Shown here: positions 1 through 64,000 of the stretch, in pieces
How the letters are laid out: each line of letters begins with the position of its first letter
Position numbering within the stretch: position 1 is the stretch's first letter
DNA from: a virus
IMG/VR virus record: IMGVR_UViG_3300045988_029408
Location: 1-64,000 of that record
Reading direction: 5' to 3' (one strand)
Length of the DNA: 64,000 bases
Position numbers and translations under genes: made by a program
The notes under the pieces: generated by a model
What the model was told of the DNA's origin: nothing
Seen by the model: only the letters and a program-made list of their open reading frames with translations
Databases searched by the model: none

Positions 1-744
1 AAAGCTTCTAAACCTTCTTATGTAATTGGAGATTACGAAGCTCCAGTAGAAGAAAAAATTGAAATTGATTTAACTAGTGCTACCGTTGTTATCGGTCATA
101 GATACGTTTTGCGTATTGTTTATAAAGATATGTACGAAGCTCCGGGATAGTTCACTCATACTTACGAAGTAGTTGCTACTACTGAAACTGCTGATGATTT
201 GGGTAATGCACTGTTAAAGAAAATTAATAAACACACAAATCGTAGAGTAAGTGCTACATTTGCAAGTCATAAGTTAACACTTACAGCTCTTCCTAAGGAT
301 GATAATGAAGGTGTTTATTCATTGAATGAATATTCAGTAGTTTCTATGGAAGCTTCTTTATATGTTACCATTCCTGGTGCATTGCTGTCTAATGTTCCTG
401 AAGCAGTTCCTGGTGCAACTATTAAGAAAACTGCTGATAAACCGGGTAAAGGTTACTGGAAACAAGTTCGTGATATGGAAGTACGTATGTTAGGTTACAA
501 AGGTCATGTATTTACAGATGCATATCCTATTGTTGAACCGAAACGTAATATTACTGAAGGTGCGAAGTACGATTACATTACTATTGAAAATGATAACTTG
601 TATTTATCACCAGACAATCAGTATATTAAAACTACTCCGTTGACTACTGAATTGTATGTTGAAGAAACAGCTAATTTGAGTGCATCTCAGTTTGTTAAGA
701 ATCTTAAAGCATTTATCACTGGTGTTGATACTAGTGCTGCTTAA
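1..744 (+). CDS. Virion structural protein, C-terminal fragment (possibly major capsid protein; 5' end outside window)
   Basis: Frame 1 is open from base 1. One in-frame TAG at 148-150, with no TAA/TGA before TAA at 742-744. Followed by the strongest intrinsic terminator in the window. The product call is positional inference only. Confidence 0.55.
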
Positions 745-771
745 TAATACACGGTTTCTTTATTTAAAACC

Positions 772-809
772 AGGCGAGGTTGAGGTTTTATCCTCGGCTT
801 CGCCTTTTT
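772..809 (+). terminator. Rho-independent terminator
   Basis: 14-bp stem (AGGCGAGGTTGAGG / CCTCGGCTTCGCCT, 3 G-U pairs), 6-nt loop, then a T-run at 806-809. Confidence 0.8.
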
Positions 810-822
810 AATTTTTATAAAT

Positions 823-1368
823 ATGAAAATAATTAATGCAAAGATAGAAAATAACCTTCTAACTATTAAATTAGATTCGGTAGCTGGAGTTACTAAAGTA
901 TATTTAGATAGTGTACTGTCAAGAACTTATCATTCTAGTAATGATGCAGATCATGAAATAATTATCAGTAGTCCTCAAATAAGTGATAATAGTATAAATA
1001 TCAATATAGAAGAATACTACGCTACCTCGTTTATAGTAACAGTAGTAGGAAGTGAAACTGCTCACGCTATAGCATATGACGAAAAGAATCTATACTATCA
1101 AAAAGTGAACACATTGGTTAGTTTTTGTTATACTTGTTTAGATAAACATCAAAAAGAAAAAATATTAATGTTGTAGTTTAAGTCACAATTGTTAGACTAC
1201 GCTAGAGCTAATAATCTTACTGAAGACGCTATACAGTATTATGTAGATATATGTCGTTTATTAGATATACCTAACGAACACATATGTTGTAAGTATAATA
1301 GAATATTTAATTGCCACAGACTGTGTAAAACTTGCAGGTCTTGTTATAATGGTTGTTGTTAGTTATGA
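823..1368 (+). CDS. Hypothetical virion-module protein with Cys-rich C-terminus
   Basis: ATG 823. Track ORF 823-1176 continues in frame through TAG 1174 and TAG 1360 to TGA 1366-1368. ATGA overlap with the next gene. Confidence 0.75.
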
Positions 1369-1562
1369 TAGAAAACAATTATAGAATAGGTAAACATTTG
1401 AACAACATGACTAAGTATAATATAACATTTGATCGTACTTAGATATTAAACTTAGTGTGTTCAAATTACGTAGAAGATATACTAAAACAAGGAGATGCGT
1501 TTAGTATATCAGAAGAAGAGAAACACAAATTATTAGTACTAATAGATAAACTATTGAAATAA
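1365..1562 (+). CDS. Hypothetical small protein
   Basis: ATG 1365 overlaps the upstream TGA. One in-frame TAG (1440). TAA at 1560-1562 overlaps the next ATG (TAATG). Confidence 0.6.
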
Positions 1563-4500
1563 TGGCATAGTATGCAACAACAGATGACCTTAGGGAATTA
1601 ACTAGTTTAGTACGAAGCTTATAGGGTGATGTAACCACATTAAACAACAATGTTGGTGAACTTGATACATTAGTAGAAAGAATTAATCACTTATCTACTT
1701 TAAAAGATGTTACCATTACTTATATTACAGAAGGAGACTTAATATAGTATAGTAGTGATGGTACATGGCATAATGTATCTCCAGCTGTATTGGCAGATTA
1801 TATTAGTGGCGAAGGTGGTATTATCGACACTGCTGTAGTTAAAGCATTAATAGCATCAGAAGGCGGTAAGTTATTCTTAAGTAAACTATACGATGATACA
1901 GCATTGGGTGTTATTACATTTAAGAATAGTGTAATAGCTGATAGTATGATATATGCTAAAAAAGGAATTACTATTGGTAATTATATATCAGGACTACTTG
2001 GAGATGGAGCTATAATTGATGAACACGGCAATATAGAAGCCGGAAGCTTAACCCTTAGAGAATTCTTATCTGTACCAGAATTACGTTTTAACAGAGTAGA
2101 TGTGGTAAGTGGTGAATTGTGGAATTCTATCGCTTTTGGTACTATTGAATCAGTAGATACTAAAAACTAGATAGCTACTCTTAAACTAGAAGAAGGCGAA
2201 TATAGTGGGTTACATGTTAATGATATATGTAGAGGTATATGGCATAATATTAGTGGAGTAAATGAAACTACTCCAGGTACAGATGAATGTGGGTTTGAAA
2301 AAATGCAGGGATTTAGTACTGCTTACTTTACCCCTATTGAAATTCTAGATGAAAGGGGTAAACAATTTAGATATTCACTAAAGCCTAATACTACTCAACA
2401 TCCTACTGCTAATATGAAATTTGCAGTATATGGTAATTTCTTAGATGAAACTAGACAATCTAGTGCTTACTCTACTAGAGATTATAAAAGATTCTTAAAA
2501 GATGTTAGTACTTGGGCAATAGATTGGACTAATATAGCATCACAATTTGGTAAAATAGAAGGGTTGACTATTCCTGGAGCCCCAGATGATGGGGTACTAC
2601 ATGGGGATGGTGCTTACTTAACTAATGTCTACATGACAGGTGCTATGATTTAGTTTACTCCAGAACAAGAAGATAGTCTCAAAGGATAGGATGCTTACTC
2701 GGTAAATCTTACTAAAGACAACCTATCTGTTATTGTGGATAATGAATTAAACATATTAGATAAGTATAGCTAGCTAGATAATTTAACATTTGGAGTACAA
2801 GCTTTTAAAGGTACTACAGAATTATCATATTCAGATGTATATGCAGAAGGGTCTTACTTCTTAACTTGGGAAGCAACAGGTCTTAAGTGTACGATGGCTA
2901 ACGGTATATTCACAATTACAGATATTTTATCTGTTACCAATAGTCCTCATATAGACTTGTTAATTAACTGTGAAGGTAATGCTACATTTAAAAAGACAGT
3001 AGTATTATAGTTCCATTTACAACCTAATTCATTATGGACTACATATAACGATAACGATGCTATACCTGATAGACCTACTGGTGATGGTACTACCAACGGT
3101 TGGCATAGAAATTATACAGCATCTGCAATATGGATGTCTACTAAAAGCTCTATCGAAGTAGATGATCCTAATGTAGAATGGGGAGATCCTAATAGATTCC
3201 GTGGTGCTTCAGTAGCTGGTAAAGATGGTGAGTATACTAGATTCGCATATACTGAATCAAGCGTACCACCACCTACTCCTATAGGTGATACTGTTCCACC
3301 TAAAGACCCAAACAATAAATACACTTGGACTATGGACCCACCGCAAGGAGATGTGGAAAAAGGTATTTGGGTATGGCAATCAATACAAACTGTATATTCT
3401 GATAAATCTACATCTGGATGGTCAGAACCTTTCCGTTTAACAGGAGCTGATGGTAAAGATGGTAATGACGGTAATGATATAGAGTTTGTATATAAGATTA
3501 CACAAAATAATTCTGCACCTACTTTACCAGCTAATAGTAATAGAGATGATTATACAGAACCAAACAATGGTTGGTATGATAACCCAAAAGGTGTTAGTGA
3601 AACTTGGCAATACGAATGGGTAGCTCAACGTACCAAACCAGCAGCTAAAGCAGGTACTGGTAATTGGGGTAACTGGCAAGGTCCTACTTTATGGTCAAAA
3701 TGGGGTGAAAAAGGTATGGATGGCGATGGTTATGAATATATCTACTATCGTACACAAGCTGAAAACATTGCACCTGATACTCCTGTAGCTGCTAATAATA
3801 CAGATGATGAAGCGCGTCCTCAGGCATTTATTAATGGTGTAGCACAAACTACTACTTCTCCTGGAGGAATGTATTGGACTGATGATCCCCAAGGAGTTAG
3901 AGAAAACTTGATGTTTGAATGGGTAAGTGTACGTAAAAAAACAGATGGTGTATGGTCAGCGTTTCAAAAACCAGCTATATGGGCTAAATGGGGTGAGACT
4001 GGTTTAAGTGGCGGTAATTATCAATATAGATATAAAATATCAGCTACTACTCCAAGTATACCTACTGATCAAGCTGCGTCTGGATGGTCTGAAGATTCTG
4101 AAATGGTTCCACCAGAAGGTCAATATGTATGGCAAATTCATAGATTTAAAAACGCAGATGGTTCATTAACTGCTTGGACTGGGTTAATAAGACTTACCGG
4201 AGCCGATGGTAAAGATGGTGAAGATGGTAATAGTATTGAATTCTTATATGCTCGTAATAACGATAAGGATAATTATCCTCAAAAGCCTAATACTAATCAA
4301 ACTACAGACTGGACAGGTACTGGACCAGATGGTACATAGTGGTTTGATAATCCACAGGGAGTAGATGATTCACATAGATATGAATATGTAACTCAAAGAT
4401 ATAAAGATAAGAGTACTTAGAAATGGGGAGATTATTCACAACCAGGCTTATGGTCTGTATTTGCAGATAAAGGTAAAGATGGGGATGGATACGAATATAT

Positions 4501-6574
4501 ATTCGCTAGGTTCTCTAGTTATGATCAAGCAGCTCTATGTAGTAGAAATGAGCAATATTATCCAGCTTCTCCTACTTATGGATCACAATACTTAAATGGT
4601 GATTATCAACAAGATGATTATATACCTACTAAAACTTGTAAAGGTGCTACTTTTACTTATACAGATAATGGAGTAAGCGTAACAGAAAGCATACCATATC
4701 AAGTATGTTGGACACGTAAGAAAGAAAATGGTAAATGGGGAGATTGGAAGGACGGATTCATTTGGACTAAATGGGGTAAAGACGGTCAAGATGGACAAGA
4801 CGGAGATAAAGGAGATCAGGGTGATAAGGGAGAACCAGGAACACCAGGTACTGATGCTACTACTTATATAATTACTCCTGGAGCAGCAACTATACGTCTT
4901 ACCAGAACTTCTTCTTATGAACCTAGTAGCATGACATTTAGAGCATACAAGAAAACAGGAACAGGTAGTCTGTCTTCTGTATCTGGTTACTGGGAAATAT
5001 ATGGTAGTAATAGTCACGCTCCAACAACCTCTTCAGAAGGTACTGAAGTGGGTGGTGGTTGGTCTGGTGTTTCCAATATTACATTTAATATATCTAGTTC
5101 TACTAAGTATAACTATTATACTGTAGCATTTAATCCTACTCAGTATCCTATTTATAATGGAAATCCTGTAGCAGCATCAGCAACTATTACAGTTGTAGTT
5201 GATGGTTAGGATGGACAAGATGGATCAGCTGCTAATACTCAATATACAGATATTAGATTTAGAGGAGTTTGGAATTCATCTACTAGATATTACTACGCTA
5301 CAGCATCATCAATAGGTTTAACTAACTATGAAAATCCTAGTAATGCATATGTTAGAGATTAGGTAATTTACAAAGGTGGCGTATATCTAGTTAAGTATGT
5401 TAATTCTGGCGGAGTATACGGTCAAACTCCTAGTTCTAGTTCAGCATATTGGGAATTAGTGTCTAGTGTTAGTGCCATGGCAATTAATACATTGTTAGCA
5501 GATAATGCTGTATTAGGTGCATTTCATTTCTCTAATAATGTATTTTGGTCAGGTGATGGAGGTACTTCATCTAGTGCAGCTAAACTATATATGAACAGTA
5601 GTACTGGTGAATTTAGAGCATCTAATGGTACATTTACTGGTACTGTGAACGCTAAAGCTGGTACATTTAAAGATCTATATTTTGAGAACTGTTTCACTAA
5701 AAATAGGTTTCTAAATATTACGCATCTAAATAGATCTTCATCTGATATAGATGATCCTAAATATGGTGATACATATTGTTCAAATAGTAGGTTATATTCT
5801 TATCAATCAGATGGTTGGGAGGATGCATTAGAATTATACACTAGTTCTACTAATGCAATAAGCGTATATGCTAATCCTTCTTATTCTAAAATTATACATA
5901 TGACTGGAGCAAAAGGCGGTTATACAAACAAATTGATATTACCAAGTGTTAGTGAAAATAATTATGGTACTGAAATGACTATTGTTTGTAGACAATATCC
6001 GTCAACTAGATCTATTACTGGAACAGAAGGTAATTTGCACATAGTTACATATGATAATAGAGGAAATACCTATACAGATGAAAGAACTTTAGTTTTAGCT
6101 AAAGGTAATAACGGCGGTATATTAAACGTAGTTAGTACTCCATAGGGATGGCTCATTACAAATTGTTCACACGATGGTTGCTCAGATTCTGGTGTTATTC
6201 TAAAGTTTAAAGTTTAGTATAATGGTAGTTCATATGCAGTGGTATCGTCTAGTATACACAGTATATATAACTTTGGTAATAGTAAAATTAGTTGTACTAG
6301 AAGTGGTGCAGGAGCTGTAGGAATAACTATAACTAGTGGAACTAGTTACTTTTGGGCTCCGTGTGATGTACGAGTATACGGAAGTTATAGAACTGAAGGT
6401 ATATCTGGTAGTAACGCTCATCCAATATATGCAACTTTAATATCATATAGTACTGGAGTTACTGCTTTGAACATAAGTGTGCAATTAGCAGATGATGATA
6501 CTTTAAATGATGGTAATTTCTATGTAGATATTTACGGTGGTTTTGCACAATATATAGGAAACAATCCGACTTAA
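1562..6574 (+). CDS. Tail fiber-like protein (1,670 codons) with internal repeats and a collagen-like tract
   Basis: Six frame-2 track ORFs (1790, 2303, 3134, 4931, 5459, 6239) plus the gaps were read codon by codon. 14 in-frame TAGs, no TAA/TGA until TAA 6572-6574. Repeated modules include TGADGKDG(N/E)DGN(D/S)IEF at 3443 and 4199, and KG(M/K)DGDGYEYI. Confidence 0.85.
4775..4849 (+). repeat. Collagen-like G-X-Y triplet run inside the fiber gene
   Basis: Translates as GKDGQDGQDGDKGDQGDKGEPGTPG, eight consecutive G-X-Y triplets. Confidence 0.8.
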
Positions 6575-6619
6575 TTTTATGAATATACACAATCAAATTA
6601 AATAGTTAAGCGATAGAGA

Positions 6620-6655
6620 ACTACTAGAGGGCATCTATTAGATGCTCCTAGTAGT
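6620..6655 (+). terminator. Long stem-loop after the fiber gene (no T-tract)
   Basis: ACTACTAGAGGGCATC / GATGCTCCTAGTAGT forms 15 bp with one bulge and a 5-nt loop. Lies 46 nt after the TAA. There is no downstream U-run, so the terminator role is uncertain. Confidence 0.4.
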
Positions 6656-6750
6656 AATGTAGGAACAATTAATCAGTGATAGCAAATAGTTAGGTATAAA
6701 TGTTATAGCTGATTTATTAGTAGATAGTATGTATAGAAATAGAGAAAGAA

Positions 6751-7233
6751 ATGAAAACAATAACAATGCACCACATATTAGGCAATAAAGTATTAGAATA
6801 CGATGTTGATGATAGAGGAGTTATCGTAGATGAGAGAGAAATTGATAGAGACGATATGTCAAAGCCTGTAGATGTTTATGCGGTAAATTTTAATGACTGG
6901 AGACCGCATCCCTCTGTAAATGCTGATATAATTATAACAAGCACCTCATTTGTCATAACTAGATTTGCTACACTGAACGGTACAGTAAAATGCTACATTC
7001 CTGACCAAACAAAAAATTTCCCAGGAATGAAAGTGGAAGTGAAAGGTATAGTTGACGGTCAGGAATTATACTGGGGATATAGTGCTGATGTGAAATTAGT
7101 CAATATCACATCAGACGGAACCTATGATATTCCGCCATTGGAAACTGTAAAAGGTAATCTGTCATTCAGAAACGGTAATATTGTCGGTCCTTGTAATATA
7201 ATCATCACTTAGCTACCGTTACGACAACAATGA
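6751..7233 (+). CDS. Hypothetical protein
   Basis: ATG 6751. TAG 7210 is read through to TGA 7231-7233. Confidence 0.7.
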
Positions 7234-7260
7234 GTTAAATGAAATATTAAATAGCGAAGT

Positions 7261-7722
7261 ATGGACAGAAATGAATTAATAGATAAATTAAAACCTTATT
7301 TTGAAGTAAGTGAATTAGTATGCCCTCATTGCTACTCCAAGTTTGGTGAATCTTCATGGTAGTTTATAAGTACTGAATTACTTAGTACTTTGTATGTATT
7401 ACGTACTAAGATATTTAAAAAACCTATTACTATTAATACTTGGAAAACAGGTGGATAGTTCTCACAGAGAGGATTGCGTTGTAATATGTGTCAACTAGTA
7501 AAGAATAAAAGTAGCATTTACTTATCCGCACACTGTTTAGGTAAAGCAATAGATTTTAATGTAAAGGATTTAGATAGTAATGCAGTGAATAACATAGTAA
7601 GATAGAATGCTGAATTATTTGAATATCCTATTAGATTAGAAGCTAATACTGATGGATGGTCTCATTGTGATTGTTATGTTCCTTATAACTCTAAGGAAAA
7701 GATAGTAATTTTTACAGCATAA
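7261..7722 (+). CDS. Peptidase M15-type cell-wall hydrolase (endolysin candidate)
   Basis: No track ORF exists here because of 3 in-frame TAGs. Joined translation contains SAHCLGKAIDF and WSHCD, the zinc-ligand pattern of M15 D-Ala-D-Ala / L-Ala-D-Glu peptidases. TAA at 7720-7722. Confidence 0.7.
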
Positions 7723-7779
7723 AACTATAACCATATAGATACATTGACGTTACACATAAATGTGTAAAATAAATTATAT

Positions 7780-8403
7780 ATGGAAGAAATTTGGAAAGAC
7801 GTAAAAGGTTTTGAAAGTTTATATATGGTTAGTAATTTAGGGAGAGTTAAAAATGTTCCACATTATGTTACTAGAAAATATTATAGACCTTCTACTGGAG
7901 ATAATATTGAAGATAAATTGTATATAAAAGAAGTGTTGTTAAATCCTAAAAAGAAGTACCATCATAAAGATAGAGGGATATATAACTATTTCTATTATGG
8001 AGTAAGTCTTCGTAAAGATGGTAAGTATTACAACAAATCAATACATCGTTTAGTGGCAGAAGCTTTCTTACCTAATCCTGACAATCTACCTTGTGTAAAC
8101 CACAAAGATGAGAACAAATTAAATAATTGTGTAGATAATTTAGAATGGTGTACTTATCAACACAATAATGTTTGGAAAAATAGATTAGCTAAAAGTTTAG
8201 AAACGTTTAATGCAAATCCTAAAAATAGAAGGAAAGTATATCAATATACAAAAGATGGGGCATTCATTAAAGAATATGAATCTGTAAAAGAAGCTACTAA
8301 AGAAATGGGTTTAAAGCACAGTAGTGGAATATATCTTAGCTGTAATCATAATAATTGCTACGCAAGAGGCTTTAAATGGTCTTTTAACTCTCCTTCCTTA
8401 TAA
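7780..8403 (+). CDS. HNH homing endonuclease (free-standing)
   Basis: N-terminal WKDVKGFESLYMVSNLGRV (NUMOD4-like), VNHKDENKLNNCVDNLEW (HNH), and a C-terminal VYQYTKDG...FKW DNA-binding repeat. No TAG codons. Stops on TAA. Confidence 0.85.
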   Translation: MEEIWKDVKGFESLYMVSNLGRVKNVPHYVTRKYYRPSTGDNIEDKLYIKEVLLNPKKKYHHKDRGIYNYFYYGVSLRKDGKYYNKSIHRLVAEAFLPNPDNLPCVNHKDENKLNNCVDNLEWCTYQHNNVWKNRLAKSLETFNANPKNRRKVYQYTKDGAFIKEYESVKEATKEMGLKHSSGIYLSCNHNNCYARGFKWSFNSPSL

Positions 8404-8459
8404 ATGCATCATTTAATAAAGAAAATGGCTTAAAACGCCTTAAAATGCGTTATAATAAT

Positions 8460-8789
8460 ATGAATAAAGAAACAATATTTTATAGTATTATGTATTAGGA
8501 TAGTTCGGCTATCAGCATCATACCAGAACTAGCTAATGCGTATAATATGACTCCTCATCGTATAACTAAAGAGGGTGAGGTAATTAACATACCTATTAAC
8601 AGAACATTAGGTAGATTATCTTTTGTTGGTGGTCAAGATTGGATACATCCTATAGTAAATACAGATAATATTAGTGTAGTATTTGACACTAATAATACTG
8701 GTGCAGTGAGAGTAGCTAGACCAGTAATACAATATTGTGATCCTAACGGATGTAAAAATTTAGTGCAATTTGCATTACATTAGAATTAA
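8460..8789 (+). CDS. Hypothetical protein
   Basis: ATG 8460. In-frame TAGs at 8496 and 8781. TAA at 8787-8789. Contains track ORF 8547-8783. Confidence 0.6.
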
Positions 8790-8807
8790 TAATTAAAATA
8801 TACGTAT

Positions 8808-9362
8808 ATGACAAGAATAACAAGAAGCTATATAGCTCCAAATCCTAAAGAATTCGAGTATTGGGTTGATTTATCAGCAGATCCAAAAGGTAATGTAATT
8901 AAGTATTACGCCGGAGGTAGTAAATGGTTACCTTTAAACGATGATACAGATAACGATCAGAGTGCTAGAATTGCTGCACTTGAATCAGGTAAAGTAGATA
9001 AAGTAGAAGGAAAAGAACTATCTAGTAATGACTTTACTAATGCATATAAAACTAAACTAGATGGTATTGCTGCACAAGCAAATAAATATGTTTTACCAAC
9101 AGCTACAGCTGAAATTATTGGTGGAGTAAAGGTAGGAGCAAATATTTCTTATAGTAATGGTACAATTAGTCTTAGTAAAGCTAATGTGACTAGTGCATTA
9201 GGATATACACCTCCTACAGCAGATACTAAAGTAACTATAAATAATACTTTAACGAGTACTAGTACTACAGAAGCTTTAGCTGCTGCACAAGGTAAAGCTT
9301 TAAAAGATTTAATTGACGCATTAACTACAAGAGTTGCTGCATTAGAAACTCCAGCAGCTTAA
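8808..9362 (+). CDS. Short fiber-like protein (paralog of the N-terminus and one module of the next gene)
   Basis: Intact ORF without TAG. NPKEFEYWVDLS N-terminal motif and KVDKVEGK...ANKYVLP...GGVKVG...ANVTSALG module are shared with gene 9377-13342. Coiled-coil C-terminus ending in AA. Confidence 0.75.
   Translation: MTRITRSYIAPNPKEFEYWVDLSADPKGNVIKYYAGGSKWLPLNDDTDNDQSARIAALESGKVDKVEGKELSSNDFTNAYKTKLDGIAAQANKYVLPTATAEIIGGVKVGANISYSNGTISLSKANVTSALGYTPPTADTKVTINNTLTSTSTTEALAAAQGKALKDLIDALTTRVAALETPAA
8994..9203 (+). repeat. Fiber module, copy 1 (paralogous to 11087-11299)
   Basis: By-eye protein and nucleotide similarity: VDKVEGKxLSxND(F/Y)T ... ANKYVLPxATA ... GGVK(V/I)G ... (K)ANVTSALG. 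Confidence 0.6.
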
Positions 9363-9376
9363 TATAACAAATACAT

Positions 9377-12300
9377 ATGGTAACAAATAGGATAATATTT
9401 TTTGCAACATCTGTTCAACCTAATCCAGAAGAAATAGACTATTGGGTTGACTTATCTGATAATCCTTACGGTGGTAGCATTAAATATTTCAATGGAACCG
9501 AATGGGTAAGGCTGGCTGCCTCTGGTGGTACACCTGACCTTAACAACTACTATACTAAAACATAGATAAATAATCTACTTAATAATAAAGCAGATGTTGG
9601 AGATGTAGATAGTAAAGTAGATGATGAAGAAGTAAAAGATGTAATAAAGGATATACAATTTAATACTTCTAATCCTAATGGCATTACTATGGTAATGTTT
9701 AAGTATGATGGAAGTAATAAAACTGTTTCAATACCAGTAGCCTCTACAAGTTCTGCTGGTATCATTACATCTAAAGATTTCTTAGACTTTGTTAAGCAGC
9801 ATCAGTTATAGGAACTTCATACTGAGATGATTGATACCTTTGCTGATATACGTGCAAAGTATTAGAAAAAACTCATTGCAGGTTTAAACATTGAAATTGA
9901 TCAAGAAACTAATGTTATTAGTGCATCTGGTGATCTAGCTGTACAATGGGATAATATTACTAACAAACCAGATTTTAAACCAGTAGCTACATCTGGTGAT
10001 TATAATGACTTAATTAATAAGTTAAAACCAGGTAAAGACGTTAGTATTAGTGAAGATAATGTGATTAGTATTGCTATTGATTCAGATTCATTAGAATAGT
10101 CTTTAGCTACTTTACAAAGTAATATAGATAAAGAAGCTGCTACTGCTCGTGCTGCTGAAACTAAATTAGGCAATGATATAGCTACTGAGAAGAATAGAGC
10201 TCAATCTGCTGAATAGACTATTGGTACTAACTTACAGAATGAAATTAATAGATCTACTCAAGTAGATACTCAACATACTAATGCTATAAACAAAGAAGTA
10301 CAAGATAGAAAAGAAGCTATTGCTACAGAAGTTAGTGATAGAAATGCAGCTATCTTAGTAGAAACTAATAGGGCGAAAGCTAAAGAAGAAGAGCTCGACG
10401 GTAAGATTACTGATCATACTACTGCAACTAATGCAGCATTAGCATTAAAAGCAGACAAGTCTAATACTTATACTAAGGCACAAGTAGATGCTAAATTATC
10501 TGGTGCTTATAAAGTAAAAGGATCTAGTACGTTTGAAACTCTACCTAAAGACAACAATGTAGTCGGTGATGTATATAATATTACTAATGCGTTTAACTTA
10601 GGTGGTAAACACTATGATGCTGGTACTAATGTAGTATGGACTGAAGATGGTTGGGATGCTTTATCAGGTTCATTTGATACTACTGCTATTGAAGGTAGTA
10701 TTCAAGAAGTAGCTGATGATTTAGCTCAAGAGATACTTGATAGAACTCAAGCTGATACTACTATTAATAACAATGTATCTTCATTATCTAATAGAGTAAA
10801 AGTAAATGAAGATAAACTTACTATTATTAATGGTAATGAATCTACTACTGGTTCTATAGCTAATGCTATTAAACAGGCTAAGTCATATACAGATACAACT
10901 GTAACAGCTGAATAGACTAGAGCAGAGAAAGCAGAATAGAAACTAACTAGTGATTTAGCTAGTGAAGTAACTAGAGCTAAAGGTGCTGAGTCTGCTAATG
11001 CTACAGCTATAGCAAATGAAGTAGAAAGAGCTACTGGTGTAGAAGAGACATTGAATAGTAATATTACTCAACTGTAGACTCAAAAAGTAGATAAAGTTGA
11101 AGGTAAAGGTCTTAGTACTAATGATTATACTACTCCTGAAAAGAATAAATTAGCTGCTATTGAAGCTGAAGCTAATAAGTATGTATTACCTGCTGCTACA
11201 GCTAGTGCATTAGGTGGTGTTAAGATAGGTAGTAATATAACATTAGCAAATGGCGGTACTATTAGTATAACTAAGGCTAATGTAACTAGTGCATTAGGTG
11301 TAGATCCTACTACTACTTATGTAAAGAAAGCTGGTGATACTATGACAGGAAGTCTTTTCATTGAAACTACATCTGAAATTAATTTATATAATACTATTTC
11401 TGTACCATCTAGTAGATATGCGGTGTTGAGATTAAAAAGTGGTGATAACTATTGGGATGTTACTACAAAAGGTACTGATGGGTTGCTATTACAAAAACAA
11501 GGTGCTTCTGATGTGCAATTAAAATTAGATACATCAGGTAATGTTAGTATTCCCGGGTATTTCAAATCTACCGTAGCTACAGGTACTGCACCTATACGAG
11601 TATCTTCTACTACTCTATGTACCAACCTGAATGCAGATATGGTAGATGGTTATGGAGTTTCAAATTTTAATACTGATAGCGTATCTATTAAGCGCTCTAT
11701 AAATAGTGTAAATCAATCCAATGCCGAAAATTGGATTAAACTTTGCACTCTACCATTAACTAGTTAGATAACAACATAGGATAAAAGAGTAGTATTTGAA
11801 ATAGTTGGTGGAACTGATGTTGGTGAAAAATATGCTTATTATGCAACATTGACTGCTTCTACCAGAGTTACGGAAAATGTAGAATTGCGTATTTTGAATA
11901 GTGTGGATACTATTTCTATTGCTACGTTTATAGCTGGATATGTTATTACTTCTGATAAAGTAGAAATATGGATTAGAACTGGTAATTAGTGGGGGGCAAG
12001 CACTAATATAGTATGTAAATATGCTTCTACTAATGCTGATGACATATTAAGTAGCCCAGCTACTACATAGAGACCAAGTAATTTTGTATTAGGTAATATT
12101 AAAACACTAGATGCTCCAGATTGGTACGGTGTATCTTGGTCAGAGACATCATCTAATCCAGATTGTACCCGTATTGGTAATATGGATATGCATAGATCAT
12201 TACCTATATAGAGTATGATGAAAGGATATCTTTATTTTAAAGACGGAAATCCTTTATATAGAATGTTAAAGCTAAACGATAGTTGGACTAAATGTGAAAA

Positions 12301-13342
12301 TTATTCTGCTGGAGGATGGAGAGATGTAGATTTGCTAGAAGATAATAACATAAATGTAATGATTAAAATACCTGAATTTTGGTGGATAGATGATTATATA
12401 GAATCTACTGAAACACATAATTTAAAAATATGTCCACATGCCAAACCAGGATGGCATCACCATAAAGAAGCTTATGTGTCTGCATATGAAGGTTATATTG
12501 ATGGAAATTATTATAGATCTTCTAAAAATAAAATACCTAGTGTTAATTTCACAAGATCTACTGTAAGACCAAAAGCAAGAGCTAATGGTTTAGGAAATTC
12601 ATGGAATATATATACATATAATGAACATAGAGCCATATGTCATTTGTTCTTAGTAGAATATGCTACCAGAAATAGTCAAAAAGCAGTTAATACTGCATTA
12701 ACAGTTGAAGGATTTAGACAAGGTGGATTAGGTTCTGGTTGTACTACAGGTACAGTAACTATCAACGGAACTACAACTTACTCGTTTATTCCTACTGGAA
12801 GTTCTGATAGTTTAGGTAGTGGTTCTGGTGAAGTTACAGTAACTATACAATAGACAGATTCATCTGGCTCTAATACTACAACTACTACAAGAAAGTGTAA
12901 TAGATATAGAGGAATAGAGAATCCATTTGGGCATGTGTGGAAACACACTGACGATGTTATTAGTGTATATATTTCTGGTTACAGCGCTAGATTTTGGTAT
13001 AAGTGCGATTCTCCAGATCATTTCGGTGATTCTATCTCGAATAATAATCCGTACTATAAAAATATAGCAGCAAATGCTGTAGTTACTGGATACAAAACAA
13101 AAATAGTAACTACGTCTACGTGTGACTTTTTCGCTTTATCTTGCAACAATGGTTCAGAAACAACATACTGGTGTGACTATAATTGGGATAATACGGATGG
13201 TTCATTACATTGTTTGTTAATAGGTGGTAGCTCTGACGATGGCGGCAGAGCGGGTCTGTTCTATCTTAATTCCGGTAATGAGGTTGGTAATTCCTATGCT
13301 AATATCGGTTCTCGATTAACATATCTCCCGTGGGCGGAGTAA
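9377..13342 (+). CDS. Tail fiber / receptor-binding protein (1,321 codons) with a C-terminal DGR-diversified lectin/FGE-like domain
   Basis: Frame-2 track ORFs 9377, 11342, 12215 and 12935 plus all gaps were read codon by codon. 14 in-frame TAGs, first TAA at 13340-13342. C-terminal RYRGIENPFGHVWKHTDD ... GGSSDDGGRAGLFYLNSGNEVGNSYANIGSRL matches the usual DGR target-domain pattern. The VR lies in the last ~45 codons. Confidence 0.85.
11087..11299 (+). repeat. Fiber module, copy 2 (paralogous to 8994-9203)
   Basis: Same motif order as copy 1, inside the long fiber gene. Confidence 0.6.
13213..13313 (+). repeat. DGR variable repeat (VR)
   Basis: 101-nt alignment to 13427-13527 at a constant offset of 214. 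There are 21 mismatches, every one at a template adenine. All 60 non-A positions are identical. Confidence 0.92.
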
Positions 13343-13426
13343 TGACTTAATTATGCAATACGGTATAGTTAAGTAATACCCACAGGTTGCTTCTCTAGAA
13401 TTAGAACGAGTATGCATTATTAGTTT

Positions 13427-13527
13427 TAAGTAAAAAAGTAGTAACTCTGACAATAGCAGCAAAGCAGGTCTATTCAATCTTAATTCCAATAATGAGGTTA
13501 GTAATTCCAATGCTAATATCAGTTCAA
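13427..13527 (+). repeat. DGR template repeat (TR)
   Basis: Non-coding copy (contains TAA in the VR-equivalent frame). A-rich, with AAT/AAC/AGC codon equivalents. Lies between the target gene and the RT. Confidence 0.92.
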
Positions 13528-13666
13528 TGAAATTGCGTATCATAATATTTTCAGTTTATCATATAATAGCCAACTACTGAGAAGGACCTTACCACTTGGT
13601 AAAAAATATAAATAATTTATTAAGGGTTAGTAGTGAAATATCGAAAGCTCTTTGTAATTTCAGACT

Positions 13667-14695
13667 ATGAAGAAATTTAAGAATTTATATTAGAAGATAA
13701 CAGATTTAGATAATATAAAGCTAGCTCATCATAATGCTAGAAAGAATAAAACTCATAGAAACGATGTAAAGAAAGTAGATGCAGATATAGAAAGATTTTG
13801 TAAGTAGATACATGATATGTTAATCAATCATACTTATAAAACTTCTGAATATTTTACTTTTAAGTTATATGAACCTAAAGAAAGAATAATATTTAAACTA
13901 CCTTACTTTCCAGATCGTATAGTACATCACGCTATTATGAACATAATGGAACCTTTGTGGATCAATTAGATGATACCTTAGACTTATAGCTGTATTAAGA
14001 AAAGAGGAATTCACAAAGTTCTTAAGTAGATATAGCATGATCTGAAAGATAGAAAGAATACTAAATACTGTCTTAAAATAGATATTAGAAAGTTTTATCC
14101 TTCAGTAGATCACGATATATTAAAATAGATAATTAGAATAAAGGTATCAGATAGAGAACTGTTATAGTTGTTAGATGAAATAATAGATTCATCAGATGGA
14201 GTGCCTATTGGTAATTACTTATCTTAGTTCTTTGCTAATCTATATCTATCTTACTTTGATCACTGGGTTAAAGAAGATAAAAACATAAAGTATTATTATA
14301 GATATGCAGATGATATAGTAATACTTTATAAAGATAAAGAGTCTTTGTAGACATTACTTAGAGATATAAAGTAGTATCTAAAAGATAATTTAAAACTATA
14401 GTTAAAGAATAATTATCAGGTATTCCCAGTAGAAAGTAGAAGTATAGATTTTGTGGGATATAAAATATATCATAATTTTACTTTAGTTAGAAAAGCATTG
14501 AAGAAAAGATACTGTAAGAAGAATGCTAAACTGAATAAAAGAAGTACTAACTATAAATATTATAAAAGAAAAATGGCTAGCTATATAGGATGGTTTAAAC
14601 ATGCTAACTGTTATTCTTTACTTACTAAAACTATTAAACATAAAGAGCTATTAGATTACCTGGATATACGTAAAGGAAATAGAACATACGAATAA
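13667..14695 (+). CDS. DGR reverse transcriptase (342 codons, 12 in-frame TAG)
   Basis: ATG 13667 to TAA 14693-14695, frame 2. Only the last 80 codons appear in the ORF track. Joined translation has PDRIVHHAIMNI, KIDIRKFYPSVDH, VPIGNYLS(TAG)FFANLYL and YYRYADDIVIL (YADD at 14303-14314). Confidence 0.9.
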
Positions 14696-14736
14696 TGAGT
14701 ACGTTATAGTTATATAATTGCAGAGACTTTAACATA

Positions 14737-14768
14737 TGCTAGCAGTAATCATACCGACTAGCATTTTT
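14737..14768 (+). terminator. Weak rho-independent terminator after the RT
   Basis: TGCTAG / CTAGCA 6-bp stem, 15-nt loop, then TTTTT at 14764-14768. Confidence 0.45.
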
Positions 14769-14815
14769 ATTTCAGATAAAACTTAAGTAACGTGTTAAGC
14801 AGAAGTGAATAGATA

Positions 14816-15334
14816 ATGAACCTCGTAAAACGTATATTTGCTAACGGATACCAATCTATAATAGGTTGGTTAGGTGGACTTGCAACTATACTAGCCCCAT
14901 CAGTGCCTTTGATAGGAGTTACGTTCTTATTCATAATATTAGACTTAATCTATGGTTATAAAGTTTGCAAAAAGTTTACCGGATCTAAACATTTTGAATC
15001 TGGTAAGTTCTGGAATACTCTAGAGAAGTTAGGGTTTGCAGCTATAATGATAGCTGGTTTTACTTTTTTAGATAAGTTTATATTTATGACATATGCGGAT
15101 CTGGTGCTAGCTAAAGTTGCAGCAGGTGCTATATGTGTTGCAGAAATAATTTCATTATTAGAGTCTAGGAAAGCATTAAAACCTAATTCACTAATAACAA
15201 AACTGTTTACAAAGATAATAAAGTCTAAGGCAGAAAAATATTTAGATGTAGATATAACAGACATCTTAGAAGAACAAAATACTATTACAAATGATACCAA
15301 TACTGATAAGTCTAGCAAAAAGATTAATAAGTAA
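14816..15334 (+). CDS. Holin (Phage_holin_4_1-like multi-TM protein)
   Basis: Several hydrophobic helices. LDLIYGYKV...SGKFWNTLEKLG and CVAEIISLLES resemble the holin family 4 signature. No TAG. Stops on TAA. Confidence 0.65.
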   Translation: MNLVKRIFANGYQSIIGWLGGLATILAPSVPLIGVTFLFIILDLIYGYKVCKKFTGSKHFESGKFWNTLEKLGFAAIMIAGFTFLDKFIFMTYADLVLAKVAAGAICVAEIISLLESRKALKPNSLITKLFTKIIKSKAEKYLDVDITDILEEQNTITNDTNTDKSSKKINK

Positions 15335-15368
15335 CATTATCGGTTGGTTTAAAAGGAATTACAAAGCA

Positions 15369-15947
15369 ATGGCAGTGATTATCATTATGATTCTCGCTGC
15401 CATTTGTTTTTATTAGAATAACTAGCTAGATAAGAAGAATAGAGAAATAGATAGAGTAACTAATAACTATCTTTACTATGAATAGCTAGCAACATAGTAG
15501 AAGAATGATAATAGAGTTCTATAGCTTACTCTAGATGAATTTAAAGAAACCAAAGATAGCTTGATACAAGAAGTACATGCTACAGTAAAGAAATTAAAGA
15601 TCAAAGAGAAGGAGTTGAAATAGGTACAGATATAGGAGTAGAAAGTAGTACATGATACTACAGTAGTAGTTAGATCAACTGACTTTAAAGTGGAAATCAA
15701 ACCAAACAATTTGACATCAATCATAATAAATAAAAGAGATACGCTCCTAACACATAGTATCGACATTCGCAATACACAATCACTATTTATTCATACTAAA
15801 AAAGAATATAAGCGTAATTATAAGAATTGGTTCTAGCGACTCCTTCACTTTGATTTTAAAAAACGAACTATTTATAAGTACCAAATTGATAACAGTAACA
15901 AGTTAATCAATGTAGAAAATACTAGAATAATAGATTTATCAAAATGA
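15369..15947 (+). CDS. Spanin-like lysis accessory protein (N-terminal TM plus coiled coil)
   Basis: ATG 15369 to TGA 15945-15947, frame read codon by codon. 10 in-frame TAGs including a TAG-TAG pair. N-terminus is MAVIIIMILAAICFY. Invisible in the ORF track. Confidence 0.6.
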
Positions 15948-16579
15948 ACTTTATAAGTCGAATAATTAAATCAATTAATGCAATGAGAGAAAGACTGAAA
16001 ATAGAGCGTCATGAGGCTATGTATGGTCCACACTTCAATGAAGAATGTGCACTAAAAGCAGTCTCTAAGATGGAAAACGAAGATGGCTCTCGTGGAGAAC
16101 ATTGGAGTTTAGAAGAAACTACTTCAATCGCTAACCAGTACGGAATCAATCTGAAAGGTGAGAAATACAACAAGTATGATTGGTACGTTGCTCTCAATAT
16201 GATACGTTCCGACTATTATCGTGCAGTTGTTACTATGACAAGCAGTGATCACATTAAATACTTTGTAGAACTAGCAAAAGCCTGGTTGAATGACAAAGAT
16301 ATAGAAGAAGGAAAGATGTGGTATTACTATTGCTATATTATGTGTGATAAATTGCGCAAAGAAGCTAAGACGATGTTAATGCTTGAAGACGATGAAGATG
16401 AAGAACATGAGTATCGTTATGCTCGTGGTGGTAGAGGACGTGGAAGAGGTAGAGGAGGAAGAATGACTCGCTACGGTTATGACTATGACGAAGACGATGA
16501 ATATTTAGATCGTGAACGTGAAGAGGAAAGAATGCATAGATATGAACCTATGTATGAAAGAAGAATATCAAGATATTAA
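15944..16579 (+). CDS. Hypothetical protein with RGG box and acidic/Arg-rich tail
   Basis: Intact ORF without TAG. Contains RGGRGRGRGRGGR followed by DYDEDDEYLDREREEE. Confidence 0.8.
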   Translation: MNFISRIIKSINAMRERLKIERHEAMYGPHFNEECALKAVSKMENEDGSRGEHWSLEETTSIANQYGINLKGEKYNKYDWYVALNMIRSDYYRAVVTMTSSDHIKYFVELAKAWLNDKDIEEGKMWYYYCYIMCDKLRKEAKTMLMLEDDEDEEHEYRYARGGRGRGRGRGGRMTRYGYDYDEDDEYLDREREEERMHRYEPMYERRISRY

Positions 16580-16593
16580 TTTAATCAAAATTT

Positions 16594-17535
16594 ATGAGAA
16601 CTATGTACGAACCTGAAAAAATTTTAGTACAAAGCGCTGGTATAGATCCAGGTGTAGCTGCACTTTTGCAGAATGCAAACAAAGGTAATATGGACCCTGC
16701 TGCTCTTATGGCTATGATGAACAACGGCGGTTTCGGTGGAAACGGCGGTTGGTGGTGGATTTGGATCATCCTAATCTTCTTCTGCTGGGGTGGTTTTGGA
16801 GGTAACGGTTTTGGTAGAGGTAGTGATGATGCTAGTCGTCTTGCTTCTCAGTTGAATACCGATACTAACACAAGTCTGTTAATGCAGGCTATTCAAGGTA
16901 ACAAAGATGCTATCAGTTCTTTGTCTAATACTTTAAATTGTGATATTAATGCTGTACAGACAGCTTTGAATACTATTAATACTAGCGTAAGTCAGATTGC
17001 TTGTGATACTAAATTAGCTAGCTGTGAAGTAATTAATGCTATTACTTCTGGTAATGCTAACTTAGCTTCTCAATTGGCTAACTGCTGCTGCCAGACTCAA
17101 CGTTCAATTGACTCTGTTAATTTGAACTTGACTCAAATGAATGCAGACAATAGACTGTCTATCTGTCAGCAAACTAATACTTTGTAGAATGCAATTACTA
17201 GTGGATTCAATAACTTACTAACAGATAATGCTAACAAATTTAATGTAATTGGCGCTAAGATAGATGCACAGACTCAGATGATCAATGATAAATTCTGTCA
17301 GCTGGAAATGCGTGAAATGCAGAATAAGATTGACACATTGCGAGATGAAAAACAAGGATACCAATTATCTGCTCTTACTCAGCAATAGACTCAAAACTTA
17401 GTTAATCAGTTGCGTCCTTGTCCAGTACCTGCTTACTTAACTTGTAACCCATTCGGATGTAACGGTGGTTTGAATAGTTACGGATACGGTTATCCTTATG
17501 GATACGAAGGTGGATGCAACAGCTGTGGTTGCTGA
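16594..17535 (+). CDS. Hypothetical membrane protein (Gly/Trp-rich TM, Cys-rich C-terminus)
   Basis: ATG 16594. TAGs at 17185 and 17386 are read through to TGA 17533-17535. Contains GGWWWIWIILIFFCWGG and a ...CNPFGCNGG...GGCNSCGC tail. Confidence 0.75.
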
Positions 17536-17561
17536 TTGTTAAACTAATAATACATTGAATT

Positions 17562-17990
17562 ATGAATCCATATTTTTTACCCTATTCGCAATGGACTCCT
17601 AGAATGTTATCTAGTAGATTTCCAGTAACTAGATTAAATCGTAACGGAGTTCCTTCACTGCGTACTATATCTGTAACTACAGATACAACTGGTTCAGCAG
17701 TTATATATAATATTTGCCCTTGGCGTTGGAAACAACTTTGCAATGAAGGGTTAATGATCCTGCGAATCTCACAAGTTCCAGCTACTGGTTCAGAAACTTT
17801 TGTAGTTTCTATTAATCCTAATAGCACTCAAAATACTACTGTTACCACAACTGGTATTCCATTGATTGGCAGTACTGGAGTTTAGTTAACATCTGCTGAT
17901 GTAGTAAATGGTAATAGATTACTAGTATATTTTAATAAATGCGAAGGTATTTTCCAAGTGGTCAATCATATACCTACTACTACAGCATAA
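17562..17990 (+). CDS. Hypothetical protein
   Basis: ATG 17562. TAG 17883 is read through to TAA 17988-17990. Confidence 0.7.
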
Positions 17991-17999
17991 AATTAATAC

Positions 18000-18023
18000 A
18001 GGGCTACTGTAAAAGGTAGCCCT
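18000..18023 (+). terminator. Stem-loop (8-bp AGGGCTAC / GTAGCCCT), no T-tract
   Basis: Perfect 8-bp stem with an 8-nt loop, directly after the TAA. Confidence 0.35.
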
Positions 18024-18041
18024 ACTAAAACCAATTCAATT

Positions 18042-18620
18042 ATGTTATTTAGTCAATTAAAAATAGGAGATCACGTACACGTATTAGAAGTTCTAGGAAC
18101 GTTTAAAAAGACTACTGTTTATAGTCTTGGTTCTATTACTTAGGTTTCAAATCCTTATGATGAAGCTTTACCTCAGGGTTAGTTTCCAATACCAGGATAG
18201 AGCAGACGTAAACTAGTTGATGTGTTTATTAGCTGTAATGGAGAATCTAAGAAACTATCAGTGCCAGCTGAACGTTCAATAATTAATGATACTTCTATAG
18301 GACTTACTGTTGCTACCAATAAAGAAGAAATAGCTAATATGGTTAGATAGAACTATAATGAGTTCAAAGCTAAAAAAGAAGCAGCAAGTAAGTATGATGA
18401 AGAAATGGAGAAGTGTAAAGACATTTTAGATCAACTAGAAGCACAGGTAGAAGCTCCTATAATAACAAATACTATTGACAATAGTAAAGAAATAAATGAT
18501 TTAAAAAATGATGTTGCTGATATTAGGAAGATGATAGAAGATGCTAAGAAGATGTTTATGGGAGGGTTCCCAAAACCACCAATGCCACCTATGCCTAATG
18601 TACCAGCTCCAATGAAATAA
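18042..18620 (+). CDS. Hypothetical protein with Pro/Met-rich C-terminus
   Basis: ATG 18042. 4 in-frame TAGs. Joins track ORF 18405-18620. Stops on TAA. Confidence 0.7.
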
Positions 18621-18659
18621 TACTCGGCAACGCTCACAACGTTCGCTCACCTCTACGAG

Positions 18660-18689
18660 GCTCGCTCACTGTATAGTGGACGAGCTTTT
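18660..18689 (+). terminator. Rho-independent terminator
   Basis: GCTCGCTCACT / AGTGGACGAGC stem (one mismatch, one G-U), GTAT loop, then TTTTGTTATTT. Confidence 0.7.
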
Positions 18690-18714
18690 GTTATTTATAT
18701 GTGTTAATAATATT

Positions 18715-18749
18715 TCCTCGCTTCGCTCAGAGTTCCTTCGCTTCGCTCG
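18715..18749 (+). repeat. Direct repeat TCCT(T)CGCTTCGCTC x2 in a GC-rich intergenic patch
   Basis: CGCTTCGCTC occurs at 18719-18728 and 18739-18748. Three further CGCTCA copies lie at 18631-18668. Confidence 0.7.
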
Positions 18750-18883
18750 GAAAATTATTATAAAGCTTTTTAAGAAAGGCTATTAGTTTCTGTTAAGGAG
18801 TGTATCTAAGATACTATAAAAATTTACAGTAAGTCTTAAAATGCGTTTTATGACTATTATAATTATAATTTAAATATATAGAT

Positions 18884-19549
18884 ATGACATTAAATGAGCT
18901 CATTGATGATATTCTATTAGAAGCTAGAAACAACTAGATTACTGAGAGTGAAAAGCTCAGTAGATACTAGATAGAATTGTGGATTAAAACATATCGAGCT
19001 TACCTATTAAAACAGAAGTTAGATAAGGGAGAGCAATTAGACTAGATCTTCTATTAGACTATACGCATGCATTTGGATAAAATAGAAGAAGATCCAGGTC
19101 ATGCAGAATACCAAGGAGATAAAGAATTACCGACTTTACTTGGTACTAAACTTACTACTTCAGTAATAACAGTAAAAGATGCCTATGGTAATATTATTCA
19201 ATTAGGTTCTGAAACTAAGATGAAATTCTAGAAATATAGAAAGTATACCTGTAAAGATTATATTGCATATGTTAAAGGTAATAGAATATATGTAGAAGGT
19301 GATGCTAACCAACTAGAATATATTGATGTAGAAATAATTGCTGAAGATCCTACTGAAGACAAACTATGCTATGATCCAGATAAGGATGAATATCCTTTAC
19401 CAGCTTATATGTGGGGTACAGTTAAGTAGTTAATCTTTACTAAGGATTTCTTAACTATGAGATAGCAAGTATCTGATACTACTAATGATAGTAAAGATGA
19501 TACTTAGAATGTAATGAATTAGAATATTAATAGAAGTATAAGACGATGA
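18884..19549 (+). CDS. Hypothetical virion-module protein
   Basis: ATG 18884 to TGA 19547-19549, read codon by codon. 9 in-frame TAGs. Absent from the ORF track. Confidence 0.7.
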
Positions 19550-20013
19550 ATGAATTGAATAAATCAGCATTTAAAACCGCCTCCTATACTATTCCATCGT
19601 TTTATAATTCTTATTTAGAAAGTATTGAACCAGATACTGTTTACGATATTGATTATACTACATACAGAAAAATAATAACAGAATACTTTCAATATCTGAG
19701 AGATTAGATAATAGAAGAAAGTAAAAGAGTAAAATTACCATATAGAATGGGTAGTTTACAAATAATCAAAAAGCAACCAAAACACTTAGATAGTAGAAGT
19801 CTTAGAATTGATTATTAGGCTACTAAAGAATATGGAAAGTTAATTTACTTACTAAACGAACACTCTAATGGATATAAGTATAGGCTATATTGGGATAAAT
19901 AGGATTTACTAGTTAAAAATAAAAGTAAATACTAGATACAATTAAGTAGAGCTAATAAGAGAAATTTGGCTAGCATAATTAAAAATAAAGTTCACGATTA
20001 CGAAGAAATATGA
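19546..20013 (+). CDS. Hypothetical virion-module protein
   Basis: ATGA overlap at 19546. 4 in-frame TAGs. TGA at 20011-20013. Absent from the ORF track. Confidence 0.7.
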
Positions 20014-20945
20014 TTTACAAAATGACAAGTAGTAAAGCCGTGATTGCTAAAGTAATTGCGGACTTAGGTTTAAATGAAACTGAAATACCTATTACAGACA
20101 TCAAACAATGGATAGGCGAGAGTTTAATGAATATAGGTTCTGTTAATCAATTAGATCATAAAGTAGAAGTAATACCTATCAATGGTTATTAGGCTAAGTT
20201 ACCATGTGACTTAGAAAGATTAAATAGCGTAGCTTACTCTACATGTGATTGTGGTGGTTGGATACCTATGAAGAAGAGTACGGGTACATTCAGTGTATAT
20301 GATAAGAAAGATAACTGTGATTGTTGTAATATGATTATACACGATGATGTATTAATACCATTAGTAAAGAACCTTCACAATATTACTAAAGATAAAGACG
20401 CATTAGAAATACTTAATAAAGATACTAATACTAGATAGACGCTTAGCGCATTAATTAATAATTATACAGTTTGTAGCAAAAATGGTAGATTACAGCACAC
20501 TAGTTTTAATGGTACTAATTTCAGTTATACGCCACAATATGATGTCAAACCAGGATATCTCATCACAAATGTTCCAGAAGGATATGCAAAAATCTCATAT
20601 CACGCTATCTATACTGACGAGGATGGCATGCCTATGATACCTGATGTATAGTCTTACTTTGAAGCTTGTTTCTGGTACTGTGCATAGAAAATACTTTATA
20701 TTAAATATATAAGAGGAGATGTACATAGATAGTTATGGTTAGATGCCAAGAACTCTTATAATTTTTATAGAAAGCAAGCTTATGCAGAATCATTAATGCC
20801 GAACCAGGATCAACTAACTAATATCAAGTACACATGGAATACATTAGTTCCAGAAATAGATGAAGAACGTACTTTCTTTAGTACTACTGGTGATAGACAA
20901 GAAATTTATAATTAGAATTACAATTATAATAGATTATGGAGATAA
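20010..20945 (+). CDS. Hypothetical virion-module protein
   Basis: ATG 20010 overlaps the upstream stop. 6 in-frame TAGs. TAA at 20943-20945. Confidence 0.75.
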
Positions 20946-23900
20946 ATAGCCAAGTAAATACATTTCTTGAAGGAATGAATTTGGATAGCGATATTACTAT
21001 GTTATCTGATAAGTAGTATAGATGGGCATAGAATGTTAGATTGTTAACAGATAATGCTGGAACTACTGGAATTCTATAGAATATAGAAGACATTAGACAG
21101 TATTTAGGAGGTTTAGAAATCTCTGAAAATATACTTGGTACTGCTGTTAGTAGATGGTATAATGTAGATAAAGAAAGAGTAGAAGAGTGTGGGGTTGTAT
21201 TTACTAAGGAGTTATATGAACAAAATAGAATCAACAATCTCTGGATAGTAACTGATTTTGATAGCATTAGCCCAACTTGGACACTAATCGTATCGGCTTA
21301 GTTAAATATAACCGATAACGTATCTATTGTTACTAACTTTGAATCTAATAATGTTAGTAAAGTATACATATCTGATGGTAATACTTCTATTAAATGTATT
21401 AATATATAGAAAAAATATAATACTAGTAAGACTAGTCCTATAACAGATAGTACATACTTTGATCTGTTACCAAGTTCTACTATTGCCCCATTTAAGTTTA
21501 TTGAATGGACTTCTGGTAATTTGCCAGCAGGTATGGTACAGTATTGTTATTAGCTATTCAATGTGCATGGCGGTGAAACTACAACTTCATCACTAAGTTC
21601 TATGATACCTGTATCTTCTAGTAACACTAATTCATCTAAAAACTTTAATGGAAACAATAAAGACGAAAGTACAGACAAAGGGTGTCTATTGTCAGCTACA
21701 TTATTTAATGACGGTAGATTTGAAAGAATTAGAATAATTGGAATACAGTACACTAATAAAAATCAAGTACCAAAAATATACATTATAAATGAATTAGATT
21801 TGCCCAAATCTGACAATCCTACCATTACTTTTACATATAATGATATAGGTAAGAATTATATTAATGAGTTATCCATTGAAGAGTTTAACAATATAATTCC
21901 GTTTGAATTTAATGCTAAGAGTATAGCTAAAATGAATAATAGATTATTTGCTTCAAACTTACAAGAAATAACATGGGATGTAGCTTACGATGCTAGGGCA
22001 TATAGGTGCAATAAAAATGGAACAATATAGCTAAATTCTAGTATAACTGAAAATTCTTTAACTTTAACGTTTGATTAGTTATTGGGTCAAGGCAACGACT
22101 TTATTATACCAGAAGAACACGACTGTATTAACCCTATGAATAGTCAAATAGTATATCCAAATAATGAAACTGAAGAATATGCTTACGGATATGATGATAG
22201 TAGAACCGTTAGAGGTGGCAAAGGAGTAAATATAAGTTATAGATTTGTTACTACAGACTTAATAGAATCTGACAATACTCCATCTGTAGATGAAGAAGGT
22301 AATAAATTATTAGCTTATAATATGGAATTATCTGCATCTAAAAGAGTAGACGCTACTATTAAGTTAAAATGTCCAGAGAACGGTCAAACTGTATATATCT
22401 ATAATAATGATAATACATCTAGAATAAGAAATTATAGCGATCCATTTTACGTATCTAATTTTTTAGGGTATTAGAGAGACGAAGTATATAGATTTGGAAT
22501 AGTATTTTATAATTAGAAAAATATACCATCTCCTGTACATTGGATCGGAGATATTAGATTTCCATCTGGTGATATTGAAGGATATGAACCATTTACTTTT
22601 GCTGATACAGTTGATGGAACTGGTAATTATGAATTAATATCTCATCCGTTAGGTATAGTATTTTATGTATAGAATCTTCCTACAGATGTAGTAGCTTATG
22701 AAATAGTAAGATGCGATAGAACATTGGCAGATAGAACTGTAGTTACTTAGGGATTACTAAACAAAACTGTTAGATTCAATGGGTGGTAGAATAATACTGA
22801 AGATTATAGAGCTGAATATTCTATTGGTAGCATAGATAGAAGACCTACTATTATGCCAACATTTACAGACACTACCGTATCACCGTTTGCACAAGGAATA
22901 TATCATATATATGATAACAAAATGGTATAGCAAGATACTCAAGCTATAAACCCAATGGACGTTAACGGTATATTTGATTTAGTAACAGCTGATATATGTT
23001 TTAATAAAGAAAATTCAGATTCTATTGTTACTAGTAATATGAATATAGTTCCATTATATTGTGCTCATTCCGCTACATATTGTGATGATAATAGATATAA
23101 ACATCACAGACTAGGAATACCTTTCACAAAAGTGTTAGGTAGAAATGATAACAATTAGACTGAAAATTCATTTGGTGGTGTAGTAGAAGGATCGGATTAT
23201 GATGGAGATCGACCAGCTATTAAATTAGAATCTGGAGTATTTGACGGGTTTGAGTAGAATGACGGCAGACTTAGTGGAGGGGTATGTAAATATTATTAGA
23301 TGTTTGGTAAGAACTATGCTCATAAAGACAATTCTAATTTGCGTCAATCTTTTCCTATAAAAGATGTTACTAAACCAACTAATATTTCTCCTTATCAAGA
23401 AGCTTTTGATGCTAAATAGATAGTAAACTATATAGATAGATTTGGGTTTATCAATTATAGTATTGGTTCTAATGAAGCTCTTGGACCACATGGGGTATGT
23501 TTAGCTATTAGTGCTCCAGATGTATATTCTGGTGGTTTTACAGGTATACGTACAACACCAATGTTAAGAAAGTTTAGATATAATTCTGTGCTTTTTGTTA
23601 ATATAAAGAAGAGTGCTACTCAGTATGGTGGTAACACATTTATAAGTAGGAGTTATTCTACTTATTATAGTACTAACACTTATGTTAAAACATCTTGGGA
23701 AGGATATGATACAGCAATGTGTTTTGGTGGTGATACATATTTGGGTGTATTAGATTATGTGCACACTTTGTTATTTACTAGAAATGATCCAGATGATAGA
23801 AACGGTTTCAAGAGATTTGTTGCAGCTTATATACCTTTAGAATCTAGTATAAATCTACATTATAGAAACGATGAACATTTTTCTCAAGATACAACAGTAT

Positions 23901-25126
23901 CTACTGGCAATGCTCAAACTGGAGAGGCTAATATATATTTTTTAACAGAACCTGGTGCACTAAATACAAACTATACTCAAGGAAAACCTATGTATACATA
24001 TAATTCAGCATATTCTAGTACTAATACCGCTAAAGGTTATATTCAAAGTTCTATATACGCTGAAGATAACGTAAAGAGTATGAATCGTATTACGTGTTCT
24101 GAAGTAAAGTCTATTAACGAATAGACAGATAGTTGGACTAAATTTAAATTTGCTAATTATTTAGATACAGATAGTACATATGGACCTGTTACTAATTTAA
24201 AAGTGTTTAAAAACAGATTGTATTTCTTTTAGGATAGTTCTGTGGGTATAGCTTCTGTTAATGACCGATCATTAATTAATGATAATAATGCTGGAGAACT
24301 AGTATTAGGTACAGGTGGAATATTAACAAGATATGATTACTTAGTTACACAAAATGGTAGTAGTATTATAAATGATAAAAGTATTACTAATTCAGAAACA
24401 ACTTTATATTGGCACGATTTTGATAAAAATGTAATATGTTCGCTAGGTAACGGATTCAATGAATTATCTAAGGTAAAACAAGTATAGACATATTTAAATA
24501 GATTACCAGATTCAGCTAGAAGAAATCCAGTATCATTTTATGATAAGAAATATAATGAAGTGTGGTTTAGAATATATGACAGATGTTTAATATTTAATGA
24601 ACAATTAAATGTATTTACTTCTTTCTATACTCACAATCCAAACTGGTTCTTCCCATTCTCTACTAGATTAATTACTATCAAAGATAATAATTGTTATTAC
24701 TTGCATAATATGTATTATGTAGATGATAGTAAAGAGAAAGAAGAACGTATATCTTATATAAGATTTGTAGTGAATAAAGATATTGCATACACAAAGGTAT
24801 TTGATAATCAATGGTTTTCAGCTGAATTTGAAGATGTTGGAGATGAGGAAAAACCTACTTTAATAACTGATATACATTTTGAAACTAAGACACAAGTTAC
24901 TGAACCAATAGATTATAATCAGATAGAAGTTAGAGAGGATAATTACAGATTTGCAATAAGTAGAGAAAAACAAGATAAACCAGATTTACAACAATAGACT
25001 AATATGTCTTACGCTGGAAGAATGAGAGGAAAATATTTGATTTGCAATTATACTTTTGATTGCAACGATAATAAAGAATTTAAGCTTCCGTATATTAAAA
25101 CAACTTATAGATATTCAATGTTATAA
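20936..25126 (+). CDS. Large tail-associated structural protein (1,396 codons)
   Basis: ATG 20936 (10-nt overlap with the upstream gene). Frame-2 track ORFs 21563, 22082, 22955, 23561, 24242 and 24560 are joined across 22 TAGs. TAA at 25124-25126. Tail assignment rests on size and position only. Confidence 0.8.
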
Positions 25127-25127
25127 T

Positions 25128-27524
25128 ATGAAAAATAAGAAATTAAAAAGAGTTCCTCAATATGCTTTCGGCGCTGATGCTATTTCAAATTGGGGAAACA
25201 TGAGTGGAGTAGATAAAGCAAATGTAGTTACACAAGGAGTTGGAGCTATAGGTAGTATGATAGGTAACGCTACTAGTGGATAGAAACCTACAGCAGCTGG
25301 TGTAATAGGTGGAATAGGATCTGGAGCTGCAATGGGTGCTTCTATTGGTGGACCTTGGGGAGCAGTAATAGGTGGAGCTATTGGCGGTATTACTTCAAGT
25401 ATAGGTTCTGGTGGATCTGTTAATGAACAGACTGGTGAGTATGAATTGCCATCAGGAATAGCTGGTCTATTTGGTCATAGTAAAAGTTATATACGTAATA
25501 AGGCTGGTAGAATTAAAAATGGTATTCAAGCTAGACAAATGTCTGAACAAGTAGCAGCTGATTACTACCAAGAAAATGGATATAATGAATTAAGTTTATC
25601 TAAAGGTGGAGTAGTACCATCTACTATGGCTTACTTAGATGATGGTGAGATGTTACGAACACCCGATGGAACTATAGTATCTATACCAGAAGAAGGTAAG
25701 CCCACAGATTCTAATTTATTAAACGTACCTGTTGGAACTCAAGTGTTAAGTGATAAATTAAAAGTTCCAGGAACAAATAAAACTTTTGCCGAAATGGGTA
25801 AGAAATTAATGAAAAAGAGTAATAAGAAAGTTAATGGCATTTACGCAGAGAATAGTCAAATGCTTAATGAAAGAAACAATCAATTAGCTTATTAGAGTTT
25901 ACTAGAATAGCAGGAGTCTTTAAAGAATAAAAAGACAGGTAAGAAACAAGAGATACCTGCATATGAAGAAGGTACCCCTGGTGTATCTGGTAGAAAGAAA
26001 GTAAAACTAAAATATATATACGATCCTATGTTGGGAGGTTTTGGTTATATTGATCCTAATACTGGTGGCTTTGTTGAAATGAACAACGTTCGTAATGATC
26101 TTCTGCCTGATTCTATGTGGGTTCAAAATTACGATAATTCTGAACAAGCTGAACAAGCTGAACAACAATCTTCCGTAGAACAGAATACTGTTCCTAAGAA
26201 TACACTTAGAGCAAAGAAACGTGACTTTCTACGATTACCAGCTAAACAAGGTAAAGCGAATACTCCAACTATATTTAATGACCACGCTTTTGAATTAGCT
26301 GGAACTAAATATCAAATAGGTGATACTTTTGAATATAAAGGAAAGCAGTACAAAGTTATTGGGAACAATGAAGCTGTACCTGTTAACTAGAATACAATAA
26401 ATCCTAAAGATGCGAGAGATGGGGTTGATTGGAATTTGTTTAGAGACATATTTACTCAAGGTGATCCTAGAATTATAGGTCCGGCTGGAGCAGGAAGATA
26501 TCCTTCTAATACTTAGAGTAGAAGAGTAGGCAGATTATCTGATCCAAACAATCCTTACTTTATAGGAAATATGTACATGAATGGTAATTATGGTAATCTT
26601 ACTGCTGGTGAACTGTTTACTTCTTTCAATCCTGAATTTAATACACCTGCTGTAGGTATAATAGGCACTGATACTTCTAGTTCTTCAGTTCCTGTGGCAG
26701 TTCAAGATACTACAGTACCACAAACTATATCTCGTAGTACCACTGGTACTAAAAAAGGTGCGGTACAAACAAGTACGTAGCAACCTGTTCAAGAATAGGT
26801 CAACGCTGGACCGATACAACCTTTTAGCAATAGCCGTCCATCTTTAACTGAATTGGCTTCTAAACCGAATAAAATTTTACCAAAGGTTAATGTTGGCAGA
26901 CCATTTACATATAATCCTTCTACAGACAATGGATTAAGTAATGGGCTAGACATGTCTTCTTTATATTCTACAGTAGCTACTTTGGCTCCTCTATTTGATA
27001 GAGAACGTGCGGAAAAAGTTGATACTTATACATACAATCCTGTATACGGTCCTACTGAATATAACATAGATCCTTTGTTGGAACAAATCACTATGAGTGA
27101 CAGAATTTCTAGATATAATATGGCTAATATCAATCCTAATACTGGAGCTAATATGGCATTTGGTTTATAGTCAGCTGTTAATAGAAATAAAGCTATAGCT
27201 AACGCATATGCTACTAAAAACAATGCTGAAAATCAAATGGCATTCAATAATGCACAAATAGCTAATCAGTGGGGACAGCAATATTCTGATGCTAGACATA
27301 CTGCTGCCACTGAATACGCCCAGAATAAAGCAAATGCTAGAAATATAAATAGAAGGAATTTTGCTTCGGCTTTGAACAATTGGGGAGCTTCATTGAGAGA
27401 TAAAAAACAAACAAGTATGGATATGGCAGCTTTGGAGATGTTGCAACCTATGCTTAATTATGGTACAGAAGATAATGTACTTAACAGAGTTAATAAAATA
27501 TTAAATAGAGTAAAAAATGGTTAA
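25128..27524 (+). CDS. Virion internal/ejection-type protein with glycine-zipper segment (798 codons)
   Basis: ATG 25128. Frame-0 ORFs 25332, 26028, 26571, 26853 and 27237 are joined across 8 TAGs. TAA at 27522-27524. Contains GASIGGPWGAVIGGAIGGITSSIGSGG. Confidence 0.75.
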
Positions 27525-29556
27525 TAGATACGATGAACCTGCTTCTTATGGTTACATTAGTCAATATGTGCCAATACCGTTTGAAAAATTATACGCATTA
27601 GGTAAAGATTATGCAGACCAAAGAAAACAAGCAGAAAAAGAATTAGAAACAAATATTAGAAAATTTGGAGAATTTGTTTCACCTTCTAGTGTAGATACTT
27701 AGAATTATTATAACGCTTCCATAAAAGTTCTAGATCCATTAATACAAGAAGCATCCGCTAATCCAAGTGTTATGAAAAATGCAGATTTCCGTGCTAGATT
27801 GCAAAATACTATAAATAATTTAGATTATAGTTTATTGAGTCAATATCAACAATCTGCTGAAAATCTTAGACTTCGTGAATAGAATATAGCTAAATTACAA
27901 GCGGAAGGCAGATATAATAGAGACATGGATGATATTGATATAACTAATTGGAATACTAAGGATTAGGGAATAATGAATAATTTAAATCCTATTCGTTATC
28001 AATCAATTAGAGAGCAGGTAGAACCTTATGTAAACAACTTGCAAGATTCGTTCTTGTATAGTAGAGGCGGATATAATTGGATTGGCGTTGATGCAGATAC
28101 TGTAATAAGACAAGTAGATACCAATTGGTCATCCATACGCAATACCCCTATAGCAGAAGCTCATATAAAAGCTATGATGAAAAATGGTATGACCTTAGAG
28201 GAGGCTGAGAATGCTTTTAGAAATCAAGCTATGAATGATGCATTAGAATATGTTAGAAAGAAACCTGTAGTAGATCCATATGCTATGGCTGAATATTAGA
28301 ATAGAGCTGCTATAAGATTAGCACAAGCTAGAAAAGGTAGTTAGGGTAAGCCTTCTGGTGCTGTGTTAGGACTTAGTGATATGCTAACTGGATAGTACTT
28401 GAAGCATCGTCAAAACATATTCAATAGAACTTTATCTAACGATAGTAGAGACGAACTATCAGATCCTAGTTTCCTTCAGAAATATCAAAAACTTACAGAA
28501 GAATCCTAGATTAATATAGACAATCTTACTAATCAAATTATGAACAGCAATCCTAAATTTGCACAAGCTGTAGAACTAATTAAACAAACTCTTATTGCTA
28601 AAGGACACCAAGATTCTGAAGAATTAGATCAAGTCGCGTTTCAAGCTGCACTACAATCTCCTGTAGTTAGTAATAAAGATAGAAATAAAATAAATTCTGC
28701 CATATAGTAGTATGAAGAATAGCATCAAAATATGATAAAAGAAGCAGAGGGTAGAGCCATGCAAAAAGCTTTTAATAAAACATTACAATTAGATCCTAAT
28801 GCAAATCCTTTTAGTAACTTTAGAATGTACGTTGATGGTGGAGAGTATATGTACGACGAAAAGAAAGTACACGATATGTGGGAAGATGGGTTAAGAATAA
28901 TTACACAACCAGTTGGACCGAATTTAAATCAAAATATGTTAAATAGCTTATTTGGATCTAATAAAAAAGTAAATGAAGAAGTAGGTTATATTATAGATCC
29001 TAATAAATTAATATCTCCCAGAAGCATTGTATTAGATAATCCTTATGTTACAAGCCTTGTAGAACAAGCTGGACACAAAATTAATGATATTAAAAATATG
29101 CATCTTGATAGAGATACTTGGGGTCAAGATAATTTTGATATAGAAGAAAGAATAGCCAAAGGTGATTTTGGTAAAGTAGCTATCGACAAGGTAGAAGGCT
29201 ACATAGAACAAGGCAATACTAAAGGTTTACTTGTTAGTGTGAATGTACCTTATAAAGATATAGAAAACGCTTATACCTCTTGGTGGAGAATAGAAAATCC
29301 TAAAAATACTTTAAAAGACTATGGTTTTACTGTATCGGGAGCTCCAGAGGGAGCTGGAGAAGATTCCAGATGGTCACAAGGATACGTTACAGTAAGGATG
29401 GTTTTGGGTACTAGTGATAGTGATGTTGATAAAATTATGACAAATAGAAGCTATTAGAAAGAAACTGGTACGACAAATACAAAAGAAATGTAGATACAGC
29501 AAGATGATGCGTTAATGAATTAGATAAATAACTGGATTCCCGGAATGGGATTTTAA
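27517..29556 (+). CDS. Hypothetical virion protein (679 codons)
   Basis: ATG 27517 (ATGGTTAA overlap). Frame-1 pieces are joined across 13 TAGs. TAA at 29554-29556. Confidence 0.75.
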
Positions 29557-29568
29557 TTAATAACAAAT

Positions 29569-32500
29569 ATGTCATACATAGATTTATAGAACGCTACAAA
29601 AAATCCGTCATTATACAGAAATAACAGCATTGGATTTCTGGATAAGGCTTACTATGAAAATAAGAACACCTCAGATTGGGCAGCAGATTATGATTTCATA
29701 GATTGGGCTTAGGACGCAACTAGAGATTATTATAGAAGTTTACAAAAAGGTTAGATGTAGACTTCTCAGGATAAAATGACAGTTAATAAATAGAACATTA
29801 ATGATTCTTAGAAACTGTTAGAGTTGTATGATCAATTAGATCAAGTTGATTCTAAAGACCAAGTAGCTATTATTCAGAATGAAATAAGTAATATTACGGA
29901 TTCTATGCGTAAGAATGGTAGTTGGTCATATTAGGCAGACCCTAATAGAGACCAATTACAAGGTATCATAAATGATAACCAAAAACAATATGACGAAAAT
30001 TATAAACAGTATTTAGGTGATTTAGAAGAACTAAATTAGTCCTATAAGAACTATGATATAAGTCAGTACTATACAAGAAAGAGTAATGATGCTACCGCTG
30101 GATGGGGTAATTTTTTCTATAAAATGCCATCAACTATGGGCACTAGCAACACTAGCGCCCTGTATTAGACTACTAGTATGTTAGCAGGTTGGGGAGGATT
30201 CGTAGCAGGATCTAAATTAGGAGCAGCAATTGGAGCTGCTGCTGGACCTGTTGGAGCCGCAGCTGGTGCTGTATTAGGTGGTATAATTTCTATTGGCGCA
30301 GCTCAATTATTTGGCGGAATAACCTCGCGTGAGAATGAGTCCCACATGGAAGCATTTAATGGGTATTCTGAAAAAGTATAGCAACTAGCTGAAAAGAGAA
30401 ATGTAGATCTACAACCTGTGATAAATAATACTAAGCAGCAATTAGCTAAAAAAGGTGTAGACGTTACTTATTTAAACGATAATGAAATAATACAAGCGGC
30501 ATTAGCAGATGGCGATATCATATCAGGTTCTTCAGAATTTGATCAGATAGCTAAAGAAGCATATCTTGGAACTAGAAGAATATATGAGCAGAATAATGCA
30601 CTTGGGTTTGGAGAAGTACTATCCGATTTATCTTATTTTATACCGTTGGGTAAATATCTAACAGGTACTGCAAAAACTGTTGGTAAATTTGCATATAAAA
30701 CCATAGGTAGTCCATTTAAACAAGCAATGGCTAACAGAATGGCACAAGGATTACAGGTTGCAAATCTTGGCTCCAACCTAAGAAAAAAAGTAATAGCTGA
30801 CAAACTTTTTGATTTTGTAACAGGTTCTGTATGGCGTAGCGCAGTGGAAGCGTCAGAAGAAGGTGCACAAAATGTAATTAATAAGAAGTATATGAACGAT
30901 GAGTATGCAGACGATTATGCAAATTCATCATTTTATGATGCGTTGATAGATGGTCAATTGATTGAAGATACTGTAGACAATTTGTGGCTTAGAGCTAAAA
31001 CTTTAGGAGCTGCTTTTAACATTAACCACGAATATGAAAACGATGCACAGCTATTTGAGGAGATGATGGGTGGTGCACTATTGCCATTCTTTAGTCCACA
31101 AGGTATGGTCGGTTCTGCTTTAAATGCTAGAAAAACATTCAATGATATTACTCAAAGTAAAAGAGTTGGAGATTATGTTGCTACAGCGTTGATGCAACAA
31201 GACGAGATTAACCGGAATTCTGATTTTTATAAAAAGATAAGGGAAGGTGTGAATAATGGCACTTATCTTGATATGTTAGACAGAATTAGTAATATGTTAA
31301 AACAAAAAGGATCTGATGGAAAAACTACGCAATACAATTTGGACACTACTGTTTTAACAAAAGATGGCTCTATTCCTAAAGATACTGATATTGACGAGTT
31401 TATAAACGAGTAGAGAGAAGAGTATAATAATTTGATTTCTCACAAAAAACAATCAGCTAAACAATTGAATGAATTGAATTTGGACGTAGAGGATGAAGAT
31501 TTATTGCTAGCTCTTTCATGGAATGCCAAAACTGAACTTTCTAAAGCTATGGCTTTGAAAGCAAAAGAAGGTTTAGTTGCCGGAAACAATGCTATTACTT
31601 TGTTAGAAAATGAAGATTTTAAAAACAAAGCCAAACAGCTTTTGAAGAAAGATAATTTGACAGATGCACAGTTGTTACAAATAGCTACTCTTTTAATTGA
31701 TAAACAAGTTCAGCAATATTATGACCGTTTAACAGATTAGTCAATAGCGGAAACACAAATTAAAGCTGCATTAACACAAGGTAGAATAAGTAAATATACC
31801 GGGTTATTTGATGCTACAAATAGTTTGAATCAAACATTGTCAGAGAATAGAAAATCTAAGAAGCGTATAAAAGATAATATCAGTAGACTAGCTAAAGAAT
31901 TAGATGTAACAGAAGATGCACTTAACGAATTGGATGAACGATTGATCGGTGATACTAAACTGTTTAAGGGTATTCAAAATAATGCTAAAAATAGAGGTGT
32001 ATTAAATATAATATCTCCACTACTACAAGAGAAATCTGATAAACTACAAAGTACTGATAAAGAATATATATCTCAGCAGATAGCTAAATATAGAGAAACA
32101 CAACACATACAAAACAAATTAGCAGATGCCGTTAATGAAGCCTCTAGAGCACACAGTGAAGATGTTAAAGAAATTGATGAAACAAAGTCTCCTAAACAAT
32201 TAGAAGATGAAGTTACAGCATTGCAAGACGCTTAGGTTACAGAACAACGGCAGTTAATAGAGCAAGACATAAATAATACTATATCACAGTTTGAAACTTT
32301 ATTAAGTTCTATACCACAAGGAAGTGTATTACATAACATCGTTGATGAAGTAAATAAAGGTAGAGATCTTGTAGGTACAGATGCTTTATCTTATGCTAGA
32401 TATCTTAAAAACTTAATGAACAAGTTATCTAAGAGATATGCAGATAAAAAAGAAACCGAAGGTGTATCTGATCAAGATAAACAAAATTTAGATAAGCTAC

Positions 32501-35500
32501 AAAAAGCGGCTAAACACTTAGGTGATCAATTAACTAGGTTAACAGATTTGGTAGATGAGGATAATGCTAGAATATAGAGACACAATCCTAATTTTCCAAG
32601 TGATTCTACTGTGTGGTTTGATGAAAACGGAGATAGATATTCTTTTGATTTTGCAAATTCTGAATACTCTGAAAAAGAAGGATTATTGTTACATGGTAGA
32701 AAAATAGTACAAGATTCGGAAAAAGATAGAATTAATGAATAGATAAATCTATTAGAAAAAGAACTTAAATTATTAGATAGTTAGGAAGATGATATTAGTA
32801 AGCAATCTGCCGATTCGTTGAGAAAAACAATATCTCAATTAAAAGATGCATTATCATCTATGGACTTTTCTAATCAATTTACTGTAAAAGCAGATGATCC
32901 ATTATTACAAACCCTTACTACCAAAGATAATCTAGGTAACACTAAACAATTTAGTAACAAACTTAAGAGATTGGTAAATTCGGTAAATCAAAGTATAGAA
33001 GCTAATAAAAAATCTAGAAATAGAAAAAGAAGTATAGATTCTGTAGACGGTGATACTTTTGAATTTAATCTTGATAATGAAACTGGTAAAAAGCACGGTC
33101 CATTACACCAATAGGATCTAATAGAAAAAAGTAAAGACAGACCTTTAATGATTAAAGGGTATCCTTTGAATAATAGTATGGGAGCTAGAATATCTACTAT
33201 GCTAAGCAATCCTTACTATGCTAGTAAATTCTGGAGAGGGTTTATTACTATGCCTTATCAATCTTCTGATGAAGCTAAATAGGAAATAAGCAAAGATTTC
33301 GCAATACTAAAGAAATTCGGTCGTACTTTAAACAGATATAAAGCTATTGATGATTTTAATAAGATAGGAAAACAGATAGCATATCTTAGAGAGCAAGGTA
33401 AAGCTACGGACGATATAATAGAAAATATAAATAAATTAGCTAATGGTGAAATAGATAGTGTTACTGTAGGGTTAGCTAAACTAAGCAAAGATGACTACGA
33501 TAACATAGTATATGCTCTACCTGTAAGAATTTATTTCAATCAGAATAGAGTTGGTAACAAATGGTCTTATGTGGTAGGTGCAGACTTTGCAGGTTACGCT
33601 TACTCTACTGAACCTTCTAAAGCTGAGCTTGATTCACGTTCAGAATTAATACATAATTTGTGGTATAATTATAAAAAGGTAGAAAAGAAAGAAGATGTAG
33701 AAGGATTGGAAACCGAATCTTCTAAACCAGAATATACCAATAAAATAGGATTCCAACCTGGAGATATGATTGTAACAAATGGGGGATACAATTATCAAGT
33801 TACGACAATGGTAAATCCTAATCTTAATATTTATCAAAATGAAGCTGGTTAGACAATGACATCTAAAGAAATAGATGAAAAATATGAAGGTGAATTACCA
33901 GAAGCAATAACTAAAGTGTCTGCACATTTGGATGAACTTGTGCAATTAGCTAAAGAGATTGGCTACAGTAATGTGAATGTTAAATCTCTCAATGAACCTC
34001 TTAGTAATGAGCGACAGAGTACTACCAAATTGGCTCACTTACTCAAAGGTTTAGCTAAGTATGCAGATGGATTGGTAGACTTACATAGTACGTTTATACC
34101 GAAATATGTTATACCTACTTTAGGTCAAGCTGAAAAAAGAGGTACAAAAGTACAGAGTGCTAATACTGAAAGAGCTAAACAATTACTATCTTTTGCTCAA
34201 AAGTATTCACCAGAATTGTTCTTATCGTATAAGAACTATCAGGATGATAATAATCTTACGCCTATAGTAGAAGATACCGTACAGGAAGCTTTAAACAACA
34301 GATGGTTTAATGGTAAAAATTCATTAAGTATTGAATTGAACGGTGAAGTTGTAAGTACACTGGACACTTAGGATAATAGAGATTTGTTAGTTAGAATAGG
34401 TAATACTATTGAAAAATTAATTAGAGATAGCCACGATTCACAAGAATTTATGGATAAGCTAGAGATTCTGGGTTACAATTTTAAGAAAAATGGTAATTCT
34501 GAGGAGGGTAATCGTATAATATCTCAATATTTTGACAATAGAAGATTCTCAAGATTAAGTAGACCTACTAATGTAATGCAAGCTATTACTATGGGTACTG
34601 CTGAGCCTCTGAATAATATAGATTATAATAATTTTAATCGTGTAGCTAAACACGAACAATCTAAATTAAATCAAATTCAAGCATTGGGTTTAATCAAAAA
34701 TTCCGATGGTCAATATGTATTTTCTTTAGTAGATTGGTTAAAGCGTAACGCATAGGATGAAGAGTCAGCAGAAGGTAGATAGCTAGAATCAGAAGTAAGA
34801 AAGTAGGAACTTCAAACTGAGCAAGAAAGTTTACAAAAAACTGTAAGATCAATTAGGAAAAAAACAGAACTGATTAAATTTATTGGTGACAATGAAGAAT
34901 TACTTGGTAAAGAATTGTATGATCAACTTGTACGCGTTAATAGAAAAGGAGAATTTGTATTAAAATACGATAATGCTGGAGCTACCAAATCACACATTAT
35001 TGCTAAAATCAATGAAGTGTATGATTAGAAAATAAACCAAGTAAATGCTCAATTAGAAAAAGAACTTGAAGAAGAAATAAGTAAAAATGAATTTGAAGGT
35101 AAAAAAGTATCTCCTGTAATTTTTGGTTATGGTTCATATGATTCAGAAGTAGGTTCTAACATCGTGTATTTTAACAGTAAAGGTGAAAAAGTACTGGTAA
35201 AGGATGCTAACGGTACTCCTGGTGCTATTTACCTCATAACTCCCTCTTTCTTATCTTCTTCTAGAAGACACACTATTGTGCACTTAAATCCTAAAAGATT
35301 TGATAGAACAACTGCTAAATTCTTAGCTTCTATACTTAAAGGAATAAATGACGGAAAATATAATTTAAGTAGTTATGCTAGAGATATAAATGTAGAAGGA
35401 TTTATTATAGACACAGATATGTCTGTTAAGCAATTATTAGATACTTTTATATATACTGGAACAGAAGCTATAGCTAATAATCCATCGGACAACAATTATG

Positions 35501-38500
35501 CTAGATTGTTGTATGTGGATAAACAAGGGGTCCATTTTGGATAGCAGTTACTTAACGAAAATAATTTTGAAGAATTAATAAATTTTATAATTCAAAATAA
35601 AACATATCGCATAGACAGAGAAAAATTAGCAGGTTCTAGTGTGTTCGGTAATAATTTAAAAGTACAGGACTAGAATGGCAATATTCTTTTTGACCACAAA
35701 GCGGATGAAGTTTATTCTACAATACTTATTGATGACGGTATTGTATTAACAGATTTAAATAGAACATCAAGTGCTATTACAGTTAAACCCAGCGTATATG
35801 TAAATTATAAGAAAAAGGTAACATTTGTTAGTTCTGCTTAGAGGACTCAAGACAGTGGTACTTCTGCTGAAGCTAAACAAAGATTAGGAGAAGAAATAAA
35901 CTCTGATCAATTATACGACGAAATGACCAATCAAGAAAGTAAAGGTGGCATAAAAGAAGCACAAAAATATATTGAGAACTTCTTGAAAGGGTTTAAAGAT
36001 CGTATAAACAGTTTTGCTAAAGATGGCAAATTGCAACCTGGAAAATACAAAGTAGCTGTGTATGGAATGCGTAGCAAACGGATTACCGCTACGTACGATG
36101 CTGATTTATCAGCAGATACTGATACTGGTCAACTTAGTATAGCTATAAGTGAACAACCACAGTTTATAGCTAGATTAATAAAAGCTCTTATTAATAAAAA
36201 ACAAGTTCAATTAGTACTTGCAGACGAAGAAGGTAAGTTTGTACAAATAGACGGTAAAGCTATATTCTTTGGTAGAGGTTTTGAACATACCGATTTTGAC
36301 ATAGATACTAAACAAACATCATCCCAATCATCTGAGCAAGGAAATTTGTTACAGCAATTAGTTGAAGCTATGCAGTAGTTGGTATCTAATTCTAATACTG
36401 TTCCACAACAACCAGTTTAGTAGGTGGTTCATAATTAGCCTCAAACTAATTTACCAGTTGGATATAACGGTTTTAATACCCCTATTGAGAATCTTCCAGT
36501 ACAACCAAAGACGGCTAGTGAAACAACTGTAAAATTTGAAGATGAACCAGCTGAAGATACTAAAGTAAGTATACAAGAGGTTGGAGACGATTTAAAAATG
36601 TCTTTCAATGGAATTACTGTTCAAATACCAAAAGATAGTAGTAGCAGTGATTTGGAAATAGCTTTATCTTCACAAGAAGATATAACAGATGAAGATTATG
36701 ATTCTTTTATTTCTGCACTAGAAGAATATAAACAAAAACCTGAAACTAGTGTTGAAACTCAAACAGAATTGAAAGGTCTTAATTTGAGACCTACTCCAAT
36801 TTCACAGTTTGCTACTCCAATACAGGAAAAACCATAGTTACAATCTGTATAGGAACTGATAGATTTCTTAAAGACAGGGTCTTCTACTGATAAGAACAAC
36901 GCAAAACGATTAGAAAATCTTAGAAACTCTGAAAATATAAATACAGCTAAAGATATTATATCTGGAGCGTTAGCAATATGGGGTGTACAAAACAAACTAT
37001 ACAGTTCTAGATCGGAAGCGTTGTTTGATGATAATATAGGTAAATTAGCTGATTAGTTTGCTAGAGAACTGGTATATCAAGATGGAGTTAATACAGGCGC
37101 TATATTTGACTTCTTAGACCAACATGTGTAGAAAGAGGATTACGATTCCGCTTTAGATAGAGTAACAACTATATTGGGTAAAGATTTTGATTTCTCTTTC
37201 TTACCAGAAAGTAAAAGAGTGTGGGATAAAGTTAGAGGTGCTCAGATTTATGTATTTGGAGAATGTGCAGCATCTGGTATACGTTTGTACAGAGATGCTA
37301 AGCTTAATAAGATTGCTAGAGGCTCGTTCTATCATGAAGCTTTCCATAGAATTAGTCTATTTGTTCTTTCTAAAGAACAAAGAGGTAAGATGTATAATGA
37401 TGCACGCAATAAAAATACAGATCTCGCGTTTGCTTCAAATTAGCAGATAGAAGAATATTTAGCAGATAGATTTGCTGAATTTGTAATAGAAAGTTCTCAG
37501 GAGCATCCTGATAAATATTACGAAGGTAATATCTTCAGCAAAGTGTTTCAACATATTGCAGACGCTGTAAGAAATATAGTAAGGAAGCTTTCTGGTAAAA
37601 ATATAAATCCTAATTATAGTAATCTTGACAAATTGTTTAAAGATATGTATTCTGGTAGATTTGCATATGCCAAAGCTACTAAAAACAACATAGAAGAGTT
37701 TGAAAAGATGTACAGTAAAGCTCCTGTGTATTCTGGTTTCAAGGTAAACGGAGTTACTTTAGCTGAAGACGCAATCCAATATAATGAAATAATGCGTGAT
37801 ATGCTAGGTAAATTAATTTATAACTCTGGTATATATACAAATACAGATGGTAGACTATCTATAAATACCAACGCATTAAAAGCATCTTATCAACATGATA
37901 TAGCAACATATACTAAAGCCGTCATTGAGTTAGATAAACAATTGCGTAATAAAAAAATTGATAAAAACTTAAGCCGATTTAGTGATGACGATATTGCTAT
38001 AGCTTAGGCTAAGATGGTAAGACTTATTAATGTTTATAAAAATATCGTAAGAGACGATACTTGGGATCAATGGGCTGGAATAATTCGTAATTTTGTAGAA
38101 CGTCAATTTAACCTTGTCCAAGATACTTCTCACAATCCTAATAAAGTATTAAAAGCTGATATTGAAGAAGATGTTGAAATTACAGAAGATGGACAAGATG
38201 AATTACAAGAGTACGGTATAGATGTATTAGGATTTTCAGACTATCGAGATAGTTATATGAGAGATATGTATAACAGTATGGACGCTAGTATGAAAATGCT
38301 ACTATGGTCTATAACTGATTTAGATCCTACAGATGCAGCTACTGCTAAATATACGCCAGATGGTATACTCAAATTTGCAAATGTAAGAGATTTATATACT
38401 AGAATAGTACACGCTATAACTAATTCTAATAGTGTAGAAGATATGTTGAACAAACTGTATTCGGCAGCTAAGACACAAATGGAAGAAGAAAATAGTTCTA

Positions 38501-41500
38501 CTATGATGTAGGTATATCATATACTTAGTAATGAAAACACTAATAGTGCTTTATTGAACAGATTCTTTACTGACTTTGTTAAGTATATTCATAATTTTGA
38601 AACTCATTCTTACACTACTACTGCTAGAAACATAGGTTCAAATGGCGAATATAGATATGGAGCTACTACTAAGAACGGAAGTTTAGATGCAATCCAAAGT
38701 AAACTAGACAATAAATGGAAAGGATCTATGATTGTTGCGCTTGATATCATTTCTGATAAATTAAACAGTGTAGCTACTACTAGTGAAGCTGGCAAGTTAT
38801 TTAGAAATATGATAACTCCGCTAAAATAGGCTATGAACAAATTGAACATAGAAAACTTAGAGTCTATAAAAGACGTACTTAGAGAAGCAGATAAACTTTA
38901 TCAATTTGGAACTATTACTGGCGATTTATAGCAAGATGCTGTAGCTTGGCAGAAAGCTATGCGTAATGCATCTAAAAGTGGTAAGGTTGGTAAAAATTTG
39001 CTTTTACAACCTTTAAATAAGTTAAATACATCTAATGTTTCTGAATTTAGACTTCTAGAATCTTCCAATAAACGTTAGCAAGGAGTATATAAGAAGTTAG
39101 ATGAGATGTTTACTGAAAAAGGTATTCTTACTTAGTTATCTCAAATGTTTGGTTCTTATATTAAGTCTATACCATCCACACAATCTCAAAAAGGTCCCAG
39201 AAATACCAAAATATATTCAATAGGATAGTATAATTTCATAACTAGAACTTTTGCCATACTTGCTAACACTAAAGAATGGGTTGATAAGATGTTGAATAAT
39301 ATTTATAATTCTCATTCTGTGTGGTTAAGTACACTAAAAAATTTAGGTGGAGCTAAACAAGTACAAGTACACACAAAACTTAGTACAGTATTAGATGATG
39401 AATGGAATGACTCTGTAGCAGATAAAGAAGTAACAGAACTAGAAGATTTGACAAACAGGTTTATATCCATATGGTCAGGTAAACATGTTACACCAGCGTT
39501 GGCTAATAAAAGATTTGCTGCTGATATTGAAGGCATACCGATATTTGAAAACATAATCAATGATAATTTAGATATAAATCCTAAAGTAATAGATGTATTT
39601 GTTGGTTATTTGGCAGATGAAATTATGGCTATATCAGATGCTAGATACACTAGAGATTATTTCATTGAAAAGTTGAACTAGGCAACTAATAGCAATTACA
39701 CTATTGATTCGTTCTCAAAATTGTCCTCATTGTAGTAGGAACAAATATTTAAAAATAACCCAGAAGCTGCTAAGTTACTTAGACTATTAGTAAAAACGTA
39801 TCATTACGTAGAAGGAGAGCAGCAATGGTTATACGATGAAGTTAATGATAGATATTACAGAAGAGCGTTCCATATAGATTTACGTTCTGGTAAAAAAGGT
39901 CCTAGAGGATACGAATTTAGGCACTTTAAAGATATAGGTAAATCTATAAATCTTTCTTCTAACGTGGTGCAAAAAATATCTTCTAATATGTTCGATACAG
40001 ATTCTCGTCAAAGTTCTATAGATTATGTTTATAATATGATAAACCGAGAAAGTATCAGAAAACAAATAAGAAGCATGTTAAATGATAATATTGCATACGC
40101 TATCGTTAAACTACAACAATTAAAAGCTATTATAGTAGATGATGCTGGTAATATAACAAGTAATCGTTACTTGCCTTCAGATTTAATTAAAAAATATATT
40201 TATGGTAAACAATCTGTTAATGTAAACGAATTAAGCGGTAATGATTATTATAGAGCTATTGGTTCTGCTGTAATACAAGGTATGTCAGATATATCAGAAT
40301 TTGAGAAACTATGTCATGGAGATATTGCGTATCATAAAAATATTGACGGTGTAACTAAACGTTATTCAGGTATTGTTTCTACAACTTCTCTTACTTCAGA
40401 GAAAGGTACTATGAGAAACGTGTTTGACGAAGAAGATAGATTATTCGATAGTAACACATATAATTCTGTTACTTTGAACACCACAATGGTTGTAAATCAA
40501 GCTAAGTATAAAGGGGAAGCATACAGAGCTCTTGGGCTATCTGAGAACATGGTTAAAATATATTTGGAAGATAATAATATAAAAGTAAATATTGACACTT
40601 CTGACGTATTAGATGCTGATGGTAACATAAAAGATAATTATCGTAAAGCTAAATTGATAAATCGGTTACTGCAATTTAGAGAAGAACGACGTTTGAAAGT
40701 AATGATCAACGGAGAACCAATGTCTGATGCATAGTTATTAGATGTTGCAGTAAAAGATTTTGAAAACAGATACGAAGGTTATCTTAAAAACGACCCATCA
40801 GATGCTCAAAGTTGGGTTACCAGTCAAATGTTTAGAGCTTTACAATAGCGAAAAGGGGCGTGGAACGATGTATCTGAAGCTATATATAATCTACTTACTT
40901 ATTATGACAAATTCGGATCTGATAAGCTTACTCCTAGAACTATAAGGCTTATTTAGGATAATATATGTAAAGTGCTTAATATAAATTATGACGAATTAGT
41001 AAAAAAAGCTAAGGCATACGATGCTAATAAAACTAATTTAAACAGTAAAGAAGTGCGCGATTATAAAGGGTGGATTTTTGGTATTGCTGATAAATTCAAA
41101 TTTGAATCGCCATCTCTTAAGTATATTTACTACGGATACGATTAGGGTAGAATGGATGGACTTACTACTCCAATTTATGATAAATCTTCTTATAAAGTAT
41201 TATGGAAGATTGAAGTAGAAGGACATGAAATACAACAGTTATACGATTTTATGCAAGATAGTAATGTAGACGTGGTTAAACAAGAAACTGCCGTTAAATC
41301 AGGAGGTTTACCTAACTTTGAATTGTTCGATTTAAACGGTAAGGTGGATAGAGCTGCACTAAATGCTTCAGTAATTCAATCGCAATACTTTTCTTTGTTA
41401 GGAGACCAGCTTAATACAGCTTCACATCACACAAACGACGCTAATCTATTGACTCAATTTATGAAAGTGGCAATGATGAACACAAATAAAGACAGACGAT

Positions 41501-44500
41501 ATAGAGTTAATGGTGTTACAGTTGATGGTCAAATGCTTCAGACATTCTATAAAGCGATTCTAGATGAACTTACTAGAAGAGGGTCTGTTAAATTTAACAA
41601 AAAATGGGGTATAAACGATAACGGAGTTGTTGATAAAAAAGCTTTTATGAAGTCTTTATAGACCATGGCTCAAACTGAGAATCTTCCAGCTGAAACAGTA
41701 GCTGCTTTCCAAGTCGATGAAAACGGTGAATTTAAAATACACCCAGCAGCAATGCCAAATATTGCTTGGATAATGTCTCGTATTCTTGCTCAAATGGGTG
41801 ATACTATAATAGATACTGTTACTCCAGGTAAAGCTTTGTATCAGGTAACTAGTGTTGGTTATGATAATTTCATGAATTTGAAGCAACATGCTGACAAACA
41901 TCTATATATGCCTGGGGAAATTGATTCTAACGGCAATATTCATCAAAGAATGCAAGTTAGATTGTCTATAAATTTCTTTGACGATGTAATATAGGAAGCT
42001 AAACGTAATAAAATTAAAGGATACGATTTTGATAACTTTGAAGATCAGCGCAGGTTCATACTAGATAATAAGGAATTATTTGCATTATCATATCGTGTTC
42101 CTACACAGGGGTAGAATTCAACTATACCTGTTGAAATAGTAGATTTAGTACCTAGTCTTAATGGTAGCATGATCCAATTCCCTTCTGGTATTACTGCACT
42201 TACTGGTTCTGACTTTGATATTGATAAAATGTTCTTAGCTAGATACAATTATGAAGTTGTTAATGGTAAAATGCAAAAAGTTAAGTATGATATAAATGAA
42301 GTGATGAATAATATAAACAGCACCGATTCCAAAAAATTACAAAATTTCTTATTAGATATGTATCAAGGTGTGTTGACTTCTTTAGATCATGCGTTGGCTA
42401 CTAGTACTCCATTGGACGTTGCTACAGGACCTATTAGTACATTTGCCAAGAAAGAACTAGAAGAATATTCTGGAGGTAAAGCAGACGGATTACCTGATAA
42501 TTTAGACGGATTTTATCTTAACCCAGTATTCCAAACAAGGTAGAAAAAGCTTAATTCAGGGTCTGATGCCGGTATTGGTCCTATGGCGTTAAATAGTGTA
42601 TTCTAGTTCTTTGTTCAGATTGCTAAATTAGATATGCGTAAATTCCCAATTATTGAGCAATTGAGATTATAGAAATTAGGAGAAACTTTTGATAGATACG
42701 GTGAAGAAATATTGGATTCAACTTCAGGTCTTATTAACGCGTTTGTAGATGCTGCTAAAGATAACTATATCGGCAACGCTAATGTTAACGCTTATACTTT
42801 TGATGTAGTAGCTATGCTAATTGCATCTGGGTTTGGTAATGACACGTTTGCATTCTTAACACAACCTATCATAAAGGAAATTTCTGATAACTGGTTGACT
42901 TATAAACAAGGACTCATTGGTGTATCAGATTAGGAAAAAAGAGGTACATATTTTATGGACTCTGTAATAGAAGATTACAATGACAGATTAAAATCTTTAA
43001 GTGCTGAAGATACACCAGAAAAAGAGTATTCAGAACTGACCAAACACGATGTATTAATGGGCAATCTTAAACCTAAACATGACGCTAGATGGATTAAAGA
43101 TTAGCTTACATACGCAAGTATGTTTAGACAATTGTATGAATTAGCAAAAGAGTACCACAATGCTATTTCAAATGCTCAGATTGATACTAAGAAGTACGGT
43201 GTTAACATTAACCAATTACTTTCTTTTATTCAAGGTGTGAACCAATTCAACTCAGAATATAATATTGCATTTAGTAATCCTAGAGATATGTATGATAATA
43301 CGTTCTTAGGAGCTAAGTATACTAAGGGAGTTATGGGTATATTTGACACATTTAGTAAACTATTACCTGAATTTTCCAAAGTATATATTGATGCAGCTAA
43401 TGAACTTAGTAAAGAATGGGGTTTATATGGTAGACAAAGTAAAGAATTCCTAAGAGTGGTTGGACCTAAAATAAAAACTGTACTTTATTTGCCATTCTTT
43501 AATCAGTATATAATTGAGAGATTTGGCGGAAAAGCTTTAGCAAAGTTAACATATGGTGAAAATAGCGTTCCTGGAAGATATGAAGCTATTAAACGTAAAG
43601 CGTTACGTAGAGGTGAAGGAATAGACTTGTTCAACGCTGTTAAGTATAACAAACTTGGAGATGTCAAAGTTCCTCAATTCATGTTGGTTACACAACAGTT
43701 TAAAGAAGATTCTGACGTTAAAAATAATGTCCAGTTAGCTTTAAGTGAATTATTCAATAGCACTGATCCTGAAATAAAACAATGGGCTGAAGATTTTGCA
43801 GTTTATATGTTCTATGTATCTGGCGGTACTGATTCAAATGCTGGTGGTATTGTTAGAACTACAGTATACGATATTATTCCACCACAGTACTTAGCTAACT
43901 TAAGAGCTGGTGGAAAGACATTTAATTAGTATATTGCTGAAAATGTCATGGGTAGAACAACAGGTATGACTAATACTGAAAAAGACCAAATAATTAGCTT
44001 ATTGGCTGTATCTGATGACAATTATGTTCCTACTATATCTCCTAGAAATCACAAATATGTAATCAAAAGAGTTGTTGGTAATGATGTGATTACTATTACT
44101 AAAGGATCCAATTCGTTATTTAATAGAAGTACTAATACTTATAGTCCTTTTATTAAAATAACCACTTCTAATGGATATGACTTATATCGTCTTGGAGAAA
44201 AAGTGTCTTCTATTTCTAAAAAAACAGGTACAACATTTTCTAATCCCGTATATTATAAAGTTAATAAACTTGGATATAAGAGTAATAAGAGACAGTCGTT
44301 TGCTTTAAGAGCTGATGGTTACATTAGTGAAGACGGCACTATAAGGTCTTTACTGTGGTAGGATAATGATTTTAATAAATTGGGATTCAATAGTTTGAAT
44401 GAGAAAGAATAGTCTATTTATATGAATAATACTAATACTACTCTAGATAAGATAGATGATGCTTTAAGTGGAAGTATAGATTATTCTAAATATTTCAATT

Positions 44501-44901
44501 CTCAAAAAGCCAATGATGATTCTGAACAGCAAAGAGCTTTAGTAGATACTGTAGATGCTGTGTATTTTATAGCGGACAGTTCTTTCAGTTATCATTTGCC
44601 AGTTAGAGACTATGCTAGATTTAAAAATAAAGAATTTTATGTAATATCTATAGATTAGACTGAAATACCCACAGCAAATGGCTAGAAAATAGCAATCATT
44701 GGTGATTCTGCAAATACTGCTATAGAGATATACAAAAACAATTCTGATAAATAGATATATACGTTTGTAAATTATTTCGGCGAACGGTCTTCTGTATTTT
44801 AGGCGCTGTACAATTAGATAGGTGATGAGTTAAATAACAATAAAGAATCTGAGGATAGTGATTAGAAAGGTAGTGCTATTAAAGATAAATGTAAAAATTA
44901 A
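29569..44901 (+). CDS. Giant polyvalent virion protein (5,110 codons) with a two-barrel RNA polymerase DxDxD motif and an HExxH motif
   Basis: All 24 frame-1 track ORFs from 30178 to 44422 and every gap between them were read codon by codon. 67 in-frame TAGs and no TAA/TGA until TAA 44899-44901. Contains RVPTQG...GSDFDIDKM, HEAFH, and an N-terminal Gly/Ala zipper (30178-30330). Confidence 0.8.
37333..37347 (+). other. HExxH (HEAFH) zincin-like motif inside the giant ORF
   Basis: Context is GSFYHEAFHRISLF ... EEYLADRFAEF. Confidence 0.5.
42211..42225 (+). other. DFDID metal-binding motif (crAss-type virion RNAP signature)
   Basis: Reads gac ttt gat att gat. Preceded by YRVPTQG(TAG)NS...ITALTGS. 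Confidence 0.7.
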
Positions 44902-44906
44902 TTAAT

Positions 44907-47900
44907 ATGACTCCGTTTTGTCCAAATTTTAGTAATAAACAAGTAAAGAAAGAGTTTGAAACTCTTGAAGATATGGTTGGAGAAAACCAAGCATATTATT
45001 TGTGGGATAAATATGAAGGTGATTATGCAAAAGCTTCTTCGGAGGCTTTTGCGCAATTGCGCAAACAAGTATATTCTAGACCTGACGCTAAAACCCCGTA
45101 GCAGTTTAGTAGTTCTCAAAGAATGGCATATATCATGCAACAGCTGTATCCAGAAATAGAACTGAAATTTGTAGAAGCCATAGAGGGTGGATATGCTGGG
45201 TCTATTGATTTAGATGCTATGCAAGCGTTGATAGATATGACTAAATCTGGAAAAGATACCATTCCCCACGAATATGCTCATTACTATGTAGAAATGTTTT
45301 CCAATGCCCCAATAATTAAAGAAGGTATTGAAACATTTGGTGGTAAAGAACAGTTAGTACAAGCTGTAGGTATTAGGGTGGCTAATATGAATGGCGAAGC
45401 TAGAAGTTGGTGGTAGAAATTCAAAGATTTTGTTAAAAAACTGTTTGATAACAAATATGCTAAACAAGCTTTGCTTGCCGAAATTACAGATAGTTTTTTG
45501 ATTCGTAAACAGCTAGGAGATACGTAGAAAGTATCTGGAGTGTTTCATCAAGAAATACCATCTGTGGATTAGGTAAGAAAGATACTACAAAATTTAGCAA
45601 ATACTGTCACTTTTGATGAAGTAGAACATAGGTTTACAGATAAAAAAACTGGTAATATATTAACTTCTGTTACAGGTTTTAAAGAAAAAGCCAATTATGA
45701 CAATTATGATGCGTCACTAGAAGATCAAACGTAGGCTAAAATATCTTAGGAAGCTAGAAATAATGGTACTAATATACATGCTGTTTTAGAAGGAGTATTA
45801 AAGGGCAATTTAGATATACAACGATTTACAGATAGTATGTCTAGGGAAGCTATAAAAGGCTTAATTGATGTAGTTAACCACATTAAACAAAATTATGACT
45901 TTGTTGCATCTGAAGCAGTATTAGCTGACCCTAAACATGGTGTTGCTGGTATTGCTGACTTAATATTGAAAGATAAGAAAACAGGTGAGTATGTATTAAT
46001 GGATTTTAAAACTAAATTAATAAATTATAATAATAAGAAAAACGACAAAGGATATCTGGTCAATGAAAAAGGATCAAGATTGAGAGGCTTTTTGTTTTCT
46101 ACTAGTAAAAAATTTAGACTAAAATCTGAAAAAGACGGCTACGATTTTCAGCTATCTGCGTATAAGTATATACTATAGCAAAATGGTATACCTATTTCTA
46201 AAGTGGGAATTATACCGATTGTGTATTCCGTTGATAAAGGTAAGATAAGTAAAGCAGGATTAAGTACTGTGTTTGGTACTAATGAAGAAGCTAACAGTCA
46301 AATGAAGAAAGAAGGTTTCTATCAGATAACACAATCACAACAAACTAAATTTGATGTTGAATATAATATATTTGGTGATAAAACTATTTTTGGAAATGAT
46401 ACTGAAAAAGTGGATCAAATGCTCAAAGAACTTACTAATTTGATGAATACTATATAGAAAAAACTAAGTATTCAAGAACAGGTTCTTAAGCTACGCAGAA
46501 GTTATCGCACTCAAGCTAAAGATGCTGCAAACCTGTTAGAAAAGATATCAAACATGACAGAATTAGATGCCTTACTTTAGTACACTAATTATGCAGCTGA
46601 TCATTTAGGTAGACTCAATAAACAGATATAGGAAAGATATAAACAAGGGAAAGATGCTAAATGGGATTTAAATGTATTATAGAGCTATAGAGAAATAGCA
46701 TCGTCTTATGATATAGTAAATAGAATATCAGGATTGGCTAATAGGTATTCTGATATATTTGGAGACGATAATGTGAGAGCTATAGAAACTGCTTGTAATA
46801 AATTATAGTAGGCACAACGAAACATATTAGATGCTTGTGATACAATTGGTTCTAAACTATATTTAAATGAAATTCTACCATACGTAGGTATAGTTAGATA
46901 TAGAATTAAAAACGAAGAAAGAAAGAAGTATATAGAAAACAACCCAAAAGGTCCTAACGAATCAGATAAAGATTTTAATTTGAGAGTTCAACAACATATA
47001 GAACAGTATTTAAGAGATAACAGTAATGATATAGAGTATCAAACTAGAGAATGGTTAGATGCTCAAAGACATGTAGCTGAATCTGGGTTTGAATGCAATT
47101 CTATATTAGCTAACTTTGGTACAGTTTATGAATCTAAAGATCCTTTTGTACAAGCTATAGTACAAAGATTCGATTTTGCAATTAGTGATAAAGAACAGCG
47201 AATGATTAAATTAAGAGCTTAGATAAGTAAAGTACTAAAAGAATACAAAGCAAAGTATGGTACTACCAATTTTAGTGACCTGAGAAAGGTGTTTGATGAT
47301 TTTGTAGAAGTAACTGACAATGGCGTTATTTACTTGGTTAATCCAATTGGTGGAGAGTATTTGCAAGCATCTAAAAAAGAACGTAACAGAATATTCTCTG
47401 ATGGATCTTTAACTTTTTAGGAACAGCAAGCAGCTTGGGAAGAATGGCTTAGAACAAACAATCCTATATTTGACATTGAAGGTTACAATAGACAAATGGA
47501 TGAAGATTTAGCATCTATATTAGAGCCATTGGATGAAGAAAAAAGAAAAAAAGTTATACAAAATGCTAAACTTAGTGCAGATAAAAGAAAATCTTGGTTT
47601 TCTATGTATAAAGACGGTACTATTACTGCTGATATAAGATAGGAATTAGATGATTTGACACGAGATTTAGATGAAAAGTATCGTAAACCTAATCCTGCTA
47701 TATATAAAAATGCTAAGTATGTGGAGATGTTAAAATACAAAGACTCTAATGACCCTAAATGGTAGTTGTATAAATTATTTTTAGATCTTATAAAAACATA
47801 TGATTATTCAATGCCACGTTCATTACGTCTTAACTTTAGGTTACCTAGCGTTATTAAGAGAGGTGTTGAAAGAGTAAATAGCGATGGTGTAACGTCAACA

Positions 47901-49574
47901 ATAAAGAACTACTTATAGACAGAAATGCTACCTATGCAAGACGATGATATCCGTGGTACTTTTGTTGACGAAAATGGTAAACGCATACGGCAAATTCCTA
48001 TGTATTATTATGCAGAAGGGATTATAACAGAAGATGAACAATCTTTTGATTTACCTACTATCTTTTATAAATGGGCTGATGCTGCTGATACTTACTTAGT
48101 TAAACGTGATTTGGAGTCTTTAATACTGCAAACATAGGCATTGTTAGCTAGTAGAGAAACTCAGGATAATGTTATTTCTTTGTTAAAAGGTAATAAAAAT
48201 AAAGTATCCAGTCATAAAGTTAATACTTAGAATTAGTTTGATTCTTGGGTGGATTAGGTGTTCTATGGAAATAGAGTACAAGATATGGGTAAAATTAAAT
48301 TACCGTACTCTGATAAAGTAATAGATACTGCTAAATTAATAAAATGGATAGTTGGTATGTCTAATAAGAGAGTAATGTCTGGTAATATGGTAGCAGCACT
48401 CAATAATATATTGGTGGGTGAAGTAAATCAATTAGAAGAAGCTGTTGCAGGACAGCATACTACGAAAGAAGACTATGCTAGAGCTACTAAAGAATTTGCT
48501 AAGAACTTTTACGGTTTACTAGCAGATGTCAATAAAGCTGTACCACAGAATAAATTAAATTAGTTGGCTGAATGGTTTGGTATATTTGAATCAAATAAGA
48601 ATTTATCATTAGAAGGTTTTATGAGACATTCTGTTAGCGATATCTTATATACTCCGAATAAGATGGGTGAGCATGAGATGTAGATCAGATTCCTAACTGC
48701 TTGTTTGATGACTATGAAAGCTAAAGACGATAATGGTAAAGTAATAGGTAGTATGTATGATTATGTAACTTTTGATGAGAATAATTAGTTAGTAGTAGAT
48801 GATAAAGTTGCTAATTTTGATAAAATGTAGCAAAACTTATTTTCACTCAAGGTTAGGAAGGTACTAATTTCACTGCACGGTAATTATAGCGATAGAGCAT
48901 CTGTAGCTGCTGAATCTCAATGGTATGGTTGGATTGGTTTGTCTTTACGTAGATGGATTGAACCTACTGTAATGAGACGTTATCAAAAGAGATATTACGA
49001 TTCTGTGTTCGATACTGAAATAGGTGGTATGCATAGAGATTTTGCTTCTTGGCTGTTTAGAAATGAATATACAGCTGGTATGATAAATTTCTTTGCTACT
49101 AATATATTTAAAGCTAAACAACTTTAGATAGAGGTGATGAAGTGGAGTACTATGACCGATGACGAGAAGAGAAACGTAATTAAGTCAGCTATTGAATTTT
49201 CAGTTGCAGCTTTGAGCTATGCTATATTTGCTTTAATTAATCCTGGAGATGATGATGATCATGACTTTGGATAGGAAATATTGTGGGTAATAAAGTATTA
49301 GGCTTATAGATTATTTACAGATATGACTTTCTATGTCTTACCTACTTCTTTTACTAAGCTTTTCCAAGATCCTTTTCCAGTTATGGGTTATATAAACGAT
49401 ATACTTAAATTGTTTATGCAAATGTTTGATCCATTTGAAGAATATAGTACTGGTAAGCATTTGGTATCTAATAAATTATTAGATCAAGCTATTAGACTTA
49501 CTCCTGGAGCTAAATAGTTGGGTCGTATAGGTAATGCTTCTCAGGAAATAAACAGTTTCTTACATTAGCGATGA
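44907..49574 (+). CDS. Large virion protein (1,555 codons) with HExxH and PD-(D/E)xK-like motifs and C-terminal hydrophobic segments
   Basis: ATG 44907. Frame-0 track ORFs 45123 to 49323 are joined across 31 TAGs. TGA at 49572-49574. Contains HEYAH (45267-45281) and GIADLIL...YVLMDFKTK (45948-46016). Confidence 0.8.
45267..45281 (+). other. HExxH (HEYAH) motif
   Basis: Context is KDTIPHEYAHYYVEMF. Confidence 0.45.
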
Positions 49575-49617
49575 TTTATAATATTATTCGAGGTTAGGCT
49601 GGTACTAATCCTTGTGG

Positions 49618-50148
49618 TTATAAAAAAGATAAAGGCGGATTAATGTCCGCCTTTTTTATTGGTATATTGTTTAAGTTTAAAATAGCTTCACTTAGTTTTG
49701 GTTTAGTGGAGTATGAGAAATTGTATCCATTAAAGAAGTGAGTAATTATTTGTCTAGCTTTACTACTGATTGGTCCCCAATGGTCTAATATTTTATTTTG
49801 AGTTTGTACACTTACTTTGGTATATTCTCCATTTAATAAGTGTGTAAAGTCTTTTTTTAGTTTTGGAGGTATAGTAAATGCTATGACTTTGTAAGCATTT
49901 CCGTTTATGAATTCTGTATATTCAGCATATGAATTTTTATTGTTCTTAAATCTCACTTTAAGTTCATTAGGGAAAGCTCCTCTGTCATAGCATATAATAA
50001 TTTTATTTTCCCATTCGGGTTTATTGGCGTCAGCTATATAAATACCTAATGTAGTTTTATTTAGCCATTTTAAACTGTTTTCTTCTTCTATTAGTGGTAG
50101 TAAGAATAGTTTTGTTGCTATGTCTAACCACAACTTTTTGTTATTCAT
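49618..50148 (-). CDS. Hypothetical protein
   Basis: Intact 176-aa ORF. TAA stop. Last gene of the minus-strand operon. Confidence 0.7.
   Translation of the reverse strand: MNNKKLWLDIATKLFLLPLIEEENSLKWLNKTTLGIYIADANKPEWENKIIICYDRGAFPNELKVRFKNNKNSYAEYTEFINGNAYKVIAFTIPPKLKKDFTHLLNGEYTKVSVQTQNKILDHWGPISSKARQIITHFFNGYNFSYSTKPKLSEAILNLNNIPIKKADINPPLSFL
49631..49657. terminator. Bidirectional intrinsic terminator at the convergent late/early junction
   Basis: AAAGGCGGA / TCCGCCTTT stem with a 6-nt loop, flanked by an A-run and a T-run. Overlaps the last codons of minus-strand gene 49618-50148. Confidence 0.7.
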
Positions 50149-50153
50149 AACAT

Positions 50154-51155
50154 TTACAGTTCTTCTGTTCCATCACCTTCGTAATACTCAAGTGTATGGT
50201 CCCATTGATCTGTACTGATATGTTCTGAGATTCTTCGGAGAGCTTCTGATATTGAAGCGATCTTTTCATTGAGAGTAGTATCATTTTTCATATTGAATAC
50301 TCTAATCTCATTGTTAGCATCTTTACCTATTGCAATAATATATGCTTCAAAATCATATTCTTCAGAATTAAGATTTAATACTTCTTGCATATACCATTGG
50401 ATTGCTAATCCATAATAAGCAATTTGCCTATAATAATCGTATTCTTCTACTGAATGTTTAAAATTGTATACATTTACAGTAGTTTTTAAGTCAATAAGAA
50501 TTATCTTCTTATTGACATGATCAAAGCACACTCTATCTAATAGAGATTTACATTTGATATTGTGAAACTTTTCTACTTCCCAATTAATATGGAACTCATT
50601 ATGAGTTTCAAAAGTAGATGGTAAATTAAACAACAGCTCATTCGCTTTTTTATGATTCTGAATATTCTCTTTTATCTTTTTGAGCATTTGTAAATCGGCA
50701 AAGCTAATTATCTTTTTGTTTTCATCTACTTTACTTAGATATTCTAAGTAATCTTGATAAATCATAATAAGACCTTCAGCTTCTTCAATACATTTCTCAT
50801 CAGATTTCTTATTACTATAAGCTTTTTTATAAGCAGATAGTTTAAGCTTATCTTGAGATTCTAATGGATTTACTTGCATAAGTCTATGATACTCATCTAA
50901 TAAATCCTTTTGCTGTTTTACTTTAGGTGTTGCAAAATCAAGAATAATATAATCTTTCCAGAATTCTTCTGGTTGAAGTAAATATTCATGAATCATAGTT
51001 CCTTTTTCAAGGAAATTATAATCTAATTTTGCTACTTTTCCTTCTTTGTAATCTTTTAGACCTTTTGGTCCATTTTTAAGAAAATATCCAATATCACTAT
51101 TAGAGTAACGAGACATATCCTCATAGTAAGGAGTATCAATTACCATCTTGTTCAT
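50154..51155 (-). CDS. PD-(D/E)xK family exonuclease (RecE/ExoVIII-like)
   Basis: LDRVCFD ... IILIDLKTT ... YYRQIAYY motif order is typical of PDDEXK exonucleases. Confidence 0.6.
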   Translation of the reverse strand: MNKMVIDTPYYEDMSRYSNSDIGYFLKNGPKGLKDYKEGKVAKLDYNFLEKGTMIHEYLLQPEEFWKDYIILDFATPKVKQQKDLLDEYHRLMQVNPLESQDKLKLSAYKKAYSNKKSDEKCIEEAEGLIMIYQDYLEYLSKVDENKKIISFADLQMLKKIKENIQNHKKANELLFNLPSTFETHNEFHINWEVEKFHNIKCKSLLDRVCFDHVNKKIILIDLKTTVNVYNFKHSVEEYDYYRQIAYYGLAIQWYMQEVLNLNSEEYDFEAYIIAIGKDANNEIRVFNMKNDTTLNEKIASISEALRRISEHISTDQWDHTLEYYEGDGTEEL

Positions 51156-51157
51156 AC

Positions 51158-51973
51158 TTAATCCTCCATGTCGCTAATTACAGCTGACTCAGGAACTTCT
51201 GCTGAAGTATCCCAAACTAATTCATCTTCTTTATCTTGTTGTAGTTCAACTTCTTTAAATGTCTTAAGCCAATCCGCTACATTATTATTGTATGCTTGAC
51301 TAATAAGTTTATCTAAGAATGCTTGTTCTACTTGTTTCTTTTCTTTTTCTGTCATAATATCTAACACTACAAATTTATAATTCTTTTTAAAACTATAACA
51401 ACTATTCAATCTAGAACAATTGTATCTTCCAGAATTTATATCACTAGATCCATCATGCCAATGCCCATATAAATGATATTTACTCTTTCCAAAGGAGAAA
51501 ACATCTAGAGCTTCATTACAAAATGGATTATCATGTGTTAGTAGTATATCACATTGTGGTATATCTTCGTAAGTATCAAATCTACTAAATGCCCATCTGT
51601 CCTCTTGAAATTCAATTGGTTTAATCCAAGGAGATCCGTAGAATTTAACACCTTCATATATATACATTTCATCTATAAGAAATACTAATTTACCTTTAGA
51701 TAAAATTTGCATATGATCTTTAAAAGAACCCCATTCATTTAATTTATACTTATATTCTAAGTAAAAATCATGATTACCTGGTATAATAATTACCTTCTTA
51801 CAAGGTAATTTATCTACCCACTTTATGAATTTTGTTTCCCACCAATGTTTAGATGCTTCAATATTTCTTTGAGTATTTAATGTTACTACATCACCGCATA
51901 TACATAGTACATCACACTCAGGTATATTCTCAACGAGATTACCATGTATATCACTTATACCGCATATTTTCAT
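51158..51973 (-). CDS. Calcineurin-like metallophosphoesterase
   Basis: Motifs SDIHGN, CGDVV, PGNHD and GHWHDG occur in canonical order. Confidence 0.8.
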   Translation of the reverse strand: MKICGISDIHGNLVENIPECDVLCICGDVVTLNTQRNIEASKHWWETKFIKWVDKLPCKKVIIIPGNHDFYLEYKYKLNEWGSFKDHMQILSKGKLVFLIDEMYIYEGVKFYGSPWIKPIEFQEDRWAFSRFDTYEDIPQCDILLTHDNPFCNEALDVFSFGKSKYHLYGHWHDGSSDINSGRYNCSRLNSCYSFKKNYKFVVLDIMTEKEKKQVEQAFLDKLISQAYNNNVADWLKTFKEVELQQDKEDELVWDTSAEVPESAVISDMED

Positions 51974-52019
51974 GTTTATATAAGTTAAAAGGCTAGAATA
52001 TATCTAGCCTTATTTGTTT

Positions 52020-52895
52020 TCATGCTGCATCACAACATTCGTAATCATCATCACTATATTCATTATCTTCATTATCATACTCATCGTTATATTCTACAGT
52101 ATCACTAACTTTAGTTGGTATATTTTCAGTAGAGATATTCATAATGTTTATGATTTCCTGAAGACTAATATCTTCATCTTCTAGCATTTTGACTTCACTC
52201 ATGAAAGAAACAATGTTATCCATAGAAAGTAGTTTAATATTCTCTTTACAGAATTTTACTACTTCTTCTTTGTTCTTAATACCAAAATCATCAGCTAACA
52301 TCGGTAAGAATGCAGCATTTTCATCAGGAGAATATCGACGTAAATAACGAATACGTGAACAGCGATCTTGCATATACTGACTAACTTTGCTTAAATCATT
52401 GCAAGTCATGATTACTAGTTTCTGTGCAGTCTTTTCAACTCCATCTAAGAAATCTAGCATATACTCAGTTTTGAAGTTCTTTTCAACTTCATCAAACAAA
52501 ACACACACTGGAGTAGTAAAGGACTTAAAAAACTTAATAAGTTTGCCTTCTGGATAATCAGGATTAACTACAATAATAGGTAAACCTGATTCCTTAGCTA
52601 ATATTTTTGCCATTACAGTCTTACCTGTACCTTTAGTACCAGCTAGCATTACACTAGTAGTATTTGTATTTGCTTTATTAAAATAGGTTATAATACGCTT
52701 CTTAAATATATCATCTGTTTTAGTAGAATAGACTTTCTTTGGTAGATTTAATTCACCGTTCTCCTTAAATATAGGTGAATCTTCCCATCTATTCCAACTC
52801 AGATCATATACTTTACCAGGTATCAAATCATAATCGGCACCTTTAGGTTTTGCAATTATCTGTTCTCCTATTTTAATAAATTCGTTCTTTGCCAT
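52020..52895 (-). CDS. AAA+ ATPase
   Basis: Walker A GTKGTGKT and Walker B VLFDEVE. Acidic C-terminal tail ending in CCDAA. Confidence 0.7.
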   Translation of the reverse strand: MAKNEFIKIGEQIIAKPKGADYDLIPGKVYDLSWNRWEDSPIFKENGELNLPKKVYSTKTDDIFKKRIITYFNKANTNTTSVMLAGTKGTGKTVMAKILAKESGLPIIVVNPDYPEGKLIKFFKSFTTPVCVLFDEVEKNFKTEYMLDFLDGVEKTAQKLVIMTCNDLSKVSQYMQDRCSRIRYLRRYSPDENAAFLPMLADDFGIKNKEEVVKFCKENIKLLSMDNIVSFMSEVKMLEDEDISLQEIINIMNISTENIPTKVSDTVEYNDEYDNEDNEYSDDDYECCDAA

Positions 52896-52907
52896 AATCT
52901 GAAAATT

Positions 52908-53287
52908 TAAGATTTTAATTTGTTGATTAACTCATCAACTTGTTTTTTATTCTTTACTAAATAAAATTTAGTATCTGGTTCATTCAAGCTTAAATAATAC
53001 TTGAATAGTTTTTCTCTGTTTGCCCAAGAATCTGTAGCAAATCCTTTGCATTCTATAACAAAACCATCTCCTACAAAATCTGGTAAATAAGTAATAGCTC
53101 TAACTGTAGAGTTATTATATACAAACTTAGGAAGTAAAGTATATCTATGCTGTTCATATTCAGCTGATATATCTGCTTCCTTTAGTTTCTAATATGTATA
53201 AGCTTCTAATTTAGATCGAAATACTATTCCATCTATTTCTTGTTTAGTAGCATTACGCACTTTCTTGTTTAAGACTTGTTTTAGCAT
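52908..53287 (-). pseudogene. DUF1064-like nuclease gene with an in-frame TAG and a 1-nt frame disruption
   Basis: Frame A (ATG at 53287) gives MLKQVLNKKVRNATKQEIDGIVFRSKLEAYTY(TAG)KLKEADISAD. The fold continues in another frame from 53159 as YEQHRYTLLPKF...ITYLPDFVGDGFVIECKGFATDSWANREKLF to TAA 52908-52910. Exactly one base appears to be missing at 53159-53161. Confidence 0.6.
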
Positions 53288-53591
53288 AATTAATATAATG
53301 TTGCATACTATCACTAGTTATTTTAAACGTTTCAATTCTTTCAGAAAAATTACCATTTTCATCCGTAAATCCTACTGAATATAAGAAAGAATAATCTTTA
53401 TTATATTTGAAAGCTTTAAACATTTCTTTAATTGAATTTCCTATAAACTTACGTTTTTTATTCCATTCAATAAATTCTCCATGCAACAATACACTTACTA
53501 ATTTGATTGGAATCAATAATAACTTTCCAAGTATTAGAGCTAAATCAAAAGGTAATGCTATTACTTTACCTATAGTTTTTAATAGTTTCAT
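53253..53591 (-). CDS. Small membrane protein
   Basis: Intact 112-aa ORF with a hydrophobic N-terminal half. Confidence 0.65.
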   Translation of the reverse strand: MKLLKTIGKVIALPFDLALILGKLLLIPIKLVSVLLHGEFIEWNKKRKFIGNSIKEMFKAFKYNKDYSFLYSVGFTDENGNFSERIETFKITSDSMQHYINYAKTSLKQESA

Positions 53592-54546
53592 CTAACCAAT
53601 TTTTTATTTCTTCAAAGCTATTTGCTTTAACAGCATCAGATACGTCTTTAGCTTTGAATTTTTTGTTAATAAACATTGCTTCTAAGCCTGTTTCTCGGCT
53701 TAATTTGCGACTTCTTTTTACTCCAGAAGTATCTCTATCGAAAAGTATTACAATACGCTTAAAACGCGTCTTAAGTTGCTCTAATACATCTTTAGGTAGA
53801 AATGTACTCTCTGAAGATGGAGAAACTGCTGGATAACCCATTTCATGCAAACACATAACATCTTTCATGGACTTTGTGATAAATAATATATCACCTTTCT
53901 GAGGCAACTGCTCATAGCCTTGGATATCATAGTCTGTAAGATTGTTTCTCCACTTAGTATATTTATCTGCTAATGGTCTATATATTTTAAAGTTATTATA
54001 GACCTTATATGCATACATTGGATTTTCTCGTTTATAAGTACCCTTTACTATTCCGTTACATAAATAATATTTAATACTATTTACATTGAATTTCTTTAGA
54101 GTATTTATAGAAATATTAAACTGTTTCCAGTAATTGATATCTACATCAGTAAATTCTTGACGTACTACACCAATTACTGTTTCAGTTGGCTGTATATATT
54201 GCTTAGAGCTAACGAGTTTAGTGTTGTTAGTAATGTTTAATTTATCTACTATATCAGATAATATATCATTATATTCTGTTTTACCAGTAAATAATGATAC
54301 AAATTTAATTACATTACCACATTCACCTGTTCCATGATCTTTAAAAAGTAGTTGTTTAGTACGTTTACTATAGTAAATACCAAAGGATGGATTCTTATCC
54401 TTCCTAAATGGACTATTGTATATCATACCTACTTTAAATTGACCTATATATTTTGCATATATATCATATTCTGTTACTTTAGAAAGTATCCAATCTAGAG
54501 TAATATTATCTGGGAGTTTTGCTCGCTTTCTACTATACATATGCAA
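53566..54546 (-). CDS. DNA primase (TOPRIM domain)
   Basis: FITKSMKDVM ... SPSSESTF ... VILFDRDTSG supplies the TOPRIM Glu and DxD. The N-terminal NSPFRKDKNPSFG region is primase-like. Confidence 0.7.
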   Translation of the reverse strand: MHMYSRKRAKLPDNITLDWILSKVTEYDIYAKYIGQFKVGMIYNSPFRKDKNPSFGIYYSKRTKQLLFKDHGTGECGNVIKFVSLFTGKTEYNDILSDIVDKLNITNNTKLVSSKQYIQPTETVIGVVRQEFTDVDINYWKQFNISINTLKKFNVNSIKYYLCNGIVKGTYKRENPMYAYKVYNNFKIYRPLADKYTKWRNNLTDYDIQGYEQLPQKGDILFITKSMKDVMCLHEMGYPAVSPSSESTFLPKDVLEQLKTRFKRIVILFDRDTSGVKRSRKLSRETGLEAMFINKKFKAKDVSDAVKANSFEEIKNWLDETIKNYR

Positions 54547-54560
54547 TCTGTTTTAGTTTG

Positions 54561-54696
54561 CTACTAGTCGTGGAATCGAACCACGCCTATCCAGAGATAG
54601 ATTTTTATTTCTGCTGTGCAGGCTCACGCTTCCATAAATTATCTAATATCCTTAAATTGATAGTGCCATATAGGATTGTTACAGATCCTCCTAGTA
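54561..54696 (-). tRNA. Oversized tRNA-like element 1 (136 nt); no canonical cloverleaf found by eye
   Basis: Canonical T-arm CGTGG-TTCGATT-CCACG (54569-54585). Acceptor pairing is TACTAG(G) with (A)CTAGTA, or a perfect 7 bp CTACTAG/CTAGTAG one register over. U1:A72 and discriminator G. GGAT/ATCC D-like stem. The triplet CTA falls at nt 34-36 from the 5' end (54661-54663), but the flanking 5-mers do not pair. Confidence 0.5.
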
Positions 54697-54709
54697 GTTG
54701 AAACTATTC

Positions 54710-55501
54710 TTATTTATTAAATAGTTTCGATATTCTTTCTATAGTTGATTCTGCATCTTCATCAGTTAAAGCTTCGCCTGTCTGAATGTAGATGTCAGAA
54801 GTTGTTTCTTTCTTCATTGGTCTAACTGAATGTCCGTATCCCCAATTCATTTTAAATTTAGCATTCCAGAATTTAAACATCCAGTATCTAAAGAACCAAG
54901 GAGATATTGCTGTAAGTATTTGTCCTTTAATTAAAGGATCTTCAAACTTCTTAATTATAACTTCAACTCCAAGAAATCCTATAGGTTCTCCGTTAAAATA
55001 ACCAGGATCTTCATTATCTGCATATGCAGATATTTGAACACGATATCCTTGGGATTCTAGCATATCTATTATTCTCATAGCAGTATATGCACGAATCATA
55101 AGATTTTCAGCTGAACACCAGCAATTCTCACATATAGAAATATGAAGTTTAACGAACTTACCAGTACCTATACCATGTGTGGGTATTCTTTTCTTTAGGC
55201 AAGGTAGACCTTCTATGTACCGATCAAAGTTCATATCATCTCCATCAGAATCATCGTACTTATATTTATGTTTACGACCTCCTAGATTTATATCCTTTTC
55301 TATTTTCTTTAGATTATCTAAACCTTTGGTATAACTATATTTAGAATCATGTATTTCTGCTGTAGATAATCCTCTAAAACCAGGGTCATCGTGATTTTCA
55401 ATATTATCTATTTCAGCAGGATTACCTCCTTCAATATTGTCACATTCTCTGTAAAATTCATCTAATGAATTTATATTAATGTTTAAATTCAGTTTTTTCA
55501 T
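54710..55501 (-). CDS. Hypothetical protein (possible partner of the upstream MoxR-like ATPase)
   Basis: Intact 263-aa ORF with a 1-nt start/stop overlap with the ATPase gene. Confidence 0.65.
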   Translation of the reverse strand: MKKLNLNININSLDEFYRECDNIEGGNPAEIDNIENHDDPGFRGLSTAEIHDSKYSYTKGLDNLKKIEKDINLGGRKHKYKYDDSDGDDMNFDRYIEGLPCLKKRIPTHGIGTGKFVKLHISICENCWCSAENLMIRAYTAMRIIDMLESQGYRVQISAYADNEDPGYFNGEPIGFLGVEVIIKKFEDPLIKGQILTAISPWFFRYWMFKFWNAKFKMNWGYGHSVRPMKKETTSDIYIQTGEALTDEDAESTIERISKLFNK

Positions 55502-56880
55502 TACGCTGCCGTTTTAAATTTTGCTGTTACAGTAGAATTTGAAAAATCTTTACGTATAGCTTCAATTATTGAAGCAGTACTTTGTTTAGTTTTATTTTCT
55601 TCTACTTTTTGAATATATTGTTTTACTATATTCTTTTCAGTATCAGACCAGTTAATAATAAGCATATCTTTCCAGTCTAACATACCTACTTTCTTCATCT
55701 TTTCTGCTGCTTGAATCATACGAGTAGATGCAATACGGCGTAATGAATTTATTTTAATGCAGTCGCGTAGTAAATAAATATAATCTACTACTTCGTGATC
55801 AAATTGTGACTCATATTTAACAGAGTAATTTACTTCAATTATTGCTCCAGTAAAACGGTCAATTGTTGAAGCATCTAGTTGGTTATTAGCAACATACTGA
55901 CGGTCTGCTCCATTACCAAAAGTATTTGATGTAGCAATAATAATACATTCAGGATGTCGTAAGACAGTTCCTGTAGTAGTTTCTATTTCACCGTTTGCTA
56001 ATGCTGCATTAATAACCTGTGCTACAGATGGATCGAGCGCAGTCATCTCATCTATAAGGATTATTGACTTCTTAGCATAGAATTCAGCAAACTTAGTTGC
56101 TTCACGAGTAGGATATTTATATCCTGTAAATTCTGTTGCAGAAGTACCAATACCACAAGAAATACATAAGTAAGGAATATCTAGTTCTTTAGCTGTATTA
56201 CGAGCTATAGTTGATTTACCACAACCAGCTGGACCAACCATCCAGATGTTATTCATACCTGCTTTAATTAAACTTTTAAGCTTGTCTTCTGGTTCTAGTG
56301 AACTAAATGAGAATTGAATTTTCTTTAATTCTTCTTTTTCCTTTTCTTTTTCCTCTTTCTTTTTAAATTCTTCTTCTAATTTGTTAAGCAATTCTTTGAT
56401 TTCTGTTTTGCTTCCAAATTGTTCTAGTGCTTTTTTCTCTATTTGTTTCTTTTTTTTAAGATCTGTTATATTAGCTATTTTAATAGCTCCACTACACACT
56501 TTATACTCTTGTCCAGTACAATTTGTAATAGTATATTCTCTGGATTGTCCTTTCTTTCCTTTTACTTCTGAAGTTAATATTAAGAAAATACCTTGTTGTT
56601 CTTGTTGTTTTCCTTTAGGATTATTATATTTTATACTACCATAAAATCTATTTCCAGGCTTTAAATCATGAACATCTGTATTATGATTAACTAAGGTGCT
56701 ATCTTTAGATATATTGTCTTCTTGATTTTCAATTTGCTCATCGTGCTCTGTAGCTTCAGATGCATCAGTATTTTGAGTTTCTGTAGTTACATCTTTAGGA
56801 TCTTTTAATTTCTGTTCTTTCGCACTAGATTTTGCAGGTTGATCTTTTTCTATATCTTGAATATGTTCTATTTCTACCAT
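55501..56880 (-). CDS. MoxR/AAA_5-like ATPase
   Basis: Walker A GPAGCGKS, Walker B ILIDEM, and ...IIIATSNT...DRF typical of AAA_5. Confidence 0.7.
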   Translation of the reverse strand: MVEIEHIQDIEKDQPAKSSAKEQKLKDPKDVTTETQNTDASEATEHDEQIENQEDNISKDSTLVNHNTDVHDLKPGNRFYGSIKYNNPKGKQQEQQGIFLILTSEVKGKKGQSREYTITNCTGQEYKVCSGAIKIANITDLKKKKQIEKKALEQFGSKTEIKELLNKLEEEFKKKEEKEKEKEELKKIQFSFSSLEPEDKLKSLIKAGMNNIWMVGPAGCGKSTIARNTAKELDIPYLCISCGIGTSATEFTGYKYPTREATKFAEFYAKKSIILIDEMTALDPSVAQVINAALANGEIETTTGTVLRHPECIIIATSNTFGNGADRQYVANNQLDASTIDRFTGAIIEVNYSVKYESQFDHEVVDYIYLLRDCIKINSLRRIASTRMIQAAEKMKKVGMLDWKDMLIINWSDTEKNIVKQYIQKVEENKTKQSTASIIEAIRKDFSNSTVTAKFKTAA

Positions 56881-56900
56881 GATGATTTATTTTAATGATT

Positions 56901-56934
56901 AAAAAAGAATAAGGGTAGCTTTTACACTACCCTT
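56901..56934 (-). terminator. Intrinsic terminator after the SSB-like gene
   Basis: AAGGGTAG / CTACCCTT 8-bp stem, followed on the minus strand by ATTCTTTTTT. Confidence 0.6.
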
Positions 56935-56960
56935 ATTTATTAATAATGATCTACTTTATA

Positions 56961-57581
56961 TTAAAATGGCAGATCATCTGTTTTATCTGTAAAAGCTTGT
57001 GTATTAGTAGTAGATGAAGTTGCACTAAACGGGTTATCGTTTTTTACTTCTTTATCTGCTACAACAGGCTTTGTAAATTGGTCAATATTTAGCATAGCAA
57101 TAGAAGATGATTTACCTTCTGGCAATTCCATAGGTTCAATAAAAGTATACTTAGCATAATTAGGTAAAGTAGTATATCCTTTATCATTATATACTATTTT
57201 AGCTCTAAGTTTTTTACTCTTATCTACTTTGTTCAGCATATCAGTAATCCACTGAGCAAACTGTTCAAAGCTTTCTCCATTAAAGTCAAGCTCTTCATCT
57301 TTATAGTAACAGTTAAGTATCTGCAACATACGAGAATACTGCTTATCCATTTTTGTCTGGAGTTGTTCTTCTGTAGTTACAAACCCACCAAGTGTAGGTT
57401 TCCACTCTGTATGGGTTAATGTTGCTCCATCTTTCTCAAAAACAATTTCTAAGAATTGATTACCATTCGGAGAAACTTCTGTTTTTACACTTTTCAATAC
57501 TACATTTTCAATAATACCAGCGGGAATATACTTAATATCACTTTTGCTAATACTTGCTGCACGTTCTTTACTATATGTCAT
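56961..57581 (-). CDS. Single-stranded DNA-binding protein-like
   Basis: C-terminal ...TDKTDDLPF matches the acidic DDD(I/L)PF tail of bacterial and phage SSBs. Lies in a replication-module context. The N-terminal fold was not verified. Confidence 0.5.
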   Translation of the reverse strand: MTYSKERAASISKSDIKYIPAGIIENVVLKSVKTEVSPNGNQFLEIVFEKDGATLTHTEWKPTLGGFVTTEEQLQTKMDKQYSRMLQILNCYYKDEELDFNGESFEQFAQWITDMLNKVDKSKKLRAKIVYNDKGYTTLPNYAKYTFIEPMELPEGKSSSIAMLNIDQFTKPVVADKEVKNDNPFSATSSTTNTQAFTDKTDDLPF

Positions 57582-57607
57582 AATTTCAATATTTTTAAGT
57601 TTTTAAA

Positions 57608-58357
57608 TCAGGCTGCACACTCGTCTAAATAAATTTTATCCCAGTGAACTTTAATATCATTATTTTCATCGCTTTCTGCGATAACTATCTTCTTACCTCG
57701 TAAGTGAGGAGCTCTAGCTTCTCTTACTGAATTATCTCCACCTTCAAAAGATATAATAGTTTCGTTCTTTTTACGATAGACATAACCAACAGCATCTGCT
57801 TCGCCACATACTATATCACCTAGTCTTCCAACTAAATCTATAGCCATTTCTATAAGCTCTTCACCATCTTTATTAATCATCTTATCTTTAGTATGACCTA
57901 TAAGAATAAAATTATCACAAAGATTTTTAAACATGTTTATTACTTTTTTAACTGCTTCTCTTAAGTAGAGATATCCGCTACCATTTGGTAATGTACGAAC
58001 ATCATCTCCCTTATAAGATTTGCCCATTGGTGTCTGACAATACAGAACTTTAGCATATCCTAAACATATTTCTTCGAGTCTAGTAGCATTATCTATAGCA
58101 ATATATTTATAAGGTTTCTTTCCTGTTGTAGCGATTTCTTCACTGATTGCTCTAGATATATTACCTAAATCTTCAATAGTACGAGCTTGAATAGAGAGAG
58201 CTTCTAGAAATTCTGAACCTCCCTCTAAGTCAATTATAAGACAATTATCAAGCTTAGATAATAATGTAGTTTTACCTGATTTTGGTTTACCAAATAGGAT
58301 TAAAAATCTTGGATTATTAACCTTTGGTTTGTTTTTCTCTTTTGGTAGTATTAACAT
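57608..58357 (-). CDS. RecA-fold ATPase (Sak4 / AAA_24-like)
   Basis: Walker A FGKPKSGKTT, then IAIDNATRLEE and LIGHTKD. Confidence 0.6.
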   Translation of the reverse strand: MLILPKEKNKPKVNNPRFLILFGKPKSGKTTLLSKLDNCLIIDLEGGSEFLEALSIQARTIEDLGNISRAISEEIATTGKKPYKYIAIDNATRLEEICLGYAKVLYCQTPMGKSYKGDDVRTLPNGSGYLYLREAVKKVINMFKNLCDNFILIGHTKDKMINKDGEELIEMAIDLVGRLGDIVCGEADAVGYVYRKKNETIISFEGGDNSVREARAPHLRGKKIVIAESDENNDIKVHWDKIYLDECAA

Positions 58358-58440
58358 ATTAAAATAGGTTAATGCTTTACCTGTGAGATTCTGAAATTAT
58401 CTGACAAAAACTGAAATTTTACACAATGTAAAGTTATTCG

Positions 58441-59019
58441 TTATTCATTGTTGAGAATATTGTTAACAGTAGTACTGTTACTAATATTAATAATAACATT
58501 TACTATATTATTTTTATCTGCTTTACGATAGTTATTCAAAAACAGACTAGGATTATCAATAGGAATGATTGTATAACCAATTTGAATAAACTTCTGGTAA
58601 ATACGTACAGGTTGACCCATGTAAGTAAAATCGTAACCATGATCTTCTTCATAGTCTTCCATGATCTTAGCATATTCTGCTAATCGTTTTAATGCTAAAT
58701 CAAATTCTGAAATAGCATCATATTGACGCAACTTAAATGCTCGATTTGCGAACGGACATGTAAGTGAATTATCATATGAACATGTCGGTCGATAATATTT
58801 TTTATTGAATGCAGAGAAATGTGCATTTCGGTTGCATCCAAAACATAGCAAGTCTTCAGGACCTGCATATGATATACTGTATTCCGGATCTTCCGGAGTG
58901 TGAATTCCATACCATTTAGCAAACGGTAAGCGGTTTTTAACTTCGTTTAATATACGATTTTTCAAAGAACCCTGAGGGTCAATATTTTGTTTCGGAAGTT
59001 TAATTGTAAAACCTTTCAT
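58441..59019 (-). CDS. Hypothetical Cys-containing protein
   Basis: Intact 192-aa ORF. Confidence 0.65.
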   Translation of the reverse strand: MKGFTIKLPKQNIDPQGSLKNRILNEVKNRLPFAKWYGIHTPEDPEYSISYAGPEDLLCFGCNRNAHFSAFNKKYYRPTCSYDNSLTCPFANRAFKLRQYDAISEFDLALKRLAEYAKIMEDYEEDHGYDFTYMGQPVRIYQKFIQIGYTIIPIDNPSLFLNNYRKADKNNIVNVIINISNSTTVNNILNNE

Positions 59020-59021
59020 AA

Positions 59022-60005
59022 TCAGCCTTTTTTAATTTGTTTAAATACTACTTTTTGTTCTTCAGCACTTGCAGTATTTGTTTCAATTAGATTGCCATAT
59101 TGAAGTTCGTTTTCAAATTCTAATATACATGGTTCACCATCTCTTACTTTTAAGAAATGCATATAAACCTTATTTTTTACAGGTAGACGACGTACTCCAT
59201 ATATAGCTAGATTAAGTATCTCTGGTCTATGAACAGCAATAACAAAATCACTAGCTTGAAATATTGCATCAGATGCTGATAAATCACTTCTCATTGGGAA
59301 GTGAGTACTTGGATTATTAATTCTATCAGGACTTTCAATATTACGATTCATCTGTGAAAGCTGTATTATACTAGTATTAGAAAGTTTCTTCTTCTGTATA
59401 AACATTTTCTGTAAATCGACTATTGTACTTCTTTCTCCACCTTCTCCATTTACTAGAAGAACGTGGTCTAATACTACTATTAGCCAACGACCGTTAGCTA
59501 CAGTATTATGAAAGTAATCTATAGTATTACCTATTTCTTCTACATTACATACTTTATCAACAAAGTATATATTGTATTTCTTAATGGTTTCAGCTGCCGA
59601 TTCAGCTCTTAATAAGTCTTCATCACTAAGTGTTTCTACTGAACTATACAATTCAGATACAGTTTTCTTAGTTTTATTACTTATTACACGACCAACATTT
59701 CTGTAGTCTACCATTTCTAAACTAAAGTATAATACTACGATATCCTGATTAGGATTAAGATCAATTAAATCCATTACTAACATATTTGCAACTGAGCTCT
59801 TACCACTACCTGATATACCAGCTATAGTAAATATCATATTTGGTTCAATTCCGCCAGTAGCTTTATTGAATTTATCCCATCTAGTTTTTAATGATACTAT
59901 ACTATGATTTTTTCTAGCTTTAATGTAGTTTATAGATTTATTTGCTACCTGAGATATTGACTCAAAAGGTAGTATTTTAACGGCATTCTGTTCCGTATTC
60001 TCCAT
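59022..60005 (-). CDS. DnaB-like replicative helicase (RecA-type C-terminal domain)
   Basis: Walker A GISGSGKSS, then YFSLEM, VVLDHVLL and IIQLSQMNR motifs. Confidence 0.75.
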   Translation of the reverse strand: MENTEQNAVKILPFESISQVANKSINYIKARKNHSIVSLKTRWDKFNKATGGIEPNMIFTIAGISGSGKSSVANMLVMDLIDLNPNQDIVVLYFSLEMVDYRNVGRVISNKTKKTVSELYSSVETLSDEDLLRAESAAETIKKYNIYFVDKVCNVEEIGNTIDYFHNTVANGRWLIVVLDHVLLVNGEGGERSTIVDLQKMFIQKKKLSNTSIIQLSQMNRNIESPDRINNPSTHFPMRSDLSASDAIFQASDFVIAVHRPEILNLAIYGVRRLPVKNKVYMHFLKVRDGEPCILEFENELQYGNLIETNTASAEEQKVVFKQIKKG

Positions 60006-60549
60006 AATTTACAGGTGTTTCAGATTCATAACTCATTTGCTCTTCAATAACCTCCCACTCATGTTGAGTGAGCCATTTCCACATCGTCTTCATATAACCT
60101 ATTTTACCAGTTATCATTTTGTTTTCAATTTCATATTGAAGACATTGAAGAAGGTGTTCGTGCATTGCTCTAGATTTACCTACGATACGATTATATTCTT
60201 TACGACACTTATTTATATTAGATCGTAAAAAACCTTTAGTACCATCTGGTCTTAAAACATACACTGGAAATACTTCATAGAACTCATCAAACCATGTTTT
60301 ATCTTGTTTTACACTTGATAATAGTTTTTCTGTAGGACTATAAATTTTATTATCTCCTGAAGTAGTAAAGGAGATAAGGTTATTGTTGATTAACTCTTGT
60401 ATGTCGTTTTCACTTATTCGGCTGAGAAACTTGTGAACGTCTTGATTATTACTTTGATTATCATTCAACACAAGAGTTAAAAATACTAACTGATTAATTG
60501 ATATTTCTCCAAAAATATCTAATAATGTTGTATCTAATTCTAGTATCAT
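59977..60549 (-). CDS. Hypothetical replication-module protein
   Basis: Intact 190-aa ORF that overlaps the helicase start. Confidence 0.6.
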   Translation of the reverse strand: MILELDTTLLDIFGEISINQLVFLTLVLNDNQSNNQDVHKFLSRISENDIQELINNNLISFTTSGDNKIYSPTEKLLSSVKQDKTWFDEFYEVFPVYVLRPDGTKGFLRSNINKCRKEYNRIVGKSRAMHEHLLQCLQYEIENKMITGKIGYMKTMWKWLTQHEWEVIEEQMSYESETPVNYGEYGTECR

Positions 60550-60597
60550 AATATAGTACTTTATGAACTAACTTTTGATACAATCTGGAAATATTTG

Positions 60598-62619
60598 TTA
60601 AAACAACGTTAGTTGTCTTGGTTTTAATTCTTCAATGATCTTTAACGCTTCCTTTAAATAGTAGCGATAATTGATCTTTCTTTCTTCTATAGGTTTATTA
60701 TCAAATTTATTTAGTATAGTAACACCAGATGCAGTAAGTAGATTAGTATAATTACTTCTTCTACCTTCTTCATCTTTAGTACACTTATACAAATAAGGAC
60801 CATTAGTAGATGCATAGAATCTATTGATTCTTTGTATCAGTTCTCCATTATATTCTACAGAGAATTTCTTATCTACTTTCTGGTAAGTAAGGAACTTCTT
60901 AATATCTTTACAATTGTAGATAGTATCTTTTACAGGAATACCATCAACAAAATAATCTCTAATAGCTTCAGGGATAATCTTTGCAGACATTCCCTTACCA
61001 AGTAAAACTTTAGTAATAAACATACCTTTTTCTTTGATATAATCATCTTTAATCATATCTAAAGAAGTATAAGGTTTCTTCTTTTTATTTAGAGCTTTTT
61101 CTGGTTTAGTTTCAAACAACTTTTTCATTGCTTGATAACCTTCTTTTACAGCTATATAATCATTAATAGCATATTGATACATAGCTTCAAAACGATCTTC
61201 CTCTAGAGTTAGTTTCGTTTGTTGTTCCCATTCCTTACATATACTTTGTAATTTTTCATACAGATTCTTCTTAAGAAGAACAAATAAACCATCTGTATTT
61301 GCCTGTACTATTCTACAGCCAATATCAGATAATCTTTCTGCTAACATAAGTAATAGTAATTGTCCATTTATTCTAATCTGCATTACTGCGAAAGGACTAT
61401 AACAGAAATTATGTTCATTCTGTAGATTACCACTAAGACCGTTTAATGCTAATTTAAGCGTTTTATCTTTAGTCTTAATACCATTATGTTTTGCTTCTAT
61501 TCGTTCATCTTTAACTTGATTATAAACTTCTAGAAATTCAGGACCCAAATGCTTTGGGTAGAATTTATACTCTATTATCATACTAGGATACAGAGATGCA
61601 ACATCAATATCTATTAACATTTCATCTTCCTTAGGAATAATTATCTCAGGTTTGTTTTCAGAGTGAATACCACCAACTCCTACAGAATATTTTAATCCTC
61701 TAAATACAAATTTGTTTTCGTATCCTTTTCTACCTGGTGATACTATCTGCTTTTTCATATCAGATAGTACATTACGAAGTATAGGATCTTTATATTCTAT
61801 ATAAGGCAATATTACTTTGTTTAGGTCTATAACATCTGCTGGGCTTCTTAAATCTTTAATATCCCACCATGATAGACCAGTCTTTTCAAGATATTTCTGC
61901 GTTAGAATTTTCATTCCAATGTTTACTCCATCTTTACTTAGTACTCTTACTTTATATTCATCTTCGATAGCTATTCGTAATTCTATATCTTCAGAACACA
62001 GATTTAATAATTTTTCAGTAGAATTAACATCATTCACATTATACTCAATCATCTCTTCTATTCTATCTTCTTCTAGAAATTTATTAAAATCTCCATTGAA
62101 TTCTAGAACATTAGGATATTGCATAGTTACTTGCATTTCCTTCAATCCAACACGTAGTTTTTGTGAATATAACATAGTAAGTATATCAAATGAATCATAC
62201 CATACTTGATATTTCCATTTTTTCCATGCTTCTATGTTGTCATCTGCTTGAGATGTAGTTATAGTTCTACTTAAGTTAAAAATACTATCACATATCCTTA
62301 GATATGGTTTATTTTTAAGTATATTATAATAATCTATTATATAATTAATAATAGGATTATCATAATGTAAATTATTATATCCTGCAAAGATTTTATTTGA
62401 ATCAATTTGAGTTTCAGTAGTATAGAGATCTCCAAATTTTAATGGTATATTAACATTTGGTACACGAAAAAAATCAACTAATTCTGATAATTGATTTTTT
62501 CTGCTTGATATCTCAAACTTATGAAACTTTCCTGATTCAGTATTCTTTGCTGTGCAATGAAATACATTAGGGAAAACTTCAATATCATAGACATATACTG
62601 TTTTTCCTCTTATCTTCAT
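60598..62619 (-). CDS. Family B DNA polymerase
   Basis: Exo I YDIEVFPN, Exo II NNLHYDNPII, Exo III YNVNDV. Pol motif A DVASLYPS, motif B KLALNGLSGNL, motif C NTDG. Confidence 0.85.
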   Translation of the reverse strand: MKIRGKTVYVYDIEVFPNVFHCTAKNTESGKFHKFEISSRKNQLSELVDFFRVPNVNIPLKFGDLYTTETQIDSNKIFAGYNNLHYDNPIINYIIDYYNILKNKPYLRICDSIFNLSRTITTSQADDNIEAWKKWKYQVWYDSFDILTMLYSQKLRVGLKEMQVTMQYPNVLEFNGDFNKFLEEDRIEEMIEYNVNDVNSTEKLLNLCSEDIELRIAIEDEYKVRVLSKDGVNIGMKILTQKYLEKTGLSWWDIKDLRSPADVIDLNKVILPYIEYKDPILRNVLSDMKKQIVSPGRKGYENKFVFRGLKYSVGVGGIHSENKPEIIIPKEDEMLIDIDVASLYPSMIIEYKFYPKHLGPEFLEVYNQVKDERIEAKHNGIKTKDKTLKLALNGLSGNLQNEHNFCYSPFAVMQIRINGQLLLLMLAERLSDIGCRIVQANTDGLFVLLKKNLYEKLQSICKEWEQQTKLTLEEDRFEAMYQYAINDYIAVKEGYQAMKKLFETKPEKALNKKKKPYTSLDMIKDDYIKEKGMFITKVLLGKGMSAKIIPEAIRDYFVDGIPVKDTIYNCKDIKKFLTYQKVDKKFSVEYNGELIQRINRFYASTNGPYLYKCTKDEEGRRSNYTNLLTASGVTILNKFDNKPIEERKINYRYYLKEALKIIEELKPRQLTLF

Positions 62620-62634
62620 AGCGTATAAATTTAG

Positions 62635-62752
62635 TGGAGTATATGGGAATCGAACCCATGATGCCGATTGGTTGCAGCACTATAAATAGTGTATTAGAGT
62701 CTCTCTAATATTCCTCCCTGTACCCTGCGCTTGCCTACTAGCTGAATACCCC
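62635..62752 (-). tRNA. Oversized tRNA-like element 2 (118 nt) containing a CUCUAAU heptamer
   Basis: 7-bp acceptor GGGGTAT/ATACTCC with G3:U70 and discriminator A. U8. D-arm (A)GCT-AGTAGGCA-AGC(G) with GG in the loop. T-arm ATGGG-TTCGATT-CCCAT (62643-62659). About 45 extra nt include the 8-bp hairpin TATTAGAG/CTCTAATA (62692-62710). Confidence 0.55.
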
Positions 62753-62798
62753 ATGAGGCAGGATTCTTTATAGACTATCCTGCTAAAAGTCTGTCGCT

Positions 62799-63518
62799 CT
62801 ACGCTGCTTGCTTTATCTCTGGCAAATGTTTAGCAAAGCATTTCTTTTCTAAAGTTGCTCTATCTACTATTGTAATAGATTCATAATTACTATACTTATC
62901 AGATAACTTTGTATTTAGTTTAGTAACTACTTCGGTAAGTTGTTCAATGGGTAGATTAGAGTAGCTTGTTTTAAACTCTTTATCGTTTGTAGTAGCTACA
63001 ACTACTTTATACGGTCTTTGTTCTAAATATCGTAGCTTCTTAGACATCTTGAACTCTGCAAGTTGTTTAGCTACTTTCTTAATTTTCTCTTCGTGAGCTG
63101 CTTTATAAGCTTGTTGTTTAGCAATACGTTCTGCTTTATTGCTACCATATAGATTCTGTACCAATTCTTTATGGTAACCAGAATAAGGACGTTCTTCTAA
63201 TAACTGTTTTTTATCCTTTTTATCAGATACCTGTGTAGGTTTCTTAGGAATACTAGCTATTCCTTTTTTGGTTTCATGATACTCTTTTCGTGCATTAGTA
63301 GCTTCAGGAGTCCACTTATAAGTATATACTTCTCTACTTACTATTTTATCATGACGACGAGTAGTTACAAATTCCTTTGTCATAGGTTTAATATTTTCTG
63401 ACAAAGATATTCCTTTACTACACATAGATTTATAATCTGAGGATTTAGTTAATTCGTAACGTTTCTGTAAGTTTTGCTGGTATTTAGCATTTTTCTTATT
63501 TCTAGTATCTTGATTCAT
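62799..63518 (-). CDS. Hypothetical Lys-rich protein; stops on TAG
   Basis: Intact 239-aa ORF. The stop codon is TAG (complement of 62799-62801). Confidence 0.7.
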   Translation of the reverse strand: MNQDTRNKKNAKYQQNLQKRYELTKSSDYKSMCSKGISLSENIKPMTKEFVTTRRHDKIVSREVYTYKWTPEATNARKEYHETKKGIASIPKKPTQVSDKKDKKQLLEERPYSGYHKELVQNLYGSNKAERIAKQQAYKAAHEEKIKKVAKQLAEFKMSKKLRYLEQRPYKVVVATTNDKEFKTSYSNLPIEQLTEVVTKLNTKLSDKYSNYESITIVDRATLEKKCFAKHLPEIKQAA

Positions 63519-63546
63519 AACAATTGATTTTAATAGTTAAAAACTA

Positions 63547-63608
63547 AAGGAAGCTGAATAGGTTAATGTTTTAAGATTTCCCGTACGTACTCTCCCTATC
63601 GCTTCCTT
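63547..63608 (-). terminator. Long imperfect hairpin plus T-run between early genes
   Basis: AAGGAAGC/GCTTCCTT and ATAGG/CCTAT stems enclose a GTACGTAC palindrome. Followed on the minus strand by TTTAGTTTTT. Confidence 0.4.
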
Positions 63609-63616
63609 ATTATATT

Positions 63617-64000
63617 TTAAGCTGCTAAGCACATTGGAGCAGCAGAATCATCAAATTCTGTTTCTTCATTGAACTTAGTAAGTTTCTCTTTTAATTTCAG
63701 AATCTCTAAATCGAGTTCTTTTATTCGTGCTTTAACCCAGTTTGAAGTTAAAACTTCAGTCTTATTCAGAGCTTTTTTACCTTTCTTAGACTTAAGAACA
63801 GGATTCAAAGTTCGTATACGACTTAGATGTACTTTCATTTCTTGCAATTCACATAATTTAAATACATCTAATTGATTACAATCAGCTGGTAAATCACTAA
63901 ATTTCTTTATACCCATATTGATACATAGTATCTTTAATTTAACAATTACTCGATCATCTGTAAGACCTTTGATTGTATTATAAAGTTCTTTCAAATCGTA
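63617..64000 (-). CDS. Hypothetical protein (frame open to the window edge; possibly 5'-partial)
   Basis: The track starts it at a TTG (63994), but the frame stays open to base 64000. TAA stop. C-terminus is ...PMCLAA. Confidence 0.6.
   Translation of the reverse strand, partial: YDLKELYNTIKGLTDDRVIVKLKILCINMGIKKFSDLPADCNQLDVFKLCELQEMKVHLSRIRTLNPVLKSKKGKKALNKTEVLTSNWVKARIKELDLEILKLKEKLTKFNEETEFDDSAAPMCLAA

What the first reader, a model, noticed from the sequence alone, without database searches (positions are those of the whole stretch)
1..49574. TAG is a sense codon (apparently Gln) across the plus-strand late module but not in the minus-strand early module
The ORF track breaks the plus strand into more than 60 pieces. 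Consecutive pieces share a frame, and every junction I read codon by codon is a TAG with no TAA/TGA in between.

Joining them gives 25 tightly packed genes, many with ATGA or TAATG start/stop overlaps. All end on TAA or TGA, never TAG. Together they hold about 227 in-frame TAGs by manual count: 67 in 29569-44901, 31 in 44907-49574, 22 in 20936-25126 and 14 in each fiber gene. Tandem TAG-TAG pairs start at 15495, 28705, 36418, 39733 and 46806.

TAG falls where Gln is expected in three places: the SQ of the DGR-RT IGxxxSQ motif (14225-14227), the YQxL position of a DUF1064-like fold (53189-53191), and inside a CAA-rich Gln linker (36403-36441).

The 15 intact minus-strand genes have no in-frame TAG, and one of them stops on TAG. 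Late-gene TAG recoding is already described for some crAss-like and Lak phages. The notable point here is that the code boundary coincides exactly with the convergent module junction at 49.6 kb.
Basis: partly seen in the sequence, partly recalled or inferred. Interest (0 to 1): 0.8.

Follow-up and report, generated by a model that had tools for sequence, protein, structure and literature searches.

The report
Known amber-to-glutamine recoding, crAss-like phage

Summary
With only TAA and TGA as stops, the plus strand 1-49574 resolves into 25 packed genes. They contain 235 in-frame TAGs and no in-frame TAA or TGA. Table 11 shatters them into 260 pieces.

Homology runs across the TAGs. In three standard-code relatives, Gln is the residue opposite window TAGs 7.5 times more often than background. 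Nineteen columns are Gln in every one of them, including the RT SQ motif.

The window is a mosaic relative of crAss-like phage cr6_1 (Suoliviridae). Its RefSeq record already reads through the same TAGs and carries a tRNA with a CUA anticodon outside the region this window covers.

The minus-strand replication block has 1 in-frame TAG in 4530 codons, against 66 expected at the late-gene rate. That one TAG lies inside the DUF1064 resolvase domain, so the boundary is not absolute. One early gene probably stops on TAG.

In cr6_1 the other code boundary lies within a single strand, at the tRNA gene. The code therefore follows expression timing, not strand.

Late-gene TAG-to-Gln recoding, a code switch at the strand switch, and "dual-coded" early blocks are all published. 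The finding is correct but already known.

The parts
1..49574 (+). Late (virion and lysis) block decoded with TAG as Gln. It holds 25 genes, 235 in-frame TAGs in 16,119 codons, no in-frame TAA or TGA, and summed gene lengths (overlaps included) equal to 0.977 of the span.
1..744 (+). 3' part of a gene that starts before the window (homologue of cr6_1 12591-13577). 1 TAG, at 148.
823..1368 (+). Hypothetical late gene. 2 TAGs, one only 2 codons before the TGA stop.
1562..6574 (+). Tail-fibre-like protein (homologue of the cr6_1 'straight fibre tail protein'). 14 TAGs.
6507..7233 (+). Two small overlapping ORFs, 6507-6788 (6 TAGs) and 6700-7233 (4 TAGs, with a tandem TAG-TAG at 6718). The gene model here is uncertain.
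7261..7722 (+). Endolysin homologue (89.5% aa identity to the cr6_1 endolysin). 3 TAGs among 5 Gln codons.
7780..8403 (+). HNH endonuclease, TAG-free, 100% aa identical to the cr6_1 copy.
8445..9362 (+). Two small late genes: 8445-8789 (2 TAGs) and 8808-9362 (0 TAGs).
9377..13342 (+). Tail protein whose 3' end carries the DGR variable region. 14 TAGs.
13667..14695 (+). DGR reverse transcriptase. 12 TAGs, which are 12 of its 13 Gln codons. The TAG at 14225-14227 is the Q of the SQ motif.
14816..15334 (+). Holin family protein, TAG-free, with only 2 Gln codons.
15291..15947 (+). Lysis-regulator (LysB-like, spanin-like) gene. 10 TAGs among 14 Gln codons. Tandem TAG-TAG at 15495.
15944..18620 (+). 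Four late genes: 15944-16579 (0 TAGs), 16594-17535 (2), 17562-17990 (1) and 18042-18620 (4). The TAGs at 18180 and 18198 are Q in all three standard-code relatives.
18884..19549 (+). crAss tail ring protein 2. The Pfam match covers residues 5-207 and spans 8 of the gene's 9 TAGs.
19546..20013 (+). Late gene with 4 TAGs. The TAG at 19933 is Q in all three standard-code relatives.
20010..20945 (+). crAss tail ring protein 1. The Pfam match covers residues 1-303 and spans all 6 TAGs.
20936..25126 (+). Large virion structural protein with 22 TAGs. Seven of those columns are Q in all three standard-code relatives.
25128..29556 (+). Two virion genes: 25128-27524 (8 TAGs) and 27517-29556 (13 TAGs, tandem pair at 28705).
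29569..44901 (+). Giant 5110-aa virion protein (homologue of the 4400-aa cr6_1 gp36). 67 TAGs. Tandem pairs at 36418 and 39733.
44907..49574 (+). 1555-aa late protein with 31 TAGs and a tandem pair at 46806. It is the last gene of the recoded block.
49618..64000 (-). Replication and recombination block that almost entirely avoids TAG. It has 17 genes and 4530 codons. They include a PDDEXK nuclease, a metallophosphatase, AAA ATPases, a primase, a Sak4-like AAA_24 protein, a DnaB-like helicase and a DNA polymerase.
52907..53287 (-). DUF1064 Holliday-junction-resolvase-like gene with an in-frame TAG at 53189-53191 (codon 33). It is the one early-block gene that needs TAG read-through.
62694..63518 (-). 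gp56-like early gene. It probably ends on TAG at 62799-62801 (239 aa). Read-through would add 35 aa and cross a second TAG.

Best explanation
The window is about two thirds of the genome of a crAss-like phage. It belongs to Crassvirales, family Suoliviridae, and is close to Afonbuvirus faecalis cr6_1. The phage uses genetic code 15 for its late genes.

**Proposed mechanism (inferred, not shown in the window).**
- A phage-encoded amber suppressor tRNA with anticodon CUA sits at the 5' end of the late transcription unit. That region lies outside this window.
- The host glutaminyl-tRNA synthetase charges it with glutamine, as happens with E. coli supE.
- The tRNA then lets ribosomes read the 235 in-frame UAG codons of the virion, DGR and lysis genes.

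**Early genes.** The replication genes are expressed before the suppressor accumulates, and they avoid UAG. They therefore translate identically with or without it.

**Consequence.** Full-length late proteins can only be made after the suppressor appears. The most heavily recoded are the spanin-like lysis regulator, the endolysin and the DGR reverse transcriptase.

**What the code tracks.** Use of the code follows expression timing, not strand. One gene inside the replication block, the DUF1064 resolvase, also carries a sense UAG. One early gene probably still terminates on UAG.
For: **Shown in the window.**
- Treating TAG as sense restores long ORFs on the plus strand only. Doing the same for TGA or TAA does not.
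- There are 235 in-frame TAGs and no in-frame TAA or TGA in 16,119 codons.
- Pfam matches run across the TAGs in RVT_1, CrAss_Ring_1 and CrAss_Ring_2.

**TAG is Gln.**
- Three standard-code relatives were used: cr10_1, cr1_1 and cr50_1. In them, 76 of the 322 residues aligned opposite window TAGs are Gln, a 7.5-fold enrichment.
- That matches the 27% conservation of the window's own CAA and CAG codons.
- The log-likelihood is -851 for Gln against -983 for the next best residue, Glu.
- Nineteen of the 135 covered columns are Gln in every standard-code relative.
- The RT SQ-motif TAG aligns to Q in the solved Bordetella DGR RT, 8ub7.
- Against cr6_1, 59 TAGs are shared. Where the two differ, CAA or CAG is the partner in 21 of 67 cases one way and 28 of 86 the other.

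**Early block.**
- It has 1 TAG in 4530 codons against 66 expected.
- Off-frame TAG occurs at 3.0%, against 3.5% in late genes.

**Suppressor tRNA in relatives.**
- cr6_1 has a tRNA with anticodon CTA, annotated in RefSeq as tRNA-Gln, directly upstream of its TAG-rich terminase gene.
- 32 of 42 related IMG/VR loci carry a tRNA(CTA) 7.5-10 kb upstream of the capsid gene on the same strand.
- These include the three full-length contigs that share a window-specific segment.

**Literature.**
- TAG to Gln, mostly in late genes of crAss-like phages (PMC7886860).
- A code switch at the strand switch, a dual-coded early block, and the Sup-CTA tRNA at the 5' end of the recoded strand (10.1101/2022.06.29.495998).
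- Preferential recoding of spanin and amidase genes (10.1101/2021.08.26.457843).
- Metaproteomic evidence for code 15 in crAss-like phages (PMC9523058, abstract only).
Against: - No tRNA gene lies in the window, so the suppressor of this particular genome was not seen.
- The closest relatives carry two quite different tRNA(CUA) sequences. The identity of the charged amino acid rests on alignments, not on tRNA analysis.
- Reading 67 UAGs in one ORF needs near-complete suppression against host RF1. Nothing in the window explains how that is achieved.
- Ten of 42 related loci showed no tRNA(CUA) within the 10-kb flank.
- There is no expression or proteomic data for this genome.
Confidence: 0.92

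Rival explanations
1. Strict two-code genome. Every plus-strand gene uses code 15 and every minus-strand gene uses code 11, with the boundary set exactly by the convergent junction at 49.6 kb.
For: TAG density falls from 1.46 to 0.02 per 100 codons across the junction at 49574/49618. One early gene probably ends on TAG, because a 97-98% identical relative has an indel and a shifted frame right after that TAG.
Against: The DUF1064 resolvase gene on the minus strand has a sense TAG inside its domain. That TAG is conserved in cr6_1 and two metagenomic relatives. The cr60_1 orthologue has 3 TAGs at other positions. In cr6_1, 16 genes on the same strand as the late genes (26035-31824) carry only 1 TAG in total, and the recoded block starts at the tRNA gene, not at a strand switch. 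The early genes read the same under both codes, so code 11 cannot be distinguished there.
Confidence: 0.12
2. TAG is read as an amino acid other than glutamine, for example Glu, Lys, Tyr, Trp or pyrrolysine.
For: ARAGORN labels every tRNA(CTA) 'Pyl' by anticodon alone. Many TAG columns are variable and align with K, R, E, N or D. Most columns in the RT and the one in the resolvase are of this kind.
Against: The likelihood over 322 aligned cells favours Gln by more than 130 log units over any other residue. Nineteen columns are Gln in every standard-code relative. TAG interchanges with CAA and CAG among recoded relatives. No pyl genes are seen. RefSeq names the cr6_1 tRNA Gln.
Confidence: 0.03
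3. The TAGs are genuine stops. The plus strand would then be a field of broken genes, assembly errors or pseudogenes.
For: Table 11 gives 260 pieces.
Against: There are no in-frame TAA or TGA codons against 235 TAGs. Homology continues across the TAGs. The same pattern occurs in eight other independently assembled genomes: cr6_1 and seven further Suoliviridae. 59 TAG positions are shared with cr6_1.
Confidence: 0.005
4. Read-through does not depend on a phage tRNA. A host-encoded suppressor or inhibition of RF1 would do the job.
For: No tRNA lies in the window. Ten of 42 related loci lack a detectable tRNA(CTA) in the scanned flank. Yutin et al. note imperfect agreement between recoding and detected suppressors.
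Against: cr6_1 and 32 of 42 relatives carry one at a conserved position. These include the contigs sharing window-specific sequence. The window omits that part of the genome.
Confidence: 0.06

Closest known systems
Uncultured crAss-like phage cr6_1 (NC_055894.1; Suoliviridae, Bearivirinae, Afonbuvirus faecalis)
   Same: The two are collinear, with 65-98% nucleotide identity over most of the window. Its RefSeq CDSs read through TAG in the same genes (29, 57, 19, 14 and 10 TAGs, for example), and 59 TAG positions are shared. The same TAG sits in its resolvase gene. It carries a tRNA(CTA) annotated as tRNA-Gln.
   Different: The window is mosaic. Region 27500-50000 has no megablast match in GenBank phages, and the giant protein is 5110 aa against 4400. 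Two extra early genes (54710-56880) and two extra late genes (16594-17990) are present. cr6_1's homing endonucleases at 53.6-54.4 kb are absent.
[quoted passage not shown] 2021, PMC7886860; Borges et al., 10.1101/2021.08.26.457843; Peters et al. 2022, PMC9523058)
   Same: TAG is reassigned to Gln mostly in late genes, suppressor tRNAs are present, and the host presumably uses the standard code. Spanin and amidase genes prefer TAG. Here the LysB-like gene uses TAG for 10 of 14 Gln codons and the endolysin for 3 of 5.
   Different: Nothing differs in kind. Here the DGR reverse transcriptase is the most TAG-biased gene (12 of 13). That family is not among the four named in the passages of Borges et al. 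that I read.
Block-wise or 'dual-coded' phage genomes as modelled by Mgcod (10.1101/2022.06.29.495998)
   Same: The code switch coincides with the switch of coding strand. The early block translates almost identically under codes 11 and 15. The Sup-CTA tRNA sits at the 5' end of the recoded strand, as in cr6_1 and the IMG/VR relatives.
   Different: The resolvase gene is a single code-15-only gene inside the dual-coded block. In cr6_1 one block edge is not a strand switch.
Amber suppression by tRNA-Gln(CUA), E. coli supE (textbook knowledge, not tested here)
   Same: A tRNA-Gln whose anticodon is changed to CUA inserts Gln at UAG.
   Different: supE is a weak, leaky host mutation. Here the suppressor is phage-borne and must act efficiently at hundreds of codons.

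Membership tests
Phage with TAG-to-Gln reassignment (genetic code 15) in late genes | In-frame TAGs, and no other in-frame stops, inside conserved genes, with homology continuing on both sides | tested here: met
   There are 235 TAGs and no in-frame TAA or TGA. The Pfam matches to RVT_1, CrAss_Ring_1 and CrAss_Ring_2 span TAGs. Alignments to 10 relatives also span them.
Phage with TAG-to-Gln reassignment (genetic code 15) in late genes | TAG columns correspond to Gln in homologues that use the standard code | tested here: met
   Gln accounts for 76 of 322 aligned cells, a 7.5-fold enrichment. The log-likelihood is best for Gln by more than 130 units. Nineteen columns are Gln in every standard-code relative. 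The RT SQ motif is Q in 8ub7.
Phage with TAG-to-Gln reassignment (genetic code 15) in late genes | Phage-encoded suppressor tRNA with anticodon CUA | tested here: inconclusive
   None lies in the window, which does not cover that part of the genome. It is present in cr6_1 and in 32 of 42 related loci, including three contigs that share window-specific sequence.
Phage with TAG-to-Gln reassignment (genetic code 15) in late genes | Recoding concentrated in structural and lysis genes, with early replication genes compatible with the standard code | tested here: met
   Density is 1.46 TAGs per 100 codons in late genes against 0.02 in early genes. Functions were assigned from Pfam and the cr6_1 annotation. 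The exception is the resolvase gene.
Phage with TAG-to-Gln reassignment (genetic code 15) in late genes | Gln actually inserted at UAG in the proteins | not testable with these tools
   This needs proteomics. It has been shown for other crAss-like phages (PMC9523058, abstract only).
Block-structured (code 15 / dual-coded) genome in the sense of Mgcod | The code switch coincides with a switch of coding strand | tested here: met
   The junction lies at 49574/49618 and GC skew flips there. The second boundary is outside the window. In cr6_1 it lies within one strand, at the tRNA gene.
Crassvirales, family Suoliviridae | crAss-type tail ring proteins and collinear similarity to classified members | tested here: met
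   CrAss_Ring_1 scores E=2.6e-109 and CrAss_Ring_2 scores E=1.4e-68. Nucleotide identity to cr6_1 is 65-98%. Protein matches to ten further Suoliviridae genomes were aligned. Capsid, portal and terminase genes lie outside the window.

The most novel reading that the evidence does not exclude
TAG may act as a per-gene timing gate rather than a block-wide code.

- **Resolvase.** Inside the otherwise TAG-free replication operon, the DUF1064 resolvase carries sense TAGs. The window and cr6_1 have one, and cr60_1 has three at other positions. The 8-9 listed neighbouring genes have none, apart from one near-terminal TAG in the primase. The resolvase would then be withheld until the suppressor appears.
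- **Two meanings in one block.** A nearby early gene still terminates on TAG, so the same codon would have both meanings within one block, depending on time.
- **DGR reverse transcriptase.** It writes 12 of its 13 Gln codons as TAG and would be gated in the same way.
Probability: 0.3. Interest if true: 0.35.

Novelty: already known. Interest (0 to 1): 0.2.

Why it matters
Knowing the code is needed to annotate this genome correctly. Table 11 turns 25 genes into 260 fragments. Beyond that, the window only adds another example to a documented strategy, in which late phage genes are locked behind a stop codon that only a phage suppressor tRNA can read.

Three small points go beyond the published pattern:
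- a resolvase gene in the early block that needs read-through;
- a probable TAG stop in the same block;
- the extreme TAG bias of the DGR reverse transcriptase.

These would matter only if experiments showed that they control timing.

Tried and rejected
- **Other reassignments.** Treating TGA or TAA as sense gives no gain in long ORFs.
- **Base composition as the cause of the TAG-free early block.** Rejected, because off-frame TAG is equally common in both blocks.
- **TAG-free late genes as deliberate avoidance.** The genes are the HNH endonuclease, 8808-9362, the holin and 15944-16579. I first took them as significant (P about 1e-5 from codon counts). They hold only 8 Gln codons in total, and 0.7^8 is about 0.06, so I make no claim.
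- **The DUF1064 TAG as a conserved Gln.** Rejected. Homologues have K, R or E at that column.
- **Finding the parent contig.** An exact 39-mer search gave nine IMG/VR contigs, and an exact-protein look-up gave ENA contigs. All are only 79-99% identical over their aligned segments, so none is the parent.
- **Finding the cr6_1 tRNA in those contigs.** Exact and degenerate patterns failed. These contigs carry a different tRNA(CTA), which I found through capsid-anchored loci.
- **C-terminal extension of the gp56-like gene.** tblastn found only four homologous records, none informative about the extension. The frame-shifting indel in L044 gave the only hint.
- **Direct DNA references to Pfam.** Rejected by the tool because of the in-frame stops.
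- **Not used.** The large protein databases and structure prediction, because they were not needed for this question.

Full report

Yes. I counted stop-to-stop ORFs of at least 300 aa. The plus strand holds 3 of them (3,357 bp) under table 11 and 10 (40,695 bp) when TAG is read as sense. Making TGA or TAA sense changes nothing. The minus strand gains nothing from TAG either, at 7,374 versus 7,539 bp.

With TAA and TGA as the only stops, region 1-49574 resolves into 25 tightly packed plus-strand genes.
- Summed gene length is 0.977 of the span, and there are ATGA overlaps at 15944, 19546 and 20010.
- The genes hold 16,119 codons with 235 in-frame TAGs and no in-frame TAA or TGA.
- Under table 11 they fall into 260 pieces, 90 of them at least 60 aa.

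A sixth pair starts at 6718. "No gene ends on TAG" follows automatically once TAG is treated as sense, so it is not independent evidence.

**2. What the window is.**

It is a mosaic relative of the crAss-like phage cr6_1 (NC_055894.1; Crassvirales, Suoliviridae, Bearivirinae, Afonbuvirus faecalis).
- The two are collinear at 65-98% nucleotide identity.
- Window 1-11249 matches cr6_1 13331-1. Window 11195-64000 matches cr6_1 97422-49508.
- The window therefore lacks the cr6_1 segment 13.3-49.5 kb. That segment holds the capsid, portal and terminase genes, the only tRNA, and many small early genes.

Pfam supports the functional labels.
- Plus strand: crAss tail ring proteins 1 and 2, a holin and an RVT_1 reverse transcriptase.
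- Minus strand: a DnaB-like helicase, a DnaG-type primase, AAA_24, a PDDEXK nuclease, a metallophosphatase and AAA ATPases.

"Late" and "early" are therefore reasonable labels by function, but they are inferred from gene content, not from expression data.

The RefSeq CDSs of cr6_1 already read through TAG in the orthologous genes. Examples are 57 TAGs in its 4400-aa protein, 29 in gp37 and 19 in gp33. Its replication genes are mostly TAG-free and its capsid gene has none.

**3. Does homology cross the TAGs, and which residue do they stand for?**

The Pfam matches span the TAGs. RVT_1 covers residues 73-267, Ring_1 covers 1-303 and Ring_2 covers 5-207.

I fetched the late regions of ten more Suoliviridae genomes. 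ORF statistics show that cr10_1, cr1_1 and cr50_1 (Boorivirinae) use the standard code. The other seven are TAG-recoded.

I translated window TAGs as X so that the alignment would not be biased towards Q. Across all aligned cells in the three standard-code genomes:
- Gln is the aligned residue in 76 of 322 cells, a 7.5-fold enrichment.
- The window's own CAA and CAG codons are conserved as Q in 27% of cells, which is similar.
- I used each amino acid's own substitution profile from the same alignments. The log-likelihood is -851 for Gln and -983 for the next best, Glu.

Column by column, 135 TAG columns are covered. Forty have Q in at least one standard-code genome and 19 have Q in all of them. 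In the recoded relatives these same columns alternate between Q and TAG. The cells are not independent, because the genomes are related, but the margin is very large.

Against cr6_1, 59 TAGs are shared. Where the two genomes differ, the partner codon is CAA or CAG in 21 of 67 cases one way and 28 of 86 the other.

The TAG at 14225-14227 is the Q of the DGR-RT "SQ" motif. The window reads PIGNYLS-TAG-FFANLY, and the solved Bordetella DGR RT (8ub7) reads PIGSLTSQLFANVY. It is also Q in cr10_1, cr50_1 and cr52_1, and TAG in cr56_1.

Adding TAG raises the Gln content of late proteins from 3.35% to 4.81%. The early proteins have 3.22%.

**4. The early block and the boundary.**

The 17 minus-strand genes have 4530 codons and one in-frame TAG, where the late-gene rate predicts 66. 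From those numbers the Poisson probability is about 1e-27.

TAG is as common out of frame in early genes (3.0%) as in late genes (3.5%), so the absence is selective and not compositional.

- It is codon 33 of a 126-aa DUF1064 (Holliday-junction-resolvase-like) gene on the minus strand.
- The Pfam match covers residues 12-98 and crosses it.
- Under table 11 the gene vanishes and leaves a 360-bp gap.
- The TAG is conserved in cr6_1 and in two metagenomic relatives.
- The orthologue in cr60_1, a recoded Loutivirinae phage, has three TAGs at other positions. Its nine listed neighbours have none, apart from one near-terminal TAG in the primase.
- cr272_1 and Dulem virus 42 have none in this gene.
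- In homologues the column is K, K, K, R, K or E, so it is not a "Gln-expected" site.

The gp56-like gene (63518 down to 62799) ends on TAG under table 11. A 97-98% identical relative (L044) has an indel right after that TAG, which shifts the downstream frame. This argues that the 35-codon extension is not under coding constraint and that this TAG is a real stop. That is a single observation.

Standard-code relatives end 6 of 58 late-region genes on TAG. One TAG stop among 17 early genes is therefore unremarkable.

The early block is best described as compatible with both codes, with one gene that needs suppression and one that probably uses TAG as its stop.

The change in density does fall at the convergent junction 49574/49618, where GC skew also flips. 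In cr6_1, however, the other edge of the recoded block is not a strand switch. Sixteen genes at 26035-31824 lie on the same strand as the late genes and hold one TAG in total. The tRNA(CTA) gene follows at 25904-25977. Next comes a TAG-free homing-endonuclease gene (24959-25888), and then the TAG-rich genes begin with the terminase, which has 14 TAGs. Code use therefore tracks the expression unit, not the strand.

**5. Mechanism.**

No tRNA lies in the window.
- cr6_1 carries one tRNA with anticodon CTA, which RefSeq names tRNA-Gln.
- I used its TAG-free capsid protein to fetch 80 related IMG/VR loci.
- 32 of the 42 loci I scanned have a tRNA(CTA) 7.5-10 kb upstream of the capsid gene on the same strand.
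- These include all three full-length contigs that share an exact window-specific 39-mer.
- Those three carry a tRNA(CTA) of quite different sequence from the cr6_1 one.

Three steps are inference from established knowledge and the cited papers, not shown here:
- the tRNA is charged with Gln by the host enzyme, as supE is in E. coli;
- it accumulates before late translation;
- it outcompetes RF1 well enough to pass 67 UAGs in one ORF.

**6. Gene-level bias.**

TAG supplies 30% of Gln codons across the late genes.
- In the DGR reverse transcriptase it supplies 12 of 13 (binomial P = 6e-6).
- In the LysB-like or spanin-like gene it supplies 10 of 14 (P = 2e-3).
- In the endolysin it supplies 3 of 5.

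The orthologues in cr6_1, cr52_1 and cr56_1 show the same tendency, with shares of 0.5-0.7. Spanin and amidase bias in crAss-like phages is already reported by Borges et al..

The four TAG-free late genes contain only 8 Gln codons in total, so their lack of TAG is not significant.

**7. Comparison with what is known.**
- Yutin et al. [quoted passage not shown] It also reports that the early block is dual-coded and that the Sup-CTA tRNA sits at the 5' end of the recoded strand. It uses the strand switch to place block boundaries.
- Borges et al. propose that recoding times late and lysis gene expression.
- Peters et al. report metaproteomic evidence for code 15 in crAss-like phages (PMC9523058, abstract only).

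**8. Verdict.**

It is wrong in two details, namely the claim that the boundary is exact and the claim that the DUF1064 site is a Gln site. The phenomenon is already known for this phage family.

Interest is low. What remains of interest is the possible gene-by-gene gating of the resolvase and the DGR RT, and the two meanings of TAG within one block.

Noticed in passing
window 13216-14695: A complete diversity-generating retroelement. The variable region (13216-13311) sits at the 3' end of tail gene 9377-13342. The template region (13430-13525) is 82% identical, and the mismatches I inspected in the first part of the repeat fall at template adenines. An Rfam RT-17 RNA lies at 13585-13667, and the RT gene is 13667-14695. 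The RT writes 12 of its 13 Gln codons as TAG.
   Followed up: partly
window 7780-8403: An HNH endonuclease gene that is 100% identical in protein to the cr6_1 copy, although the flanking genes are only 47-94% identical. It is TAG-free. It looks like a recently moved homing endonuclease.
   Followed up: no
window 27500-50000: No megablast match to any of 50,697 GenBank phage records. The region holds a 5110-aa ORF (29569-44901), which is only about 21% identical to the 4400-aa cr6_1 protein over 2552 aligned residues. It also holds a 1555-aa ORF with almost no similarity to cr6_1 gp37.
   Followed up: partly
window 54710-56880 (minus strand): Two early-block genes absent from cr6_1: a DUF7192 protein and a 459-aa AAA_5 ATPase. 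They are present in the metagenomic relative L046. cr6_1's homing endonuclease genes at 53.6-54.4 kb are missing from the window.
   Followed up: partly
window 15944-17990: The 15944-16579 protein ends in an acidic, Arg-Gly-rich low-complexity tail (RGGRGRGRGRGGR). 16594-17535 encodes a Gly-, Trp- and Cys-rich protein, and 17562-17990 encodes a small protein. Neither of these two is in cr6_1, but both occur in other Suoliviridae (cr52_1, cr109_1, cr1_1).
   Followed up: no
window 49631-49654: A GC-rich hairpin with 9-10 pairs and T-runs on both strands. It looks like a bidirectional terminator and lies just inside the 3' end of the first minus-strand gene, at the convergent junction.
   Followed up: no
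L062 2385-2459, L073 2323-2397 and L087 1589-1663, versus L001 25904-25977: Phages whose capsid proteins are 98-99% identical carry two unrelated-looking tRNA(CTA) genes at the same position. This suggests the suppressor tRNA has been replaced.
   Followed up: partly
L001 (cr6_1) 35453-38704, outside the window's coverage: Rfam hits to a Hatchet ribozyme, RAGATH-9, RAGATH-7-associated RNA and a group I intron, clustered in the small-gene early region.
   Followed up: no
window 1360, 8784 and 7209: Several late genes have a TAG 1-7 codons before their TAA or TGA stop. These may be former TAG stops now read through to a backup stop. The count within the last 10 codons (5 genes) is close to the 3.7 expected by chance.
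   Followed up: partly

Follow-up and report, generated by a model that had tools for sequence, protein, structure and literature searches.

RESULTS

Organization of the locus and its genetic code

The DNA analysed here (the window) is a stretch of 64 kb out of a genome of roughly 97 kb, of which ~33 kb lies beyond it. It belongs to a TAG-recoded crAss-like phage of the human gut (Crassvirales, Suoliviridae), and the nearest relative of this phage is the uncultured phage cr6_1. On the plus strand the window carries, one after the other, a code-15 ORF for a 1321-aa tail or tail-fibre protein (9377..13342), a variable repeat (VR, 13213..13313) within the last ~45 codons of that ORF, a non-coding template repeat (TR, 13427..13527), a spacer and a gene for a reverse transcriptase (RT) of 342 aa (13667..14695). 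An earlier sequence-only reading of the window had proposed that these parts form a diversity-generating retroelement (DGR) directed at the C-terminus of the fibre, and the observation proved correct.

In the late block TAG makes up 28% of Gln codons and is never used as a stop, and TAG is read as glutamine in this phage. The tail-fibre gene contains 14 in-frame TAG (Gln) codons, and the RT gene contains 12, one of which (codon 187, nt 14225) encodes the invariant glutamine of the catalytic SQ motif and is aligned to Gln in 12/12 homologs, so that the RT offers an internal proof of the reassignment. Since more than a quarter of late-gene Gln codons are TAG, its presence at the catalytic Gln is unsurprising by itself. 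ARAGORN found no tRNA, and hence no suppressor, within the window. With 12 TAG codons including that of the catalytic motif, the RT can only be made when TAG is read as Gln, and its production therefore presumably falls late in infection.

The reverse transcriptase

The RT begins with ATG at 13667, 139 nt past the TR, and has the two motifs previously noted in it, an IGxxxSQ motif (as PIGNYLSQ) and YADD. It matches Pfam RVT_1 (9e-21) and the PHROG family ‘Reverse transcriptase’ (1e-123), and its best PDB relative is the DGR reverse transcriptase bRT (8ub7), with E = 3e-42 over the full length, compared with 3e-15 for the runner-up; the margin of bRT over group II and retron RTs is thus 27 orders of magnitude, which places the enzyme in the DGR clade as had been supposed. 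Identity to Brt of phage BPP-1 is 34%. Functional residues named in bioRxiv 10.1101/2023.10.23.563531 have their aligned counterparts in D215/D216, Lys28 and the SQ glutamine of the window enzyme. The length of 342 aa is shared with 44 relatives, and all motifs are intact.

Adenine-specific differences between TR and VR

The alignment of the two repeats described in the sequence-only reading was reproduced exactly: each is 101 nt long, they align throughout with an offset of 214 nt, and TR has an adenine at every one of the 21 mismatches (13 A>G, 7 A>T and 1 A>C). VR agrees with TR at 60/60 non-A positions, as it does at 20 of the 41 TR adenines. By the hypergeometric distribution, the chance of 21/21 mismatches on A is 1.0e-10. 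A search of both strands of the whole window found a single VR for this TR. The TR is intergenic and, read in the frame of VR, contains a TAA, in agreement with its supposed non-coding nature, and the longest stop-free stretch within 13343-13666 is 71 aa.

The 101-nt pair stands as described, but the tract that is actually transferred is probably shorter, because the outer 11 nt at the 5′ side (13213-13223) and the last 2 nt (13312-13313) of VR are essentially invariant columns in 46 related genomes. In the A-rich TR stretch matching 13213-13223, just three non-A positions were required to match. The hypervariable tract of VR extends over 13229-13304, and the mutagenised template correspondingly over about 13443-13518. 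When the 3′ boundary was inspected for IMH/IMH*, the TR/VR differences at 13307 and 13312-13 turned out to be fixed in 46/46 genomes.

Directly downstream, 11 nt past VR, the GC-rich hairpin CTCCC-GTGG-G(C)GGAG (13325..13339, plus strand) that had been pointed out before was confirmed, and it gains credibility from an extreme codon bias. It lies within the last target codons (LPWAE) and is 80% GC in a 32% GC genome, and its four synonymous choices are all rare (CTC 1.7%, CCG 6.6%, GCG 4.9% and GAG 14.9%; joint p 8e-6). It is invariant within the clade, and dissimilar inverted repeats occur at the same place in other clades. We consider it a candidate target-recognition hairpin or cruciform.

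Variation of VR and TR among relatives

Read mapping had been proposed as a way to see whether VR polymorphism is confined to template adenines, and comparison of 46 close relatives is its between-genome analogue. The restriction was borne out. The VR entropy was 0.996 bit at TR-A columns against 0.051 bit at non-A columns, and substitutions in VR were found at 986/1421 A sites but only at 10/2627 non-A sites. There were 46 distinct VRs but only 7 distinct TRs, with the TR of the window identical in 34/46 genomes. Where a TR variant carried a non-A base, the change was mirrored in the cognate VR in 27 of 28 cases. Adenine-specific TR/VR pairs were also present in four GenBank relatives and in nearly all of 80 IMG/VR loci. 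VR diversity at TR-A columns, together with the copying of non-A TR changes into VR, indicates that TR-to-VR homing in this clade is ongoing or recent, as judged from sequence; for the window genome itself, we infer activity from comparison between genomes.

Simple random mutagenesis of adenines does not explain all of the pattern, since certain TR adenines correspond to G in every VR, and this holds even for the synonymous position 13252 (46/46 genomes). In 2/46 genomes, in-frame TAG sense codons have been written into the receptor-binding site.

RNA elements flanking the TR

Several potential RNA structures surround the TR, all of them on the plus strand. The first is a 12-bp hairpin (13345..13374), immediately behind the stop codon of the target gene and separated from the next element by 10 nt, with a folding energy of -11.9 kcal/mol (z = -4.0 vs shuffles); its variants in two relatives (L013 and L047) still pair via G-U. 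Possible roles are those of a terminator, a processing signal or the 5′ element of the DGR RNA. The next is a long-range duplex resembling the BPP-1 ‘cPRT stop’, in which the upstream strand GGUU-G-CUUCUC (13385..13395, G13389 bulged) pairs with the spacer strand GAGAAG-GACC (13579..13588). Compensatory changes were found in 7/10 of its pairs, and 99.3% of cells were paired compared with 36-59% in slid controls; this stop-like architecture is common to all clades examined. In the spacer it is followed by a hairpin, P1 (UUACC / ACUU / GGUAA), and an A-run (together 13589..13606), P1 being 100% paired in 15 distinct sequences with one A-U to G-C compensatory change, and then by helix P2 of the RNAalifold consensus (13623..13651), with compensatory changes at 5/6 pairs.

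P1 and P2 are parts of a match to the Rfam family RF03020 (RT-17 RNA) at 13585..13667, whose 44.5 bits exceed the gathering score of 40.4. Of 10 diverse relatives, 6 also have a match to this family above its gathering score, in each case directly adjacent to the RT start. In the search of 12500-15500, RF03022 (Phage_DGR RNA) gave no match at E <= 1, whereas BPP-1 itself scores 104.7 bits for RF03022.

A second long-range helix, H3, joins the end of the TR to the RT start. Its 5′ strand, UGAAAUUGC (13528..13536), begins 1 nt past the TR and pairs with the 3′ strand, GUAAUUUCA (13654..13662), which is followed by a conserved A-G and then by the RT AUG. The position of H3 is consistent across clades, the 3′ strand ending 4 nt before the AUG. 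In a partner-permutation test on six clades, which replaced a cognate/non-cognate comparison of 10 template types that was muddied by closely related clades, the cognate energy was reached in 3/720 permutations. H3 crosses the stop-like duplex and so creates a pseudoknot; because the helices interleave in this way, a constrained fold holding both of them is not valid.

The target gene and its variable domain

Residues 846-1318 of the target match PHROG phrog_5302 ‘tail protein’ (E 8.7e-76), and Phage_fiber_rpt and Phage_head_fibr domains were found in its homologs. The suggestion that VR lies in a lectin/FGE-like domain was not sustained, and a C-type-lectin fold was not demonstrated by sequence searches or by predicted models. 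For the variable domain, a Pfam search at E <= 5 over 58 members of the target family gave no match, neither did the domain profile against PDB sequences, and hhalign of the target against Mtd gave a probability of 0.6%, i.e. no detectable similarity. Two AlphaFold2 runs (606 aa with 39 sequences and 327 aa with 58 sequences) gave poor models, with pLDDT of 57 and 55 and with the VR part below 50. With the first model, Foldseek ranked TaqVP, a DGR variable protein, at positions 1-3, but weakly (probability 0.85, TM 0.2-0.3), and this was not reproduced with the second model (pLDDT 55), for which Foldseek returned no match. A second homolog search, starting from the distant member P0120, added no diversity, all returned proteins being >92% identical to P0120.

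DISCUSSION

Proposed rewriting of the tail-fibre tip by a DGR

We conclude, with a probability of about 0.93, that the cassette is a genuine DGR with the Avd-less layout target gene-VR-TR-spacer-RT, which rewrites the tip of the tail fibre. In the proposed mechanism, an RNA would be made from upstream of the TR to the RT start, and the RT would copy its TR part into cDNA with misincorporation opposite template adenines. This cDNA would then supplant the VR in the 3′-terminal part of the tail-fibre gene, and the TR would stay intact. At most some 17 fibre-tip codons could be rewritten in this manner, corresponding to roughly 1e15 possible proteins. By analogy with BPP-1, the duplex between upstream region and spacer, together with P1 and the A-run, may position the RT and stop the cDNA near TR 13443, and the GC hairpin after VR may mark the target. 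The same analogy suggests that cDNA is cis-primed from the spacer, either at ACUG just 5′ of the stop strand, which pairs with TR CAGU (13520-13523), or at the A-G after H3.

The role of H3 depends on this choice. It could be a template:primer duplex, or it could be a switch hiding the translation-start region of RT, with priming occurring Bordetella-style at ACUG 13576-79:CAGU 13520-23, and we give the latter slightly less than an even chance. The closeness of the 3′ strand of H3 to the RT AUG, only 4 nt away, would suit a switch. As in BPP-1, the stop duplex encloses the ACUG:CAGU pairing. With U13519 as the start of a cDNA primed there, the position of the last variable TR adenine (13518) would fit, and A13521 would be accounted for as a fixed TR/VR difference in every clade; moreover, the pairing co-varies to CAGC:GCUG in one relative (L050) and is extended to CAGUAC:GUACUG in another (L061). 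However, it comprises 4 bp only, with 78% of cells paired and one compensatory pair, and in the clade of the window it occupies a register 3 nt away that overlaps the stop strand.

For the DGR as a whole, the best surviving alternative is that it worked in ancestors and the copy in the window is no longer homing. The window VR is the closest to its TR in the clade, with 14 core substitutions compared with 16-26 in the others, some relatives have truncated RTs (299 codons in L002 and 199 in L060), and many incomplete cassettes are present in published crAss-like groups (PMC7290462, PMC11054128), all of which would fit a relic. Against this, the window RT is complete, relatives that each have a different VR share the TR, spacer and flanking RNA elements of the window with few or no changes, and the mirroring of TR variants in VR occurs inside a shallow clade, so that homing continued recently. 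We therefore regard loss of activity in the window copy as improbable.

Far less probable still is an origin of the VR hypervariability in ordinary mutation and recombination, combined with diversifying selection acting on a receptor-binding tip and without reverse transcription. Tail-fibre genes recombine frequently, and relatives differ strongly even in the part of the target that precedes VR (entropy 0.52 over 12917-13212). Yet variation in VR is restricted to TR-adenine columns, the synonymous site 13258 included, conservation at the non-A columns equals that of the non-coding flank (0.05 bit), and non-A changes of the TR recur in VR (27 of 28). An RT from another retroelement (group II intron, retron or Drt3a-like defence RT) beside an unrelated duplication can be dismissed with similar assurance, since the best NCBIfam models (group II intron RT 114 bits, Drt3a 77, retron RT 59) stay far under their curated cut-offs (300, 200 and 235), the PDB ranking favours bRT, the Rfam search of 12500-15500 found no intron or retron RNA family, the mismatches are adenine-specific and VR tracks TR.

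Absence of Avd and a possible role of RNA

Most DGRs, though not all, have an accessory protein, Avd (or HRDC), and in Bordetella bRT requires Avd. The sequence-only reading had seen no room for an Avd-like ORF between VR and RT, and the absence was confirmed for the whole 64-kb window: none of 22 small ORFs had an Avd-like Pfam match, and a phmmer search with BPP-1 Avd against 617 code-15 window ORFs gave nothing better than E = 1.5. About a quarter of DGRs are without Avd (PMC7290462).

It is conceivable, though on balance unlikely, that this DGR lineage is Avd-independent, with RNA scaffolding in Avd's stead (RT-17 and two co-varying long-range helices clamping the TR ends in a pseudoknot), and that homing is in addition gated by the phase in which TAG is read as Gln, while the element can write TAG codons into the receptor-binding site. 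Such translational gating of mutagenic homing would follow from the TAG codons of the RT, at its catalytic-motif Gln and at 11 further positions.

Comparison with known systems

The prototype, BPP-1 (mtd-VR/avd/TR/Sp/brt), likewise shows adenine-specific TR-to-VR transfer into the 3′ end of a tail-fibre gene. Its Brt is of the same length class as the window RT and has the same catalytic residues, the TR-RT spacer is 144 nt long compared with 139 nt in the window, an upstream:spacer duplex is followed by a short hairpin and adenosines in both, and both have a GC-rich hairpin after VR, the one in the window being a candidate target-recognition element. In contrast to BPP-1, the window has no avd between VR and TR or elsewhere, and no stable stem-loop occurs at the place corresponding to the Avd-binding stem of BPP-1. 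The spacer of the window matches RT-17 (RF03020) and that of BPP-1 matches Phage_DGR (RF03022), helix H3 with its pseudoknot is extra in the window, RT and target are written in the TAG=Gln code unlike those of BPP-1, and the target is not detectably similar to BPP-1 Mtd.

DGRs of crAssphage LMMB and other Intestiviridae (alpha) have the same order TG-VR-TR-RT without avd (PMC7290462; Wu et al. lineage 3/CLec3). These LMMB-type elements also have a tail-fibre target, belong to crAss-like phages of the human gut and have a VR ending in ‘...SRL’ (IGSRLTY in the window) (PMC7290462), but the window phage differs from them in family (Suoliviridae) and in being TAG-recoded; its RT is a candidate member of lineage 3. 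DGR cassettes were previously found in Suoliviridae (PMC11054128). In Zeta crAss-like phages, a different group with larger genomes, DGRs target tail-fibre proteins and most are without Avd; their RTs have GxxxSQ and reportedly resemble Suoliviridae RTs, and seven of the RT genes have amber codons needing suppression, RNA elements not being described there (PMC12386605). The literature thus already contains DGRs of crAss-like phages, among them those of Suoliviridae and ones with amber-recoded RTs, and the general picture of DGRs is unchanged.

The significance of the present locus lies in the evidence that an abundant crAss-like group of the human gut, Suoliviridae, keeps rewriting the tip of its tail fibre, which bears on host range and long-term persistence. 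For specialists, it adds a covariation-supported RNA architecture of an Avd-less DGR, in which a Bordetella-like arrangement of stop duplex, hairpin and A-run is joined by an extra helix, and RT-17, an orphan family of Rfam, is assigned to DGR spacers.

The closest described counterpart is cr6_1 (Afonbuvirus faecalis, NC_055894), which has the same cassette at 90.5% DNA identity, with a TR identical over 101 nt and an RT that is 95% identical and has 10 TAG codons. Its VR differs from that of the window at TR-A positions only, and a DGR-written in-frame TAG is present. The RefSeq records of cr6_1 and cr53_1/cr115_1 (Suoliviridae) place a ‘Reverse transcriptase’ beside a ‘tail protein’, name the RT ‘Intron reverse transcriptase’ and leave TR, VR and RNA elements unannotated; the record of cr53_1 carries the note ‘similar to sulfatase, major tropism determinant’.

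Template-directed variation of the tail-fibre gene

The sequence-only reading recognized a diversity-generating retroelement (DGR) here; its observation is real and its interpretation is right. The variable repeat (VR, 13213-13313) and the template repeat (TR, 13427-13527) align without gaps over 101 nt at a constant offset of 214 nt, and all 21 differences fall on TR adenines as claimed (13 A>G, 7 A>T and 1 A>C; P = 1e-10 for all 21 mismatches landing on the 41 TR adenines), with 60/60 non-A positions of the TR the same in the VR. No further TR copy was found on either window strand, even with any base permitted at A positions. The 17 variable codons, nine of them AAY, allow a computed ∼1e15 proteins.

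An A-specific TR/VR pair is present in four GenBank relatives and in nearly all of 80 IMG/VR loci retrieved by means of the reverse transcriptase (RT). Alignment of the region from 46 genomes (RT identity ≥89%) gave 46 different VRs and 7 different TRs; 34 genomes share the window's TR. Compared with its own TR in each genome, the VR is substituted at 986 of 1421 A sites and at 10 of 2627 non-A sites, and entropy in the VR averages 0.996 bit in TR-A columns and 0.051 bit in non-A columns. New non-A bases in the TR are mirrored by the cognate VR in 27 of 28 cases, therefore TR-to-VR flow continued inside this shallow clade. Hypervariability spans VR 13229-13304; at the edges of the reported repeat, 11 nt (5′) and 2 nt (3′) do not vary among relatives and probably match by chance or lie beyond the transferred tract. 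Random A-mutagenesis with protein-level selection does not account for one site: the TR A at 13466 is G at VR 13252 in 46/46 genomes, although the change (GCA to GCG) is synonymous, at a four-fold position. At the neutral four-fold site 13258, A is kept in 57% of genomes, and the GCAGG/GCGGG TR/VR difference recurs in the distant cr53_1 clade. Positions 13249 and 13307 are listed alongside 13252 as such A-to-G sites.

The target ORF (9377-13342, plus strand) encodes 1321 aa with 14 TAG codons, and its C-terminal part matches the PHROGs ‘tail protein’ (8.7e-76). The lectin/FGE-like fold that had been assigned to it was not demonstrated by searches and predicted models; the sole outside hint comes from RefSeq, where the homologous protein of cr53_1 carries the note ‘similar to sulfatase, major tropism determinant’. 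Among the 46 relatives, the target domain at 12917-13212 shows 0.52 bit per column and diverges at all position types, as compared with 0.43 bit for the VR and a near-invariant 0.03-0.07 bit between the 3′ flank of the VR and the RT (13314-13666). On these alignments a conserved DGR core seems to be surrounded by a fibre body that is swapped or evolves fast. Directly upstream of the target, 8808-9362 (plus strand) encodes a small fibre-repeat protein. Both proteins carry the N-terminal motif NPxExxYWVDLSxxP...IKYxxG (9377-∼9500 in the target), and they look like fibre paralogs that share an attachment module.

Dependence of the element on TAG recoding

The window is 90-92% identical in DNA to MT835473 and to the crAss-like phage cr6_1 (Crassvirales, Suoliviridae, Afonbuvirus faecalis). 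When TAG is counted as sense, the longest ORF grows from 694 to 5115 codons. The plus-strand block 1-49574, with the virion and late genes, has 190 in-frame TAG codons (28% of its Gln codons) and never uses TAG as a stop; gene ends are TAA or TGA throughout. Recoding is divided by block, since the minus-strand block 49618-64000 has just 3 in-frame TAG codons. The window contains no tRNA genes, and hence no suppressor tRNA. The 5115-codon ORF (29557-44901, plus strand) holds 67 in-frame TAG codons and has a size typical for giant virion proteins of crAss-like phages. An HNH homing endonuclease (7780-8403, plus strand; domains NUMOD4, HNH_3 and NUMOD1) has zero TAG codons despite its place within the TAG-rich late block, and is possibly a mobile gene gained recently.

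The RT ORF (13667-14695, plus strand) encodes 342 aa with 12 TAG codons and matches Pfam RVT_1. Its best solved relative is 8ub7_A (3e-42, full length), followed by retron and group II RTs at ∼1e-15. We identified 8ub7 as the Bordetella bRT because its D215/D216 agree with the residues that bioRxiv 10.1101/2023.10.23.563531 names as catalytic; identity of the window RT to BPP-1 Brt (from NC_005357) is 34%. NCBIfam models for group II intron, Drt3a and retron RTs all scored well under their cut-offs. RT codon 187 (14225-14227) is a TAG at the Gln of the IGxxxSQ hallmark, so the enzyme depends on recoding. This column is Gln in 12/12 homologs compared, 7 of them without any TAG, and the codon is TAG in 45/46 close relatives and 5 distant ones, and CAA or CAG in TAG-free homologs; codon 187 is internal proof that TAG is read as Gln. 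The DGR itself writes TAG: from a TR AAA codon, an in-frame TAG arose in the VR of two genomes, L001 (cr6_1) and L017, at the column equivalent to window 13247-13249, and no VR contains TAA or TGA. Such a TAG is tolerable only with recoding and would truncate the fibre in a standard-code phage. In the related loci L002 (MT835473) and L060, RT frames are shortened to 299 and 199 codons and end in TGA; these RTs may be inactivated. Both loci still have A-specific TR/VR pairs.

As had been noted, an Avd-like accessory ORF is absent between VR and RT, where the longest stop-free stretch is 71 codons. The Avd-like Pfam family had no match in 22 small ORFs, and BPP-1 Avd as query found nothing among 617 code-15 ORFs. 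The element belongs to an already known kind of DGR: Avd-less TG-VR-TR-RT elements are described in alpha crAss-like phages (PMC7290462), Suoliviridae are stated to contain DGR cassettes (PMC11054128), zeta crAss-like DGRs have RT genes with amber codons (PMC12386605), and DGRs are common in gut phages in general (PMC8241571). The nearest RefSeq genome, cr6_1, has this cassette too, and its TR is identical. The RNA architecture and Rfam link, obtained by computation, would add modest new details.

Predicted hairpin past the variable repeat and RNA structures around the template repeat

The candidate hairpin CTCCC-GTGG-G(C)GGAG reported past the VR lies at 13325-13339. It is invariant within the clade, hence covariation is not visible. 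All four of its synonymous codon choices are rare in this genome (joint probability 8e-6), suggesting that selection acts on the nucleic acid. In other clades this place is occupied by different inverted repeats. A 12-bp hairpin (13345-13374, plus strand; z = -4) lies after the target stop codon.

The TR-RT spacer scores over the gathering threshold for Rfam RT-17 (RF03020), which was also matched at the same position in 6/10 diverse relatives, with matches directly upstream of RT starts in L081, L067, L001, L065, L080 and L053. RT-17 consistently marks the spacer in this DGR lineage, whereas the BPP-1 spacer matches RF03022 ‘Phage_DGR’; the comparison also took in L085 2750-2882. Rfam labels the family merely ‘RT-17 RNA’, and Weinberg et al. 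2017 only speculated on other RT motifs in DGRs (PMC5737381); it could be given a DGR RNA annotation. Alignment of 16 diverse spacers defined a P1 hairpin (13589-13602) and a P2 helix (13623-13651), both on the plus strand, with 6/11 pairs compensatory.

Outside the RT-17 motif, a long-range, stop-like duplex on the plus strand pairs 13385-13395, upstream of the TR, with 13579-13588, directly 5′ of P1, leaving G13389 bulged. This two-part, bulged-G form occurs in every clade, including distant standard-code clades; 7/10 pairs have compensatory changes (15 distinct sequences), and 99.3% of cells are paired versus 36-59% with a slid partner. The Bordetella ‘cPRT stop’ has the same order of duplex, hairpin and A-run. 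The 3′ neighbour of the duplex, AGUAGU 13437-42, can pair with ACUACU 13573-78 and stops exactly where VR hypervariability starts (TR 13443). The segment from the upstream duplex strand to the TR edge (13396-13436) is ∼41 nt in the window's clade versus <10 nt in 60%-identity clades, which suggests an insertion into the DGR RNA of this lineage; the segment may itself fold into a hairpin (-5.1 kcal/mol, not significant).

A further plus-strand helix, H3 (13528-36 with 13654-62), runs from 1 nt after the TR to before the conserved A-G and AUG. Its position is constant across clades and it co-varies, the cognate energy being reached by 3/720 partner permutations; as it interleaves with the stop duplex, the two form a pseudoknot. 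Bordetella carries its Avd-binding stem-loop directly after the TR; at that place this RNA showed neither a stable nor a conserved structure, consistent with the absent Avd. Either H3 or a 4-bp ACUG:CAGU pairing is a candidate priming site; the latter would begin cDNA at 13519, adjoining the last variable adenine, 13518.

Follow-up and report, generated by a model that had tools for sequence, protein, structure and literature searches.

TAG glutamine codons in the DGR reverse transcriptase of a crAss-like phage: a strong example of late-gene recoding and not a demonstrated hypermutation timer

The phage DNA analysed here, called the window, is the stretch of 64,000 nucleotides at positions 1 to 64,000 of the IMG/VR record IMGVR_UViG_3300045988_029408. 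It contains a DGR whose reverse transcriptase (RT) gene writes nearly all of its glutamines as TAG, and this raises the question of whether such an amber load is a timer that couples hypermutation to the code switch, as the original prediction proposed, or whether it reflects the ordinary use of TAG in the late genes of a recoded phage. The features of the locus are collected in Table 1.

Table 1. Features of the DGR and of the adjoining lysis genes in the window.
Feature	Position	Strand	Basis and remarks
Target gene, 1321-aa tail protein, 14 in-frame TAG, variable repeat at 3' end	9377..13342	+	ORF under TAA/TGA-only stops
Variable repeat (VR), about the last 40 target codons	13216..13311	+	96-nt direct repeat of TR
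Non-coding template repeat (TR), 96 nt with 37 adenines	13430..13525	+	Repeat pairing with VR
Structured RNA, Rfam RT-17 (RF03020), fills the TR-RT gap and ends at the RT start codon	13585..13667	+	cmscan
DGR reverse transcriptase gene	13667..14695	+	342 sense codons then TAA; 12 TAG, 1 CAG, 0 CAA
Holin gene, directly downstream of RT, 0 TAG	14816..15334	+	Pfam Phage_holin_4_1 6e-5; cr6_1 'holin family protein'
Gene for a LysB-like lysis regulatory protein, with TAG at 10/14 Gln codons; highest TAG density in the window	15291..15947	+	cr6_1 'lysis regulatory protein-like protein'

The codon count given for the RT gene in the original prediction was reproduced exactly. In-frame TAG is found at codons 9, 47, 101, 105, 121, 123, 154, 167, 187, 228, 236 and 245, the sole CAG is codon 251, and the frame contains no CAA, TAA or TGA. 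Codon 187, which encodes the Q of the IGNYLSQFFANLYL motif, is TAG as had been claimed. Read with table 11, the ORF stops at codon 9, that is, after the eight codons predicted, and the only in-frame pieces of the gene in the table-11 ORF list are one of 50 aa (13817-13969) and a last one of 80 aa (14453-14695), which bears out that the standard code does not allow the RT to be made. The absence of TAA and TGA from the RT frame compares with 22 and 42 of these codons in the two other frames, and the chance of such an open frame, estimated from base composition, is about 6e-13, while the 12 TAG of the RT frame are similar in number to the 13-15 of the non-coding frames. The GC content of the gene, 0.254, is the lowest of the late module.

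Once TAG is translated as glutamine, the product is a full-length DGR RT, in agreement with the original prediction. It matches Pfam RVT_1 (9e-21) and the reverse transcriptase family PHROG 1423 (1e-123), and the best PDB match is 8ub7, the RT of a Bordetella phage (bRT), with which the table-15-type translation aligns end to end (E 3e-42, residues 2-320). The [I/L/V]GxxxSQ motif of DGR-clade RTs is present, and IGNYLSQ of the window RT is aligned to IGSLTSQ of BPP-1 bRT, Q to Q. The RT was compared across 82 loci from one IMG/VR scan together with two GenBank phage records. All 34 distant relatives have glutamine, encoded by CAA, CAG or TAG, in the motif Q column, and with only TAA and TGA as stops the frame is open over its whole length in 46/46 close relatives, with 342 or 343 codons. 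Among 45 distinct RT genes of this clade, the variable sites are distributed over the three codon positions as 48/37/124, and variation so dominated by the third position indicates that the RT is under purifying selection.

Across the window, long ORFs return once TAG is taken as a sense codon. ORFs of at least 100 aa add up to 10,438 aa with table 11 and to 21,995 aa when only TAA and TGA are stops; reading TGA as sense yields 11,537 aa, which is no comparable gain. Within the clade, TAG is exchanged with CAA or CAG at RT codons 101, 121, 123, 154, 187, 228 and 251. At codon 187, all seven standard-code relatives use CAA or CAG, and the 27 distant recoded relatives use CAA or TAG. This alternation, together with the conserved motif Q, rules out that TAG encodes another residue, and TAG as glutamine in crAss-like phages is backed by proteomics (PMC9523058). 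ARAGORN and Rfam detected no tRNA in the 64-kb window. A tRNA-CUA is present in the genome of cr6_1 (Afonbuvirus faecalis, Suoliviridae, NC_055894.1), and an IMG/VR scan with the cr6_1 anticodon arm located it on seven contigs that bear close RT relatives. In relatives it lies at the boundary of standard-code and recoded genes: on one contig, 12 TAG-free co-directional ORFs lead up to the tRNA-CUA, and beyond it come a homing-endonuclease ORF without TAG and TerL, which has 17 TAG. In the window, the minus-strand ORFs between 49618 and 63916 contain four TAG in about 4,600 codons, compared with 1.43 per 100 in the plus-strand late genes. TAG usage is confined to the late genes for structure and lysis, the replication genes being in the standard code, and the window phage is an Afonbuvirus-like crAss-like phage of the Suoliviridae, an uncultured family, and uses code 15.

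The DGR lies between a tail-protein target gene and the lysis cassette, it lacks Avd, and it is active. The C-terminal 420 aa of the target match PHROG 5302 'tail protein' (7e-77), and its orthologues in cr6_1 and cr53_1 carry the annotation tail protein, to which the cr53_1 record adds 'similar to sulfatase, major tropism determinant'; neither Pfam nor a PDB sequence search returned a match to a C-type-lectin fold. The VR ends 31 nt ahead of the stop of the target gene. All 17 mismatches of the 96-nt VR/TR pair in the window fall at TR adenines. In 44 genomes with a readable VR (the window and 43 close relatives), the TR is identical in 32, and these 32 genomes have 32 different VRs, with 804/809 mismatches at TR adenines; the columns that vary are 29/37 at TR adenines and 5/59 elsewhere. 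So many distinct VRs on one TR, with mismatches almost exclusively at adenines, argue that the TAG-laden RT is made and works. The RT-17 RNA scores 44.5 bits with cmscan (gathering score 40.4; E 2.7e-5) and occupies the same position in 7/10 relatives scanned, standard-code ones included. The interval from the target gene to the RT contains no ORF, and none of the neighbouring small ORFs resembles Avd according to Pfam and PHROGs; Avd is also absent from most Zeta crAss-like DGRs, and this accessory protein is not universal (PMC12386605). A shared block such as an IMH was not seen, since the homology of TR and VR does not reach 3' of the variable part.

Comparison with the rest of the late module shows that dependence on suppression is not peculiar to the RT. 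In-frame TAG was found in 20/24 late genes, and the module of 24 genes carries 229 TAG in 16,026 codons (1.43 per 100). The density of the RT, 3.51 per 100, stands above this average as originally predicted; however, it ranks third in the window, after the LysB-like gene (4.59) and a virion protein gene at 18884-19549 (4.07). What the RT leads among late genes is the TAG share of glutamine codons, not TAG density. In cr6_1, the TAG fraction of glutamine codons is 5/6 in the endolysin, 10/14 in both the LysB-like gene and the RT, and 0/14 in the major capsid protein, whose gene under-uses TAG as the large structural genes of the window do. Relatives also show heavily loaded genes, with 17 TAG in TerL and 16 in a gene of 392 aa. 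Since a single TAG already locks a gene, twelve would add attenuation or a steeper threshold and not more lock, and because the RT belongs to a late co-directional module, transcription alone probably makes it late.

The TAG share of the RT, 12/13, differs from the 217/753 of the other late genes (Fisher p = 4e-6). In close relatives, the share is 0.57-0.93 in the RT and 0.31-0.54 in its flanks, and it is higher in the RT in 46/46 genomes, which form a single clade and are not independent. Across five recoded RT clusters, the RT and flank shares are 0.81/0.40, 0.80/0.22, 0.46/0.26, 0.38/0.33 and 0.25/0.28, so the preference is strong in two clusters, moderate in one and missing in two (Wilcoxon p = 0.06). 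The bias at two-fold sites predicts a TAG share of 0.41 for the module (observed 0.30) and of 0.63 for the RT. Under its own codon bias, the probability that the RT has at least 12 TAG in 13 glutamine codons is 0.021, uncorrected for 24 genes, and it falls to 2e-4 under the pooled bias; the model is rough, and one of its inputs, the G-ending share of the RT itself, could be shaped by the same force. TAG share correlates with the proportion of AAR/GAR codons that end in G (rho 0.62, p 0.014) and is also linked to gene length, and it shows no significant link to C-ending share, taken as a proxy of expression (rho -0.27). The GC content of the RT is about 7 points under that of its flanks in every recoded cluster.

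The history of the individual sites was also examined in the relatives. Within the clade, 4/12 glutamine columns are polymorphic compared with 51/134 other two-fold columns; TAG sites are not more conserved than other synonymous sites, no extra constraint was detected on them, and TAG/CAG exchange looks like ordinary synonymous change. The number of TAG in the RT ranges from 3 to 13 among relatives, with shifting positions, and all members of the clade share the first of them, at codon 9. At eight of the 12 RT TAG sites most distant relatives have a residue other than glutamine, which indicates that these TAG arose by amino-acid-changing substitutions that led to TAG and not to CAA. In cr53_1, 8/10 glutamine codons of the RT are TAG, and five of these positions are absent from the window clade, from which we infer that TAG accumulated independently in that lineage. 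The excess over the RT's own bias, the larger one over the pooled bias, the consistent difference from the flanks, the separate gain in cr53_1 and the substitutions directed to TAG are observations that count against drift.

The simplest explanation of the extreme TAG share of an RT that belongs to an active DGR and whose gene has TAG for glutamine is, with a probability of about 0.6, absence of TAG avoidance and drift, and not a required timer of hypermutation. The 12 TAG would be read as glutamine by a phage tRNA with anticodon CUA, presumably encoded outside the window, which in close relatives sits where the TAG-free genes meet the TAG-containing packaging genes. Because its TAGs are in frame, RT synthesis depends on suppression, as does that of 20/24 late genes. 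If a low dose of RT is sufficient, then in so AT-rich a gene CAG to TAG and AAG or GAG to TAG changes would drift up unopposed. A likely consequence would be multiplicative attenuation, with a yield of full-length RT about proportional to the 12th power of suppression efficiency, and this would keep the RT scarce and limited to the suppressor-rich phase. Hypermutation timing may in this way be coupled to the code switch, but the evidence does not require that the TAG load was selected for this purpose. Recoding of late genes is a known habit of such phages, and the load is a strong example of it.

A second explanation, possible but rather doubtful, is that the amber load was selected as a gate, so that RT output rises steeply with suppressor-tRNA activity and adenine mutagenesis occurs only late, at low frequency and tied to the code switch. 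The highest TAG share among the 24 late genes, its excess over the flanks throughout the clade, the independent gain in cr53_1, the TAG gained at formerly non-glutamine sites and the fixed TAG at codon 9 all agree with it, and it is consistent with the work of Borges et al. (bioRxiv 10.1101/2021.08.26.457843), in whose framework a few gene families favour TAG over CAA and CAG. However, a single TAG suffices as a gate, two of the five recoded RT clusters show no enrichment, and the excess is marginal against the RT's own codon bias. Furthermore, TAG/CAG sites turn over as neutral synonymous sites do, the RT already lies in the late transcription module, and the benefit of late over early cDNA synthesis is an assumption.

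In a related and unlikely form, the load would be a selected governor of dosage. Host release factor 1 would compete for each TAG with the suppressor, so that an output close to suppression efficiency to the 12th power would act as an ultrasensitive switch: DGR mutagenesis would be near zero until the suppressor tRNA is abundant and would then be capped at a low level, and lineages could tune their diversification rate through the gain and loss of TAG.

It is very unlikely that the load serves lysis timing instead of the DGR. With the standard code, about 1 kb of mRNA would stay untranslated because of the early TAGs of the RT, and this might silence the downstream holin and lysis genes, through polarity or lost translational coupling, until suppression begins. 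The order of the RT, the TAG-free holin gene and the TAG-rich LysB-like gene, an RT-holin gap of 120 nt in which no terminator-like site was found, and the report by Borges et al. that genes of the lysis neighbourhood are preferentially recoded are compatible with this idea, as is their suggestion that several strongly recoded genes per transcript may amplify the block. However, co-transcription of RT and holin and Rho polarity are only assumed; the promoter scan, in which Bacteroidales promoters were not modelled, is uninformative (25 found, 21.9 expected), and since the promoter and terminator scan performed no better than on shuffled sequences, no operon is claimed. The holin has just two glutamine codons, so its lack of TAG is not significant, and in relatives that have no DGR the tail gene is followed directly by the same lysis cassette. 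Finally, that the TAGs are true stops, the RT a pseudogene and the DGR a fossil is practically excluded, because the table-11 stop at codon 9 and the tRNA-free window, which would fit it, are outweighed by the tRNA-CUA of relatives, and the idea is refuted by the open TAA/TGA frame in the window and in 46/46 relatives, the third-position variation and the diversified VRs on an invariant TR.

The recoded RT also affects annotation. Its pieces of 40 and 50 aa are found in JGI/IMG and NCBI nr under the names 'hypothetical protein' or 'MatK/TrnK amino terminal region', and Pfam gave no match to the table-11 pieces. The original prediction that standard-code pipelines would miss this DGR entirely is therefore right in that the RT is shattered in these databases, but 'entirely' is too strong, given the full-length cr6_1 orthologue in RefSeq, the exact full-length RT protein in public collections and the naming of some IMG copies of the 50-aa piece as 'RNA-directed DNA polymerase'. 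The phage clade of this RT is very common, its protein cluster at 90% identity having 6,758 members. Because table-11 gene calling fragments the DGR, gut-virome surveys of DGRs that do not apply code 15 will under-count those of crAss-like phages, a point already made for Zeta crAss-like phages (PMC12386605). If the amount of RT or the time at which it is made is indeed set by the amber load, the phage would have a simple and evolvable control over its own mutation rate at the receptor-binding protein, and the role proposed for stop-codon recoding in phages would reach beyond lysis control.

Amber codons in the DGR RTs of crAss-like phages and the recoding of late and lysis genes are both already published, and the present locus is a clean, well-quantified case of known biology and involves no new mechanism. 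The most similar known system is cr6_1, which shows 89% nucleotide identity to the window over 3.9 kb, from the 3' end of the tail gene through RT and holin to the LysB-like gene, and has the same gene order; the N-terminal part of its target tail gene cannot be aligned with that of the window. Its RT (gp25, YP_010112722.1) also has 342 codons, with 10 TAG, all at positions that are TAG in the window RT, one CAA and three CAG, and RefSeq labels it 'Intron reverse transcriptase' and not DGR RT. The RT of the DGR of crAssphage LMMB (MT006214.1), a phage assigned to the Alpha group, AlphacrAssvirinae (PMC7290462), is 63.6% similar to the window RT over about 900 nt of DNA. The DGR of Bordetella phage BPP-1 (bRT, with mtd as target) shares with the window the IGxxxSQ motif, an RT alignable over residues 2-320, adenine-only TR/VR mismatches and a tail receptor-binding gene with the VR at its 3' end; in contrast to it, the window DGR showed neither Avd nor an IMH-like block common to TR and VR, and BPP-1 is a temperate phage with the standard code, whereas the window phage is a recoded crAss-like phage. 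The DGRs of Zeta-group Crassvirales, which belong to another family than the window phage (Suoliviridae/Delta), likewise target tail fibre proteins, mostly lack Avd and have an RT with the GxxxSQ motif; their description contains no figures on TAG preference and proposes no role in timing (PMC12386605). Borges et al. reported four preferentially recoded families (amidase, spanin, tail tube and one of unknown function) and proposed that recoded stops block late and lysis proteins until the code switch; they nowhere mention reverse transcriptase or DGR. The comparison of TAG with CAA and CAG as glutamine codons is the same in their work and in ours, and the lysis genes are TAG-rich in the window as well.

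The reading frame of the DGR reverse transcriptase (RT) comprises 342 codons followed by TAA, and contains 12 in-frame TAGs (codons 9, 47, 101, 105, 121, 123, 154, 167, 187, 228, 236 and 245), a single CAG (codon 251) and no CAA. This recount reproduces exactly the codon figures of the original prediction. As it also claimed, the Q of IGNYLSQFFANLYL is encoded by TAG (codon 187), and the standard code (table 11) allows eight codons before a stop at codon 9; in the mechanical ORF list the gene survives only as two in-frame fragments, 50 and 80 aa long. TAA and TGA are absent from the RT frame, versus 22 and 42 in the two other frames, while its 12 TAGs compare with 13 and 15, therefore the frame is open with respect to TAA/TGA and indifferent to TAG. 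The late module was taken to be the 24 plus-strand ORFs between 130 and 49574 that are not nested; within it the RT is lowest in GC (0.254), and T ends 0.83 of its Y-ending codons and G 0.34 of its AAR/GAR codons.

When TAG is translated as Gln, the RT protein matches Pfam RVT_1 (9e-21) and PHROG 1423 reverse transcriptase (1e-123). It also gave the expected full-length match to a DGR enzyme, the RT of Bordetella phage BPP-1 (PDB 8ub7; E 3e-42, residues 2-320 vs 3-317), with both SQ motifs aligned Q to Q. The cassette order is target-variable repeat (VR), template repeat (TR), RT-17 RNA and RT, followed directly by a holin and a LysB-like lysis regulator. All 17 TR/VR differences in the window are at TR adenines. 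The RT-17 position is common to relatives, both recoded and standard-code. In BPP-1, the RT-10 motif occupies the same gap, and Weinberg et al. (PMC5737381) speculated that further motifs of the RT series act in other DGRs. RT-17 is probably the counterpart of the BPP-1 RT-10/spacer RNA; it overlaps the site where RT translation begins, which could affect how the RT is expressed. No Avd was found by Pfam or PHROG searches of the RT-neighbouring small ORFs.

Coordinates of the DGR cassette and other features in the window and in relative contigs (L-numbers; L083 is phage cr6_1)
Feature	Sequence	Position	Strand	Remarks
Homing-endonuclease-like gene	window	7780-8403	+	TAG/Gln 0/2
Small ORF	window	8808-9362		just upstream of DGR target
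DGR target	window		+	1321-aa tail protein gene, VR at 3' end
VR	window	13216-13311	+	96-nt direct repeat of TR, in target 3' end
TR	window	13430-13525	+	non-coding copy of 96-nt repeat
RT-17 RNA	window	13585-13667	+	Rfam; fills TR-RT gap
RT	window	13667-14695	+
Holin gene	window	14816-15334	+	0 TAG, only 2 Gln codons
LysB-like gene	window	15291-15947	+	overlaps holin by 44 nt
CAG-rich ORF	window	16594-17535	+	13 CAG, 10 CAA, 2 TAG
Virion protein gene	window	18884-19549		4.07 TAG per 100 codons
Minus-strand ORFs	window	49618-63916	-	4 TAG in ~4,600 codons
RT-17 RNA	L081	2178-2260
RT-17 RNA	L063	3319-3410
RT-17 RNA	L061	5912-5991
RT-17 RNA	L076	5916-6000
RT-17 RNA	L055	5918-6007
RT-17 RNA	L066	5919-6007
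RT-17 RNA	L031	5919-6001
Second RT-17 copy	L031	268-353	+	~5.6 kb upstream of RT
tRNA-CUA	L083	25904-25977	-	
Major capsid gene	L083	16949-18415	-	CAG in 11/14 Gln codons
Homing-endonuclease-like gene	L083	15875-16849	-	TAG/Gln 0/8
Homing-endonuclease-like gene	L083	24959-25888	-	TAG/Gln 0/7
tRNA-CUA	L085	5152-5227	+
ORF near portal gene	L085	11070-12248	+	392 aa, 16 TAG
ORF near portal gene	L095	11846-12895	+

The second RT-17 copy, in a relative of 89% identity (L031), may point to another TR or to the remains of a cassette. In the reading frame of the target, the TR starts with TAA and contains AAA codons, and TR-derived copies that are unmutated, or changed A-to-T at these codons, would bring in real stops. 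Two segments of the small ORF upstream of the target are repeated in the middle of the target gene (9000-9110 vs 11093-11203, 73% identity; 9159-9202 vs 11255-11298, 86% identity), which suggests that part of a tail protein was duplicated or that tail proteins have exchanged modules.

The total length of ORFs of at least 100 aa doubles from 10,438 to 21,995 aa once TAG is read as sense, and no such doubling is obtained with TGA. In the window, TAG is limited to late genes on the plus strand. Among annotated genomes, the nearest is that of the uncultured phage cr6_1 (Afonbuvirus faecalis, Suoliviridae), with 89% nucleotide identity across an alignment of 3.9 kb that takes in the tail-gene 3' end, the RT, the holin and the LysB-like gene. 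ARAGORN and Rfam found no tRNA in the 64-kb window, and the genome region matching the tRNA-CUA locus of the relatives falls outside it. The anticodon arm of the cr6_1 tRNA (anticodon CUA) recurs on 13 IMG/VR contigs, seven of which carry close RT relatives. In L085, 12 co-directional TAG-free ORFs precede the tRNA-CUA, and a TAG-free homing-endonuclease ORF and a TerL with 17 TAGs follow it, so the tRNA lies at the boundary between two codes. The acceptor stem of the relatives' tRNA-CUA begins U1-A72, G2-C71, G3-C70.

The comparison set consisted of 80 IMG/VR loci from one scan and two GenBank phage records, and 80 of these 82 gave a complete RT ORF. In all 46 close relatives (~89-99% amino acid identity), the frame is intact when only TAA and TGA are stops, with 8 to 13 TAGs each. 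TAG alternates with CAA/CAG within this clade at codons 101, 121, 123, 154, 187, 228 and 251; furthermore, the motif Q is CAA/CAG in 7/7 standard-code relatives and CAA/TAG in 27 distant recoded relatives. For crAss-like phages, proteomics has proved that TAG = Gln (PMC9523058). Variable RT sites number 48, 37 and 124 by codon position, indicating purifying selection. The TR is identical to that of the window in 32 genomes, all of which have different VRs; 804 of the 809 mismatches are at TR adenines, and 29/37 adenine columns vary versus 5/59 others. The DGR is thus active in the population, which directly implies, from the sequences, that the TAG-laden RT is translated and made in this phage population; its synthesis is impossible without TAG decoding. 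A pseudogene is excluded by the frame free of TAA/TGA, the dominance of third-position variation and the VRs diversified on an identical TR. TR/VR columns 3 and 6 (13216-13223 / 13430-13437), both TR adenines, show the same difference in 32/32 genomes, so active mutagenesis seems to begin a few bases further in.

The late module contains 229 TAG, 423 CAA and 114 CAG in 16,026 codons. TAG density is 3.51 per 100 codons in the RT and 1.43 in the module, as anticipated (3.5 and roughly 1.4), and TAG accounts for 0.92 and 0.30 of Gln codons, respectively. The predicted enrichment over neighbouring genes is present (12/13 vs 217/753 for the remaining module genes; Fisher p = 4e-6), and in 46/46 close relatives the RT share exceeds that of the flank. 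By density the RT is only third, after the LysB-like gene (4.59 per 100; 10/14 Gln codons) and a virion protein gene; its distinctive feature is TAG share, not density. The lock proposed for the RT holds in that it needs TAG decoding, but it is not RT-specific: 20 of the 24 late genes carry in-frame TAG, and dependence on suppression is general among them. In cr6_1, TAG makes up 5/6 Gln codons of the endolysin, 10/14 of both the LysB-like gene and the RT, and 0/14 of the major capsid gene.

That capsid gene prefers CAG, unlike nearly all other genes, and the window has a CAG-rich ORF, Gln/Asn-rich and ending in a Cys/Gly-rich tail; together they suggest that Gln codon choice tracks expression level. 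HNH/GIY-YIG homing-endonuclease-like genes of the late module are TAG-free. A 349- to 392-aa ORF of unassigned function near the portal gene (L085 and L095) has 14-16 TAGs among 19-22 Gln codons, a higher count than the RT and a comparable share. A 3' A is said to favour amber suppression in E. coli. In the window late genes, the base 3' of in-frame TAG is A in 98/229 cases (43%; 7/12 in the RT), against 154/536 (29%) after CAA/CAG; of all codons, 37% begin with A.

A rough neutral expectation was derived for the chain TAG-CAG-CAA from two ratios, T:C at two-fold Y-ending codons and A:G at AAR/GAR codons. The pooled late module under-uses TAG (0.30 observed, 0.41 expected), while the RT, on its own codon bias, exceeds its expectation (0.92 vs 0.63). 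At least 12/13 TAG has a probability of 0.021 under the RT's own bias, 2e-4 under the pooled expectation and 5e-6 under the TAG share observed in the module. Across late genes, TAG share is lower in longer genes and correlates positively with how often AAR/GAR codons end in G (rho 0.62, p 0.014). Within the clade, 4/12 Gln columns are polymorphic versus 51/134 other two-fold columns, therefore TAG/CAG exchange behaves like ordinary synonymous change. Five clusters of recoded RTs at 80% amino acid identity show RT and flank shares of 0.81 and 0.40 (L001, 47 genomes including the window), 0.80 and 0.22 (L082, cr53_1, one genome), 0.46 and 0.26 (L046, 22 genomes), 0.38 and 0.33 (L057, three genomes), and 0.25 and 0.28 (L058, one genome), so the enrichment over neighbouring genes is real but lineage-specific.

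We favor, with a probability of about 0.6, the reading that TAG avoidance is relaxed in this late gene, which is very AT-rich and presumably low in abundance, and that attenuation follows as a by-product; much of the enrichment can be described as the RT lacking an avoidance of TAG that marks the window's large structural genes and the cr6_1 capsid gene. Each RT TAG would presumably be decoded in competition with the host release factor; with twelve of them, RT yield would follow suppressor activity as a steep power function, and the RT would thereby be both late and scarce. Two observations point the other way: the cr53_1 RT has 8/10 TAG, with five TAG positions unused in the window's clade, and eight window TAGs occupy sites at which Asp, Glu, Lys, Ser or Gly is found in most of the distant relatives, so that amino acid changes must have produced them, landing on TAG, never CAA. 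A selected gate or attenuator for hypermutation ranks second and is rather unlikely; adaptive timing by this TAG load is offered as a hypothesis. It is very improbable that the RT TAGs gate, via polarity, the TAG-free holin just downstream; a promoter and terminator scan of RT/holin was uninformative, being no better than shuffles (25 found vs 21.9 expected). The holin gene sits between the two most TAG-biased genes, the RT and the LysB-like gene. Overall, the observation of the original prediction is confirmed in all its figures and its interpretation only in part, because the enrichment is lineage-specific and the lock general.

The prediction that standard-code pipelines miss this DGR entirely is partly borne out. 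The table-11 RT fragments that JGI/IMG and NCBI nr have deposited (40 and 50 aa) give no Pfam match; however, some are named 'RNA-directed DNA polymerase' (others 'hypothetical protein' or 'MatK/TrnK amino terminal region'), the exact full-length protein is already public in a 90% cluster of 6,758 members, and RefSeq annotates the 342-codon cr6_1 RT at full length. No source found in the searchable literature ranks a DGR RT with the most TAG-preferring genes of a recoded phage or proposes that such a preference ties hypermutation to the switch of code. Earlier work has described DGRs in crAss-like phages (PMC11054128, PMC7290462), and Borges et al. (bioRxiv 10.1101/2021.08.26.457843) argue that recoding of late and lysis genes serves to set timing; the four families that they found to be preferentially recoded are amidase, spanin, tail tube and one of unknown function, and their text does not mention RT or DGR. 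By their criterion, the RT family of the window's clade would count as preferentially recoded. The element thus belongs to kinds that are already known, both as a DGR of a code-15 crAss-like phage and as a strongly TAG-preferring gene.

What the first reader, a model, noticed from the sequence alone, without database searches (positions are those of the whole stretch)
29569..44901. A 15.3-kb uninterrupted ORF (5,110 codons) fusing a crAss-type virion RNA polymerase motif with a zincin-like motif
From ATG 29569 to TAA 44899-44901 I found no TAA or TGA in frame 1. All 25 gaps between track ORFs were read codon by codon, and there are 67 in-frame TAGs. Every other late-gene boundary in the window uses TAA or TGA, so this looks like one polypeptide rather than several genes.

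It contains three recognisable parts:
- YRVPTQG...ITALTGSDFDIDKM (DFDID at 42211-42225). This is the DxDxD metal site of the two-barrel virion RNAPs known from crAss-like phages.
- An HEAFH motif with a downstream EEYLADRFAEF (37333 onward).
- An N-terminal Gly/Ala zipper (30178-30330).

In characterised crAss-like phages the RNAP and neighbouring cargo proteins are separate, very large proteins. Here they appear fused. That raises the question of whether the HExxH domain autoprocesses the precursor.
Basis: partly seen in the sequence, partly recalled or inferred. Interest (0 to 1): 0.7.

Follow-up and report, generated by a model that had tools for sequence, protein, structure and literature searches.

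The report
Giant recoded crAss-phage virion RNA polymerase gene
This is a real 15.3-kb gene of a gut crAss-like phage that reads the TAG stop codon as glutamine and encodes a 5,110-residue virion RNA-polymerase fusion protein, an arrangement that is already annotated and described for this phage family, so it is ordinary for its kind.

Summary
Frame 1 from 29569 to 44901 has 67 TAG, no TGA and only the terminal TAA.

The frame is translated as one protein. Fourteen full-length contigs of the same species keep it intact. TAG columns exchange almost only with CAG/CAA and never with TAA/TGA. dN/dS is 0.04-0.10 along its whole length. Same-species genomes carry a tRNA(CUA) just outside the window.

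The protein (579 kDa) has three main parts:
- an N-terminal part like crAss001 gp47;
- a conserved HExxH...EE module;
- a C-terminal two-barrel virion RNA polymerase like phi14:2 gp66 (E=6e-25, GSDFDIDKM aligned).

The next ORF is the gp65/gp49 ortholog.

The fusion is not unusual. RefSeq Suoliviridae genomes annotate single CDSs of 4,491-4,946 aa at this position, two of them with 38 and 55 in-frame TAGs. Public protein sets hold end-to-end homologs of 5,153-5,340 aa. The literature already describes fused "polyproteins" with a zincin-like domain, RNAP genes of up to about 6,000 aa, and a cleavage hypothesis.

The only modestly new point is that the HExxH module is an unnamed family lying exactly where other lineages split the gene. 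Self-cleavage remains untested.

The parts
29569..44901 (+). Giant ORF of 5,110 codons plus TAA; 67 in-frame TAG read as Gln; predicted protein 579 kDa
   Evidence: The frame is intact in 14 same-species contigs and in relatives at 45% and 34% identity. dN/dS is 0.04-0.10 in every 500-codon bin.
29569..31518 (+). Conserved N-terminal domain (residues ~1-650), function unknown
   Evidence: 35-45% column identity among full-length homologs. Matches cr118_1 giant residues 215-588. Weak match to phrog_16692.
30148..30330 (+). Gly/Ala-rich uncharged hydrophobic stretch (residues 194-254), a candidate membrane-active segment
   Evidence: Present at the same position in L018, L002, P0008-P0011 and P0013. 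Absent from cr1_1, cr118_1 and crAss001 gp47.
35869..37068 (+). Poorly conserved, gappy, Q/E/S/T-rich linker (residues ~2101-2500) upstream of the HExxH module. Includes TAGs inside a Q-rich run (QQPV**VVHN*PQ).
   Evidence: Column identity 0.18-0.22 and gap fraction 0.11-0.24; sequence.
37069..38058 (+). HExxH module (residues ~2501-2830): HEAFHRISL at 37333 onward and EEYLADRF at 37450-37473. Predicted gluzincin-like metallopeptidase domain.
   Evidence: Motifs invariant in relatives and at least 90% conserved over 38 diverse sequences. AlphaFold2 model of the P0008 homolog has pLDDT 82. Profile hits crAss001 gp47 C-terminus at E=2.5e-29. hhalign gives 85.8% probability to the gp65-type zincin-like domain.
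39076..44328 (+). Virion RNA polymerase region (residues ~3170-4920), homologous to phi14:2 gp66 and crAss001 gp50
   Evidence: PDB 6VR4 at E=6.4e-25; tblastn to crAss-like phages; profile hits to gp66 and gp50.
42211..42225 (+). DFDID catalytic metal-binding motif within TGSDFDIDKM
   Evidence: Aligned residue for residue with tgsdfdidkm of 6VR4. Invariant in all strains.
44907..49574 (+). Separate downstream ORF (1,555 aa, 31 TAG), ortholog of phi14:2 gp65, crAss001 gp49 and the cr1_1 2,007-aa CDS
   Evidence: BLASTP E=5e-115 to the cr1_1 CDS, 2e-25 to gp65 and 9e-23 to gp49. Its own HEYAH motif has no profile support.
27514..29556 (+). Upstream late ORF (680 aa, 13 TAG), homolog of the CDS that precedes the giant gene in cr1_1 and cr118_1
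   Evidence: BLASTP E=7e-48 and 7e-23; conserved gene order.
49618..63536 (-). Replication module in the standard code with essentially no in-frame TAG: exonuclease, phosphoesterase, ATPases, primase, DnaB helicase, DNA polymerase
   Evidence: The DNA polymerase is about 70% identical to those of Suoliviridae Loutivirinae.

Best explanation
The window comes from a human-gut crAss-like phage close to the family Suoliviridae. Its late (+ strand) genes are written in genetic code 15, where TAG means Gln. Its replication genes use the standard code.

ORF 29569-44901 is one gene. A phage tRNA with anticodon CUA, encoded just outside the window, lets ribosomes read its 67 UAG codons as Gln and make a 5,110-residue, 579-kDa protein. 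From N to C the protein contains:
1. a part equivalent to crAss001 gp47: a conserved N-terminal domain with a Gly/Ala hydrophobic segment, a long helical and variable middle, and a low-complexity linker;
2. a conserved HExxH...EE module;
3. the two-barrel virion RNA polymerase equivalent to phi14:2 gp66 and crAss001 gp50.

By homology with those experimentally studied proteins (inferred, not shown here), the protein is packed in the capsid as cargo and ejected ahead of the DNA into the next host. There it transcribes the early genes, whose standard code needs no suppressor.

The HExxH module is most likely a zinc metallopeptidase. A less certain inference, at about 0.3-0.4, is that it cuts the fusion at its flanking linkers and frees the polymerase.
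For: One translated ORF:
- 0 TAA/TGA in 5,110 codons, against 253 and 676 in the other two frames.
- The frame is intact in 14 independent contigs at 92-96.5% nucleotide identity, in L018 (45% aa identity end to end) and in MT835645.
- dN/dS is 0.04-0.10 in all eleven bins.
- The standard-code relatives cr1_1 and cr118_1 have collinear single CDSs without any stop.

TAG = Gln:
- TAG columns alternate with CAG in 42 columns and CAA in 21, out of 78 alternative-codon occurrences, and never with TAA or TGA.
- TAGs lie inside Q-rich runs.
- tRNA(CUA) is present in five of five same-species genomes.
- Metaproteomic proof exists for crAss-like phages (PMC9523058).

RNAP: 6VR4 matches at E=6.4e-25 with the metal site aligned.

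gp47 equivalence: the module profile hits the gp47 C-terminus at E=2.5e-29.

Virion cargo: gp47, gp49 and gp50 were detected in crAss001 virions by mass spectrometry (PMC10172136).

Module:
- It is conserved in 202 cluster representatives.
- Its HExxH lies 1,302-1,654 aa upstream of the DxDxD motif in 77 large representatives.
- The model (pLDDT 82) shows a beta-sheet, then the HExxH helix, then a helix carrying the conserved EE.
Against: - No tRNA lies in the window itself. MT835473, whose DNA polymerase is 92% identical and whose late genes are also TAG-recoded, has none in 85.5 kb.
- The amino-acid identity of the suppressor tRNA was not established biochemically.
- The zincin assignment has no Pfam, PHROG or PDB sequence hit.
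- Foldseek against the PDB gave nothing significant (best E about 1). Anthrax lethal factor, Zmp1/PPEP-1 and MATCAP appear only among the weak hits.
- The model is of a homolog (P0008, 64% and 51% identical to the two window segments), not of the window protein itself.
- Nothing here shows that the protein is cleaved, packaged or active.
Confidence: 0.9

Rival explanations
1. The stretch is several adjacent genes. Some TAGs act as true stops depending on context, and translation restarts downstream in the same frame.
For: TAG probably still terminates at least one early gene on the other strand (62799-63536). One TAG (residue 2813, nt 38005) lies close to where crAss001 gp47 would end and gp66 would begin, and an ATG follows two codons later.
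Against: - That TAG is CAG in one strain and is a Gln codon in relatives.
- No TAG column ever swaps with TAA or TGA.
- Everything stays in one frame with no spacers for 15.3 kb.
- dN/dS is uniform.
- TAG positions are not conserved between relatives, which have 26, 58 and 67 of them.
- Standard-code homologs are single ORFs.
Confidence: 0.03
2. The giant ORF is an assembly chimera or mis-join of separate genes.
For: The sequence is metagenome-derived. Synonymous divergence between strains is uneven (pS 0.27-0.40 in codons 501-2000 against 0.05-0.15 elsewhere), which suggests recombination.
Against: - Fourteen independent contigs have the same 5,115-codon stop-to-stop frame.
- End-to-end homologs of 5,153-5,340 aa at 33-41% identity exist in public protein sets.
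- Four RefSeq genomes have the same gene order.
Confidence: 0.01
3. The protein is one polypeptide that is never cleaved. The HExxH module is then not a self-processing protease. It would either cut host targets (cell envelope or host proteins) after ejection or be a structural metal site. The whole 579-kDa protein would act like N4's single giant virion RNAP.
For: - N4 gp50 (3,500 aa) works uncleaved and also has a conserved HExxH subdomain next to its polymerase (PMC13434306; motif seen).
- Drobysheva et al. also proposed peptidoglycan digestion.
- The module is just as conserved in lineages where the gene is already split before or after it, so there is nothing to cut there.
Against: - The module sits between two variable linkers at exactly the points where other lineages have gene boundaries.
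- A 579-kDa chain must pass through the tail unfolded, which smaller pieces would make easier.
- Neither point is a test.
Confidence: 0.45

Closest known systems
Giant single CDSs of RefSeq Suoliviridae: cr4_1 YP_010112556.1 (4,491 aa), cr60_1 YP_010112422.1 (4,494 aa), cr1_1 QOR58537.1 (4,551 aa), cr118_1 QOR58373.1 (4,946 aa)
   Same: Same gene order: about 600-aa CDS, giant CDS, 1.5-2.0 k-aa CDS, then an opposed replication block. Collinear homology covers the HExxH module and the RNAP. cr4_1 and cr60_1 also carry 38 and 55 in-frame TAGs.
   Different: Only 23-36% identical. The window protein is longer (5,110 aa). Its N-terminal Gly/Ala hydrophobic segment is not found in cr1_1 or cr118_1. 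These CDSs are annotated only as hypothetical protein, 'DNA helicase' or 'nuclear pore complex protein-like'.
phi14:2 gp66 virion RNA polymerase (PDB 6VR4), with neighbours gp67 and gp65
   Same: The C-terminal ~1,750 aa are homologous and the DFDID site aligns. The downstream ORF is homologous to gp65.
   Different: In phi14:2 the three proteins are separate (1,797, 2,180 and 1,421 aa). No part of the giant matched gp67. gp66 and gp67 lack the HExxH module. The zincin-like motif of phi14:2 is in gp65.
crAss001 gp47, gp50 and gp49 (virion cargo, 'RNA polymerase-associated proteins')
   Same: gp47 ends with the same HExxH module (HEAFH, E=2.5e-29). gp50 matches the RNAP part. gp49 matches the next ORF. 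All three were found in virions by mass spectrometry.
   Different: In crAss001 gp47 is a separate gene on the opposite strand from gp49 and gp50, and the gene boundary falls after the module. Here the two halves are one frame.
Code-15 (TAG to Gln) late-gene recoding in crAss-like phages (Yutin 2021 PMC7886860; Peters 2022 PMC9523058)
   Same: TAG-rich structural and late genes, TAG-free replication genes, and a suppressor tRNA(CUA) in the genome.
   Different: Nothing of substance. This is another example.
Coliphage N4 gp50 giant virion RNAP
   Same: A giant virion-packaged, ejected RNA polymerase with a conserved HExxH subdomain beside the polymerase.
   Different: The polymerase core is of a different type: N4 is not a two-barrel enzyme (my own knowledge). 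The N4 HExxH region shows only suggestive similarity to the gp65-type domain (hhalign 54%) and none to the giant's module (2%).

Membership tests
crAss-like two-barrel virion RNA polymerase (phi14:2 gp66 type) | Significant sequence homology to gp66 (PDB 6VR4) | tested here: met
   phmmer E=6.4e-25 over gp66 residues ~950-1775; profile hits at 3e-22 and 2e-28.
crAss-like two-barrel virion RNA polymerase (phi14:2 gp66 type) | DFDxD catalytic metal motif aligned with that of gp66 | tested here: met
   TGSDFDIDKM aligns to tgsdfdidkm. Invariant among 15 strains.
crAss-like two-barrel virion RNA polymerase (phi14:2 gp66 type) | Two double-psi beta-barrel domains in one polypeptide | not tested
   No structure was predicted for the RNAP region. 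The feature is only implied by the homology over the gp66 core.
crAss-like two-barrel virion RNA polymerase (phi14:2 gp66 type) | Packaged in virions and transcribes early genes | not testable with these tools
   Known for phi14:2 gp66 and for crAss001 gp47, gp49 and gp50. Inferred here.
Genetic code 15 late-gene recoding in Crassvirales | In-frame TAG abundant in late genes and absent from early or replication genes | tested here: met
   232 TAG in 15,964 + strand codons, against 6 in 4,398 - strand codons; those 6 lie in stop-to-stop extensions.
Genetic code 15 late-gene recoding in Crassvirales | TAG is evolutionarily interchangeable with Gln codons | tested here: met
   CAG in 42 columns and CAA in 21, out of 78 alternative-codon occurrences; none is TAA or TGA.
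Genetic code 15 late-gene recoding in Crassvirales | Suppressor tRNA with anticodon CUA | tested here: met
   Not in the window. Present in 5 of 5 same-species genomes, e.g. L228:7287-7361; Rfam tRNA 35 bits.
Zincin (HExxH) metallopeptidase, gluzincin type | HExxH on a helix plus a downstream Glu on a following helix, both conserved | tested here: met
   H96, E97, H100, E135 and E136 are at least 90% conserved in 38 diverse sequences. In the model they lie on helices 93-105 and 131-151.
Zincin (HExxH) metallopeptidase, gluzincin type | Zincin fold recognised by comparison with solved structures or curated models | tested here: inconclusive
   No Pfam, PHROG or PDB sequence hit. Foldseek against the PDB has best E about 1, with lethal factor, Zmp1/PPEP-1 and MATCAP among the weak hits only. 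The beta-sheet plus two-helix topology is compatible.
Zincin (HExxH) metallopeptidase, gluzincin type | Zinc binding and proteolytic activity | not testable with these tools
   Requires biochemistry.
crAss 'zincin-like' domain of gp65 orthologs (Drobysheva 2020) | Profile similarity of the giant's module to the gp65, cr1_1 and cr4_1 HExxH...EFxAE region | tested here: met
   hhalign probability 85.8%, E=5e-6 over 83 columns. HMMER alone does not see it.
Suoliviridae (order Crassvirales) | Closest relatives and gene order match members of the family | tested here: inconclusive
   DNA polymerase is about 70% identical to Loutivirinae genera, and the best annotated-genome RNAP hits (after unannotated MT835645) are Suoliviridae, with identical synteny. 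No formal genome-wide classification was done.

The most novel reading that the evidence does not exclude
The HExxH...EE module is a previously unnamed metallopeptidase family found in 202 cluster representatives, with no Pfam or PHROG annotation. It always sits about 1,300-1,650 aa upstream of the polymerase catalytic site, exactly at the seam where different crAss lineages split the gene: before it in 9 representatives, after it as in crAss001 gp47, or not at all in 68. In this reading it is a cis-acting maturation protease that releases the virion RNA polymerase from its delivery domain during assembly or after ejection.
Probability: 0.3. Interest if true: 0.55.

Novelty: new member of a known kind. 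Interest (0 to 1): 0.2.

Why it matters
As a gene it adds nothing new in kind. It is one more divergent example of the giant, TAG-recoded virion RNA-polymerase fusion typical of Delta/Suoliviridae crAss-like phages.

Its practical value is for annotation. Standard-code gene callers shatter it into about 68 pieces, and existing RefSeq homologs are mislabelled as 'DNA helicase' or 'nuclear pore complex protein-like'.

The one lead worth following is the conserved but unnamed HExxH module at the junction between the delivery part and the polymerase. It is also present at the C-terminus of crAss001 gp47, a protein of a cultured phage. That makes the long-standing question of how the self-inhibited crAss virion RNAP is activated open to experiment.

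Tried and rejected
- PHROGs and Pfam on five overlapping tiles gave nothing useful: only a weak phrog_16692 match and sub-threshold Pfam noise.
Q-substituted letters or TAG-free segments had to be used instead.
- The word-indexed homolog search found only fragments. A second search was swamped by the low-complexity part of P0002.
- The first structure prediction, with 4 rows, was unusable (pLDDT 48).
- A profile of the HExxH module against PDB sequences gave no hit.
- Foldseek against the PDB gave no significant hit.
- No homology was detected between the giant's N-terminal ~2,400 aa and phi14:2 gp67.
- The downstream ORF's own HEYAH motif has no profile support as a zincin.
- Homology of the module to the N4 gp50 C1 HExxH domain is not supported and is only suggestive for the gp65 type.
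- Yutin 2018 and the Nature version of Drobysheva 2021 are not held in the paper library.
- The suppressor tRNA search in the window, in MT835473 and in the first three genome-walking steps was negative. The fourth step found it.
- Context-dependent termination and mis-assembly were considered and rejected (see the rival explanations).
Full report
**Observation**

Frame 1 from ATG 29569 to TAA 44899-44901 contains 67 TAG, no TGA and no other TAA. The preceding in-frame TAA ends at 29556. The other two forward frames of the same stretch carry 253 and 676 TAA+TGA codons, so the open frame is not chance.

**Context**

The window splits into two blocks.
- The + strand genes at 1-49574 form long ORFs only if TAG is sense. 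They hold 232 in-frame TAGs, and all end in TAA or TGA.
- The - strand genes at 49618-63536 are intact in the standard code and essentially TAG-free. They encode exonuclease, phosphoesterase, ATPases, primase, DnaB helicase and DNA polymerase.

The DNA polymerase is about 70% identical to those of Suoliviridae (Loutivirinae) reference phages and 92% identical to the unannotated record MT835473. This bimodal use of TAG is the published code-15 pattern of crAss-like phages (PMC7886860; PMC9523058; bioRxiv 10.64898/2026.08.21.746148).

**Is it one translated gene?**

Several independent lines say yes.
- A scan of IMG/VR returned 15 contigs of the same species (92-96.5% nucleotide identity over the ORF). 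All 14 that span it keep an identical 5,115-codon stop-to-stop frame.
- A relative 45% identical end to end (L018) has 5,036 codons and 26 TAGs. MT835645 has 5,338 codons and 58 TAGs.
- Across the strains, 104 codon columns contain TAG and 69 of them vary. The alternatives are CAG (42 columns), CAA (21), a few GAG/GAA/TGG, and never TAA or TGA. So TAG behaves as a glutamine codon everywhere in the ORF. Several TAGs lie inside Q-rich runs.
- dN/dS against the 14 strains is 0.04-0.10 in each of the eleven 500-codon bins.
- The standard-code relatives cr1_1 and cr118_1 have collinear single CDSs of 4,551 and 4,946 aa with no internal stop.

Mis-assembly and context-dependent termination are therefore rejected.

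**The decoding agent**

No tRNA lies in the window. I walked around the roughly 100-kb genome in same-species contigs, using four further scans. A tRNA with anticodon CUA turned up in five of five genomes in the unseen part, for example L228:7287-7361 (Rfam tRNA, 35 bits; U1 start; encoded CCA). ARAGORN's 'Pyl' label reflects only the anticodon.

**What the protein is**

The protein has 5,110 aa and a mass of 579 kDa.

*C-terminal part.* Residues ~3170-4920 are homologous to the phi14:2 gp66 virion RNA polymerase (PDB 6VR4, E=6.4e-25), with TGSDFDIDKM aligned to the catalytic tgsdfdidkm. They are also homologous to crAss001 gp50.

*Downstream ORF.* ORF 44907-49574 (1,555 aa) is the ortholog of phi14:2 gp65, crAss001 gp49 and the 2,007-aa CDS of cr1_1. 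So two of the three transcription-block proteins are fused here, not all three.

*HExxH module.* Residues ~2500-2830 form a well-conserved module, HEAFHR[IV]SL ... EE[YFL]xA[DE]xF. It is invariant in all close and distant giants examined and at least 90% conserved over 38 diverse sequences.

An exhaustive HMMER scan of 1.84 billion representatives found 202 members.
- 96 of the listed representatives are at least 1,500 aa long and carry the module's HExxH; of all listed hits, 82 exceed 3,000 aa and 13 exceed 5,000 aa.
- In 77 of the 96, a DxDxD motif follows 1,302-1,654 aa downstream (median 1,422).
- In 68 of the 77 the module lies more than 1,000 aa from the N-terminus, which is the fused form.
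- In 9 of the 77 it lies within 500 aa of the N-terminus, so the gene is split before the module.
- A few proteins end just after the module.

crAss001 gp47 is of that last kind. The module profile hits its C-terminus at E=2.5e-29, with HEAFH at about residue 2157 of 2,341. The giant therefore equals a gp47-like protein plus a gp50/gp66-like RNAP in one frame. No similarity to phi14:2 gp67 was detected.

**Is the module a zincin?**

Pfam, PHROGs and PDB sequence searches are silent. An AlphaFold2 model of the closest complete homolog (P0008 residues 2550-2859, 64% and 51% identical to the two TAG-free window segments) built on a 38-row alignment is confident: pLDDT 82, with the core above 90. 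It shows a beta-sheet, the HExxH helix, and a later helix bearing the conserved EE.

Foldseek against the PDB found nothing significant (best E about 1). Three HExxH gluzincins (anthrax lethal factor, Zmp1/PPEP-1 and MATCAP) are among the weak top hits. Foldseek against BFVD matched the second chunk of giant proteins from about ten Crassvirales reference genomes (E down to 2e-12) and a 'large polyvalent protein' domain (E=2.4e-3).

hhalign links the module to the gp65-type 'zincin-like' region of phi14:2, cr1_1 and cr4_1 with 85.8% probability (E=5e-6). The window's own gp65 ortholog has an HEYAH motif, but it has no profile support.

I conclude that the module is probably a gluzincin-like metallopeptidase domain of an unnamed family. 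Fold membership is inconclusive and activity is untested.

**Layout and the cleavage idea**

The full-length alignment shows:
- a conserved N-terminal domain (residues 1-650);
- a variable helical region;
- a conserved middle (~1200-2100);
- a gappy low-complexity linker (2101-2500);
- the module;
- a second weaker stretch (3001-3200);
- the RNAP.

The Gly/Ala hydrophobic stretch (194-254) is shared by the closest clade only. The module thus lies between two variable segments that coincide with the alternative gene boundaries of other lineages. That fits a cis-acting protease but does not show one.

The module is equally conserved where the genes are already separate. N4's uncleaved giant virion RNAP also carries an HExxH subdomain (PMC13434306). 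So a role against host targets, or no cleavage at all, is about as likely.

**Comparison with what is known**

RefSeq Suoliviridae genomes from three subfamilies annotate a single giant CDS followed by a 1.5-2.0 k-aa CDS:

| Genome | Giant CDS (aa) | Next CDS (aa) |
|---|---|---|
| cr1_1 | 4,551 | 2,007 |
| cr118_1 | 4,946 | 1,667 |
| cr4_1 | 4,491 | 1,803 |
| cr60_1 | 4,494 | 1,473 |

The giant CDSs of cr4_1 and cr60_1 contain 38 and 55 in-frame TAGs. Public protein sets hold end-to-end homologs of 5,153-5,340 aa at 33-41% identity.

Drobysheva et al. [quoted passage not shown] They also state that a zincin-like domain might activate the RNAP or digest peptidoglycan. The 2023 review calls RNAP genes 'up to ~6000 aa' a hallmark of these phages (PMC10136315). 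crAss001 gp47, gp49 and gp50 are virion cargo by mass spectrometry (PMC10172136).

**Verdict**

The fusion and the self-processing question are already in the literature, and the arrangement is normal for the family. This is a new, divergent member of a known kind.

The residual lead is the unnamed HExxH module at the seam of the fusion, which is shared with crAss001 gp47.

Noticed in passing
window 62799-63536 (- strand): This early-block ORF ends in TAG under the standard code. If TAG is read as sense it runs on for 35 codons and overlaps the start region of the DNA polymerase gene. So TAG may still act as a stop for early genes, as the temporal recoding model expects.
   Followed up: no
L024/L025 (MT835473.1) compared with window 29569-44901 and 60601-62679: MT835473 shares a 92%-identical DNA polymerase with the window phage, but its giant RNAP ORF (4,444 aa, 61 TAG) matched at only about 26% identity. 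This looks like exchange of whole modules between lineages. No tRNA at all was found in its 85.5 kb although its late genes are TAG-recoded.
   Followed up: partly
window about 31069-35568 (codons 501-2000 of the giant ORF): Synonymous divergence among same-species strains is 2-4 times higher here (pS 0.27-0.40) than in the rest of the ORF (0.05-0.15), while dN/dS stays near 0.07. This suggests recombination with more distant alleles in the N-terminal and middle part.
   Followed up: no
L228:7287-7361 and the equivalent sites in L265, L275, L283 and L240 (outside the window): The suppressor tRNA(CUA) lies about 13 kb before the window's first base in the circular map. Some strains also carry tRNA-Arg(TCT) or tRNA-Ile(GAT) near the replication block (L042, L052, L079, L226), and others carry neither.
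   Followed up: partly
L307 (phage N4 gp50 residues ~2190-2350) compared with L001, L019 and L022 (gp65-type proteins): The N4 virion RNAP C1 subdomain motif (TLIHELVHAST ... LNEFMAWGLAN) resembles the gp65-type crAss motif (TILHELVHAATV ... IDEFFAEAFAN). hhalign gives only 54% probability. If real, it would link the accessory domains of two otherwise unrelated virion RNAP systems.
   Followed up: partly
L021, L023 and other RefSeq crAss-like records: The giant RNAP-containing CDSs are annotated as 'DNA helicase', 'nuclear pore complex protein-like protein', 'DprA-like' or 'exonuclease V'. These product names are misleading and will propagate.
   Followed up: no
window 44907-49574, residue 121 of the ORF: The gp65/gp49 ortholog has an HEYAH motif near its N-terminus. 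It does not align with the HExxH of gp65, cr1_1 or cr4_1, and cr118_1, cr60_1 and crAss001 gp49 have none. The zincin-like domain seems to come and go in this protein family.
   Followed up: partly

What the first reader, a model, noticed from the sequence alone, without database searches (positions are those of the whole stretch)
54561..54696. Second oversized tRNA-like element (136 nt) with Gln-like acceptor features immediately upstream of the primase gene
The minus-strand RNA has a canonical T-arm (CGUGG-UUCGAUU-CCACG) and an acceptor helix: UACUAG paired with CUAGUA plus a G-A end pair, or 7 perfect pairs CUACUAG/CUAGUAG one register over. It also has U1:A72 and discriminator G73, as in bacterial tRNA-Gln, a G at position 10, and a GGAU/AUCC D-like stem.

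Counting from U1, the triplet CUA falls exactly at positions 34-36 (54661-54663). However, the flanking 5-mers (UAUGG / AAUUU) do not pair. The only clean hairpin before the T-arm is CUAUC-UCUG-GAUAG, which resembles a class II variable arm.

Like element 2, it fills an intergenic gap in the early operon. It begins 13 nt after the upstream stop and ends 14 nt before the primase ATG. Two such elements with the same placement suggest that function has been retained. No other tRNA candidate is visible in the window, although the late module needs a UAG decoder. The decoder may instead lie outside the window.
Basis: partly seen in the sequence, partly recalled or inferred. Interest (0 to 1): 0.7.

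Follow-up and report, generated by a model that had tools for sequence, protein, structure and literature searches.

The report
tRNA-derived punctuation element before primase
This is a broken tRNA-like element in a crAss-like gut phage: it cannot read codons, but it keeps the two arms that tRNA-trimming enzymes recognise, so it most likely marks where the primase message is cut out of a longer transcript.

Summary
On the minus strand, 54697..54561 holds a perfect T-arm (CGUGG-UUCGAUU-CCACG), a 7-bp closing helix, a D-like hairpin and a variable-arm-like hairpin. A strict descriptor finds only this element and its sister (62752..62636) in the window, against 0.005 expected.

It is not a tRNA and not the UAG decoder.
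- ARAGORN finds nothing, with or without introns, and Rfam finds nothing.
- There is no anticodon arm.
- Sibling genomes that carry this same element also carry a conventional tRNA(CUA) elsewhere.

Across Suoliviridae, the slot 14-29 nt upstream of the primase and PolB start codons is nearly always filled. It holds either a genuine tRNA (Arg-UCU, Met-CAU, Leu-UAA) or a tRNA-like remnant of 42-155 nt. The remnants keep the acceptor helix and T-arm but have lost the anticodon arm.

In the remnant families, every stem substitution preserves pairing (4 compensatory doubles, 6 single transitions, none breaking). The T-arm varies less than the interior.

Best reading, inferred and not shown: a phage "t-element". 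Host RNase P and RNase Z would cut it out, separating the upstream mRNA from a primase mRNA with a 20-nt leader. The main rival is a neutral tRNA relic. This would be a new variant of a known kind, of moderate interest.

The parts
54700..54728 (-). 10-bp hairpin (GAAACUAUUU / GAAUAGUUUC). Its loop holds the stop codon of the upstream DUF7192 gene. It ends 2 nt before the tRNA-like element.
   Evidence: dG -8.7 kcal/mol, z -5.0, 0 of 200 shuffles as stable. A comparable hairpin ends 2-7 nt before the tRNA or tRNA-like unit in about 13 of the 24 units examined, at both slots, although not in all.
54691..54697 (-). 5' strand of the closing (acceptor-like) helix, CUACUAG. In the tRNA register U1 = 54696.
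   Evidence: It forms 7 of 7 Watson-Crick pairs with 54567-54561 and is invariant in 13 distinct variants.
54672..54689 (-). D-like hairpin AGGAU-CUGUAACA-AUCCU. There is no G18G19 in the loop.
   Evidence: present in MFE and centroid; one pair changes G:C to A:U in the A' variants, and three variants carry an A-C mismatch. AUCCU can also pair with a second AGGAU at 54653-54649, so this arm is not secure.
54601..54671 (-). Interior insert that stands where an anticodon arm should be. It includes a 39-nt block (54669-54631) shared by types A and A', and a segment (54630-54611) that is replaced in type A'.
   Evidence: alignment. Searches find no anticodon arm. The CUA at 54663-54661 has non-pairing flanks.
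54587..54600 (-). Variable-arm-like hairpin CUAUC-UCUG-GAUAG, 1 nt before the T stem.
   Evidence: invariant. Its position fits a class II variable arm. A genuine class II tRNA-Leu(UAA) fills the same slot in cr131_1.
54569..54585 (-). T-arm CGUGG-UUCGAUU-CCACG.
   Evidence: The T loop is the least variable part of such elements across families: 1 of 49 columns varies.
54561..54567 (-). 3' strand of the closing helix, CUAGUAG. G54561 is the discriminator in the tRNA register. It is followed by CAA, not CCA.
   Evidence: In one search, C follows the discriminator in 27 of the 30 distinct units listed, genuine tRNAs and remnants alike; in two of the other three the listed register is shifted.
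54541..54560 (-). 20-nt A-rich leader (CAAACUAAAACAGAUUGCAU) between the element and the primase ATG.
   Evidence: The leader is shared by element types A and B, whose sequences are otherwise unrelated. One search finds no sigma-70-like promoter on this strand inside the element or leader.
53566..54540 (-). DnaG-type primase gene (zinc ribbon plus Toprim). This is the downstream cistron.
   Evidence: PF01807, PF13155. (cr6_1 annotation).
54710..56880 (-). Upstream two-gene cassette: an AAA_5 ATPase (55501-56880) and a DUF7192 protein (54710-55501). It is absent from cr6_1 and present in cr10_1.
62636..62752 (-). Sister element upstream of PolB: GGGGUAU ... AUGGG-UUCGAUU-CCCAU-AUACUCC, followed by discriminator A 62635. 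It ends 16 nt before the PolB ATG.
   Evidence: In sibling genomes with the same flanks it is replaced by a genuine tRNA-Arg(UCU).

Best explanation
The element is a tRNA-derived remnant. It sits in a slot that in related phages holds a working tRNA gene. Its anticodon arm has been replaced by about 70 nt of unrelated sequence, so it cannot decode.

What survives is the coaxial acceptor/T-arm helix with a canonical T loop, plus D-like and variable-like hairpins. That is the part of a tRNA that RNase P and RNase Z recognise.

I infer that it is transcribed as part of the minus-strand replication-module transcript (AAA, DUF7192, element, primase) and is cut out by the host tRNA-processing enzymes.
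- RNase P would cut at its 5' end, around 54696/54697. The upstream mRNA would then end in the 54728-54700 hairpin.
- RNase Z would cut after the discriminator G54561, because CAA rather than CCA follows. This would release a primase mRNA with a 20-nt unstructured A-rich leader.

The sister element would do the same for PolB.

Shown here: tRNA ancestry of the slot, loss of decoding features, retention of the minihelix under pairing constraint in related families, and fixed placement before the start codon.

Inferred: co-transcription, cleavage by RNase P/Z, and any benefit to primase expression.
For: 1. Slot homology.
- In 157 of 167 primase- or PolB-anchored loci, a T-arm ends within 60 nt of the ATG.
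- There are 30 distinct cores. 21 have a perfect 7/7 closing partner, and the acceptor 3' strand ends 14-29 nt before the ATG.
- Genuine tRNAs fill the same slots. tRNA-Arg(UCU) or tRNA-Met(CAU) end 16-18 nt before the PolB ATG. tRNA-Leu(UAA) ends 23 nt before the primase ATG in cr131_1.
- Sibling genomes swap the unit exactly between the same upstream hairpin and the same leader. L102 has tRNA-Arg where the window has element 2, and type A swaps with type B at primase.

2. The minihelix is what persists.
- Remnants from four subfamilies share no sequence except the T loop. All of them keep an acceptor helix and T-arm and lack an anticodon arm. They come from Bearivirinae, Loutivirinae, Boorivirinae and Oafivirinae and range from 42 to about 155 nt.
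- The 42-60-nt versions fold as clean minihelices, with z from -2.9 to -3.8.

3. Pairing constraint in the anticodon-less families.
- I counted 4 compensatory double changes, 6 pair-preserving single transitions and 0 pair-breaking substitutions.
- Variable columns: T loop 1/49, T stem 4/70, interior 52/386. Core versus interior gives Fisher p = 0.023.

4. Same 3' context as the phage's real tRNAs. No CCA is encoded, and C follows the discriminator.

5. No promoter-like site fits between the element and the ATG, and a stable hairpin lies just upstream.

6. Precedent. Plant mitochondrial t-elements were found with the same GGTTCRANYCC motif, and their ends coincide with mapped mRNA ends (PMC1920247). 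RNase P is known to cut phage and operon RNAs that are not tRNAs (PMC11143913).
Against: - No RNA data of any kind. Co-transcription and cleavage are inferred.
- The finding's own family (types A and A') is invariant in the closing helix, T-arm and variable-like hairpin. Its structure therefore has no covariation support of its own.
- One lineage (A' and L057) has a one-base deletion that bulges the T stem. cr10_1's proximal element has a non-canonical T loop, UGCAAGU. Both would be expected of decay.
- Several units are preceded by hairpin-plus-U-run structures that look like intrinsic terminators. If these are efficient, the polycistronic-transcript premise fails.
- cr118_1 (Uncouvirinae, also in Suoliviridae) and crAss001 (Steigviridae) have no element before primase, so the element is not essential for primase expression.
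- Whole-element folding energy is only marginally better than shuffles (z -1.7).
Confidence: 0.55

Rival explanations
1. Neutral relic. A tRNA gene in this slot was disrupted, for example by a mobile endonuclease gene landing in the anticodon loop. What remains is a pseudogene with no function. It looks tRNA-like only because decay is incomplete.
For: - A direct example of the route exists. L138/L144 carry the tRNA-Met(CAU) of L142 interrupted in the anticodon loop by a 445-nt insert. The insert encodes a PD-(D/E)XK endonuclease (PF11645, E = 1.4e-17).
- L134 keeps only a 113-nt stump of that insert. The anticodon is gone in both.
- Signs of erosion: the T-stem deletion in A'/L057, A-C mismatches in the D-like stem of three variants, and an altered T loop in cr10_1.
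- The finding's own family shows no covariation.
Against: - Remnants persist at the same distance from the ATG in four subfamilies, although the primases are only about 53% identical. Their interiors are completely different, and one is trimmed to just the 42-nt minihelix.
- Decay should hit the T-arm and acceptor as often as the middle. Instead the T loop is nearly invariant.
- All 10 stem substitution events preserve pairing.
- Compact phage genomes normally delete useless intergenic DNA.
Confidence: 0.25
2. Uncleaved structured 5' UTR. The element stays attached to the primase mRNA. It acts as a 5' stabiliser, or as a binding site for a tRNA-binding protein that tunes primase and PolB translation.
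For: It sits at a fixed short distance from the start codons of two replication genes. A 39-nt interior block is conserved between types A and A' while neighbouring segments are replaced. The interior of element 2 varies at only 2 of 86 columns across 10 distinct variants.
Against: Genuine tRNAs occupy the same slot and must be excised to function. The interiors are not conserved between types, so no common protein-binding site is apparent apart from the tRNA-like helix itself.
Confidence: 0.1
3. DNA-level role. The tRNA-like sequence serves as a recombination or homing target that marks module boundaries. It could be a homing-endonuclease recognition site or an integration-type site, rather than acting as RNA.
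For: - Mosaic breakpoints coincide with unit borders. Types A and B, and tRNA-Arg versus element 2, are exchanged between otherwise 92-99% identical flanks.
- A homing endonuclease has demonstrably targeted a tRNA in this slot.
- cr6_1 carries many homing endonuclease genes.
Against: - Compensatory changes that keep RNA helices are not expected for a protein-recognised DNA site.
- The closing helix joins two strands up to 130 nt apart, which only matters in RNA.
- No integrase is annotated in cr6_1.
- All units lie on the coding strand.
Confidence: 0.07
4. Non-canonical decoder. It is an oversized suppressor tRNA that reads UAG as Gln, possibly after removal of an intron-like insert.
For: - CUA falls at positions 34-36 counted from U1.
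- It has U1:A72 and G73.
- The late genes are TAG-recoded.
- No tRNA is found in the window.
Against: - No anticodon stem exists, and ARAGORN with introns up to 200 nt finds nothing.
- Rfam tRNA and group I intron models give no hit.
- The region around CUA is absent from the type B, C, D and E elements in the same slot.
- A conventional tRNA(CUA) is present in cr6_1 and in five genomes with this exact element type.
Confidence: 0.02

Closest known systems
Plant mitochondrial t-elements (tRNA-like processing signals; Forner et al. 2007, PMC1920247)
   Same: - Non-canonical cloverleaves that keep the GGTTCRANYCC T-arm and an acceptor-like helix.
- They lie next to protein-coding genes on the same strand.
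- Genuine tRNAs and t-elements are used interchangeably as end-forming signals.
- RNase Z is proposed to make the downstream mRNA 5' end, and RNase P the upstream 3' end.
   Different: - The host system is a bacteriophage of Bacteroidales, not an organelle.
- In the phage the element sits 14-29 nt from the start codon. In mitochondria the distance is tens to hundreds of nt.
- Here the anticodon arm is replaced by a large insert, giving 136 nt.
- Cleavage was mapped experimentally in plants. Here it is only inferred.
Mitochondrial tRNA punctuation (Ojala-type model; from my own knowledge)
   Same: tRNAs embedded between cistrons of a polycistronic transcript are excised by RNase P and RNase Z, and this defines the mRNA ends.
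   Different: Only some cistron junctions in the phage carry a unit: PolB, primase, gp70 of cr6_1, and the gene after tRNA(CUA). Many of the units are non-decoding remnants.
MALAT1/MEN-beta mascRNA-type tRNA-like structures and MHV68 tRNA-like TMER units (from my own knowledge)
   Same: They are tRNA-like folds with defective or absent anticodon arms. Their only known role is to recruit RNase P and/or RNase Z to define the ends of a neighbouring RNA. The MHV68 case is viral.
   Different: These are eukaryotic nuclear systems, and the neighbouring RNA is a lncRNA or a pre-miRNA, not a bacterial-type mRNA. There is no sequence relationship.
Phage and operon RNase P substrates that are not tRNAs: phi80 M3 RNA, P1/P7 C4 antisense RNA, E. 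coli polycistronic mRNAs (reviewed in PMC11143913); T4 'species 1' tRNA-like RNA (from my own knowledge)
   Same: Phage-encoded or operon RNAs with tRNA-like acceptor/T features that are cut by host RNase P.
   Different: None is described as a systematic, slot-conserved unit immediately upstream of replication genes, and none is known from crAss-like phages. A full-text search for 'crAss-like' together with 'tRNA-like' returned one paper, which only mentions low-scoring tRNA pseudogenes.
Canonical or suppressor tRNA, for example cr6_1 tRNA(CUA) at 25904-25977
   Same: It has a 7-bp acceptor helix, a canonical T-arm and no encoded CCA. The trailer starts with C, and a gene start lies about 16-20 nt downstream.
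   Different: The finding has no anticodon arm and no G18G19, is 136 nt long, and is undetected by ARAGORN and Rfam.

Membership tests
Canonical tRNA (including suppressor tRNA-Sup(CUA)) | Anticodon arm: 5-bp stem with a 7-nt loop at positions 27-43 | tested here: not met
   The flanks of CUA (UAUGG / AAUUU) do not pair. ARAGORN finds nothing, with or without introns up to 200 nt.
Canonical tRNA (including suppressor tRNA-Sup(CUA)) | Scores above threshold with a tRNA covariance model | tested here: not met
   Rfam cmscan of 54400-54850 at E<=10 gives no tRNA hit. Only an 11-nt T-loop match to tmRNA appears, at 7.1 bits. Nothing is found at gathering threshold.
Canonical tRNA (including suppressor tRNA-Sup(CUA)) | 7-bp acceptor stem followed by T-arm with G53:C61 and a UUCRANY loop | tested here: met
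   CUACUAG/CUAGUAG gives 7 of 7 pairs. In the tRNA register it is 6 Watson-Crick pairs plus a G-A. The T-arm is CGUGG-UUCGAUU-CCACG.
Canonical tRNA (including suppressor tRNA-Sup(CUA)) | D-arm with conserved G18G19, and total length of about 70-95 nt | tested here: not met
   The D-like loop CUGUAACA has no GG. The length is 136-137 nt.
Intron-containing tRNA (group I intron or bulge-helix-bulge intron in the anticodon loop) | Exon halves that rebuild an anticodon stem-loop, or a recognisable intron core | tested here: not met
   aragorn -i200 finds none. There is no Intron_gpI or other Rfam hit.
t-element (tRNA-like mRNA processing signal) | GGTTCRANYCC T-arm motif within a non-canonical tRNA-like fold closed by an acceptor-like helix | tested here: met
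   GGTTCGATTCC at 54582-54572. The fold is shown. The motif definition is taken from PMC1920247.
t-element (tRNA-like mRNA processing signal) | Lies on the coding strand between cistrons with no separate promoter, so that it is co-transcribed | tested here: inconclusive
   It is on the same strand as both neighbours, with only 13 nt and 20 nt gaps. The sigma-70-type scan finds no promoter on this strand inside it. However, that scan does not cover Bacteroides or phage RNA polymerase promoters.
t-element (tRNA-like mRNA processing signal) | Element borders coincide with mapped mRNA ends, with cleavage by RNase P/Z | not testable with these tools
   No transcript data were available.
t-element (tRNA-like mRNA processing signal) | Interchangeable with genuine tRNAs in the same genomic role | tested here: met
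   tRNA-Arg, tRNA-Met and tRNA-Leu fill the same slots in relatives. The exchange happens between identical flanks.
tmRNA / YrlA-type tRNA-like RNAs | Match to the family covariance model | tested here: not met
   Only the T loop matches tmRNA (7.1 bits against a gathering score of 47). There are no other hits.
tRNA-fragment attachment site (attP-type) | A partner integrase, and identity to the 3' end of a host tRNA gene | not tested
   No integrase is annotated in cr6_1. Host tRNA genes were not compared.

The most novel reading that the evidence does not exclude
Suoliviridae crAss-like phages run a mitochondrion-like tRNA-punctuation system. Host RNase P and RNase Z would make the 5' ends of the PolB, primase and some other mRNAs by excising a unit placed 14-29 nt before the start codon.

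The unit can be a working tRNA or a tRNA remnant kept purely as punctuation. The units behave as exchangeable cassettes, swapped between fixed hairpin and leader borders. Homing endonucleases that invade anticodon loops would convert tRNAs into remnants.
Probability: 0.4. Interest if true: 0.65.

Novelty: new variant of a known kind. Interest (0 to 1): 0.5.

Why it matters
crAss-like phages are among the most abundant viruses of the human gut, and how they organise and process their transcripts is largely unknown.

If these units are processing signals, three things follow.
- Expression of the replication genes would depend on host tRNA-maturation enzymes.
- It would explain why dispersed tRNA genes in these genomes sit right in front of ORFs.
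- It would give annotators a reason to stop calling such loci failed tRNAs or looking in them for missing suppressors.

It also removes a false lead. The UAG decoder of this TAG-recoded phage is a conventional tRNA(CUA) elsewhere in the genome.

If the units are only relics, the finding still documents how homing endonucleases erode phage tRNA genes.

Tried and rejected
- **tRNA with an intron.** ARAGORN with introns of up to 200 nt finds nothing in the window. Rejected.
- **Known RNA family.** Rfam at gathering threshold on the whole window, and at E<=10 on 54400-54850, gives only noise: a TUSC7 lncRNA hit and the tmRNA T loop. Rfam on six related loci gives nothing relevant.
- **Covariation within the finding's own family.** The 13 distinct type A/A' variants are invariant in the key helices. 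The count of structure pairs and RNAalifold are therefore uninformative. I had to rely on other families and on cross-type comparison.
- **First, permissive descriptor scan.** It was useless, with 133 hits per shuffle. I replaced it with a strict version.
- **Group I intron in the L138 tRNA-Met insert.** No Rfam hit at E<=1, and the exons lack 6 nt including the anticodon. I treat it as a disruptive endonuclease-gene insertion, not a functional intron.
- **Promoter inside or after the element.** The sigma-70 scan finds none on the minus strand. That scan does not model Bacteroides or phage promoters, so this counts only as weak evidence.
- **Literature.** Searches for crAss-like with tRNA-like, for phage tRNA punctuation, and for crAss transcriptomics found no description of these elements.
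- **tRNA(CUA) in the closest GenBank record.** I looked in MT835473.1 and did not find it. That record is a partial genome of 85.5 kb.
- **Hammerhead-like CUGA...GAAA in type B.** By eye the core does not fit. Dropped.

Full report
**What the window is.** The region is 95-98% identical to crAss-like phages cr6_1 (NC_055894.1; Suoliviridae, Bearivirinae, Afonbuvirus) and MT835473.1. The minus strand carries the replication module in the standard code. The plus-strand late genes are TAG-recoded; for example, a 5110-aa ORF has 67 in-frame TAGs.

On the minus strand, 54697..54561 contains the following:
- a 7-bp closing helix, CUACUAG/CUAGUAG
- a D-like hairpin, AGGAU-8 nt-AUCCU
- a variable-arm-like hairpin, CUAUC-UCUG-GAUAG
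- a canonical T-arm, CGUGG-UUCGAUU-CCACG

CUA does fall at positions 34-36 counted from U1, but nothing pairs around it. A strict descriptor (perfect T-arm plus a 7/7 closing helix) hits the window only here and at 62752..62636. Shuffles give 0.005 hits on average, and 0 of 200 give two.

One detail needs correcting. The primase ATG is 20 nt downstream of the element, not 14.

**It is not a tRNA and not the UAG decoder.**
- ARAGORN finds no tRNA in the window, even allowing introns of up to 200 nt.
- Rfam gives nothing beyond an 11-nt T-loop match.
- cr6_1 carries a conventional tRNA with anticodon CUA at 25904-25977, in the part of the genome that the window does not cover.
- An exact 46-nt match to that tRNA occurs in 13 IMG/VR contigs. 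Five of them carry this very element type, and two carry its A' variant.

**The primase slot in relatives.** I anchored 80 viral contigs on the primase and 10 GenBank crAss phages on tblastn hits.
- Phages whose primase is 98-99% identical to the window's fall into two groups.
  - The window type (A) has an extra AAA_5 + DUF7192 gene pair upstream.
  - The cr6_1 type (B) lacks that pair. Its element is an unrelated 42-nt minihelix, UAGCCUG-11 nt-UGUAG-UUCGAUU-CUACA-CAGGCUA.
- Further types (C, D, E, and those of cr4_1, cr109_1, cr50_1/cr1_1, cr272_1, cr10_1) range from about 59 to 155 nt. They share nothing but a closing helix, a T-arm and the absence of an anticodon arm.
- cr131_1 has a genuine tRNA-Leu(UAA) ending 23 nt before the primase ATG. 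cr130_1 has tRNA-Gln(UUG) plus tRNA-Leu(UAA), followed by a further minihelix.
- cr118_1 (Uncouvirinae) and crAss001 (Steigviridae) have nothing in the slot.

**The PolB slot.** Of the 80 PolB-anchored contigs, many have a genuine tRNA ending 16-18 nt before the ATG, either tRNA-Arg(UCU) or tRNA-Met(CAU). Four close relatives (L102, L103, L107, L108) carry tRNA-Arg exactly where the window has element 2, between the same hairpin and the same leader. Others carry anticodon-less remnants of 57-117 nt.

Over both slots, 157 of 167 anchored loci have a T-arm ending within 60 nt of the ATG. Several of the exceptions are the type A variant with a one-base deletion in the T stem. Among the 30 distinct cores, 21 have a perfect 7/7 closing partner.

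cr6_1 has a third remnant at 39678-39750, 31 nt before the gp70 ATG.

**Evidence that the helices are under constraint.** The finding's own family is invariant in the closing helix, the T-arm and the variable-like hairpin, so it offers no test. Its D-like stem shows one compensatory change and some mismatches.

In the other anticodon-less families (E, element 2, F1, G), stem variation consists of the following:
- 4 compensatory double changes
- 6 pair-preserving single transitions
- no pair-breaking substitution
- one single-base deletion

Variable columns, pooled over seven families:

| Region | Variable columns |
|---|---|
| T loop | 1/49 |
| T stem | 4/70 |
| Acceptor | 11/98 (all pair-preserving) |
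| Interior | 52/386 |
| Leader | 17/138 |

Core versus interior gives Fisher p = 0.023. This argues for selection on the RNA minihelix after decoding was lost. The samples are small and the sequences are related, so the argument is supportive rather than conclusive.

**Common architecture.** In about 13 of the 24 units I examined, a stable hairpin ends 2-7 nt before the unit. In the window it is 54728-54700, with the DUF7192 stop codon in its loop (dG -8.7, z -5.0). No unit encodes CCA. The base after the discriminator is C in nearly all tRNAs and remnants alike, and an A-rich leader follows. No sigma-70-like promoter fits between the element and the ATG.

Some of the upstream hairpins carry U-runs and look like intrinsic terminators. 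How transcription would pass them is unexplained, and this is the weakest point of the model.

**How remnants arise.** L138/L144 show the tRNA-Met(CAU) of L142 interrupted in its anticodon loop by a 445-nt insert. The insert encodes a TAG-recoded PD-(D/E)XK endonuclease (PF11645, E = 1.4e-17). L134 retains only 113 nt of the insert. The anticodon is lost in both, yet the acceptor, D and T arms are intact. There is no group I intron signature. This is a plausible origin for the roughly 70-nt insert in the finding, but I found no sequence link between them.

**Mechanism and rivals.**

| Reading | Confidence |
|---|---|
| tRNA-derived processing signal: RNase P at the 5' border, RNase Z after G54561, releasing a primase mRNA with a 20-nt leader and leaving the upstream mRNA capped by a hairpin | 0.55 |
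| Neutral relic | 0.25 |
| Uncleaved regulatory 5' UTR | 0.10 |
| DNA-level recombination or homing site | 0.07 |
| Non-canonical suppressor tRNA | 0.02 |

The tRNA ancestry and the loss of decoding function are close to certain. The cleavage itself is inferred.

**Comparison with known systems.** The closest analogue is the plant mitochondrial t-element. It was defined with the same GGTTCRANYCC motif, and its borders coincide with mapped mRNA ends (PMC1920247). Related ideas include mitochondrial tRNA punctuation, mascRNA-type structures, and the non-tRNA phage substrates of RNase P (PMC11143913). The sequence-level features of a t-element are met here. The defining experimental feature, mapped cleavage, cannot be tested with these tools.

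I found no description of such elements in crAss-like phages.

**Verdict.** The feature is real. The decoder interpretation is wrong, and the "retained function / processing" interpretation is plausible. It is a new variant of a known kind. Interest: 0.5.

Noticed in passing
window 13585-13667 (+) and 13667-14695 (+): There is an Rfam RT-17 RNA hit (44.5 bits against a gathering score of 40.4). Immediately after it comes a TAG-recoded 342-aa ORF that is a reverse transcriptase (RVT_1, E = 9.4e-21). This is an RT with its associated RNA motif inside the late module of a crAss-like phage.
   Followed up: partly
window 62636-62752 (-): The sister element upstream of PolB has a tRNA-Ala-type acceptor end (G1:C72, G2:C71, G3-U70, G4:C69, A73). 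Its interior has two perfect hairpins and varies at only 2 of 86 columns across relatives. In L102/103/107/108 it is replaced by a genuine tRNA-Arg(UCU) between identical flanks.
   Followed up: partly
L138 1974-2482 (also L144); L134 2304-2482; intact version L142 2410-2482: A tRNA-Met(CAU) upstream of PolB is interrupted in its anticodon loop by a 445-nt insert encoding a TAG-recoded PD-(D/E)XK endonuclease (PF11645). L134 keeps a 113-nt deletion derivative. From my own knowledge, the PD-(D/E)XK homing endonuclease I-Ssp6803I sits in a cyanobacterial tRNA-fMet intron; whether it belongs to PF11645 was not checked. No intron core was detected here.
   Followed up: partly
L172 (NC_055894.1) 39678-39750 (+): cr6_1 has a third tRNA-like remnant of 72 nt: UUACGGA ... 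GCGGG-UUCGAGU-CCCGC-UCCGUAA. It has no anticodon arm and ARAGORN misses it. It lies 31 nt before the gp70 start, outside the window.
   Followed up: partly
L172 (NC_055894.1) 25904-25977 (-): A conventional suppressor tRNA(CUA), annotated as tRNA-Gln, lies 16 nt upstream of a homing-endonuclease ORF that precedes the terminase. Its layout matches the other units: no CCA, a trailer starting CUA, and a short leader to an ATG.
   Followed up: yes
window 54710-56880 (-): The AAA_5 ATPase plus DUF7192 gene pair is present or absent among phages whose primase is 98-99% identical. It is absent in cr6_1. It is present at the same position in cr10_1, which belongs to a different subfamily.
   Followed up: partly
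L082-L122 (PolB matches 2501-4651) versus window 60598-62619: The PolB match in most close relatives spans 2151 nt, against 2019 nt in the window. This points to a 132-nt extra segment (insertion, mini-intein or intron?) in those genomes.
   Followed up: no
L062-L081 about 2945-2975; L127 640-684; L145 347-391; window 56908-56937 (-): Strong hairpins lie immediately 5' of tRNAs and remnants, and several have U-runs typical of intrinsic terminators. Types C and E share a conserved stem, AUCCUAUAG/CUAUAGGAU, with different loops. It is unexplained how a unit directly behind a terminator-like hairpin gets transcribed.
   Followed up: partly
all units listed: The base after the discriminator is almost always C. 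The trailer reads CUA or CAA, which is CCA with position 75 changed. This holds in genuine phage tRNAs and remnants alike, and is followed by a recurring CWAAC-type leader.
   Followed up: no
window 54640-54620 (-) versus L068/L072 just upstream of their T-arm: The interior segment AUUUAUGGAAGCGUGAGC of the window element resembles AUUAUGGAACCGUGAGC of type D. In type D that stretch supplies the 5' strand of the closing helix. The window interior may therefore contain a vestige of an older element. Its CGUG could also compete for the T-stem 3' strand.
   Followed up: no
L186 (cr10_1) 2172-2418 (-); L168 (cr131_1) about 1125-1185: Some primase-upstream gaps hold two tRNA-like pieces in tandem. 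cr10_1 has a distal perfect T-arm plus a proximal element whose T loop is changed to UGCAAGU. cr131_1 has a small T-arm minihelix right after the upstream stop codon, in addition to tRNA-Leu.
   Followed up: no
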